Source: Clostridia bacterium (GTDB lineage: Bacteria; Bacillota; Clostridia; Christensenellales; Aristaeellaceae). Taken from it: a DNA stretch of 22,521 nucleotides. The DNA lies in NCBI GenBank assembly GCA_024404275.1, contig JAKSQG010000009.1, forward strand, positions 1 through 22,521, read 5' to 3'. The notes below the pieces were generated by a model, which was not told where the DNA came from, did not search any database, and was given only the letters and a program-made list of their open reading frames with translations. Position numbers and translations under genes: made by a program. This document shows, one piece after another, positions 1 to 22,521 of the stretch; within the stretch, counting starts at the first letter, position 1; each line of letters begins with the position of its first letter.

Positions 1-568
1 GGTCTTCATTCACGACCTTGACAAAGGTCTTTTTCATCTCGTCATCCAGCGCGTTGTAATCGGCAGAGCCGTACTTTTGCTGCAGCGCCTTCAGGGCATC
101 CTCGGCGGTGCCCTTCATAAAGGGAATCTTTTTGACCGTGCTGTAAAGCTTTTTGAGCTTCTGATACTGCTCGGCGCGCTTTTTTCCCTCTTCGGTCTGC
201 GGTTTTTTAAGTCCTGCGCACCCCGTCAGCACCAGCCGTTTCACATCTTCGGGATAATGAGCGCCCAGATACAGCGCCACCCGGCCGCCGAAGGAATGGG
301 CAATGATATCGACTCTGCCCAGCTTCAGCGCTTCGATCAGCTTGTGTGTGCACTCGCCGAATTCCGTTACGCCCCAAGGTTCAGGCGGGCGGGAGGATTC
401 GCCATGGGCAGGAAAATCGATCACGGTGACATGATGGGTCTTGCCAAGCTCCTTGGCAATGGGTTCAAAATGCTTGACTGCACAGCCCCAACCGTGCAGG
501 CACAGGATTTCTTCCCCCGCGCCGTACTGCTCATAATGGATTTCTACGCCCGATACCGTAATTTTCAT
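1..568 (-). CDS. alpha/beta-fold hydrolase, 3' end runs off the window
   Basis: It is absent from the ORF track because it is open at the window edge. My minus-strand translation from the ATG at 568-566 reads MKITVSGVEIHYEQYGAGEEILCLHGWGCAVKHFEPIAKELGKTHHVTVIDFPAHGESS...IIAHSFGGRVALYLGAHYPEDVKRLVLTG. This contains an HGWG oxyanion-hole motif and an AHSFGG nucleophile elbow. The ATG overlaps the TGA of the upstream GNAT gene (ATGA). Confidence 0.8.
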   Translation of the reverse strand, partial: MKITVSGVEIHYEQYGAGEEILCLHGWGCAVKHFEPIAKELGKTHHVTVIDFPAHGESSRPPEPWGVTEFGECTHKLIEALKLGRVDIIAHSFGGRVALYLGAHYPEDVKRLVLTGCAGLKKPQTEEGKKRAEQYQKLKKLYSTVKKIPFMKGTAEDALKALQQKYGSADYNALDDEMKKTFVKVVNED

Positions 569-1092
569 TCTTTTATCCCATCCACGCGCCAGATATAGCG
601 GCATTTTTCCGTTGCACCCATACAGGCATAGCGGTAGCCTGCCGGCACCGGCACAATGCTTTCCAGCTCGCAGCCCAGCTTTTCGCAGGTGCGCCGCGAG
701 GGAGTATTTTCGGTGTTGTTGGTAATGACCACACTGTTCATGCCCATCTGCCGAAGCAGCGGAAGCAGCAAACGGCAGGCTCGCCCGGCATAGCCATGAC
801 CGCGGAAGGGCTCATCCACCCGATAGCCGATGTGCCCCAGATAATACAGATAAGCGCTTTCCCCGATTCTCAGGGAGACATATCCCACCCGACGGCGGGA
901 TGCCAATTCATAAATATCAAAAACCCAGCTGTCGGTGATGCCCATCGAGGGGTCCGTCTCACTGCGGTCAGAGAGGAGCAGTGCGATCCGGTCATCCCGG
1001 AACACCGAACGCCGTTTCAGAAAGAAATTGCCAAACACAATCGAAGCCTTTCGCTCAGTTGATACGGAAGCTATTTTAGCATATTCACACAT
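565..1092 (-). CDS. GNAT family N-acetyltransferase
   Basis: The 175-aa ORF contains GYRVDEPFRGHGYAGRACRLLL, an acetyl-CoA-binding motif A of the R/Q-x-x-G-x-G/A type, and a C-terminal NTPSRRTCEKLG. The stop is TGA. The exact start is uncertain because the ATG at 1092 has a weak RBS; an internal GTG preceded by GAAAGG is an alternative. Confidence 0.8.
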   Translation of the reverse strand: MCEYAKIASVSTERKASIVFGNFFLKRRSVFRDDRIALLLSDRSETDPSMGITDSWVFDIYELASRRRVGYVSLRIGESAYLYYLGHIGYRVDEPFRGHGYAGRACRLLLPLLRQMGMNSVVITNNTENTPSRRTCEKLGCELESIVPVPAGYRYACMGATEKCRYIWRVDGIKE

Positions 1093-1119
1093 AATTTACA
1101 ACCGACACGCTTTTTTTCT

Positions 1120-1149
1120 TTGCAATTGATAGCCATCTTATTGTATGAT
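1120..1149 (+). promoter_or_regulatory. candidate sigma-70-type promoter for the M1 peptidase gene
   Basis: TTGCAA (1120-1125), an 18-nt spacer, then TATGAT (1144-1149) in the AT-rich divergent intergenic region. A second candidate, GTGACA-N18-TATAAT (1176-1205), lies too close to the start codon to leave room for an RBS. Confidence 0.3.
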
Positions 1150-1218
1150 AGAAACGAAAAGTTGTAAGTTCGGGGGTGACAGGTCACGGCAGGAAGGTGT
1201 ATAATAGAAAGGCGTCGC

Positions 1219-2682
1219 GTGCCGCTTTGTTTGCTGTGTCTGTTTTTGATGTGCCTTGCGGTCTTGCTGCTCGTGCCGCATTCAAGAAAAGCCTCCGCCG
1301 GGCAGCGCGCCCGGGATGCTTCCGCGGGGCTCAGCCGTTATGATTATGAGCTGATTTTCCGTCCGGCAGAAAGCACACTGGCCGTCACCATGACGCTTGA
1401 TTACCGCAACGACACGGGCCATGTACTGCAAAGCCTGTGCGTCCGCCTTTGGGCCAACGCCTTTTCTGACGAGGCCTCAAGCCCCGCCGCCCTGTAGGAA
1501 TGGTATGACACCTGTTACCCGGAGGGTTTTTCCGCCGGCGGCTTCACTCCGCAGGGCATCTGGTGGAACGGCGCCGCCGTTTCCTGCACTCCGGAAACGC
1601 AGGATCCCACGGTGCTGAACATTCCCATTCCGCCGCTGTCCCCCGGAGAAAACGGCACACTGCTGCTGCGCGGAGTGCTCTCCCTGCCCCTGTGCGCCCA
1701 CCGCTTCGGACAGACGGCATATGGCGTGCAGATGATGCATGCGCTGCCCACGCTGTCGTTTTATCAGGACGGTGCCTGGCGTACAGACAGCTACAGCGCC
1801 ATCGGCGATCCCTTTATCAGCGGCTGCGCCAACTACACCGTCCATCTCAAAGCACCCACGGACTGGCAGCTGATCTGCGGCGGCAGCTGCGACAAGGCCG
1901 TGAATGCCGACGGAACCATTACCTATACCGTGCAATTGCCGGCTGCCCGTGATTTCAGCTTCGTGTTAAGCCGGGGTCTGGTTGCCGCTTCCGGGCAGGC
2001 TGACGGCATACAGGTCACTGTCTGGGCGCAGGAAAAAGCCGCGGCGCAGCGTGCTGTCCGGGATGCCGTCAAGGCGCTTCGCACCTATGCGGCGTTGTGG
2101 GGCGATTATCCTTACAGTCAGCTGGTGCTGTGCGAAGGCGCATTGCCCTTCAGCGCAGATACCGGCACCGCCTTCACCCTGATCGATCATACGTATTTTG
2201 CCTCCGACCGGGCGGAATCGCTGGAGCTGGTCATCGCCCACGAAACGGCGCACCAGTGGTTCGGCGTCATGGTAGCGTCTGACAGCGTCCGCCAGCCCTG
2301 GCAGGATGAAGCCTTGGCCGAATACGCCATGCTGCGCTACATCCTGAAAAACAGCGGTGCAGCTGCCTGGCGCAATCTGGTCACGCTGCGGGCCGACGCC
2401 CCGATGCGCGAATATATCCCTTTTCCCGTCACTCCCGCCTCTCCGATCGATTATTTCGGCAGCTATGACGTCTATTCCGCCGTGGTGATCGGGCGCGGCT
2501 GCGCCTGCCTGCTGGCGCTTGAAGAAATGTCCGGCAATCCGGATCCCTTCCTGCGCTCATATGCCGATACCTTCGCCTTCGGTTATGCCACACGGGCGGA
2601 TTTTGAATCGCTTCTCTTATCTGTCACCCAAACCGACCTTGCGCCCTTGATGACAGATTATTTGGATACACAAATGAATTGA
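1219..2682 (+). CDS. M1-family zinc metallopeptidase (gluzincin) with an N-terminal membrane anchor; one reading frame containing an in-frame TAG at 1495-1497
   Basis: ORFs 1219-1497 and 1612-2682 are in the same frame. Codons 1498-1611 are open and read EWYDTCYPEGFSAGGFTPQGIWWNGAAVSCTPETQDPT. The M1 N-terminal domain pattern (YDYELIFRP...LDYRNDTGHVLQSLCVRLWANAF) lies upstream of the TAG. HETAH (HExxH) is at 2239-2253, followed by WQDEALAEY, which supplies the third zinc ligand Glu. The stop is TGA. Confidence 0.75.
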
Positions 2683-2701
2683 GAGAAAGGAACCTCCCAT
2701 C

Positions 2702-3685
2702 ATGAAAAAAAGCACCAAAGTCATTCTCTTCGCCCTCATCGCCGTGATGCTGTTGGCCCTGCCCTTTGCCGTTCCCTCCGGCAAGATGCTGAGCGACTAC
2801 CAGTATGAGTGGATGGACTACGCCTGGAACGCCGAAGCCCTGCTCCGTCTGCTGGTGCCTTCCGCCAATGCTGAGGAAGCCGTCTACAGCCTGCCCATCG
2901 ACTTCACCCCCGGCATGACCCCCAATCCCGCCGGCTATTCCGAAGAAAGCTATGAGGATGATTCCATCAGCGTACAGCTGCAGAAGATCGAACAGGACGG
3001 CACCATCTGGCGCGTGGCCTATGTGCAGATCAAGGACGCCTCCCAGCTTCGCACCGGCATTGCCGGCGCCAAGGTGACCTCCAGCAAAACGGCCTTCGTT
3101 TCCACGATGGCCAAAAAGCAGAACGCGGTGCTGGCCATCAGCGGTGACTATTACATCAACGACCCCAACAAGACCAGCTTTGAGTACCGCATGGGCACCA
3201 AGATCCGCAACAAGCCCAACAAGACCAAGGATATCCTGATTATCGATGAAAACGGTGATTTCCATCTGTTTATCAAGTCCGCCGGTGCGGATAACTTTGT
3301 CTCCTCCACCGGTCACACCATCATCAACGCCTTTACCTTCGGTCCGGCGCTGGTCATGGACGGCGTTGAGCTGACCGTCGATAAGGGCTACAGCTACAAC
3401 CCCAACGAAAAAGAACCCCGTCTGGCCATCGGTCAGATGGATACCCTTTCCTATGTGTGTGTGGTCGCCGAGGGCCGCATGAGCACCTCTGCCGGTGCTA
3501 CCGCGCAGCAGATGGCGGACTTCATGTACGCCCTGGGCTGCAAGCAGGCCTTCTGCCTGGACGGCGGCAACACCGCCACCATGGTCTTTAACGGCGGCTT
3601 CTATATGCAGAAGGCGCAGGAAAGAGACCAGAGCGATATCATCTACTTTGCTTCCGCCGTTGACCCGGCCACCTGGGGGAACTGA
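2702..3685 (+). CDS. phosphodiester glycosidase (NAGPA/DUF2233) family protein, membrane-anchored or secreted
   Basis: The 327-aa ORF has an N-terminal hydrophobic segment (VILFALIAVMLLALPFAV). The C-terminal pattern EPRLAIGQMDTLSYVCVVAEGR...GATAQQMADFMYALGCKQAFCLDGGNTATMVF is typical of the family. An RBS (GAAAGGAA) lies upstream. Confidence 0.7.
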   Translation: MKKSTKVILFALIAVMLLALPFAVPSGKMLSDYQYEWMDYAWNAEALLRLLVPSANAEEAVYSLPIDFTPGMTPNPAGYSEESYEDDSISVQLQKIEQDGTIWRVAYVQIKDASQLRTGIAGAKVTSSKTAFVSTMAKKQNAVLAISGDYYINDPNKTSFEYRMGTKIRNKPNKTKDILIIDENGDFHLFIKSAGADNFVSSTGHTIINAFTFGPALVMDGVELTVDKGYSYNPNEKEPRLAIGQMDTLSYVCVVAEGRMSTSAGATAQQMADFMYALGCKQAFCLDGGNTATMVFNGGFYMQKAQERDQSDIIYFASAVDPATWGN

Positions 3686-3687
3686 AA

Positions 3688-4659
3688 ATGAACGAAGCCC
3701 TGTTTGAAACCTTTGAGGATACCGCCTCGTTTTCCTTCCTCGGCGCCAATGTGTTTCTGTACGGTCTGCTGTGCGCCGGCGGCGTGCTGGTGACCCTGCT
3801 GCTGTTTGCGGCAATGTGCAAAAAGGCCCGCATGACGGACGGCACCGTCCTGGTCTTCGGCGCCCTGGCACTGCCCATCGGTCTGGTGGTCAGCCGCATC
3901 CTGTTCTGCCTGCTGGACTTTGGCTTTCACGCCGTGTTCTCCCCGCGGGCGGCCGTTTCCTTCTGGGGCGGCGGCTACTCGATGGTGGGTGCCATCGGCG
4001 GCGCTGCGCTGGCCGCGGTGCTGACCGCCAAAAACCGCAAGGTCAGCGCGGCCGCACTGCTGGATATTCTGGCCGTTTCCTTCTTTGCTTTCATCGCCTT
4101 TGAGCGCATCGGTGAGAGCTTTACCGAATTGATGGGCCGCAGCCGCACGCTGGTGGAAGAGGTCGTCAAGAGCCCCTTCTTCTCCGAAACGGATGGCTAC
4201 GACTGGAAGCTCAAAACCTATCAGTTCGAATATCTGACCGCCTTCGTGCTGATGTTTGTCTGCTTCTGCTTCTATATGAAAAACAGGTCCCTGAAGGGCG
4301 ACACCGCGCTGCTGGCCTTGCTTCTGTTCGGCGCCACCCAGACTTTCTGGGAAAGCCTGCGTTTTGACAGCCACATGCGCCGTTCCTTTGTGGATATGCA
4401 GCAGATTCTGGCCGCCATCATGATGGCCATTCCCGCAGTTCTCTTTACCCTGCGCCGCACAGCAAAAGAAAAAAAGAATCTGCCGCTTTATATCATCATC
4501 GGTGTACTGGCCCTGGATGTGGGCGGTATCGTGGGCATTGAGTTCATGATCGACCGTACCGAAACAAGCCGTCTGCTGCTCTACGCCATGTATGCACTGC
4601 TGCTGGCTGCGCCCTGCGCCCTCAGCCTGATCAACCGAAAGAAGGCCCTGAACGCATGA
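3688..4659 (+). CDS. polytopic membrane protein, possibly of the prolipoprotein diacylglyceryl transferase (Lgt)-like family
   Basis: The 323-aa ORF has multiple hydrophobic helices. The segment VSRILFCLLDF...FWGGGYSMVGAIGGAALAAVL resembles the Lgt G-rich core. This assignment rests on recall only. Confidence 0.45.
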   Translation: MNEALFETFEDTASFSFLGANVFLYGLLCAGGVLVTLLLFAAMCKKARMTDGTVLVFGALALPIGLVVSRILFCLLDFGFHAVFSPRAAVSFWGGGYSMVGAIGGAALAAVLTAKNRKVSAAALLDILAVSFFAFIAFERIGESFTELMGRSRTLVEEVVKSPFFSETDGYDWKLKTYQFEYLTAFVLMFVCFCFYMKNRSLKGDTALLALLLFGATQTFWESLRFDSHMRRSFVDMQQILAAIMMAIPAVLFTLRRTAKEKKNLPLYIIIGVLALDVGGIVGIEFMIDRTETSRLLLYAMYALLLAAPCALSLINRKKALNA

Positions 4660-4865
4660 CCAAAGAAAAAGTCGCCCGCATCAATGAGCTGGCCAGAAAG
4701 AAAAAGACCGTGGGGCTGACCCCCGCCGAACTGGAAGAGCAGGCAGCCCTGCGTCAGGAATATCTGGCCGATTTCCGCGCCGGTTTCCGTGAACAGCTGA
4801 ACAACACCTACATACAGTACGAGGACGGTCACAGGGAACGCCTGACCGAAAGGAAGCCTCAATGA
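4656..4865 (+). CDS. DUF896 (UPF0291/YnzC-like) small protein
   Basis: The 69-aa ORF contains KVARINELARKKKTVGLTPAELEEQAALRQEYLADFR, which matches the family signature. It has ATGA overlaps with both neighbouring genes. Confidence 0.8.
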   Translation: MTKEKVARINELARKKKTVGLTPAELEEQAALRQEYLADFRAGFREQLNNTYIQYEDGHRERLTERKPQ

Positions 4866-5350
4866 TCCTCTCCACCCTGTGCTACATTGAGCGGGAAGGG
4901 CAGTATCTGATGCTGCACCGCGTCAAAAAAAACAAGGATGTCAATGCCGGCAAGTGGATCGGTGTGGGCGGCAAGCTGGAAAAGGACGAGTCGCCCGATG
5001 AGTGCGTTGCCCGTGAGGTCATGGAAGAAACAGGCCTTACGCTGACCCGCCCCGTGCCCCGCGGTAACATCACCTTCATCTCGGAAGGCTGGGAGAGCGA
5101 AATCATCTTTCTCTACACCGGCGAGGCAGAAGGTGAAGTGAAGCCCGACTGCGATGAAGGCGTGCTCCGCTGGGTGCCCATCGACCGCATCGACGAATTG
5201 AATCTCTGGGAAGGCGACCGCGTTTTTCTGCGTCTGCTCAGAGAAAGCCGCGATTTCTTTTCCCTCAAATTATCCTATGTGGGCGATACGCTGGTCAGCT
5301 GTGTTCTGAACGGCACGCCCATGACCCCTGTCGGAGAAAAGCAAGCATGA
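4862..5350 (+). CDS. NUDIX hydrolase (MutT/8-oxo-dGTP diphosphatase-like)
   Basis: The Nudix box GGKLEKDESPDECVAREVMEETGL fits G-x5-E-x7-REUxEExGU. The ORF is 162 aa. Confidence 0.85.
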   Translation: MILSTLCYIEREGQYLMLHRVKKNKDVNAGKWIGVGGKLEKDESPDECVAREVMEETGLTLTRPVPRGNITFISEGWESEIIFLYTGEAEGEVKPDCDEGVLRWVPIDRIDELNLWEGDRVFLRLLRESRDFFSLKLSYVGDTLVSCVLNGTPMTPVGEKQA

Positions 5351-6354
5351 AAAAAATACTGCTCCCGCTGCTGATGCTTGTGCTTCTGTGCACAGGGGCA
5401 GCCGCCGAAACAGCCCTGTATACCACCACCACCTCGCTGGATGTGTACATTCGCTCCGAAATGGACAAAAAGTCCTCTCCCGTCGGCTCCGCCGGCAAAG
5501 GGGCTACGGTGCAGGTCTATGCCCTCTATCCCGAATGGGCCTATGTGGGCTACAACGGTGCCCGGGGCTACATCAACCGGGCTCACCTCAACGTCGGACG
5601 ACCGATAGACAAAGTCAACACCCCGCCGTGGGGCGTGGAGGTTTACACCTACACCGCCACCGTTGGGCAGAACGGCGCCTCGATTCTTTCCGCTCCCGAA
5701 GCCGGCAGCGAACCTCTGTTCAGCCTGACGCCGGGCACAAAAATATCCGTCCTCGGCTTTGAAGACGGATGGGCGGTGCTCAATTATTACCGCCAGTACG
5801 GTTATGTGGACGCAGCCTCCTTCTGTGAACTGCAGCCCATCTGGCCGGACGCCTTCAGCGGCACAGACGAGGCTCCCATTGCCGCCTTTACTTCCTATTA
5901 TGTCATCAACTCCACCGAGCCGATGGCACACGGCAAGGAGATCAATATCGGCGTCAACTGCAAGGCCATGAGCGGCGAAACGCTTGCTCCGGGAAAAACG
6001 CTGAATTACAACACCCATTACGGCCCCTTCAAAGCCAACAAGGGTTACATCAAGGGTCCGGTGCTGATTACCGGCGGCTGGAGCCTCGGTTGGGGCGGCG
6101 GTGTGTGTCAGGTCTCCAGCACGTTGTACAACGCGGTGCTGCAGCTGCCCGGTGTGACCATTATCGATCGCCGCGCGCACGGCGCGGACGGCGCCGCCTA
6201 TCTGTGCCTGGGCATGGATGCGGCAGTTGGCAACAACACCAAGGGCATCAACTTTATCTTCCGCAACGATTACGAGTTCCCCATCCGCTTTGAAGCATTG
6301 GCGCAGGATGGCGCGCTGTACATTGCCATTTACCGCGTTACGGCAGGATCGTGA
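5347..6354 (+). CDS. secreted SH3b-domain / VanW-domain protein
   Basis: It has a signal peptide (MKKILLPLLMLVLLCTGAAAE) and two SH3b-like segments (GATVQVYALYPEWAYVGYNGARGYI; GTKISVLGFEDGWAVLNYYRQYGYV). The VanW core is GGGVCQVSSTLYNAVLQLPGVTIIDRRAH. Confidence 0.8.
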   Translation: MKKILLPLLMLVLLCTGAAAETALYTTTTSLDVYIRSEMDKKSSPVGSAGKGATVQVYALYPEWAYVGYNGARGYINRAHLNVGRPIDKVNTPPWGVEVYTYTATVGQNGASILSAPEAGSEPLFSLTPGTKISVLGFEDGWAVLNYYRQYGYVDAASFCELQPIWPDAFSGTDEAPIAAFTSYYVINSTEPMAHGKEINIGVNCKAMSGETLAPGKTLNYNTHYGPFKANKGYIKGPVLITGGWSLGWGGGVCQVSSTLYNAVLQLPGVTIIDRRAHGADGAAYLCLGMDAAVGNNTKGINFIFRNDYEFPIRFEALAQDGALYIAIYRVTAGS

Positions 6355-6784
6355 CCCGGTTTCCATGTTGGCACAGGGCAAACACCTGCGCAATATCCTC
6401 TGCGTTCAAAGCGATGCAGCCGGCTGTCCAGTCGCTGCCGCTGCCGCCTCCGTGGATACAGATCTCTCCGCCCAGGGCTGTGCCCCAGGGCGGTCTTTTT
6501 TGTTCCCGTTCACACTGACGGATATATTCCACCAGCTGCTCTTCCGCCCGCAGGCGCAGCGCATCGACAGAAGAAGGATAGCTGAGACCCAGAGACTGTC
6601 CGAATTTGCCGTGCTCCTTGCAAAGGCAGATATAATCCGCGCCCTCAGGCGTGCGCCCGTCTCCGGCACATTCCTTGCTGCCTTCCGGATGGTTCCCCAG
6701 AGCGATACGGCAGCAAAAAACAGCCGATCCGCTGTCATCCAGCACCGTCAGCTGTCTTAAATGTTTGATGATCTCGATTCTCAC
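6338..6784 (-). CDS. L,D-transpeptidase (YkuD/YafK-like) catalytic-domain protein
   Basis: The 148-aa ORF contains ICIHGGGSGSDWTAGCIALNAEDIAQVF, which fits the H-G...GC(I/V) active-site pattern. The stop is TAA. Its 3' end overlaps the convergent VanW gene by 17 nt. Confidence 0.65.
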   Translation of the reverse strand: MRIEIIKHLRQLTVLDDSGSAVFCCRIALGNHPEGSKECAGDGRTPEGADYICLCKEHGKFGQSLGLSYPSSVDALRLRAEEQLVEYIRQCEREQKRPPWGTALGGEICIHGGGSGSDWTAGCIALNAEDIAQVFALCQHGNRVTILP

Positions 6785-7461
6785 AGGAAAAGCCCCGTCA
6801 ACACAATGGGCAGCAGCACCGCCGGCAGCAGGTTGCCCACAGGAATATGCTCCTTGCGGATCAGGTTGAGACCGATGCCCATGATGAGCACACCGCCGGC
6901 AGCACTCATTTCGGTCACCACCGCCGCAGTCAGCACAGGTTCCACCGCTCCGGCGAGCAGCGTGATAAAGCCCTGATACACCAGCACTGTCACCGCGGAA
7001 GCCATGACGCCGATACCGCAGCTGCCCGTCAGGAAGATGGCCATCACGCCGTCCAGCACGGATTTGGCAAAGATGGTGCTGTAATCGCCGCGAAGACCGG
7101 CGTCAAGCGAGCCTACAATGGCCATGGCGCCCACACAGTACAGCAGGGATGCGGTCACAAAGCCCTTGGCAAAGCTGCCCTCCTCGCCCTTGCTGAGGCG
7201 GCTTTCAATGGTCGTTCCGAGGCGTCCCAGCCATTTTTCAATATCGATGAGACAGCCGATAAAGCCGCCGATCGCCACGGAAATGATGACGATCAGCATG
7301 TTGGCGGTTTTGAGGGCGGTGCTGAGACCAATGACCACCGTGCACAGACCAAGACCCTTGGAAATGGCATCGTTATAGCGTTCGGGCAGCTTGCCGTGCA
7401 GCAGCAGACCCACCAGGGATCCCAGGATAATCACAGCGGCATTTACAATTGCGGCAATCAT
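6781..7461 (-). CDS. DUF554 (YqgA/YdfK) family membrane protein
   Basis: The 226-aa ORF contains MIAAIVNAAVIILGSLVG...AMAIVGSLDAGLRGDYSTIFAKSVLDG...GGVLIMGIGLNL, characteristic of DUF554. A GGAGGA RBS lies upstream. Confidence 0.85.
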   Translation of the reverse strand: MIAAIVNAAVIILGSLVGLLLHGKLPERYNDAISKGLGLCTVVIGLSTALKTANMLIVIISVAIGGFIGCLIDIEKWLGRLGTTIESRLSKGEEGSFAKGFVTASLLYCVGAMAIVGSLDAGLRGDYSTIFAKSVLDGVMAIFLTGSCGIGVMASAVTVLVYQGFITLLAGAVEPVLTAAVVTEMSAAGGVLIMGIGLNLIRKEHIPVGNLLPAVLLPIVLTGLFL

Positions 7462-7483
7462 TTTTATCCTCCGTACATTGGAA

Positions 7484-7519
7484 GTCCCTCAGGCGTTTGC
7501 ACTGAGGGACTGTTTTTTT
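7484..7519. other. GC-rich stem-loop between degV and the DUF554 gene
   Basis: The stem is GTCCCTCAG (7484-7492) paired with CTGAGGGAC (7502-7510), with a 9-nt loop. The T-run (7513-7519) is on the plus-strand side, although both flanking genes are on the minus strand. Confidence 0.35.
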
Positions 7520-8396
7520 ACTTTGCGCGTACGTTCTCTCCGCCGAAGAAGAACAGAGCGATGGTACCGGGACCCACATGGCTGCCCGTCACCGGTTCAT
7601 AATCGACGGTCATGATCTCTTTGGGCGGATGGTTGCGGCGCAGCATTTCCGCCAGCTGCGCGGCTTCGGCTTCGCAATCGGCATGAGCGATGCACACGGT
7701 CTGTTCGCCCGGGTTGACCACCAGCTCATCATACTTCTGCGCCAAGGACTGAACGGCCTTTTTGCGTCCGCGCACAATGCCGAAGTTGACGATACGGCCC
7801 ATTTCATCGCCCTTGAGCAGGGGCTTGATGTTGAGCATGGAGGTGACAAAGGCCACTGCGCTGTGGAGGCGTCCCGTATGACTGAGGTATTTCAGATCAT
7901 CCACCGTGAACACCTGATAGATGTGCTGCACCCTGCTGCGCAGGAACTCCTCGTTATCGGCAATGGACATGCCCTGATCGCGGTTTTCCACAGCCAGCAT
8001 CACAAAAAGACCTTCGCCGAGGGAAGCGGCACGGGTATCGATGGAAACGATCTTCCGCTCCGGATACTTTTCCTTAAGTGCCTCTGCGGCGGTCATGGAA
8101 GAGTTATAGGAGCCGCTGATGCCGGAAGACATCGAAATGAACAGGATGTCCTGCCCCTGAGAGAGATACTTCTCAAAGCAATACTCAAACGTCTGCGGAT
8201 TGATCTGGGAGGTGGTCACCTTCATGCCCGCCCGCATATCGTCATAGAACTTTTTGCCGTCAAATACAGTGCTGTTAAGGCACTGCATCTCGACCCCCTC
8301 CACAAAATAGGAGAAGGGAGCGATATCCACGCCGTGCTCCATCAAGTAAGAGGAAGGTAAATTCGCCGAGGTATCGGTAATGATCTGATAGCTCAT
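7518..8396 (-). CDS. DegV family fatty-acid-binding protein
   Basis: The 292-aa ORF starts MSYQIITDTSANLP and contains TTSQINPQTF...FISMSSGISGSYNS and the C-terminal THVGPGTIALFF pattern typical of DegV. Confidence 0.9.
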   Translation of the reverse strand: MSYQIITDTSANLPSSYLMEHGVDIAPFSYFVEGVEMQCLNSTVFDGKKFYDDMRAGMKVTTSQINPQTFEYCFEKYLSQGQDILFISMSSGISGSYNSSMTAAEALKEKYPERKIVSIDTRAASLGEGLFVMLAVENRDQGMSIADNEEFLRSRVQHIYQVFTVDDLKYLSHTGRLHSAVAFVTSMLNIKPLLKGDEMGRIVNFGIVRGRKKAVQSLAQKYDELVVNPGEQTVCIAHADCEAEAAQLAEMLRRNHPPKEIMTVDYEPVTGSHVGPGTIALFFFGGENVRAK

Positions 8397-8420
8397 GTAT
8401 CTCTCCGATGCTGATCATTC

Positions 8421-8460
8421 AAAAAATGGAAAAAAAGCCGCTGCACCGGGCAGCGGCTTT
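8421..8460 (-). terminator. rho-independent terminator after rpmA
   Basis: On the minus strand, AAAGCCGCTGC-CCGGT-GCAGCGGCTTT is followed by TTTTTTCCATTTTTT. Confidence 0.85.
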
Positions 8461-8472
8461 GGGAGCATAAAA

Positions 8473-8757
8473 TTACTGCTCCTTGGGGTAGACACAAACC
8501 TGCTTCTTGTCGCGGCCCAGGCGCTCGAAACGCACGATACCGTCAGCCTTGGCGAACAGGGTATCATCCTTGCCGATGCCCACGTTCAGGCCGGGATTGA
8601 TATGGGTGCCGCGCTGGCGAACCAGAATGTTGCCGGCCAGCACGAACTGACCATCAGCGCGCTTCGCACCCAGACGCTTGCTTTCGCTGTCGCGGCCGTT
8701 GCGGGTAGAGCCCATACCTTTTTTATGAGCGAACAACTGAAGATTGAGTTTCATCAT
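8473..8757 (-). CDS. rpmA: 50S ribosomal protein L27 with a cleavable N-terminal extension
   Basis: [33 protein letters not shown]... matches L27. The prefix before the F-A cleavage site is the Prp substrate motif. Confidence 0.95.
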
Positions 8758-8778
8758 GGTAGCTTCCTCCGTTTTTAT

Positions 8779-9090
8779 TCACCGCACGGTGATGCGGATG
8801 TACTTGGAATAAGATTGACCGATATCCTGTATGCCTTGTTCAAAGGCTTTGAGCAGCACCACGGCGTCGTGGTTGGGTTGATCAAGATGTGCCTTTACAA
8901 GCCCATCCCCCGTTTCCAGTTCCGGCGTCTGCCCCGCCACGCTTTCCAAAGCGTTGACGCAGGTGGTTGCCAGCACGGAAACCGCCGCACAGACGATGTC
9001 GTGCCCTTCTTCGGCAAAACCGGCATGACCGCGGCACTCAAAACCGCAAGGCACACCGCCCTTGTCATGATACAGGATGACCCTGGTCAT
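8779..9090 (-). CDS. prp: ribosomal-processing cysteine protease Prp (YsxB family)
   Basis: The 103-aa ORF sits between rplU and rpmA. It contains GFECRGHAGFAEEGHDIVCAAVSVL, which carries the His/Cys dyad region. Its ATG overlaps the rplU TGA. Confidence 0.9.
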   Translation of the reverse strand: MTRVILYHDKGGVPCGFECRGHAGFAEEGHDIVCAAVSVLATTCVNALESVAGQTPELETGDGLVKAHLDQPNHDAVVLLKAFEQGIQDIGQSYSKYIRITVR

Positions 9091-9395
9091 CAGCCGTTGA
9101 TCGCGGTGATCTCGACCTTGGTAAAGGGCTGACGATGACCGGCCTTACGGCGGTAATTCTTCTTGCTCTTGTACTTGAGGATCAGGATCTTCTGGCCCTT
9201 GCCCTGCTGCAGAACCTTACCGGTAACGGTAGCGCCCTCGACAACGGGGTTGCCGACCTGAACGGTTTCACCGCCGAGCATCAGCACGGGGAAGGTGACT
9301 TCGTCGTTCACTTCGTTGTTCAGTTTCTCAACATAGATGACGTCTCCCTGAGAGACACGGTACTGTTTGCCGCCGGTAGCAATAATCGCGTACAT
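9090..9395 (-). CDS. rplU: 50S ribosomal protein L21
   Basis: [25 protein letters not shown]...[19 protein letters not shown] matches L21. Confidence 0.95.
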
Positions 9396-9497
9396 GATGG
9401 CAGCACCTCCTGTTTAGAACTCGCCGGGCTTCACAGGCATCTTTCAGCCACGAGGCAGCGCAGATGCGCATTTTAAAGGCCCCGCCCGAGCGGCTTA
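9396..9497 (-). ncRNA. 5' leader of the rplU operon, possibly an L21-leader-type autoregulatory RNA
   Basis: A structured GC-rich leader of about 100 nt lies between the predicted promoter and the rplU RBS (AGGAGG). Small hairpins include CCGC-UCGG-GCGG, GCGC-AUCU-GCGC and GCC-UCGU-GGC. I could not verify the covariance model by eye. Confidence 0.35.
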
Positions 9498-9504
9498 CCC
9501 CGAT

Positions 9505-9533
9505 ATAATAACACATTTGCCGCATGGTGTCAA
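9505..9533 (-). promoter_or_regulatory. sigma-70 (SigA)-type promoter of rplU-prp-rpmA
   Basis: The minus strand reads TTGACA (9533-9528), a 17-nt spacer, then TATTAT (9510-9505), with a TGT extended -10 element. Confidence 0.65.
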
Positions 9534-9646
9534 CAATTTTACCGCATTTTGCACCGCTTTGACGCCTGCAAAACAGGGTATCATTCCCAATGAAACTGTG
9601 ATAAAATAGAGAAGGCGGCCACCGCCGCGAAAGGATTGTTTTATAT

Positions 9647-10408
9647 ATGGAAGAAATGAAATATACCCGCATGAACGCGGGCATCATTGACCGCTGGTGC
9701 CGCGAGGGCTGGCGCTGGGGACAGCCCATCAAAGATGAAGACTATAAAAGCGCCCGGGAAGGGCGCTGGCGTGTGCTGCTGACCCCCAACAAATCGGTGC
9801 CCAAGGCCTGGCTGCGTGACCTGAAAGGGAAAAAAGTGCTGGGGCTTGCCTGCGGCGGCGCGCAGCAGATGCCCATTTTTGCCGCGCTTGGCGCCGAATG
9901 CACGCTGCTGGACATCAGCCCGGCACAATGCCGCTCCGACCGCGAATTTGCCGCCCGCATGGGCTATGAGATCGACATCCATGAGGCAGACATGACCGAG
10001 CCGCTGCCCTTTGAGGACGAGACCTTTGACGTGATCTTCCTGCCCGTTTCCACCTGCTATATCCGTTATCTGGACCCGTTGTTCATTGAGTGCCACCGCA
10101 TCCTGAAACCCGGCGGACAGCTGCTGGGCGGTTTTGACAGCGGCATCAACTATTGCACGGATGATGCCGAAAAGGAGCTGGTGCAGGCCCTGCCCTTTGA
10201 CCCGCTGTCTGACCCGCTTCTGATGCAGCGCTGCGTACAGCAGGATTGCGGCGTGCAGTTTTCCCATACGACGGGCGAAACGCTGGCGGCGCTGCTGCGC
10301 GCGGGCTTTTTGCTTCGCTCCATCTATGATGATACCAACGAGGATGGACATCTCAAGGAGCTGAACATTCCCGCCTTTATTGCCGTTCAGTGCCGGAAGG
10401 AGAAATAA
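9647..10408 (+). CDS. class I SAM-dependent methyltransferase
   Basis: Motif I is VLGLACGGAQQ. An acidic loop follows (LLDIS), then FDVIFLPVS and the motif-post-II LKPGGQLL. Confidence 0.8.
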   Translation: MEEMKYTRMNAGIIDRWCREGWRWGQPIKDEDYKSAREGRWRVLLTPNKSVPKAWLRDLKGKKVLGLACGGAQQMPIFAALGAECTLLDISPAQCRSDREFAARMGYEIDIHEADMTEPLPFEDETFDVIFLPVSTCYIRYLDPLFIECHRILKPGGQLLGGFDSGINYCTDDAEKELVQALPFDPLSDPLLMQRCVQQDCGVQFSHTTGETLAALLRAGFLLRSIYDDTNEDGHLKELNIPAFIAVQCRKEK

Positions 10409-10411
10409 AAT

Positions 10412-11188
10412 ATGGATTTCGGAATGCCTTTTCTGCTGGAAAACCGCTCCATTGAAGAAAGCGCCGCCCTGTGTGCCGAACTGGGATTGAAGTTTGTGGA
10501 GCTCAACATGAGCTTTCCCCTCTGCACACTGGACCGCATGAGCGCACCGATGCTGCGGGCGCTCGAAGAAAAAAACGGCATCTATTTTACTTTCCATCTG
10601 GACGAAGCGCTGACCCCCTGTGCCTTTGACAGCCGTGTGCGCGCCGCCTATGTTCAGAACGCCGCTGACGCGATCCGTCTGGCATCCGAAGCCGGCATGC
10701 CCACCGTCAATCTGCATTGGGAAAAAGGCATCGTGGTCACGCAGCCCGACCGCAAGGTATACCTGTACGACGCCTACCGGGAGGATTATCTGCGCTGCAC
10801 TGCACAGTTCCGTGCCGCCTGCGAAGAAGCCTCCGGCGGCAAAGTCAACGTCTGTGTGGAAAACACCGACGGTTATCACCCCTTCCGGCTGGAAGCCATC
10901 GAGCTGCTGCTTCAGAGTCCGGTTTTCCACCTGACGCTGGATGTCGGTCATAATGATCTGGCACACGGCGTCGATATGCCCTTCTATGACAAGCACTTTG
11001 ACGAGCTGAAGCACATGCACCTGCATGATTCCGCCGCGGATTGCCACCTGGCACTGGGCGATGGTCATCTGGACATTGCCGCCCTGATTGCCCGCGGCGA
11101 AAAAACAGGGGCACGGGCGGTGATCGAAGTCAAGACCGTCGAAGCGCTGCGCCGCAGCGTGGAACGGCTGCCGCAGTATATCAAATAA
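10412..11188 (+). CDS. sugar phosphate isomerase/epimerase (xylose isomerase-like TIM barrel, AP_endonuc_2 fold)
   Basis: It has the metal-ligand pattern VENT...LDVGH...HLHD...E typical of the family. The ORF is 258 aa. Confidence 0.7.
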   Translation: MDFGMPFLLENRSIEESAALCAELGLKFVELNMSFPLCTLDRMSAPMLRALEEKNGIYFTFHLDEALTPCAFDSRVRAAYVQNAADAIRLASEAGMPTVNLHWEKGIVVTQPDRKVYLYDAYREDYLRCTAQFRAACEEASGGKVNVCVENTDGYHPFRLEAIELLLQSPVFHLTLDVGHNDLAHGVDMPFYDKHFDELKHMHLHDSAADCHLALGDGHLDIAALIARGEKTGARAVIEVKTVEALRRSVERLPQYIK

Positions 11189-11206
11189 TGCCTGCAGGCG
11201 GGAGAT

Positions 11207-11235
11207 TTGACGGTCTTCCGCCTCTGTGCTATAAT
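11207..11235 (+). promoter_or_regulatory. sigma-70-type promoter of the CHAP amidase gene
   Basis: TTGACG (11207-11212), a 17-nt spacer, then TATAAT (11230-11235) with a TGC extended -10. An AAGGAGGA RBS lies 7 nt before the ATG at 11275. Confidence 0.6.
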
Positions 11236-11274
11236 AAGGGGTAAAGTTCTGTCAGCCCGAAAGGAGGAGAAACG

Positions 11275-12180
11275 ATGTCGCGCAAAAGTGTGACGGCTGT
11301 ACTGCTGCTGCTTGCGCTGCTGCTTTCTCCTCTTGCACAAGCCGAAGACACCGTGTTGGAGCCCGCATACCCCGTGCCGGAGTATGTAACATGGCTGCTC
11401 GACATTGCCCGCGGCGAATTGGGCTATACCGAAGAAAAAAGCGGGTACAGCAAGTACGGCGACTGGTCCGGTGATCCCTATGCACAATGGTGCGCAGAGT
11501 ATCTTTGCTGGTGCGTCGATCAGGTAGACCAAACGTACGGCACCGCCCTTCTCCGCAATGTGTACCCCATGTACACCGGCTCCAACACAGGGCTCAGATG
11601 GTTTTTGCGTCAGGGGCGTTACATTGCCCGTACCGGCTATGTGCCCTCCTGGGGAAAACAATGGTACAAGACCACGGGCGAATATGTTTCCGGCTACATC
11701 CCGCAGCCGGGAGACTGGGTATTTTACAGCTTCTCCGATGCCGGCAACACCTCACATGTGGCCATGGTGGAATACTGCACCATGGATGAAAACGGCATCG
11801 TGACCGTGCATGTGCTGGAAGGCAATATGCCCGACAGGGTACAGCGCAGTACCCATGTGCTCAGTGACTGGCGTGTGCTGGGCTACGGCACCGTACACGA
11901 TCTGGCGGATACCACCCTGCAGGGCAGCTGCAGCGGCACCGAGGTGACCGAGGTGCAGAAAAAGCTGCAGTACCTGGGATATCTGGAGACCGAATATGTG
12001 ACCGGCACCTACGGTCCCTCCACAGTCGTGGCAGTGCACAATTTTCAATCGGACCACGGCATCCTGTCTACAGGCATCACCGGACGGGACACTTCAGCTG
12101 CGCTATACACAGCCTACAGGGAAGCCTTCTGGCTGGATGACAACAATTTTACCGTACGTGCCGAGTATTGCTTAGAATGA
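11275..12180 (+). CDS. secreted CHAP-domain peptidoglycan hydrolase with a C-terminal PG_binding_1 domain
   Basis: It has a signal peptide (LLLLALLLSPLAQAED). The CHAP Cys is in YAQWCAEYLCWCV and the His is in NTSHVAMVEY. The C-terminal PG-binding repeat is VTEVQKKLQYLGYL...GTYGPSTVVAVHNFQSDHGILSTGITG. Confidence 0.8.
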   Translation: MSRKSVTAVLLLLALLLSPLAQAEDTVLEPAYPVPEYVTWLLDIARGELGYTEEKSGYSKYGDWSGDPYAQWCAEYLCWCVDQVDQTYGTALLRNVYPMYTGSNTGLRWFLRQGRYIARTGYVPSWGKQWYKTTGEYVSGYIPQPGDWVFYSFSDAGNTSHVAMVEYCTMDENGIVTVHVLEGNMPDRVQRSTHVLSDWRVLGYGTVHDLADTTLQGSCSGTEVTEVQKKLQYLGYLETEYVTGTYGPSTVVAVHNFQSDHGILSTGITGRDTSAALYTAYREAFWLDDNNFTVRAEYCLE

Positions 12181-12198
12181 TCCGGGAGGCGAAGCATC

Positions 12199-13653
12199 AT
12201 GCAGGACATGGTTCTGATCATCAACTTTGACGACAGCTCCAGCCGCGCCATCGCGCGCAGCCTGAGGGCGGAGCGCATTTACTGCCGCATTGTATCCGCC
12301 TCCGTCACCGAAAACGAAATTGCCGCCGCGGCCCCCATGGGACTGATTCTGTCCGGTGCTCCGGCCGGTGCAGCCGCGGAACCGGCTTTTGATCCCGCTG
12401 CCTGCCAGCTGCCTGTGCTGGCACTGGGCGCAGCCGCCGTACCGCTCGCCCGGGCACTGGGCGCCGAGGTGCAGCAGACCGCGCTGTGCGACAAGATCGG
12501 ACACGTGCGTTTTCTTTCCTCTCCCCTGACCCGGAATCTGGAGGATTGCGACCGCCTGCTATCTGCTGTGCGGCGTCTGCGCCTGCCATCCGGGGTGGAG
12601 CAGATTGCCGAATGTGAGGGCGAGGTCATCGGCTTTGCCGACACGACCCGGCAGCTGTATGGCATGCAGTATACCATGGAATCCAACGATACGGACGGCA
12701 TGTCGCTGCTGATGGGCTTTGTGACCGGCGTATGCGGCTGCAGCCGCTGGTGGGATTACGAAGCCTTTGTGCAGGGTGCGGTGGAAGATATCCGTTCCAA
12801 AGTCGGCGACGGCCGTGCCCTTTGCTCCATGACAGGCGGTCTGGACAGCGGTGTCAGCGCGCTGCTGGCACACAAGGCGTTGGGCGACCGTCTGCAGTGC
12901 GTATTTATCGATACCGGCCTGATGCGCGACCGCGAAGGCGAGCGCTTCCTGACCTTCTACCGCGATCAGATGGGCCTTAACATCTGCCATGTGCATGCCG
13001 AAGAGCGCTTTTTGCAGGCGCTCAAGGGTGTGCGTGACCCGCAGGAGAAAAAGGCCATCATCGGCGATGTACTGCAGCGTGTTCTGGATGAAACGCTGGC
13101 CAACCTGGGGCAGTTCAGCTGCGTCATCCGCGGCACCATCTGTACCGAGGTCATGAACGGCACCGGTCAGAACAAGCGTCCCGTCATCTATCCCGATCTG
13201 CCCCGTATTGAGCCCCTGCGCGAGCTGTTCAAAAGCGAAGTACGCGAAGCAGGCTCCTACATGGGCATGCCCGCCGAAGTGGTGGTCAAGCAGACCTTCC
13301 CGGGCAGCGGCCTGGCGCTGCGTGTGCTGGGCGAAGTCACCCCCGCCCGTCTGCAGACGCTGCGCGCCGCCGACGCCATCTTTACCGATGAGCTGAACAC
13401 CGCAGGACAGCTCAAGCGCGTACGGCAGCACTTCTGCCTGCTGATGGAACTGCCGGGCAGCTCCACCCGTTCGGTCATTGTGCTCAAGGCCGTCAACATC
13501 GTGGAAGGCGCGCAGCAGTACTATCCTGCCCGACTGCCCGCCGACCTGCTCGAGCGCGTGACCACACGCATCCTGCACGACCGTCCCGAGGTGGAGCATG
13601 TGCTCTATGACCTGACCGCTTCCGAAACGACCGGCCGCGTGGAATGGCAGTAA
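12199..13653 (+). CDS. GMP synthase (GuaA)-like protein: degenerate glutaminase domain plus ATP-pyrophosphatase and a GuaA C-terminal domain
   Basis: The PP-loop is SMTGGLDSGVSALL (canonical SGGVDSSV). The GuaA-type C-terminus is VLYDLTASETTGRVEWQ. The N-terminal GATase-like fold is present, but the catalytic Cys and His positions read LALGAAAV and MQYTMES. Confidence 0.7.
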   Translation: MQDMVLIINFDDSSSRAIARSLRAERIYCRIVSASVTENEIAAAAPMGLILSGAPAGAAAEPAFDPAACQLPVLALGAAAVPLARALGAEVQQTALCDKIGHVRFLSSPLTRNLEDCDRLLSAVRRLRLPSGVEQIAECEGEVIGFADTTRQLYGMQYTMESNDTDGMSLLMGFVTGVCGCSRWWDYEAFVQGAVEDIRSKVGDGRALCSMTGGLDSGVSALLAHKALGDRLQCVFIDTGLMRDREGERFLTFYRDQMGLNICHVHAEERFLQALKGVRDPQEKKAIIGDVLQRVLDETLANLGQFSCVIRGTICTEVMNGTGQNKRPVIYPDLPRIEPLRELFKSEVREAGSYMGMPAEVVVKQTFPGSGLALRVLGEVTPARLQTLRAADAIFTDELNTAGQLKRVRQHFCLLMELPGSSTRSVIVLKAVNIVEGAQQYYPARLPADLLERVTTRILHDRPEVEHVLYDLTASETTGRVEWQ

Positions 13654-13686
13654 GCCGTTTTCCGCCGCCACAGAGGAACTGATTTC

Positions 13687-14499
13687 ATGCAGCTTTCACA
13701 TCCCATCGGGCCCTATCAGGGTCTGGATCCCCGCGATTGCTTTATCGTTTCCAATGACCAGCAGGTGCCGATGGGCACCGGCACGGTCATCAGCTTCATG
13801 CAGGGCGAAATGTATCCCGACGCCCCGCTGCGCATTTTTATCTCCATCGAGGCGCAGCCCGCTGCCCGCAGCCTGCTGCTCGGCGCACTGCTGGCACGTG
13901 CCGAGGAAAAGAGAGCCGAAGCCCCCGGTCTGCGCGCACGGCTGTATACCATTGTATCGCCGGAAGACGCCGACCTGCTCTCCTTCTACGAAAAAGCCGG
14001 TTTCAAGGCTGATGACACGCAGGACGTGTGGCATTTTGAACTGCCCGCCTGGTCCTCCCGTGTACCGGTCAGCTGCAATCTGCTGCCGGTCACGCTGCGC
14101 AGTCAGGAGGATGCCATGGCCTTCATGCAGCGCCTCAACACCTACCGCATTGAGATGCTGGACATGAACACCATGATCCGCTGCATGCAGATGGAACATT
14201 TCTGCGCCCTCGGCTTTTACCGCGGCGTGAATCCCGTCAGTGAGGTGCTTCTGGCCGGTCAGGGCGACTCTGTTTCCCTGGTAGGTCTGTATGTACGCGC
14301 CGATTACCGCCGTCAGGGCTTTGCCAAGGCCATCATCGGTGCCGCGGCCGAGCAGCTGCGCTCCCACGGGGTGGAACACATCTCCGCCAACATTTTCAGC
14401 AGCATTCCGGCGCAGACCGCTTTGATGCGTGCTGCCGCCGCCCGCAAGATCCGCACCGTCGCTGTCATGCCCGGTGCCGACCTGGAGCCCGATCAATAA
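13687..14499 (+). CDS. GNAT-fold acetyltransferase, apparently with two lobes
   Basis: The C-terminal lobe has VGLYVRADYRRQGFAKAIIGAAAEQL (motif A). The N-terminal lobe ends LLSFYEKAGF. Confidence 0.6.
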   Translation: MQLSHPIGPYQGLDPRDCFIVSNDQQVPMGTGTVISFMQGEMYPDAPLRIFISIEAQPAARSLLLGALLARAEEKRAEAPGLRARLYTIVSPEDADLLSFYEKAGFKADDTQDVWHFELPAWSSRVPVSCNLLPVTLRSQEDAMAFMQRLNTYRIEMLDMNTMIRCMQMEHFCALGFYRGVNPVSEVLLAGQGDSVSLVGLYVRADYRRQGFAKAIIGAAAEQLRSHGVEHISANIFSSIPAQTALMRAAAARKIRTVAVMPGADLEPDQ

Positions 14500-14518
14500 G
14501 AGTAAAAGAGGTATTGCT

Positions 14519-15211
14519 ATGACCATCGGCCTGCTTTGCGCGATGAAATCCGAGATTGAATCGGTCATCGCCCACCTGACCATTGAAAAAGAAACCGAGA
14601 TTGCCCGCACCACCGTGATGGAGGCGCACATCGGCGATCTTCATATCGTGGCCGCCGCCACCGGCATCTGCAAGGTGAACGCCGCCATTACCGCCCAGCT
14701 GCTCATCGACCGCTGGCAGGTGGAGCGCATCATCATGGTGGGCGTCGCCGGCGGCATGGATCCCCGTCTGGGCGTACACGCGCTGGCTTTCTCCGAGCGT
14801 CTTGCGCAGCACGATGTCGACCCCGGCATGCTGCGTCACCGTCCCACGCCCGATGCGGGCTATTTCCCCGGTGACGAGAAACTGTTGGACATCTGCCGCC
14901 GTCTGAACGAAGAAGGCAAGCTGCTCTACCCCGCCTTCTTCGGTACCATGGTCAGCGGTGAGCAGTTCATCGTGCAGGAGGGCCGTCAGCAGATCATCGA
15001 CGCGTGGCATCCCCTGTGCGTGGATATGGAATCCGCAGCCGCCGCCCATGCCTGCTATGCCAATGGCATCCCCTGCGTGGCCATCCGCGCCATGAGCGAT
15101 ACCGGTGACGAAAGCGGCATGGACTCCTTTGAACGCAACGAAGTCAGTGCCGCCGAAGCTGCTGCCGGTGCCGCCGCCGCATTGCTGGAAGCGCTGGCGC
15201 AGGAAAAATAA
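14519..15211 (+). CDS. mtnN: 5'-methylthioadenosine/S-adenosylhomocysteine nucleosidase
   Basis: The ATG at 14519, preceded by AAGAGG, is the likely start within ORF 14429-15211. The protein reads MTIGLLCAMKSEI...ATGICKVNAAITAQ...MVGVAGG...CVDMESAAAAH...AIRAMSD, which matches the Pfs/MtnN motifs. Confidence 0.85.
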   Translation: MTIGLLCAMKSEIESVIAHLTIEKETEIARTTVMEAHIGDLHIVAAATGICKVNAAITAQLLIDRWQVERIIMVGVAGGMDPRLGVHALAFSERLAQHDVDPGMLRHRPTPDAGYFPGDEKLLDICRRLNEEGKLLYPAFFGTMVSGEQFIVQEGRQQIIDAWHPLCVDMESAAAAHACYANGIPCVAIRAMSDTGDESGMDSFERNEVSAAEAAAGAAAALLEALAQEK

Positions 15212-15236
15212 GCTTCTGCCCAAACCGATTTACAAC

Positions 15237-15274
15237 AAGGACGATGGAATTCATTCCATCGTCCTTGCTTTTTT
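15237..15274 (+). terminator. rho-independent terminator after mtnN
   Basis: AAGGACGATGGAAT/ATTCCATCGTCCTT forms a perfect hairpin, followed by GCTTTTTT. Confidence 0.8.
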
Positions 15275-15282
15275 ATCAGGCA

Positions 15283-15316
15283 TTAAAAAGGAGCCGCGGC
15301 ACAAGGCCGCGGCTCC
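15283..15316 (-). terminator. rho-independent terminator after the MBL-fold gene
   Basis: On the minus strand, GGAGCCGCGGC-CTTGT-GCCGCGGCTCC is followed by TTTTTAAT. Confidence 0.75.
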
Positions 15317-15328
15317 GGGGGTGTGAAA

Positions 15329-17644
15329 TTACTTCACGAAGGTGGCAGCGGGAGTTTCAGCCAGCACGATGTCGCTGACCTTATCCAGCTGGACGGTGTA
15401 GGTGGCGCCGATCTCGATGGCATCCAGCAGAGCCTGAGCTTCTTCGAGGGAGCTCACGCGAGCGGTACGAACGATTTCGGTCCAGGCAGTGTCGGTGGGA
15501 CGGTTGGCAATTTCAACGGGGCCGCTGGTCCACTGCACAGCGTAGTTATCAGCGCCGTAGAAGTTGGTGTCATAGTCGACCTTGCCGGCGTAGTCATCCT
15601 TCACATGCCCGACGATCTGCACGAAGTAGCTGTCGGGATCATGCACGAAGGCATCCTTGGGAATAACGAAGCCGTTGGAGAGTTCGAAGCCATAGATGTT
15701 GAACATGCCGGCGAACTCTTCGGAGGGGTTCTGCCACATATCGAAGCCGTGCAGGATGCAGGCATCCAGAACTTCCAGCTCGTAGGTGCCTTCAGCACGC
15801 TTGTAGGGACCGTAGGCTTCGATGGTCTGCAGGGTCTTGGAGGAAGCGGAGGAGCGGAAGCCGCCATGCTCGAAGAACAGGTCGCCGACAGCATCCTTCT
15901 CGTTTACCCAATCCTGGAAGAAGCTCTCATAGGTGTTGTAGGAGATGCGCTTCTCGCAGAAGTTCTGGATAGCATCCAGACCTTCGGTCAGCACGGACAG
16001 GAAGGGGATGTTCTTCTCTTCGCAGGCCTTGTCGATATCGTACCCGGGATCCTGGTTGGAGTGCTGGGGTACGTTGCACACGTAGTCAGCGGAAGCGGCA
16101 GCCATGGGGGCGGCAACGCTCTGGATGTACTTCAGGCCGTCAACATAGGCCAGACGGGTCCAACCGGACTTCAGGTTGTTCTGAGCGCCGTAGCCGCCCA
16201 TGTAGCAGAAGGCAGCGGTCTTGCCGGCTTCCAGCACCTTGTCGTTTTCGGTAGCGGTGAGACGGAACACGAAGGAAGCGGTATCAGCGGTGTGGCCGGT
16301 GGTCAGGAAGGGATACACTTCAACGCCGCCGCCGAAGTCATTCTGCCACTCATACCAGTTGTCCCAGGCGGTCAGGGTGTAGGCAACAGACTTGTCGGTC
16401 AGAACCGGGCCGATTTCCGGATAGCCCAGATAGTCGAAGCCGCCCTTGTTGTTGCTGGAGGTCTGCACAGCGGCATACTGCTCGCCGTAGGCAATGTTGC
16501 CCTGACCAACCTGATAGTGGTTGATCATGGTCAGGTTCTCGACCAGAGCCTGATAATGGTCGCCGTGGCCATGGGTCAGCAGGATCTTATCCACTTCACG
16601 GGGATCGAAGCCCAAGGCTTCCAGGTTCAGCCAGTACTGGTAAGAGGCGCAGGTGTTGCCCTGGTCCAGCAGGGTCATGGTGCCATCATCGCCCAGGAAC
16701 AGATAGATGTTAGTGTAGGAATCGCCGATGGAGTAGAAGCGGTCAGCCATCACTTCGAAGGGGATGCAGGAACCGTCGAAGCCGTAGGAGTGCTTTTCCT
16801 TGGCAGCGGACACTTCAGGCATCCAGCCCACGCCATCATAGGTGGTGTTGTCGGGGGTGACCAGCTTGCTGGCAGCCAGCACTTCGGGGTTCTTGTAGAC
16901 ATACAGCTGAGCGACCTTGGCGGTCTCGTAGGTGGTGTAGTCGCCGTCGAACACAGCGATCACAACGTACTTCTCGGGCTGGTAGTAGATCTCGCCGTCT
17001 TCGCCCACGGGGCAGACAACGATCTCTTCCAGGGTGGTGGGTTCGGCAGCCCAGCTGCCGGTCACCAGGGTGCCTTCGACGGTGGTGGTGTTATCCACGG
17101 CGAAGATCTGGCAGTCATCGGCCAGGGTATAGGTCTCTTCGAAGATGTTGGTGCAGTGGTTGCCATCGCCCACGGTGGTGGTGCGGGCATCGGCATCGGT
17201 GGCCAGCACCCAGGCCTGAGCCATCATGGCGCCGGGCTTGCCGCCCTCGCCGGTCAGCTCAACGCCGTACTTGGCGGAGTCCATGAAACCGATGCTGGGG
17301 CCGAAGCCGCCGGCCATCTGCATCAGGCGCTCGATGTTGATGATGTTGCCTTCGGCATCCATCACGAGCTCGATGCTGTTGTTGGCCTGGCACAGGGCTA
17401 CCACGGCTTCAGCGCGGGTAACGCCGGTCAGGGCATTGGTCTGGGTCAGGGGAACGGTGGTGACGGTCTTCTTCTCGAAGGTACCGGCTTCGACGATCTC
17501 GACGGTCACGCAGCCGTTTTCATCCACCGTGGCGGGGGTGACGACCCAGCCCCAGGTGCTGGAGGCGGGCACGGATTCCGCGACAGCCAGGGCGGCGACG
17601 CAGATCAGCAGCACGCACAGGAGGATAGAAGCGATCTTCTTCAT
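15329..17644 (-). CDS. secreted multidomain MBL-fold metallo-hydrolase (771 aa)
   Basis: It has a signal peptide (MKKIASILLCVLLICVAALAVAES). The central motif LLTHGHGDH fits HxHxDH, with a later TTGHTADT. About 330 aa N-terminal and about 250 aa C-terminal have no motif I recognise. The stop is TAA and a GAGAGG RBS lies upstream. Confidence 0.8.
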   Translation of the reverse strand: MKKIASILLCVLLICVAALAVAESVPASSTWGWVVTPATVDENGCVTVEIVEAGTFEKKTVTTVPLTQTNALTGVTRAEAVVALCQANNSIELVMDAEGNIINIERLMQMAGGFGPSIGFMDSAKYGVELTGEGGKPGAMMAQAWVLATDADARTTTVGDGNHCTNIFEETYTLADDCQIFAVDNTTTVEGTLVTGSWAAEPTTLEEIVVCPVGEDGEIYYQPEKYVVIAVFDGDYTTYETAKVAQLYVYKNPEVLAASKLVTPDNTTYDGVGWMPEVSAAKEKHSYGFDGSCIPFEVMADRFYSIGDSYTNIYLFLGDDGTMTLLDQGNTCASYQYWLNLEALGFDPREVDKILLTHGHGDHYQALVENLTMINHYQVGQGNIAYGEQYAAVQTSSNNKGGFDYLGYPEIGPVLTDKSVAYTLTAWDNWYEWQNDFGGGVEVYPFLTTGHTADTASFVFRLTATENDKVLEAGKTAAFCYMGGYGAQNNLKSGWTRLAYVDGLKYIQSVAAPMAAASADYVCNVPQHSNQDPGYDIDKACEEKNIPFLSVLTEGLDAIQNFCEKRISYNTYESFFQDWVNEKDAVGDLFFEHGGFRSSASSKTLQTIEAYGPYKRAEGTYELEVLDACILHGFDMWQNPSEEFAGMFNIYGFELSNGFVIPKDAFVHDPDSYFVQIVGHVKDDYAGKVDYDTNFYGADNYAVQWTSGPVEIANRPTDTAWTEIVRTARVSSLEEAQALLDAIEIGATYTVQLDKVSDIVLAETPAATFVK

Positions 17645-17770
17645 GGTGTATTCCTCTCTCTCAAATATTTCCGGCTCATTCTTCCTTTTCAGGCATCAGC
17701 ATCGGCCGTTCATGCTGAACTTGTTTTTCGTTCCCGGTTCGATCCCGAAAACGTCACTGCAATACTAACA

Positions 17771-17785
17771 GCGAAAAGCGTGCCA
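17771..17785 (-). promoter_or_regulatory. sigma-54 (-24/-12) promoter driving the MBL-fold gene
   Basis: The minus strand reads TGGCACGCTTTTCGC, compared with the consensus TGGCACG-N4-TTGC. The GG-N10-GC spacing is exact and there is one mismatch in the -12 element. It lies about 125 nt upstream of the ATG at 17644. Confidence 0.7.
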
Positions 17786-17961
17786 AAATATGGATACCGG
17801 CAAAAAATTTTTCCCAACCCTATTTTTCAGCATCCATCTTTCATGACCTGCATGCAATTGAAAACGAATGAAATGAAATTGATTCGTGCTGCAACCTTCG
17901 GACCTCCTGCCGTTTTCGGATATACATTCCCCAATTCCATTCTGTTGTTCCAATGTAATGT

Positions 17962-17985
17962 CTGTCAAAAGCTCCTTCCTGACAG
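17962..17985. promoter_or_regulatory. inverted repeat CTGTCA-N12-TGACAG, a candidate activator (UAS) site
   Basis: The arms are a perfect 6 bp. The repeat lies about 180-200 bp upstream of the minus-strand sigma-54 promoter. Confidence 0.3.
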
Positions 17986-17996
17986 GTATTTGCGTT

Positions 17997-18017
17997 CTTT
18001 TCAACATGTTTCCATTT
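17997..18017. promoter_or_regulatory. candidate UAS motif copy B (TTTTCAACATGTTTCCATTT)
   Basis: It nearly matches 20359-20376 upstream of the second sigma-54 promoter. The core AACATGTT is palindromic. Confidence 0.35.
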
Positions 18018-18110
18018 CGTACCGTATGAAACCATCTGAAACCTATTGGGACATTTTGAACATTTTGAACACCATATGTCTATTATCAACAGCTTTGATT
18101 GAAACAAAAT

Positions 18111-18151
18111 AAAAGGAAAGCAAAACCATGACCGGTTTTTGCCTTCCTTTT
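18111..18151 (-). terminator. probable terminator after the sigma-54 activator gene
   Basis: A long imperfect hairpin pairs 18111-18127 with 18134-18151. On the minus strand it is followed by ATTTTGTTTC. Confidence 0.5.
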
Positions 18152-18238
18152 CGTATTCAAACGGGTTCAAAATACGGTTTTATCACCCATTGTCTTTCTC
18201 TGCAGCAAATGATAGTTTCAAAAGCGTGCAGTGCGCTT

Positions 18239-20158
18239 TCATTCAATTCCATACTCCCGGATTTTTCGCCACAGGGTGGTTTTGCTCAAGCCCAGCATAT
18301 CCGCCGCCTCTTTCTTGGTCTTGGCGATCAGAAGTGTATCCATGATCTTCTGGCGTTCCTTATCGCGCAGGGAGATGGTCGGAACCGCAGCGACCTGCTC
18401 TTCCTGAGGAGCCTCCTTCTGCGGGAGTACATTTTTCACATCGCCGAGGGTAATAAAGGTAGTGGAGCACAGCACCGCCAGCTGCTCGGAAACATTGCGC
18501 AGCTCACGCAGATTGCCCGGCCAGGGATAGCGCCCGATCAGGGTGGCGGCGTCCGGAGACAGACGGATCTATGTTTTACCGAATTTGGCCGCATAATAAT
18601 TGAGATAATGCTGCATGATGAGTGCTGCATCGCCGTCCCTGCGGCGCAGCGGAGGCAGATTGATGGAAAGCACCTTCAGACGATAATACAGATCCTCGCG
18701 AAATTTGTTTTCCGCGATCAGCTGCGTCAGATCCTTGTTGGTGGCGCAGATGATGCGCACATCCACATCGATCACCTTATCGCTGCCGATACGGCGCACT
18801 TCGCGTTCCTGAATGATGCGCAGCAGACGGGTCTGCATCTCCAGCGGGATCTCACTGATCTCATCAAGGAAAATGGTGCCGGTGTGCGCCGACTCAAAAA
18901 AGCCTGCTTTGCCGTTTTTGTTGGCGCCTGTGAAGGCGCCGCCCACATAACCGAACAGCTCGCTTTCAAACAGCGAGGGAGAAATGGCCGCACAGTTGAC
19001 CGCCACAAACGGTCTGTCGGCACGCTCGCTTTCGTTGTGGATGGACTGCGCTACCAGCTCCTTGCCGGTACCTGTCTCGCCAAAGAGCAGGATATTGGAA
19101 TCCACCTTCGCGTACTGACGAGCCTGATGGATCATATCCTGCAAAACAGTACTTTCACCCAGAATATCCCTGAAATGATACTTGGCCTTGTTGGATTTTT
19201 CGTTGCGGACCGTGGGCATATTTCCGCTGACCACATTGCTTTCACGCACCTTGCGCATGGTGATAACGGTGCCCAGCTGACGGTCGGCATCAGTCATGCT
19301 GCTGCCGCTCATGCGGATGTATTCCCCGCCGATGCGCACGACTTCATCATGAAAGGGCTTGTTATAGCTGAGAAGATTCAGCAGATTGCCTTCCGGCAGC
19401 ACTTTTTCGGTCGGACGACCGATCATTTCACTGCTCTTGCGGCCCAGCAGCATTTCCGCCACCGGATTGAAGGCACGCACAATACCGTTCTGGTCGACGG
19501 CGATGACACCGTCGCTGACGTGATTCAGCACCGCACGGTTTGTTGCGGATGATTCGCGCTCCGCCAAAAAGACCTGTGCGCAGCGTTTGGCCTCCGTAAT
19601 GGCCAGAAAGATCGATTCCGCGGAGGAGATCAGTAAGCCGCTGGGCACGCCATACTCCTTGGCAAATTCCATGGTATGATAGCCGCCGATGATCATTTTT
19701 GCGCCGTTCTGAACGGCTTCCCGTACGCCCTCACGCAGGCTGTCCCGGACAATATCCGGTGTGGTAAACGCCATGACCGGAAAGGGATATTCCGCCCCGA
19801 GATAATCCACGCAGCAGGTCATGTTGGCGGTACCGACCACGCCGATGGCCATATCCCCGTAGCGTTCGACCGCCTGACGGATGGAGATGCGCAGATCGTT
19901 TGCGGTGATCGGAATCTCAACAATAGGCGTCATCGGGTTCTGATTGCGGATCGTAGAGGCTGTGCCGCCGCGGCTGACGACCACATCCGCCTTGAAATGC
20001 TTGGCCAGAATAATGGTCGGCGAGACCTCGCATTCCACGGTATAACGATAATCCAGCCCGTACAGATTGGGTCCGAAGACCTCATTATGCATGGACCAAG
20101 CCTGTTTGACAAAGGGGATCATCGTAGGGGACGGCAGCGCAAAGTCAATGTGAACCAT
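18239..20158 (-). CDS. sigma-54-dependent transcriptional activator (PrpR_N - PAS - AAA+ - Fis-type HTH); one frame containing an in-frame TAG at 18569-18571
   Basis: ORFs 18569-20158 and 18239-18475 share one frame, and the codons between them are open. The read-through sequence is ...YYAAKFGKT[TAG]IRLSPDAATLIGRYPWPGNLRELRNVSEQLAVLC...KKEAADMLGLSKTTLWRKIREYGIE. It has Walker A GETGTGKE, the GAFTGA loop, Walker B FLDEI and the R-finger region. The WPGN(V/L)REL and HTH segments lie after the TAG. The stop is TGA. Confidence 0.85.
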
Positions 20159-20358
20159 GTTTTTTCCTCCAGAACCGACGCGGCATTCCTTTTCGCCTGA
20201 AAAGGGTGTTTCCTCATTCTCTATGCAAATCCCGTGCCATCTTCATTCCATTATGTTTCAAAAATATTCAAGTTTTGGAAGTCTTCAGCCGGCACGCCGC
20301 ATCCAATGCCGTGGCAGGATGATTATACCGTTTTTTTGATTCAAATAATAGCATTTTA

Positions 20359-20376
20359 TTTCAACTTGTTTCATTT
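20359..20376. promoter_or_regulatory. candidate UAS motif copy A (TTTCAACTTGTTTCATTT)
   Basis: It lies about 90 bp upstream of the plus-strand sigma-54 promoter and matches 17997-18017 with one substitution and one indel. Confidence 0.35.
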
Positions 20377-20462
20377 AAGCAAAGAGGGTGTGCAGGAGAA
20401 AAAGACATTGATTCTTCTTCCTATTAAAAAAAATGGTCAGCAGCATCCTTTCGTCAACTGTT

Positions 20463-20478
20463 TGGCACATTTTTTGCA
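20463..20478 (+). promoter_or_regulatory. sigma-54 (-24/-12) promoter driving the membrane-protein/MoxR operon
   Basis: TGGCACATTTTTTGCA matches TGGCAC-N5-TTGCA exactly, with GG-N10-GC spacing. It lies about 107 nt upstream of the GTG at 20585 and is divergent from the activator gene. Confidence 0.75.
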
Positions 20479-20523
20479 GATAATCTCAGTGGAGTATATT
20501 GTTTCCCGAAAATTGAAGATCCT

Positions 20524-20545
20524 GCATCCCGTTTTTGCGGGATGC
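20524..20545 (+). other. 8-bp GC-rich hairpin in the 5' UTR of the sigma-54-dependent operon
   Basis: GCATCCCG-TTTTTG-CGGGATGC. No U-tract follows, so it is not a terminator. Confidence 0.3.
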
Positions 20546-20584
20546 TGTCCTGCCCCATCCTCTGCATAGAAGGAGGCCGATCGG

Positions 20585-21991
20585 GTGATAAAAGAACTGA
20601 TTCCCTTTCAAAAGCGTCTGAACCGGCAGGCATTGCTGCGTAGTACAGCGCTTGCCGCCGCCATCGGAGCTGGCACTGCCGCCTGCGTGCTGCTCGTTTA
20701 TCGGCTACTGACCGATACCCGCAGTCCCATCCTGCCGCTCATCGCAGGTACAGCCGCGGCGCTGATCGCATTCTTGATTTTTTATCTGTTTGTGTTCCGT
20801 GCGAATGAAAAAAAGACCGCCGCGTATCTTGACCGTCAGGGATTGCAATAGCGTGTGCTGACCATGGTCACGAATCAATCTCTGAATGACCCCATCAGTC
20901 AGCTGCAGCGGCAGGATGCCCTGCGCCATATCGCGAAGCTCTCCCCCCGCGACATCAAAGTGAAAGCACCCGTGAAAAGTCTGATTGCACTGCTGTGCAT
21001 CGTTGTGCTGATCACGCCGCTTGCGATCATTCCCGGACCGTATCTGACTTTGAACAACGGTGAGGATGCCGCACTGCGGCGCTCGCAGGAAGCGCAGCTG
21101 GTCGATCAGCTGCTGGAAGACCTGCGCCGCCGCATTGAAGAATCCTCCCTCAGTGAGGAAAGGCGGCAGGAGCTGCTCGCCTGGCTGGACAGTCTGTCCG
21201 GTGATGCGCAGATCGATATGAAGCAGCTGGCGGATATCATCGCGCAGGCGCAGCAGATGGAAGAACACATCGCCAACGAGGAATCCTACGGCGCGGTGAT
21301 GGCATAGATGCTGGCGCAGCCGCACTTTGCAGGTTTGGCCAAAGCCATCCTCAACGCCGACATCGACGAGATGAACACCTACTTTGATGAGCTGGAAGCC
21401 AGTCTTGTTGTGCTGGAGCAGGAGCCGCTGTGCGCCGAGCTGATGGAGATCCGCAATGAAGCGATGGCCATCAACGCCCGCGCGTAGGAAGACGAAGGTG
21501 ACACCTCCGTCACCGGCGCCTTCAATACGCTGGCCAGCGGTTTCTATCTGGCATCCATCGGCGGCTTTTCCCACGAGGATACCGTTCAGCTGGTACATGA
21601 GGACCTGTTCCAGTGCCGCCTGACCATTCTGGGTATGCTGCAGGCGATGAGCTCATCGGGTAACGGCAGTGTGGACCGTGAACGTGCACAGACCGATGTA
21701 TCCGTCAAGCAGGAGACACACGAAGAAAACGGCACTGCCGCCGGCAAGACGGAACAGGACGAAAACGGCATCCTCAGCGGCGGCATTGACGGCATTGCCT
21801 CGGAAAGTCTGGGCGCAGCCATCCGTTTCAATCAGCCCGATGAGATGATGTGGGATCCCGACCGCAAGGAGACCCTTCCCTACCGTGAGGTATACGGCAA
21901 GTATTACCTGCAATTGCTCGAAGGCATGGAGAACGGTCTGTGGGACGAAAACACCTATGACGAGATCAACCGTTATTTTAATGGATTGTAA
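20585..21991 (+). CDS. membrane-anchored coiled-coil protein of unknown function; one frame with three in-frame TAGs (20849, 21305, 21485)
   Basis: ORFs 20585-20851, 20855-21307, the 59-codon stretch 21308-21484 and ORF 21635-21991 are all in the same frame and separated only by TAG. An AGGAGG RBS lies 8 nt before the GTG at 20585. There are three predicted TM helices followed by charged helical repeats. The final stop is TAA. It sits immediately upstream of the MoxR ATPase gene. Confidence 0.6.
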
Positions 21992-22017
21992 TCAGTAAAG
22001 AAGAAAAGCAGGAGGAT

Positions 22018-22521
22018 ATGAACATGACCAACGAAGCGGATATCCTGCGTTTCGGCGAATATTGCCGCAGCGCTATCGAAGAGATCGGCAAGGACATCGT
22101 AGGCCAGAAGGATGTTGTGGAAGGCGTTGTGACCGCCATGATCGCCGGCGGCAACGTGCTGCTGGAGGGTGTTCCCGGTACCGGCAAGACCCGTCTGATC
22201 CGCTCTGTCGGTCAGACCTTCGGCCTCAGCTTTTCCCGTATCCAGTTTACCCCCGATATGATGCCCGCTGATGTGACCGGCGTGCAGGTGCTGGAAAAGA
22301 AGGCCGACGGTACCGCCGCCTTCCGCTTCCAGCCCGGTCCCGTATTTGCCAACATCGTGCTGGCGGATGAGATCAACCGCGCAACGCCCAAGACGCAGTC
22401 GGCTTTGCTGCAGGCCATGGAAGAGCACCGCTTCAGCGTAGGCGGCACCGACCACATTCTGGAGGAGCCCTTCTTTGTTCTGGCGACCCAGAACCCCATT
22501 GAGCAGGAAGGTACCTATCCC
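22018..22521 (+). CDS. MoxR-family AAA+ ATPase, 3' end beyond the window
   Basis: My translation reads [63 protein letters not shown]...[14 protein letters not shown]...[30 protein letters not shown]...[17 protein letters not shown]. It has Walker A, Walker B and the MoxR-specific motifs. Given the GGAGG spacing, the ATG at 22024 may be the true start. Confidence 0.9.

Follow-up and report, generated by a model that had tools for sequence, protein, structure and literature searches.

Evidence for UAG as a rare sense codon, most probably for glutamate, in a lineage of Clostridia

Comparison of in-frame TAG codons, stop codons and aligned residues between two related species makes it likely that UAG no longer acts as a terminator but is a rare sense codon, most probably one for Glu, in a lineage that takes in at least one sister species besides the uncultured species of the window. 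By the window we mean the whole 22,521-nucleotide stretch of DNA that was analysed, which is an entire contig of the NCBI MAG GCA_024500545.1. A fuller proposition, which we hold to be on balance probable, is that we have here the first two-stop code with UAG for Glu in a natural lineage of cellular bacteria. Codon capture would be at an early point in it: TAG stops would be gone completely, and exchange with GAG/GAA would be bringing TAG back into genes, at about 1% of Glu positions.

In-frame TAG codons and the genes that carry them

A sequence-only reading of the window had reported five in-frame TAGs in three genes, and when the sequence was re-read all five were found where it had placed them (Table 1). 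Its further observations also held: the three genes carry no TGA, TAA or frameshift interruption, the base 3' of the five TAGs is G, A, C, A and G with no common context, and the coding signal continues past every TAG, with a codon-usage log-likelihood above zero over the next 50 codons.

Table 1. Coordinates of the genes and in-frame TAG codons of the window.
Feature	Position	Strand	Remarks
22 complete genes	565..21991	both	Pfam and codon-usage gene finder
M1-family metallopeptidase gene	1219..2682	+	stop TGA; one in-frame TAG; PF01433 downstream of TAG
In-frame TAG no. 1 (M1 peptidase)	1495..1497	+	sister species GAT, Asp
Sigma-54-dependent activator, PrpR_N-PAS-AAA+-HTH_8	18239..20158	-	stop TGA; one in-frame TAG
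In-frame TAG no. 2 (sigma-54 activator)	18569..18571	-	sister species GAG, Glu
First gene of MoxR/DUF58/BatA/VWA operon, 468 aa	20585..21991	+	stop TAA; three in-frame TAGs
In-frame TAG no. 3 (MoxR-operon gene)	20849..20851	+	sister species GAA; TAG retained in L002
In-frame TAG no. 4 (MoxR-operon gene)	21305..21307	+	sister species GAG
In-frame TAG no. 5 (MoxR-operon gene)	21485..21487	+	sister species GAA

The sister species (GCA_045599485.1, 58 kb read, 83-90% nucleotide identity to the window lineage) has an uninterrupted M1 peptidase of 487 aa (P0123, 89% identity), an intact activator of 639 aa (P0121) and an intact 468-aa open reading frame for the first gene of the MoxR operon. In the window activator, Pfam matches to PF25601 (AAA lid) and PF02954 (HTH_8) extend across the TAG and beyond it; the NCBI annotation holds only a truncated 529-aa product of this gene (MCQ2453198.1). 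The first gene of the MoxR operon has a GTG start preceded by an AAGGAGG ribosome-binding site, and its product, which has two N-terminal hydrophobic stretches by reading of the sequence, gave no significant match to Pfam and 736 homologs at E <= 0.001. Public annotation splits this gene into four fragments. One more in-frame TAG, at 20567, precedes the ribosome-binding site and GTG start and is outside the gene.

The window lineage is represented by five assemblies of different accessions at 93-100% identity, those besides the window's MAG being ENA ERZ27247129 (L002), ENA ERZ27247179 (L007), Logan SRR14246009 (L027) and Logan SRR27361835 (L029). TAG no. 1 is retained in L007 (98% nucleotide identity) and L029 (96.7%), no. 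2 in L002 (95.9%), and no. 4 in both L002 (95.9%) and L027 (93%); no. 5 is retained in L002 and is Val in L027. Assembly or consensus error, an outcome that would have undone the earlier claim, is contradicted by this recurrence of the window TAGs in independent assemblies at 93-98% nucleotide identity. Purifying selection is likewise the same on both sides of the TAGs. Against L007, dN/dS of the M1 peptidase is 0.084 upstream and 0.134 downstream of its TAG, and against L002 the four segments of the MoxR-operon gene that lie between TAGs give 0.087, 0.129, 0.032 and 0.125. Values downstream of TAGs within the TAG-bearing lineage are 0.03-0.13, as they are upstream, and those against the sister species are 0.07-0.19. 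Judged from these alignments, the window TAGs are neither assembly errors nor pseudogene lesions.

Stop codons and the residue at TAG sites

Among the 22 genes whose 3' ends lie inside the window, 12 stop at TGA, 10 at TAA and none at TAG, a recount that agrees exactly with the earlier one; the GC content of the genome is 57%. By itself this is only suggestive of reassignment, since the probability of 0/22 is 0.013 at an expected TAG usage of 18% (the outgroup rate) and 0.10 at 10%. The sister genome also has no TAG stop in 53 complete genes, over one contiguous stretch of 58 kb (p = 2.7e-5 at 18%, 0.004 at 10% and 0.066 at 5%), and the aligned stop pairs of the two lineages (TGA-TGA 24, TAA-TAA 14, TAA-TGA 3) include TAG in none. 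These counts come from two syntenic chromosomal regions rather than whole genomes, so that genes stopping at TAG may occur elsewhere. In three more distant relatives (L008, L014 and L020) TAG is the stop of about 6 of 33 genes (~18%), at the expected C-termini, and the TAG-free stop set is therefore not universal among relatives.

The sister species has five in-frame TAGs of its own, at positions unlike those of the window, in genes for an MBL hydrolase, an Iso_dh-like protein, a phosphodiesterase and an AP_endonuc_2 protein (two TAGs); the trait is thus found in both species, each with its own sites. In total, 13 TAG sites in 10 genes were found in 13,412 aligned codons, none of them common to both lineages. 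The genes are functional by the continuation of Pfam domains and homology past the TAGs, and their products are the peptidase, sigma-54 activator, membrane protein, MBL hydrolase, GntR, Iso_dh-like, phosphodiesterase and AP_endonuc_2 proteins. The residue opposite TAG in the other lineage is Glu at nine sites (GAA 5, GAG 4) and Asp at three; one of the 13 pairs with Gln. Nine or more Glu would be expected with a probability of 2e-8 from the background frequency of Glu, and of 8e-5 if TAG is taken to arise from neighbour codons one step away according to how often each is used. Lys is opposite none of the 13, though AAG makes up 17% of those neighbour codons.

More distant homologs are informative at two of the window TAGs, which fall in columns that are 92-94% Glu/Asp and hold a single Gln each. 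The column of TAG no. 1 reads E59/D51/G4/N2/S1/Q1 plus one gap among 120 homologs (acidic in 110), and that of no. 3, which falls within the conserved motif G-L-x-E-R-x-x-T, reads E82/D16/N3/A2/Q1 among 104 full-length homologs (acidic in 98). The other three columns are variable and uninformative on the residue (no. 2, Q41/H13/N12/D8/S7/E7 in 119 distant homologs; no. 4, A52/E16; no. 5, G36/E16). The three Asp partners exceed the ~0.5 expected from Glu-Asp exchange, and Asp would fit the sister-residue pattern almost as well as Glu. With alignment to one amino acid seen, as in Codetta-type analysis, in a small sample of 13 sites, the amino acid inserted at TAG is most probably Glu and less probably Asp; Gln, Lys and pyrrolysine are disfavoured. 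Reading the TAG columns of homologs, a check that the sequence-only reading had proposed, points to this residue, which it had left unnamed. Its core claim, that the organism translates TAG, draws support from the retention of the TAGs, the purifying selection around them and the presence of TAGs without TAG stops in the sister species.

TAG accounts for 5 of 6,483 codons in the window and 5 of 18,200 in the sister species, or about 0.03-0.07%. It was not seen in the ribosomal-protein genes of the region, and the genes that bear it are all moderately conserved accessory genes. This rarity and the absence from ribosomal-protein genes suggest an early stage of codon capture; the accessory character of the carriers is also compatible with inefficient, leaky decoding.

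Alternative readings

The rival that survives best, although we consider it unlikely, is one in which RF1 is kept and UAG is translated part-time by an amber-suppressor tRNA or by efficient near-cognate reading; TAG stops would then have disappeared on account of the harm that read-through does, with a few TAGs persisting inside low-expression genes. That TAG is very rare and confined to accessory genes, with none in the region's ribosomal-protein genes, fits such weak decoding, and PMC12626013 reports ambiguity of amber codons in Pyl-encoding methanogens. However, purifying selection persists past the TAGs even in the gene with three of them, which calls for read-through of fair efficiency, since 30% at each of three sites would leave less than 3% full-length product. 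Nor would near-cognate read-through favour Glu, the usual insertions at UAG being Gln, Tyr, Lys and Trp.

A genome-wide assignment of UAG to pyrrolysine, as a bacterial counterpart of archaeal Code 34, we regard as very improbable. Where pyrrolysine machinery is constitutive in archaea, TAG no longer serves as a stop and in-frame TAGs are scattered through ordinary genes (bioRxiv 10.1101/2024.09.30.615893), a pattern that the absence of TAG stops and the rare internal TAGs superficially match. Pyrrolysine sites would nevertheless be expected either to favour no canonical residue at all or to favour a lysine-like residue, whereas Glu or Asp is the partner at 12 of the 13 TAG sites and Lys at none, and two sites lie in the strongly acidic columns described above; a bulky lysine derivative is not expected to replace acidic residues preferentially. 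Gene tables for ~95 kb of lineage sequence contain none of pylT, pylS and pylBCD, and no methylamine methyltransferase gene (mtmB, mtbB or mttB) was found in the window or related loci.

Similarly little credence can be given to a standard code with recent pseudogenes, made by nonsense mutations such as oxidative G-to-T changes that turn GAG into TAG. It is true that GAG and TAG differ by one such change and that the sister species has Glu opposite four of the five TAGs of the window; at one locus of an unrelated clade (L009), moreover, a lone TAG stands against CAG in a 99.5%-identical strain and could be an ordinary nonsense mutation. But because GAA is commoner than GAG among the Glu codons (250 versus 174), G-to-T hits should give mostly TAA, and the probability that all five would be TAG is 0.012. 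None of the 10 affected genes has a frameshift, TAA or TGA interruption, the TAGs are retained over 2-7% nucleotide divergence with dN/dS of 0.03-0.13 downstream, and the sister species has other TAG sites in other genes and no TAG stop. The mixed lesions, indels and relaxed selection of pseudogenes are not what these genes display, and this reading is already strongly disfavoured; that the interruptions are not independent pseudogenisations, as had been proposed from the sequence alone, is upheld by the retained TAGs, the equal selection on both sides and the TAGs elsewhere in the sister.

Consensus or assembly error, or a contig of a TAG-recoded phage or ciliate mis-binned into a bacterial MAG, is barely credible: phages and ciliates are the best-known cases of TAG recoding and contamination of MAGs is a recognised caveat (bioRxiv 10.64898/2026.04.02.715157), but the same TAGs occur in five assemblies of different accessions, TAA is a normal stop here, unlike in ciliate codes that reassign TAA together with TAG, and the gene content is that of a cell, with rplU-prp-rpmA and lgt in the window and murF, ddl and RNase J in the syntenic flanks. 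A search of 50,697 phage records and 72,556 plasmids gave no similarity except a 259-nt rpmA-like match, and with the housekeeping content this speaks against a TAG-recoded phage or mobile element. Programmed site-specific read-through also finds no support, since TAG positions differ between the sister species and share no 3' base context.

Proposed decoding, significance and comparison with known codes

If UAG is indeed read as Glu, a tRNA with a CUA anticodon would be charged with Glu, its simplest origin being a duplicated tRNA-Glu(CUC/UUC); alternatively, a CUA tRNA derived from tRNA-Gln might be charged by a non-discriminating GluRS and escape transamidation. Release factor 1 would be lost or unable to compete, so that termination at UAA and UGA, the two stops left, would fall to RF2. 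Between the sister lineages, TAG sites are gained and lost through exchange with Glu codons and, less often, Asp codons. ARAGORN found no tRNA gene of any type, and so none with a CUA anticodon, in the window and L001-L003, L006, L007 and L027-L032 (~95 kb); no prfA/prmC locus was found in ~95 kb of lineage sequence, from partial MAG data that cannot show genomic absence. Three mechanisms had been put forward earlier; pyrrolysine-type recoding is disfavoured by the acidic residues at TAG sites, and the other two, a dedicated CUA tRNA together with loss of RF1, and strong suppression in the presence of RF1, cannot be told apart on the present sequence.

These results point to a natural bacterial code with TAG as an amino-acid codon, which is not yet established for cellular bacteria. 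To our knowledge, every accepted stop-codon reassignment in cellular bacteria concerns UGA, while reassignments of UAG have been described in phages, eukaryotes and organelles and, to pyrrolysine, in archaea. The earlier remark that no TAG reassignment other than to pyrrolysine is established in free-living bacteria agrees with reviews and screens up to 2026, which give UGA only, and we found no published bacterial precedent in the literature. If the proposed reading is true, a free-living, GC-balanced Clostridia lineage would provide a new bacterial genetic code, RF1 could become dispensable in nature and not just in engineered strains, and an early-stage case would be available for testing codon-capture against ambiguous-intermediate models. 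It might also offer synthetic biology a natural Glu-accepting tRNA(CUA)/GluRS solution. The annotation of these MAGs under table 11 would be wrong for the affected genes, and coding-density detectors would miss codes of this type. TAG makes up less than 0.1% of codons, and its sites turn over between sister species.

The bacterial UGA codes (table 4, UGA to Trp, in Mycoplasmatales and others; table 25, UGA to Gly, in Absconditabacteria/Gracilibacteria) likewise turn a stop into a sense codon genome-wide in cellular bacteria, leave two stops, and cause standard annotation to truncate or split proteins. Here, by contrast, the codon is UAG, the amino acid would be Glu and the factor expected to be dispensable is RF1 instead of RF2; UGA-code genomes are AT-rich or reduced, whereas this one is balanced in GC and its new sense codon is still very rare. 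TAG-recoded phages (table 15-like; Lak, crAss-like and related gut phages) share in-frame TAGs in intact genes, decoded, it is thought, by a suppressor tRNA(CUA), but those genomes are viral and as a rule have Gln for TAG and a late-gene bias, while the present sites lie in a chromosomal housekeeping region without phage similarity and disfavour Gln (1/13 sister residues; 1/120 and 1/104 in the conserved columns). Archaeal Genetic Code 34, in which all TAG is pyrrolysine (Kivenson et al., bioRxiv 10.1101/2024.09.30.615893), is also prokaryotic, with TAG never a stop and sparse in ordinary genes, and such codes escape density-based detection because coding density is little lowered; the present case differs in being bacterial, in its acidic residue pattern and in the lack of pyrrolysine machinery and methylamine methyltransferases in ~95 kb. 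The peritrich ciliate nuclear code (table 30, TAA and TAG to Glu) has the same meaning for TAG and shows that biology can provide a tRNA which has a stop anticodon and accepts Glu; it belongs to eukaryotes and also reassigns TAA, which here ends 10 of 22 genes and is never in frame. Finally, the proposed end state resembles that of engineered E. coli C321.deltaA and related RF1-knockout strains, in which TAG stops are replaced, RF1 is dispensable and UAG is free for a CUA tRNA, but those strains are man-made and use UAG for non-canonical amino acids, whereas this code would be natural and would specify a canonical one.

In-frame TAG codons in two species

A sequence-only reading of the window had located five in-frame TAGs in three genes and proposed that TAG is decoded there as sense. 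All five positions were confirmed in the sequence; TAG is indeed the sole interruption, with no TAA, TGA or frameshift in any of the three genes, and the TAGs are followed by G, A, C, A and G, as reported. The stop tally over the 22 complete genes was likewise reproduced (12 TGA, 10 TAA, no TAG). Coding character also persists past the TAGs, as had been claimed: when codon usage was scored as a log-likelihood with the window's own genes as training set, the 50 codons 3' of each TAG scored clearly positive. For the gene upstream of MoxR, the start codon is the GTG at 20585, preceded by the ribosome binding site AAGGAGG, and an in-frame TAG at 20567 therefore lies outside this gene. Public table 11 annotation splits or shortens the TAG-containing genes, as can be seen in the table below.

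The window has a G+C content of approximately 57% and carries, in addition to the complete genes, two that are cut by its ends. The Pfam-supported content includes rplU-prp-rpmA, lgt, a NUDIX hydrolase, VanW, YkuD, DegV, a GMP-synthase-like protein, an MBL hydrolase, the sigma-54 activator and the start of the MoxR operon. Very long stop-free ORFs run on the strand opposite real genes. In these GC1 exceeds GC3, Pfam gave no match where tested, and they resemble the shadow ORFs expected in a GC3-rich genome more than genes. Four of the five TAGs fall within the activator and the first gene of the MoxR operon. The intergenic region between these two contains two perfect, outward-facing matches to the sigma-54 consensus TGGCAC-N5-TTGCA (0.06 expected by chance), and the probable target of the activator is the MoxR/DUF58/BatA/VWA operon, with its own gene perhaps a second one.

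A sister species (GCA_045599485.1) is represented by the 109 kb contig JAZRWA010000086.1, which is syntenic with the window's lineage at 83–90% nucleotide identity and of which 58,131 contiguous bases were analysed. Its 53 complete genes stop at TGA (33) or TAA (20) and never at TAG, which has a probability of 2.7e-5 at the outgroup TAG-stop rate of 18%, 0.004 at 10% and 0.066 at 5%. Its 18,200 codons include five in-frame TAGs, one each in genes for an MBL hydrolase, an Iso_dh-like protein and a phosphodiesterase-family protein and two in an AP_endonuc_2 gene. Three further TAGs of the window's lineage, in GntR, phosphodiesterase and AP_endonuc_2 genes, are found on a 23.7-kb Logan contig. 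None of the resulting 13 sites is common to the two lineages, and TAG codons therefore turn over as ordinary sense codons do. Aligned stop pairs between the two species were TGA-TGA (24), TAA-TAA (14) and TAA-TGA (3), with none involving TAG. The AP_endonuc_2 gene, of 281 codons, holds three of the 13 sites, of which the sister species contributes two and the window's lineage one, and it contains both of the Asp(GAC)-TAG pairs found outside the window.

Coordinates of the features discussed, with table 11 gene calls where available
Feature	Sequence	Position (strand)	Remarks
M1 peptidase	window	1219–2682 (+)	TAG at 1495; called as 92+356 aa
Sigma-54 activator	window	18239–20158 (-)	TAG at 18569; 18569–20158 deposited as truncated 529-aa MCQ2453198.1
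First gene of MoxR operon	window	20585–21991 (+)	TAGs at 20849, 21305, 21485; called as 88+147+59+118 aa
Sigma-54 consensus match	window	20224–20239 (-)	
Sigma-54 consensus match	window	20463–20478 (+)	
rpmA (L27) match to MT837018.1	window	8485–8743	78% identity
Antisense ORF	window	15287–18112 (+)	942 codons
Antisense ORF	window	9641–11251 (-)	537 codons
Antisense ORF	window	18113–19552 (+)	480 codons
MBL gene	sister species (L001)	12530–14845	called as 380+379 aa
THF riboswitch (RF01831)	sister species (L001)	355–453 (-)	82 bits
AP_endonuc_2 gene	window's lineage (L031)	14516–15361	
AP_endonuc_2 gene	sister species (L032)	14518–15360	
Lone in-frame TAG	relative (L009)	1806–1808	194-codon gene

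The amino acid at TAG

The alignment of the two species comprises 13,412 codons. Of its 13 TAG sites, nine are matched by Glu in the other species (GAA five times, GAG four), three by Asp and one by Gln. The probability of at least nine Glu partners is 2e-8 when Glu makes up about 7% of the background, and 8e-5 when TAG is modelled as arising from the eight sense codons one step away according to their usage (GAG 18%, CAG 23%, AAG 17%). The sequence-only reading had left the amino acid unassigned and suggested aligning homologs at the TAG columns. These proved to be acidic at two of the window's TAGs and variable at the other three. At the M1 peptidase TAG, 120 homologs gave 59 Glu, 51 Asp and one Gln, and at the TAG at 20849, within a G-L-x-E-R-x-x-T motif, 104 full-length homologs of the MoxR-operon protein gave 82 Glu, 16 Asp and one Gln. 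The columns that vary in distant homologs are those of the activator TAG, the remaining two TAGs of the MoxR-operon gene and the sister's MBL TAG; a PDB search on the phosphodiesterase TAG column found nothing useful.

Because Glu lies opposite nine of 13 TAGs, and two columns are acidic across their families, glutamate is the best assignment from these alignments. Aspartate is a possible alternative: among acidic codons TAG is reachable only from GAG, so that Glu partners would be expected under an Asp meaning too, and the three Asp partners are more than ordinary exchange between Glu and Asp would give (approximately 0.5). The other candidates, Gln, Lys/Pyl, Tyr, Trp, Leu and Ser, are disfavoured.

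Selection on the TAG-bearing genes

Pseudogenisation would make the TAGs nonsense lesions. Compared with ENA assembly ERZ27247129 (95.9% nucleotide identity), the four inter-TAG segments of the MoxR-operon gene have dN/dS values of 0.087, 0.129, 0.032 and 0.125. For the activator, dN/dS within the TAG-bearing lineage is 0.048 both before and after its TAG. The peptidase, compared with ENA ERZ27247179 (98%), gave 0.084 upstream and 0.134 downstream; values against the sister species were 0.07–0.19, with 0.057 for a control gene. Moreover, since GAA outnumbers GAG among Glu codons (250 vs 174), random G-to-T damage of Glu codons should yield mostly TAA, and five TAGs out of five has a probability of 0.012. 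With dN/dS equally low on both sides of the TAGs within the TAG-bearing lineage, and no indels, TAA or TGA lesions, we conclude that these genes are not pseudogenes, in agreement with the earlier argument that independent pseudogenisation was unlikely.

Assembly or consensus error, which had been raised as a possible artefact, is rejected because identical TAGs recur in assemblies under other accessions. ERZ27247129 has the activator TAG and all three of the MoxR-operon gene, and the peptidase TAG is present in both ERZ27247179 and Logan SRR27361835 (96.7%); Logan SRR14246009 (93%) has the TAG at 21305 and Val at the 21485 site. Site-specific programmed read-through is likewise rejected, as TAG positions differ between the sister species and the following bases share no pattern. 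Ciliate contamination is rejected for a window in which TAA is a normal stop, and phage contamination for a contig with housekeeping genes and no meaningful phage or plasmid similarity. The search of phage and plasmid records returned only a 259-nt rpmA-like match to MT837018.1, a 7,982-nt 'Bacteriophage sp.' record from human faeces that is probably bacterial DNA wrongly labelled as phage.

Decoding, distribution and known reassignments

Within the available sequence of these two species, TAG ends no gene, sits in genes under selection and exchanges with Glu codons; the central proposal of the sequence-only reading is thus supported, and narrowed to glutamate. By analogy with code 4/25 bacteria and RF1-deleted E. 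coli, UAG would be read by a CUA-anticodon tRNA carrying Glu, and RF1 would be lost or ineffective, leaving RF2 to serve both remaining stops. RF1 reads UAA and UAG, and RF2 reads UAA and UGA, so that RF2-only termination would use exactly the two stops observed. Many Firmicutes have a non-discriminating GluRS, an enzyme tolerant of variation at anticodon position 36. Because of this tolerance, one may speculate that acceptance of a CUA anticodon by GluRS, or a tRNA-Gln-derived suppressor kept Glu-charged, was an easy step. ARAGORN found no tRNA(CUA) in the window and most of the fetched loci, including all long ones, the only hits being tRNA-Arg(ACG) and tRNA-Ala(GGC) in distant relatives; approximately 95 kb of lineage sequence contained no tRNA gene of any type. 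An Rfam scan at the gathering threshold matched only a THF (tetrahydrofolate) riboswitch, which in the sister species precedes an ECF-type transporter S component. TAG makes up 0.03–0.07% of codons and is confined to accessory genes, which fits either early codon capture or still-inefficient decoding.

Relatives from metagenomes and GTDB, approximately 53–60% identical in one marker protein (GMP-synthase-like), were also compared. In three loci (L008, L014, L020) about six of 33 genes have a TAG stop where the C-terminus is expected (CHAP, MiaA, MarR). Ten others (L004, L005, L009–L013, L016, L019, L022), at about 54–60% identity in that protein, have no TAG stop in the loci fetched, with 12–24 genes each in the longer ones, and represent largely a few near-identical species. 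A single-protein NJ tree nests L008 and L014 among these TAG-free relatives and does not separate users from non-users. Clade-wide loss of TAG stops is therefore not established and we confine the claim of recoding to these two species, the window's and its sister, although avoidance may be wider. L009 has a lone in-frame TAG where L011, L013 and L019, at 99–99.5% identity, have CAG (Gln); a recent nonsense mutation, an error or TAG tolerance in that separate clade could each explain it.

According to the Codetta screen of >250,000 genomes (PMC8629427), all known bacterial stop reassignments concern UGA, and neither a 2026 k-mer screen of approximately 2.7 million assemblies (bioRxiv 10.64898/2026.04.02.715157) nor the gTranslate preprint (2026) reports a bacterial TAG sense reassignment. 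Reading of all TAGs as Pyl is described in archaea only, TAG otherwise being a stop in bacteria (Kivenson et al., bioRxiv 10.1101/2024.09.30.615893). Our full-text literature search, with incomplete coverage, returned no bacterial case of UAG read as Glu, and an earlier description is possible. Specialists would find TAG as Glu in a bacterial lineage highly surprising. It would resemble known stop-codon reassignments in that a stop codon has turned sense, and would differ from them in the combination of UAG, Glu and a bacterial host.

What the first reader, a model, noticed from the sequence alone, without database searches (positions are those of the whole stretch)
18239..20158. A sigma-54 activator is split by a single TAG just before its WPGNxREL and HTH segments
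The upstream 529 codons carry PrpR_N, PAS and most of the AAA+ sigma-54 interaction module (GETGTGKE, GAFTGA, FLDEI). The next codon after ...YYAAKFGKT is TAG. The same frame then reads IRLSPDAATLIGRYPWPGNLRELRNVSEQ..., which is the conserved end of the AAA+ module, followed by a Fis-type HTH (AADMLGLSKTTLWRKIREYGIE) and a TGA stop. A protein truncated at the TAG would lack DNA binding. Even so, two well-preserved sigma-54 promoters flank the gene, which argues that the regulator is functional and the TAG is translated. This is the cleanest single piece of evidence for TAG decoding in the window.
Basis: seen in the sequence. Interest (0 to 1): 0.8.

Follow-up and report, generated by a model that had tools for sequence, protein, structure and literature searches.

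The report
Bacterium reads TAG stop as glutamate
The TAG that seems to cut this sigma-54 regulator in two is almost certainly translated, because this small group of uncultured gut-type Clostridia carries in-frame TAGs in many healthy genes exactly where relatives encode glutamate and never ends a gene with TAG; that would be the first natural bacterial reassignment of the amber stop codon.

Summary
On the minus strand (20158..18239) a PrpR_N-PAS-AAA+-HTH_8 sigma-54 activator has one in-frame TAG at codon 530 (18569-18571), inside the AAA+ lid domain.

- A second strain (96% DNA identity) keeps the same TAG. Since the two strains split, the downstream codons changed 7 times synonymously and once non-synonymously.
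- The sister species (84-90% identity) has an intact 639-codon gene with GAG (Glu) at that position.
- 14,435 codon pairs were aligned between the two species. 14 in-frame TAGs face a sense codon: Glu x10, Gln x2, Asp x1, Lys x1. No TAA or TGA faces a sense codon.
- An empirical likelihood favours Glu by about 14 orders of magnitude over any other standard amino acid.
- No genuine stop is TAG: 0 of 22 genes in the window and 0 of 62 in the sister species, against 4 of 44 in outgroups.
- No recoding RNA structure follows the TAG.

The best reading is lineage-wide decoding of UAG as glutamate. The tRNA(CUA) and the status of release factor 1 could not be examined. Papers up to August 2026 list only UGA reassignments in bacteria.

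The parts
18239..20158 (-). Sigma-54-dependent activator (bEBP): 639 sense positions if TAG is read through, then a TGA stop. Domains are PrpR_N, PAS, AAA+ (Walker A GETGTGKE, GAFTGA loop, Walker B FLDEI), AAA lid and HTH_8.
   Evidence: 119 full-length orthologs. Intact 639-aa ortholog in the sister species, 90.7% aa identity.
18569..18571 (-). In-frame TAG, codon 530, inside the AAA+ lid domain. It faces GAG (Glu) in the sister species and is conserved as TAG in a second strain.
18239..18568 (-). The 109 codons after the TAG plus the TGA stop: C-terminal part of the AAA+ lid (WPGNLREL) and the Fis-type HTH.
   Evidence: Pfam AAA_lid_14 4e-13 and HTH_8 9e-9. Ka/Ks 0.107 against the sister species. 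7 synonymous and 1 non-synonymous change against the strain that shares the TAG. No unusual RNA fold (z = -0.37).
20224..20239 (-). Perfect sigma-54 promoter TGGCACGGGATTTGCA, upstream of the activator's own start codon (20158).
   Evidence: Conserved in the sister species and in L038.
20463..20478 (+). Perfect sigma-54 promoter TGGCACATTTTTTGCA, upstream of the divergent operon (membrane protein, MoxR, DUF58, BatA, VWA).
   Evidence: Identical in the sister species and in L038. Operon content.
17770..17785 (-). Sigma-54-like promoter with one mismatch (TGGCACGCTTTTCGCT), about 125 nt upstream of the MBL-fold gene.
   Evidence: Conserved in the sister species within otherwise diverged intergenic DNA.
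20585..21991 (+). Clade-specific membrane/coiled-coil protein (468 codons) with three in-frame TAGs at 20849-20851, 21305-21307 and 21485-21487. All three face Glu codons (GAA, GAG, GAA) in the sister species and are conserved as TAG in L038.
1219..2682 (+). M1-family peptidase (HExxH) with an in-frame TAG at 1495-1497, which faces GAT (Asp) in the sister species.
15329..17644 (-). 771-aa metallo-beta-lactamase-fold protein, intact in the window. Its codon 381 (CAG, window 16502-16504) is TAG in the sister species, where the gene was therefore called as 380 + 379 aa.
22021..22521 (+). 5' part of the MoxR-type AAA+ ATPase gene, second gene of the operon driven by the sigma-54 promoter at 20463. 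It runs off the window.

Best explanation
The activator gene is intact. In this lineage UAG is a sense codon, most likely for glutamate, so the gene yields a 639-residue PrpR_N-PAS-AAA+-HTH enhancer-binding protein with Glu at position 530.

Shown here:
- In-frame TAGs occur in many otherwise intact genes of at least three lineages of the clade.
- They persist between strains while the codons after them stay under purifying selection.
- They face Glu codons in orthologs far more often than chance or one-step mutation would give.
- TAA and TGA never behave this way.
- TAG ends no gene in about 105 kb of clade sequence.

Inferred, not seen:
- A tRNA with anticodon CUA is charged with Glu. It probably derives from tRNA-Glu(CUC or UUC) and is accepted by a GluRS tolerant of A36.
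- Release factor 1 is lost or no longer reads UAG, so RF2 ends all genes at UAA or UGA. This would mirror the RF2 loss seen in UGA-reassigning bacteria.
- The activator probably drives the conserved sigma-54 promoters of its own gene, of the divergent membrane-protein/MoxR/DUF58/BatA/VWA operon and of the neighbouring MBL-fold gene.
For: TAG position and domains. All 119 orthologs run through the site. The sister species GCA_045599485.1 has an intact 639-aa gene with GAG at codon 530. An independent ENA assembly (L038, 95.9% nt identity) keeps this TAG and the three TAGs of the neighbouring gene. Since the strains split, changes after the activator TAG are 7 synonymous and 1 non-synonymous. 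Ka/Ks of the tail against the sister species is 0.107 at Ks 0.86. Clade-wide, 14,435 aligned codon pairs contain 14 TAG-versus-sense sites with partners E10, Q2, D1, K1. log10 likelihoods are Glu -8.4, Asp -22.3, Gln -22.7, Lys -28.0. No TAA or TGA faces a sense codon. Within one species, GntR codon 211 is TAG in one strain and GAG in five others. Genuine stops: window 12 TGA + 10 TAA + 0 TAG; sister species 0 TAG of 62; outgroups 4 TAG of 44. The TAGs share no context and no RNA structure follows the activator TAG. The sequences come from four or more independent data sets: two NCBI MAGs, one ENA assembly and several Logan runs.
Against: Neither the decoding tRNA nor the presence or absence of prfA could be checked. 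No tRNA gene lies in any of the roughly 130 kb examined. There is no protein-level evidence. TAG is rare: 5 TAG against 436 GAR codons in the window. None of the 14 sites is shared between the two species, although 74% of Glu-Glu pairs keep the same codon. So TAG codons are young or short-lived, which also fits inefficient or partial decoding. The lack of TAG stops is only modestly significant on its own (Fisher p = 0.025). Two Gln partners are more than a pure Glu model predicts, although CAG to TAG is a single transition.
Confidence: 0.78

Rival explanations
1. Ambiguous or leaky amber. RF1 is still present and UAG is still formally a stop, but a Glu-inserting suppressor tRNA (or efficient near-cognate reading) lets part of the ribosomes read through. 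TAG-bearing genes then give a mix of truncated and full-length products, and TAG codons are mildly harmful and short-lived.
For: TAG is rare, about 1% of Glu codons. No TAG site is shared between the two species even though 74% of Glu codons are unchanged. The GAG/TAG polymorphism within one species looks like recent turnover. Pyl-using methanogens with ambiguous amber usage are a precedent (PMC12626013, listed).
Against: No genuine TAG terminator among 22 + 62 genes. Four of four TAGs are kept across 4% nucleotide divergence with selection maintained downstream. One 468-codon gene carries three TAGs, which would leave little full-length product if read-through were inefficient.
Confidence: 0.13
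2. UAG encodes glutamine, as in genetic code 15 of some phages, or a Glu/Gln mixture. This could arise through a tRNA-Gln-derived CUA suppressor that a non-discriminating GluRS charges with Glu and GatCAB then amidates fully or partly.
For: Gln is the commonest residue at the activator's TAG column in distant orthologs (41 of 119). Two of 14 close partners are CAG. Making a tRNA-Gln(CUG) into a CUA suppressor needs only one base change (general knowledge of supE-type suppressors).
Against: Ten of 14 close partners are Glu codons, six of them GAA, which is two steps from TAG. The likelihood for Gln is about 14 orders of magnitude below that for Glu.
Confidence: 0.05
3. Pseudogene. A recent nonsense mutation truncated the activator to 529 residues without DNA binding, and the other TAGs are likewise inactivating mutations in a decaying genome.
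For: NCBI annotates the product as a 529-aa protein. CAG or GAG to TAG needs only one base change.
Against: The TAG predates the split of two strains, and the tail still evolves with 7 synonymous changes to 1 non-synonymous. All 14 in-frame stops are TAG, with no TAA, no TGA and no frameshift in 14,435 codon pairs. Partner codons are not the mix expected from one-step nonsense mutation (no Tyr, Trp, Ser or Leu; six are GAA, two steps from TAG). The affected genes are otherwise 84-98% conserved.
Confidence: 0.02
4. UAG encodes pyrrolysine or another non-standard residue, as in archaeal genetic code 34.
For: Pyl is the only known natural amino acid that prokaryotic cells insert at UAG. Genome-wide use exists in archaea (10.1101/2024.09.30.615893).
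Against: The partners are acidic or amide residues, not Lys-like or random. No methylamine methyltransferase or pyl gene occurs in about 105 kb of clade sequence. No PYLIS-like fold was found. The Code 34 authors state that it is not observed in bacteria.
Confidence: 0.015
5. Sequencing or assembly error: the T of TAG is a miscalled base.
For: The window comes from a metagenome-assembled genome, and a single-base error would be enough.
Against: The same four TAGs occur in an independent ENA assembly of another strain. Other TAGs occur in a second NCBI MAG and in Logan assemblies of other runs. Six partner codons are GAA, which differs from TAG at two bases.
Confidence: 0.005

Closest known systems
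UGA reassignment in bacteria (genetic codes 4 and 25: Mycoplasmatales, several endosymbionts, Eggerthellaceae, Absconditabacteria/Gracilibacteria)
   Same: In both, a stop codon is used as a sense codon across a whole bacterial lineage. Both are recognised by in-frame stops in conserved genes, by a consistent amino acid in aligned orthologs, and by that codon no longer ending genes. The expected machinery is a mirror image: a cognate suppressor tRNA plus loss of the one release factor that reads the codon.
   Different: The codon here is UAG, not UGA. The amino acid is Glu, not Trp or Gly. The factor expected to be lost is RF1, not RF2. The genome is about 57% GC and shows no sign of reduction in the sampled regions, whereas most code-4 lineages are AT-rich and reduced (PMC13462651). 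The Codetta paper (PMC8629427, 2021) states that all known bacterial stop reassignments involve UGA, and the 2026 papers read describe none involving UAG.
TAG to Gln recoding in crAss-like, Lak and other phages (genetic code 15)
   Same: In-frame TAG codons are decoded as a standard, chemically similar amino acid in genomes from similar gut-type habitats. Suppressor tRNA(CUA) genes are the usual mechanism.
   Different: The present sequences are bacterial chromosomal DNA carrying ribosomal proteins L21 and L27, MurE-type ligase, Ddl, HisRS, FTHFS, RNase J and lgt. The aligned residue is Glu, not Gln. TAGs are spread over housekeeping and accessory genes rather than concentrated in late phage genes.
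Genome-wide UAG to pyrrolysine in archaea (genetic code 34, Kivenson et al., bioRxiv 10.1101/2024.09.30.615893)
   Same: This is the only described genome-wide UAG sense decoding in cellular prokaryotes. As here, it does not lower coding density much and is therefore missed by standard pipelines (gTranslate preprint).
   Different: It occurs in archaea, depends on the Pyl machinery and inserts a 22nd amino acid. Here the aligned residues indicate standard Glu, and no Pyl-related gene was seen in the sampled DNA.
UAR to Glu nuclear codes of peritrich ciliates and Blastocrithidia (codes 30 and 31)
   Same: The same amino acid (Glu) is assigned to UAG.
   Different: Those are eukaryotic nuclear genomes in which UAA changes together with UAG and eRF1 is altered. 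Here UAA remains a frequent terminator (10 of 22 genes in the window).
Engineered RF1-free, amber-free E. coli (for example C321.deltaA and related strains)
   Same: The inferred state is the same: no UAG terminators, RF2 alone ends translation, and UAG is free to be assigned to an amino acid through a CUA tRNA.
   Different: Those strains are man-made and the present case would be natural. Whether RF1 is actually absent here is not known.
NtrC/PrpR-type sigma-54 enhancer-binding proteins (for example ZraR 1ojl, Aquifex NtrC4 4l4u)
   Same: The AAA+ sigma-54 interaction module, GAFTGA loop, lid domain and C-terminal Fis-type HTH are shared. The match to ZraR has E = 2e-71 over residues equivalent to 330-636. 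The N-terminal PrpR_N plus PAS arrangement matches PrpR-type regulators.
   Different: The signal it senses is unknown. The regulon suggested by the promoters (MoxR/BatA/VWA operon and an MBL-fold protein) differs from the context of 52%-identical orthologs, which sit beside rpoN, TctABC and LarA-type genes. The gene carries a TAG-encoded residue.

Membership tests
Sigma-54-dependent enhancer-binding protein (bEBP) | AAA+ sigma-54 interaction domain with Walker A, Walker B and the GAFTGA loop | tested here: met
   Sigma54_activat 332-499, E = 7e-71. GETGTGKE, FLDEI and GAFTGA can be read in the translation.
Sigma-54-dependent enhancer-binding protein (bEBP) | C-terminal DNA-binding HTH (Fis type) on the same polypeptide | tested here: met
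   HTH_8 at 597-636 in the same frame after the TAG. It is on one polypeptide in 119 orthologs and in the sister species. This holds only if the TAG is translated.
Sigma-54-dependent enhancer-binding protein (bEBP) | Sigma-54 (-24 GG / -12 GC) promoters at target genes | tested here: met
   Two perfect TGGCAC-N5-TTGCA sites and one one-mismatch site next to the gene, conserved in the sister species. Across the whole window, the count of matches with up to 2 mismatches is not above chance (12 found, 17 expected), so the weight rests on the perfect matches, their conservation and their position.
Sigma-54-dependent enhancer-binding protein (bEBP) | rpoN (sigma-54) present in the genome | not testable with these tools
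   rpoN is not in the window or in the 69 kb of the sister contig. Other contigs of the MAGs could not be reached.
Lineage-wide stop-codon reassignment (alternative genetic code) | The codon occurs in frame in many conserved, otherwise intact genes | tested here: met
   There are 18 in-frame TAGs in 15 genes across three lineages: 14 with an aligned partner and 4 without (FGGY kinase and three in an HTH gene). Only about 105 kb of the clade's genomes was sampled, not whole genomes.
Lineage-wide stop-codon reassignment (alternative genetic code) | One consistent amino acid at aligned positions in orthologs | tested here: met
   Partners are E10, Q2, D1, K1. Glu is favoured by about 14 log10 units.
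Lineage-wide stop-codon reassignment (alternative genetic code) | The codon is no longer used as a terminator | tested here: met
   0 of 22 genes (window) and 0 of 62 (sister species) end in TAG, against 4 of 44 in outgroups. Fisher p = 0.025, so this is supportive but modest on its own.
Lineage-wide stop-codon reassignment (alternative genetic code) | Sequence downstream of the codon stays under purifying selection after the codon arose | tested here: met
   Window versus L038, which share the TAGs: 7 synonymous and 1 non-synonymous change after the activator TAG, and 27 synonymous and 10 non-synonymous after the first TAG of the membrane-protein gene.
Lineage-wide stop-codon reassignment (alternative genetic code) | Cognate tRNA with the matching anticodon (CUA) | not testable with these tools
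   ARAGORN found no tRNA gene in the window or in any clade locus. The remaining contigs of both MAGs were out of reach.
Lineage-wide stop-codon reassignment (alternative genetic code) | Loss or alteration of the release factor that reads the codon (RF1, prfA) | not testable with these tools
   No release-factor gene lies in the sampled DNA, and whole-genome absence cannot be assessed here.
Pyrrolysine decoding (Pyl; genetic code 34) | pylT, pylS and pylBCD genes, and TAG in methylamine methyltransferase genes | tested here: inconclusive
   None were seen in about 105 kb of clade sequence, but the genomes were not fully searched.
Pyrrolysine decoding (Pyl; genetic code 34) | Aligned residues not specific to one standard amino acid | tested here: not met
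   The partners are overwhelmingly Glu. That pattern is expected if a standard amino acid is encoded, not Pyl.
Phage-type TAG to Gln recoding (genetic code 15) | Phage genome context and Gln at aligned positions | tested here: not met
   The context is chromosomal (L21/L27, lgt, Ddl, HisRS, RNase J). Gln is the partner at 2 of 14 sites.
Pseudogene by nonsense mutation | Relaxed selection downstream, a mix of stop types and frameshifts, and one-step mutational partners | tested here: not met
   Selection downstream is strongly purifying. Only TAG occurs in frame and there are no frameshifts. Six partners are GAA, two steps from TAG.

The most novel reading that the evidence does not exclude
This clade of uncultured Clostridia (GCA_024500545.1, GCA_045599485.1 and strains in several public read sets) uses a genetic code not yet described, in which UAG encodes glutamate and only UAA and UGA terminate. 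It would be the first natural amber-codon reassignment in cellular bacteria, presumably with a tRNA-Glu(CUA) and without functional RF1, and so a natural counterpart of engineered RF1-free E. coli.
Probability: 0.7. Interest if true: 0.92.

Novelty: new variant of a known kind. Interest (0 to 1): 0.86.

Why it matters
Every natural stop-codon reassignment accepted so far in bacteria involves UGA. UAG reassignment is known only from phages, organelles, eukaryotic nuclei and, with pyrrolysine, archaea.

A free-living-type, GC-rich bacterium that reads UAG as Glu would matter in several ways:
- It would add a new bacterial genetic code.
- It would show that loss of RF1-dependent termination can evolve naturally.
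- It would supply a natural Glu-inserting amber tRNA/GluRS pair of interest for genetic-code engineering.
- It would expose a systematic annotation error. Standard table-11 pipelines truncate or split these genes: the activator is deposited as 529 aa, and the sister species has 8 split or shortened genes in 69 kb.

It also bears on phage-host biology, because TAG-recoded phages and an amber-decoding host would be mutually compatible. For the gene in question, it means the sigma-54 regulator and its apparent MoxR/BatA/VWA regulon should be treated as functional.

Tried and rejected
- tRNA search. ARAGORN found no tRNA in the window or in clade loci L001, L002, L038, L042, L043 and L047-L049 (L060 and the other loci were not scanned), so the decoding tRNA could not be identified.
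- Rfam. No family reached threshold in the window.
- Recoding signal. The 129 nt around and after the activator TAG fold no better than shuffles (z = -0.37). The 17 TAG contexts compiled share no motif.
- More clade members. A GTDB scan found only the sister species. A JGI/ENA scan with the clade-specific membrane protein found nothing, and a scan with the 484-aa protein found only relatives 54-55% identical. The RNase J search shows a 3-member cluster and then a gap to 79% identity.
- Distant-homolog columns. The activator column is variable (Gln 41, His 13, Asn 12...). PDB homologs show Val at the activator site and Lys at the ribulokinase site. At about 50% identity these columns do not help identify the amino acid, so I relied on orthologs 84-98% identical.
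- Crude longest-ORF caller as a stop-usage control. It picks antisense shadow ORFs in this GC-rich DNA and is noisy. I used database gene calls instead.
- First window annotation. The plus-strand ORFs at 8395-9476 are not genes. The real genes are L21, Prp and L27 on the minus strand, shown by synteny; the tallies were redone.
- An internal restart for a separate C-terminal protein was rejected. The first in-frame start after the TAG is a GTG 31 codons downstream (ORF 18239-18475), which would remove the WPGNLREL motif.
- Literature. Eight full-text searches and five papers read turned up no report of bacterial UAG reassignment.
Full report
OBSERVATION. The feature is real and lies on the minus strand. 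Reading 20158 down to 18239 gives ATG, 529 sense codons ending ...YYAAKFGKT, TAG (window 18569-18571), 109 further sense codons (IRLSPDAATLIGRYPWPGNLRELRNVSEQ...AADMLGLSKTTLWRKIREYGIE) and TGA. Pfam on the read-through protein finds PrpR_N (55-197), PAS (208-300), Sigma54_activat (332-499, E = 7e-71), AAA_lid_14 (505-588) and HTH_8 (597-636). The lid domain spans the TAG, and the 109-residue tail on its own still matches AAA_lid_14 (4e-13) and HTH_8 (9e-9). The window is essentially a whole 22,522-bp contig of the NCBI MAG GCA_024500545.1 ('Clostridia bacterium'), in which the gene is deposited as a truncated 529-aa protein, MCQ2453198.1.

ORTHOLOGS. All 119 orthologs retrieved (about 50-54% identity) are single proteins of about 637 aa that continue through this position. 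The aligned column is variable, with Gln the commonest residue at 41 of 119. On its own that fits either a CAG-to-TAG nonsense mutation or translation of the TAG.

THE REST OF THE WINDOW. The activator is not the only case in the window.
- An M1-family peptidase (1219-2682, plus strand) has an in-frame TAG at 1495-1497.
- The gene divergent from the activator (20585-21991, plus strand, a membrane/coiled-coil protein ahead of a MoxR ATPase) has three, at 20849, 21305 and 21485.
- After the annotation was corrected by synteny, the 22 complete genes of the window end in TGA (12) or TAA (10), never TAG.

A SISTER SPECIES. The membrane protein has a single database homolog (84% identical, uninterrupted). 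It led to a 109-kb contig of a second MAG, GCA_045599485.1, contig JAZRWA010000086.1. That contig is collinear with the window at 84-90% nucleotide identity.
- Its activator is an intact 639-codon ORF with GAG (Glu) where the window has TAG.
- The three TAGs of the membrane-protein gene face GAA, GAG and GAA.
- The peptidase TAG faces GAT.
- Conversely, the sister species has its own in-frame TAG in the MBL-fold gene, which was therefore called as 380 + 379 aa. The window has CAG there in an intact 771-codon ORF.

A SECOND STRAIN AND THE SELECTION TEST. An independent ENA assembly (ERZ27247129, locus L038, 95.9% nucleotide identity to window 18429-22521) carries all four TAGs at the same codons. 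The TAGs therefore predate the split of the two strains, so substitutions since then test whether the downstream codons are still translated.
- After the activator TAG (codons 531-576) there are 7 synonymous changes and 1 non-synonymous.
- After the first TAG of the membrane-protein gene there are 27 synonymous and 10 non-synonymous.
- Against the sister species the activator tail has Ka/Ks 0.107 at Ks 0.86, compared with 0.057 for the part before the TAG.
This rules out a sequencing error and a recent pseudogene.

MORE SEQUENCE FROM THE CLADE. Exact cluster look-ups allowed a walk along 69 kb of the sister contig (loci L001, L002, L039, L040, L048, L049). They also recovered two contigs of a further lineage close to the window species (Logan run SRR27361835: L047, 13.8 kb, and L060, 10.5 kb) and five short conspecific contigs. 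Every TAG 'stop' among the sister species' gene calls turned out to be internal to a gene split in the same frame:
- the MBL-fold gene, alpha-amylase (233 + 342 aa) and an FGGY/ribulokinase (302 + 244 aa);
- an Iso_dh-family gene and a phosphodiesterase;
- endonuclease III, whose start had been called too far downstream because of a TAG at codon 16;
- an AT-rich HTH gene with three TAGs.
Genuine stops in the sister species are 0 TAG of 62. Gene calls of two outgroup loci give 4 TAG of 44 (Fisher p = 0.025).

WHICH AMINO ACID. I aligned all genes codon by codon between the window-species group and the sister species: 14,435 codon pairs.
- 14 sites have TAG in one genome and a sense codon in the other. 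The partners are Glu x10 (GAA x6, GAG x4), Gln x2 (CAG), Asp x1 and Lys x1.
- In the same alignment no TAA or TGA ever faces a sense codon.
- From the empirical residue-pairing frequencies of these alignments, the log10 likelihood of the 14 partners is -8.4 if TAG is Glu, -22.3 for Asp, -22.7 for Gln and -28.0 for Lys.
- For the first 13 sites, the chance that at least 10 partners are Glu, given its background frequency of 7.1%, is about 8e-10.
- Six partners are GAA, two mutational steps from TAG. No partner is Tyr, Trp, Ser or Leu, which argues against plain nonsense mutation.
- Within one species, GntR codon 211 is TAG in one strain and GAG in five others.
- The Gln and Lys partners are single-step neighbours of TAG (CAG, AAG) and common exchange partners of Glu.

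NO LOCAL RECODING SIGNAL. The RNA after the activator TAG folds no better than shuffled sequence (z = -0.37). The 17 TAG contexts compiled share no motif. Rfam finds nothing in the window.

MECHANISM.
Shown: UAG occurs in frame in many intact genes of at least three lineages. It is maintained with selection downstream, it is equivalent to Glu in orthologs, and it does not end any gene in the sample.
Inferred from how the known reassignments work (PMC13462651): a tRNA with anticodon CUA is charged with Glu, and RF1 is lost or inactive, so RF2 ends every gene at UAA or UGA. That matches the exclusive use of those two stops.
Not examined: no tRNA gene lies in any locus, and the other contigs of the MAGs were out of reach.

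AN OPEN POINT. TAG accounts for only about 1% of Glu codons (5 against 436 GAR in the window). None of the 14 sites is shared between the two species, although 661 of 888 Glu-Glu pairs keep the same codon. TAG codons are therefore young or short-lived. Either the reassignment happened shortly before the species split, or decoding is somewhat costly. The second possibility keeps an 'ambiguous or leaky amber' variant alive as the main rival.

THE REGULATOR ITSELF. With Glu530 it is an ordinary full-length bEBP. Its best PDB matches are ZraR and NtrC-family proteins (E about 1e-70), and the TAG column falls in a variable stretch of the lid domain.
- Two perfect sigma-54 promoters lie in the 426-bp divergent intergenic region. 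One faces the activator gene (20224-20239, minus strand). The other faces the membrane-protein/MoxR/DUF58/BatA/VWA operon (20463-20478, plus strand).
- A one-mismatch site (17770-17785, minus strand) precedes the MBL-fold gene.
- All three are conserved in the sister species within otherwise diverged spacer DNA.
That the activator controls these three units is an inference from position. Orthologs about 52% identical elsewhere sit in a different context, beside rpoN, TctABC and Lar_N genes.

COMPARISON WITH WHAT IS KNOWN. The Codetta screen of more than 250,000 genomes states that all known bacterial changes reassign UGA (PMC8629427). The 2026 papers on Eggerthellaceae and on 4-bp anticodon-stem tRNAs, and the gTranslate preprint, likewise report no bacterial UAG reassignment. 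The Code 34 preprint describes genome-wide UAG to Pyl in archaea only and remarks that it is not observed in bacteria. Eight full-text searches found no report of UAG to Glu in bacteria. The case is therefore a new variant of a known kind of system, a stop-codon reassignment. Its nearest analogues are bacterial codes 4 and 25 (a different codon and release factor), phage code 15 (Gln, in phage genomes), archaeal code 34 (Pyl) and eukaryotic codes 30 and 31 (UAR to Glu).

VERDICT.
- Confidence that the TAG is translated: about 0.9.
- Confidence that the residue is Glu: about 0.8.
- Confidence that this is a complete lineage-wide reassignment with RF1 loss: about 0.6-0.7, pending the tRNA and prfA checks.

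Noticed in passing
window 20585-21991 (+); TAGs at 20849-20851, 21305-21307, 21485-21487: The gene divergent from the activator (a membrane/coiled-coil protein with no Pfam family and only one database homolog) carries three in-frame TAGs. All three face Glu codons in the sister species and are conserved in a second strain. A fourth TAG at 20567-20569 lies upstream of the start codon, in the leader.
   Followed up: yes
window 1219-2682 (+); TAG at 1495-1497: An M1-family peptidase with a signal-like N-terminus has an in-frame TAG that faces GAT (Asp) in the sister species. A table-11 ORF call would start it at 1612 and lose about 130 residues.
   Followed up: yes
all clade loci (window, L047, L060 against the sister contig): None of the 14 TAG sites is shared between the two species, although 74% of Glu-Glu codon pairs are identical. 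By contrast, 4 of 4 are shared between strains 96% identical. TAG codons therefore look young or short-lived, which is not explained.
   Followed up: partly
L047 3839-3841 against L042-L046 (GntR codon 211): There is a polymorphism within one species: one strain has TAG, five others have GAG, and the sister species has GAA. The TAG strain's gene was called 15 residues short (210 against 225 aa).
   Followed up: yes
L048 10001-10741 (sister species; same gene at L039 19887 onward): A low-GC stretch (38% against 58%) holds an XRE-like HTH gene of about 247 codons with three in-frame TAGs. Its first 78 residues are 100% identical to a protein of the window's MAG on another contig. It may be a shared mobile element that also uses TAG as a sense codon.
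   Followed up: partly
L039 9890-10525 (sister species endonuclease III, HhH-GPD): The annotated start is 37 codons too far downstream because of a TAG at codon 16. The N-terminal extension is clearly coding and 35 of 37 residues match the other lineage, where the codon is AAG.
   Followed up: yes
window 8395-9476 (+) against 8473-9395 (-): The long plus-strand ORFs here (245 and 113 aa, no Pfam hit) are not genes. Synteny shows the real genes are the L21 - Prp protease - L27 operon on the minus strand. Likewise YkuD (6338-6784, minus strand) and DUF896 (4656-4865, plus strand) were missed at first.
   Followed up: yes
window 15323-18112 (+): A 929-codon ORF with no family match lies antisense to the MBL-fold gene (15329-17644, minus strand) and runs on through the intergenic region. 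It appears to be a shadow ORF of GC-rich DNA rather than a gene.
   Followed up: partly
window 18105-18155: An imperfect inverted repeat (AAAGGAAAGCAAAACC ... GGTTTTTGCCTTCCTTTT) flanked by T-runs on both strands sits just downstream of the activator's TGA. It looks like a bidirectional terminator, but the simple terminator scan did not list it.
   Followed up: no
L041 4639-5925 and neighbours (Ca. Limiplasma-type contig): Orthologs of the activator about 52% identical lie beside rpoN, TctABC transporter genes, a Lar_N gene and a 2-hydroxyacid dehydrogenase. The MoxR/BatA/VWA context in the window is therefore specific to this clade.
   Followed up: no
window 14429-15211 (+) against L001 3931-4620: The longest ORF for the purine nucleoside phosphorylase gene starts at a GTG that overlaps the preceding GNAT gene by 71 nt. 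The sister species' call starts 31 codons later at an ATG, so the shorter form (start near 14522) is probably the real one.
   Followed up: no

Follow-up and report, generated by a model that had tools for sequence, protein, structure and literature searches.

In bacteria, the known departures from the standard genetic code are all reassignments of UGA, according to a survey of over 250,000 genomes (PMC8629427). TAG is otherwise a stop codon in bacteria, and genome-wide recoding of TAG has not been observed there (10.1101/2024.09.30.615893). Literature from 2026 likewise names no bacterial changes other than those of UGA, and for archaea the TAG-to-Pyl change (10.64898/2026.05.24.727570). Our own literature search, which was not exhaustive, returned no report of a bacterial code in which UAG specifies Glu. 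To our knowledge, sense use of UAG in bacteria is limited to pyrrolysine in a handful of enzymes. The bacterial UGA codes (tables 4 and 25) are found in Mycoplasmatales, some endosymbionts, Gracilibacteria/Absconditabacteria, and Eggerthellaceae.

Here we analyzed a stretch of 22,521 nucleotides, referred to as the window, from a Clostridia bacterium of the Aristaeellaceae (GCA_024404275.1, contig JAKSQG010000009.1, positions 1 to 22,521, forward strand). The window is a segment of a bacterial chromosome with 57% GC and carries lgt, NUDIX, VanW, DegV, L21-Prp-L27, and a GMP-synthase-like gene. A long reading frame upstream of a MoxR gene contains three TAG codons. Our data suggest, with a probability of roughly 0.78, that these TAGs are sense codons, i.e., that the lineage no longer stops at UAG but inserts an amino acid there, most probably glutamate. 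With somewhat less assurance, we think it probable that at least two species of gut Clostridia use a new bacterial code at an early stage, in which UAG specifies glutamate and UAA and UGA are the only stops.

The proposed code shares several properties with the bacterial UGA codes, including a lineage-wide change from stop to sense, loss of terminator use, in-frame codons at conserved positions, and the splitting of affected genes by standard-code gene callers. The two differ in the codon and the residue (UAG and a putative Glu here, UGA and Trp or Gly there) and in the genome, which here has 57% GC and is neither small nor AT-rich. Archaeal Code 34 is alike in that TAG is a sense codon genome-wide in ordinary genes of a prokaryote, with densities that differ among genomes and suggest different times since the switch. 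However, Code 34 is archaeal, pyl-dependent, and adds a 21st amino acid, whereas the Glu and Asp partner codons found here point to a canonical residue. TAG-recoded gut phages (crAss-like, Lak) also contain in-frame TAGs, are known from gut-associated sequences, and presumably share the use of a tRNA with a CUA anticodon. In contrast, these phages insert Gln via a suppressor tRNA, while the TAGs described here lie on a chromosome with L21, L27, lgt, and housekeeping enzymes and appear to specify Glu; moreover, TAG stops are avoided here by all genes, not by late phage genes only. Peritrich ciliates (table 30) and Blastocrithidia (table 31) do read UAG as glutamate, there via a tRNA-Glu with a mutated anticodon, but their codes are nuclear and eukaryotic and reassign UAA too, whereas TAA ends 10 of the 22 genes in the window. 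Finally, E. coli C321.deltaA and amber suppression resemble the proposed end state, in which TAG terminators are absent, RF1 is dispensable, and UAG is free, although the case here would be natural, evolved, and common to at least two species.

Sequences compared

A scan of the GTDB species genomes recovered one sister MAG and nothing else, the window's own species lying outside that collection. The sister species is represented by Clostridia MAG GCA_045599485.1, whose contig JAZRWA010000086.1 was read along 79 kb. A scan of JGI metagenomes for the 468-residue protein encoded by the frame gave no match. Further material came from a 21.6-kb Logan contig of the window's species at another locus (L012), whose run also contained a portion of the window at 96.5% identity; a gene-catalogue contig with 98.4% nucleotide identity to the window (L003); an ENA contig from the window's species (L006); and a Logan contig from a separate run with 91.8% nucleotide identity, which represents a third lineage (L007). 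The tallies reported below rest on approximately 125 kb from the window species and the sister species, at most about 5% of each genome, so TAG terminators may occur elsewhere in these genomes. Many of the 112 tallied genes are orthologous between the two species.

A long reading frame interrupted by TAG alone

A sequence-only reading of the window had singled out the membrane protein gene (Table 1) as four open segments in a single frame, separated by TAG alone. Translation of 20585-21991 bears this out: stops appear at codons 89, 241, and 301 of 469, all of them are TAG, and the frame stays open past the third to a terminal TAA at 21989-91. Across its 468 codons the frame contains no TGA and no TAA, while frames in the window otherwise hold 124-215 TAA and TGA codons per approximately 7500 codons. 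The TAG-only interruption of this frame is not due to chance.

The surroundings of the TAGs were also as that reading had described them. A single CGT codon lies between the first TAG and the next start, a GTG at 20855, and the second TAG is followed at once by open frame, beginning with an ATG at 21308. Past the third TAG, the next ATG, GTG, or TTG is 49 codons away and the next listed start is at 21635. A strong ribosome-binding site (AGGAGG) precedes the first segment only, and the internal starts have none. A further open frame (20201-20569) continues into the reading frame of the gene through a fourth TAG (20567). It was rejected as intergenic on account of its GC3 of 0.42 and the two sigma-54 promoters inside it.

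Table 1. Features of the window discussed in the text
Feature	Positions	Strand	Remarks
M1-family metallopeptidase gene	1219..2682	+	In-frame TAG at 1495-1497; same TAG in L006
Sigma-54 activator gene (PrpR_N-PAS-AAA+-HTH)	18239..20158	-	639 codons; in-frame TAG at 18569-18571; GAG (Glu) in the sister species
Candidate sigma-54 promoter, second exact consensus	20224..20239	-	Faces the divergent activator gene
Candidate sigma-54 promoter TGGCAC-N5-TTGCA, exact	20463..20478	+	Faces the membrane protein gene
Shine-Dalgarno sequence AGGAGG	20571..20576	+	8 nt before the GTG start; orthologue start at the same position
Uncharacterised membrane protein gene, first of the MoxR operon	20585..21991	+	468 codons plus TAA; GTG start; three TAGs
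In-frame TAG, codon 89	20849..20851	+	GAA (Glu) in the sister species
In-frame TAG, codon 241	21305..21307	+	GAG (Glu) in the sister species; TAG also in L003 and L007
In-frame TAG, codon 301	21485..21487	+	GAA (Glu) in the sister species; GTG (Val) in L007
MoxR AAA+ ATPase gene, 5' part	22018..22521	+	Cut by the window end; AAA_3, E = 8e-53

Evidence that the four segments form one gene

The sequence-only reading had proposed a single fused product of approximately 470 residues, and such a protein exists in the sister species. Its orthologue (P0001) has 468 amino acids, is collinear with the frame without indels, and is encoded directly upstream of MoxR-DUF58-BatA-VWA, i.e., one protein of about 470 residues does occupy the place before MoxR in a relative. 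P0001 shares 84% identity over 100% of the query and is the sole close homologue in a collection of 5.8 billion proteins. The window gene and the sister gene align codon for codon with zero indels. A profile search (exhaustive HMMER) extended this to 657 representative homologues, mostly of 470-510 amino acids, that match end to end. The first TAG had been considered as a possible gene boundary; this was rejected, with Glu or Asp occupying the column of codon 89 in 142 of 151 homologues.

We found that dN/dS relative to the sister species is low in each of the four segments, at 0.17, 0.11, 0.07, and 0.09, respectively (Nei-Gojobori, dS about 0.9). The window and L007 both have TAG at codon 241, and the segments downstream of it have dN/dS of 0.13 and 0.10 between them. 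Since both lineages carry this TAG, the low ratios suggest that translation went on after the TAG arose. Judged by its alignment and substitution pattern, the 469-codon frame is one gene with all four segments under purifying selection.

The same TAGs are present in independent public assemblies (L003, L006, L007, and GCA_024500545.1), which rules out an artefact of the window assembly. The L003 contig terminates exactly at the codon-241 TAG. We also considered recoding signals local to each TAG. A PYLIS- or SECIS-like structure downstream was rejected because folding is not in excess: the 120 nt past the individual TAGs of the window are no more stably folded than shuffled sequences, with z of -0.6 to +0.5. 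The base after the window TAGs varies (C, A, G, A, and G). RNA editing of UAG to GAG was rejected, as bacterial editing is not known to make this conversion.

TAG as terminator and as internal codon

We found that TAG terminates none of the 112 genes tallied across the window, L012, and the sister species. The 22 genes of the window end in TGA (12) or TAA (10), the 19 genes of L012 in TGA (12) or TAA (7), and the 71 genes of the sister species in TGA (42) or TAA (29). All 112 genes are free of in-frame TAA and TGA. In relatives with the standard code, TAG is expected as the stop of approximately 10-25% of genes. If TAG is assumed to end 10-20% of genes, a share taken from general knowledge, the finding of 0 TAG stops in 71 genes has P < 1e-3. 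One ORF that does end in TAG (77-598) was discarded; it overlaps, in antisense orientation, the hydrolase gene at the window's left edge.

TAG occurs instead within genes, with 18 in-frame TAGs in 13 genes over the approximately 125 kb of the two species. Five of these fall in 3 of the 22 window genes, three in 3 of the 19 genes of L012, and ten in 7 of the 71 genes along 79 kb of the sister species. TAG is nevertheless rare, at 0.04-0.08% of codons and about 1% of Glu codons.

The other two TAG-bearing genes of the window are listed in Table 1. In the sigma-54 activator, the TAG sits between the AAA+ lid and the HTH domain, and the HTH past the TAG is intact and conserved (dN/dS 0.107). An independent NCBI gene catalogue lists a 529-aa TAG-truncated activator, which is without the DNA-binding domain. 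The orthologue of the metallopeptidase (P0002) is one protein of 487 amino acids with Asp at the TAG position. Outside the window, TAGs interrupt genes for GntR, phosphodiesterase, AP-endonuclease-like, MBL hydrolase, Iso_dh, amylase, FGGY kinase, and XRE-like proteins. In PDB alignments, the TAG positions of the activator and the amylase correspond to variable residues. On sequence evidence, our data indicate that the reading of TAG is a property of the organism and not of the membrane protein gene alone.

A GAG/TAG polymorphism is also present within the window's species, between L002 (5775-5777) and the window (about 14485-14487), in a GNAT acetyltransferase gene. It lies 4 codons ahead of the TAA of that gene, and the three following codons and the TAA are conserved.

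Candidate identity of the amino acid

We compared TAG codons with their partner codons in a sister genome (n=14) and found 10 Glu, 3 Asp, and 1 Gln. The TAGs of the window species are paired with GAA, GAG, GAA, GAG, an Asp codon, GAA, GAA, and GAG, to which the L002 polymorphism adds another GAG, and those of the sister species are paired with CAG, GAA, GAG, GAC, and GAC. Glu accounts for 6.5-7% of codons. Going by composition, at least 9 Glu among 13 partners would be seen with a probability of 2e-8; a null model in which TAGs derive randomly from codons one step away gives 8e-5.

Both TAGs in strongly conserved columns (codon 89 and the peptidase) fall in family-wide acidic columns. Codon 89 belongs to LD..GL.E-R..TM, the family's best-conserved motif, and its column contains E in 118, D in 24, and other residues in 9 of 151 homologues (94% acidic, Gln 2). 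The peptidase column contains E in 61, D in 49, and other residues in 10 of 120 homologues (92% acidic, Gln 1). The column of codon 301 is variable across the family. The partner-codon bias and the acidic columns together make Glu the best inference, and the UAG residue is most likely glutamate.

We reasoned that the same comparisons bear on other residues, namely pyrrolysine, aspartate, or glutamine inserted by a tRNA-Gln(CUA) suppressor of the phage type, any of which we consider unlikely. The residue was read from alignments, the partners include one CAG (Gln) and three Asp, a low-GC XRE-like gene with 3 TAGs in 246 codons recalls TAG-recoded phages, and archaea do have a genome-wide TAG-to-Pyl code (10.1101/2024.09.30.615893). 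However, acidic residues are encoded by 13 of the 14 partners and Gln by only 1, and Gln is likewise scarce in the two family-wide acidic columns (1-2 of 120-151). The single Gln partner is in the MBL hydrolase, at a freely varying position of that family (V, L, P, K, A, Q), and phage-type Gln recoding is further disfavoured by the window being a bacterial chromosome and not a phage context. For a new or bulky residue, pyrrolysine among them, partners would be expected to spread by mutation across Gln, Lys, Trp, Tyr, Leu, and Ser, which is the null model with a probability of 8e-5. For aspartate, GAC is two steps from TAG, whereas Glu is a single G-to-T step away. Given the 4 of 14 partners that are not Glu, decoding of UAG as Asp or mixed decoding is possible.

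Proposed decoding and alternatives to full reassignment

We propose that UAG would be read as glutamate by a tRNA with anticodon CUA that is charged with Glu, and that release factor 1 would have been lost or disabled. Once TAG stops had vanished, GAG-to-TAG changes (one G-to-T step) would be neutral and would build up in the lineages separately. The two species share none of the 13 between-species TAG sites, which fits a reassignment older than the species split, with GAG-to-TAG changes drifting in later. ARAGORN predicted no tRNA gene at any of the 12 loci (approximately 125 kb), and prfA, pylT, pylS, pylBCD, and methylamine methyltransferase genes do not occur within these approximately 125 kb, which cover at most about 5% of each genome. 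When JGI metagenomes were scanned for the anticodon arm of tRNA-Glu with CUA, the one match was due to chance and did not belong to a tRNA.

The rarity of TAG and the lack of shared sites (0 of 13) would also fit a young or weakly tolerated state, in which RF1 is kept and competes with a suppressor tRNA, so that truncated and full-length products are both made by a code in transition. In addition, the within-species TAG precedes a normal stop by only 4 codons, so that terminating there would do no harm. We nonetheless regard such ambiguous decoding as quite improbable. TAG terminators are found in 0 of 112 genes, and TAGs occur early in long genes, with functionally essential domains such as the catalytic domain of the peptidase and the HTH of the activator located downstream and under strong purifying selection. 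Furthermore, with three TAGs in series, as in the membrane protein gene, full-length product would be scarce unless the TAGs were suppressed efficiently. Tolerated low-efficiency suppression instead of full reassignment is possible.

Decay of the membrane protein gene by nonsense mutation, with the first 88 residues or nothing made, is highly improbable. Three premature stops are the classical signature of a pseudogene, and GAG-to-TAG is a single-step nonsense mutation. However, no affected gene contains a frameshift, indel, TGA, or TAA, and dN/dS is about 0.1 past every TAG, including between lineages that share a TAG. The two species have TAGs inside 13 genes and at the end of none, and a Glu partner bias is not expected from random nonsense mutations. 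Equally improbable are four separate small genes with their own starts, or a sequencing or assembly artefact: a GTG (20855) and an ATG (21308) do lie close behind the first two TAGs and the fragments have been entered as genes in public catalogues, but 49 start-less codons follow the third TAG, the internal starts are without RBS, a single polypeptide is encoded in relatives and throughout the family, the first TAG would break the most conserved motif, and the TAGs recur in at least 4 independent assemblies that differ by other SNPs.

Implications of UAG as a proposed glutamate codon

If UAG is read as glutamate in these species, they would be the first cellular prokaryotes in which the amber codon has passed to a canonical amino acid, and their code would be a new entry among the genetic-code tables. 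It would mean that amber reassignment is possible without genome reduction or extreme base composition, in a bacterium that is free-living or gut-dwelling. These species would also offer a natural test, at an early stage, of the codon-capture and ambiguous-intermediate models. We consider the stage early because TAG amounts to about 1% of Glu codons, its sites differ between the sister species, and one site is polymorphic. Since TAG is rare here, coding density barely falls, and detectors based on coding density would therefore miss the code. TAG-recoded phages might find a permissive host in these bacteria, and a natural Glu-accepting amber suppressor pair would be of interest to genetic-code engineers.

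The encoded protein and the MoxR operon

Three membrane helices and a long helical region had been predicted from the translated frame, in agreement with an AlphaFold2 model of the orthologue, which is all-helical with a mean pLDDT of 77.6. The model predicts two N-terminal membrane helices and a third at about 130-148, followed by long helices, a putatively disordered acidic stretch at 360-418, and what appears to be a small C-terminal hairpin-plus-helices unit that carries invariant Tyr residues. P0001 has no significant match in Pfam or NCBIfam, and a PDB fold search with the orthologue model found no resembling structure. The nearest named family is DUF4175, with weak matches in 2 of 30 family members (best E = 3.7e-4) that do not reach the Pfam gathering score for membership. 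We take DUF4175 to be a membrane protein of MoxR/Bat-type operons.

In the sister species, MoxR is followed by DUF58, BatA, and VWA genes. The sigma-54 promoter consensus TGGCAC-N5-TTGCA has just two exact matches in the window, and both copies lie within one 430-bp intergenic region, the plus-strand copy being 107 nt upstream of the membrane protein gene. Given its position and the exact promoter upstream, we assign the membrane protein gene as the first gene of a putative sigma-54-dependent MoxR operon. The divergent sigma-54 activator probably controls the MoxR-DUF58-BatA-VWA operon. The pairing of the two candidate promoters suggests that the MoxR operon is sigma-54-dependent and autoregulated.

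Gene calls and other open frames

Standard annotation pipelines split or truncate genes of these genomes, and the fragments are already present in public catalogues. The metallopeptidase is started by gene callers at GTG 1612, with loss of the signal/membrane helix and the N-terminal domain. In the sister species, a secreted MBL-fold hydrolase of 771 amino acids (L001 4737-7052, minus strand) is annotated as two proteins of 380 and 379 amino acids, split at the TAG; its counterpart in the window (15329-17644, minus strand) has CAG at that codon.

The XRE/HTH-like gene mentioned above lies on the sister contig (L010 10001-10741, about 40.3-39.6 kb) and has 41% GC. Its three TAGs in 246 codons correspond to a density about 30 times that of the surrounding genes, and a 78-aa fragment of the gene is also found in the catalogue GCA_024500545.1. 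This gene may derive from a TAG-recoded mobile element or phage.

Long open frames also run antisense to real genes of the window, at 15323-18112 (plus strand) and at 9641-11068, 12559-13671, and 20705-21598 (minus strand), and reach up to 929 codons. None of these antisense frames has a Pfam match, and they are side effects of high GC3 in the opposite genes.
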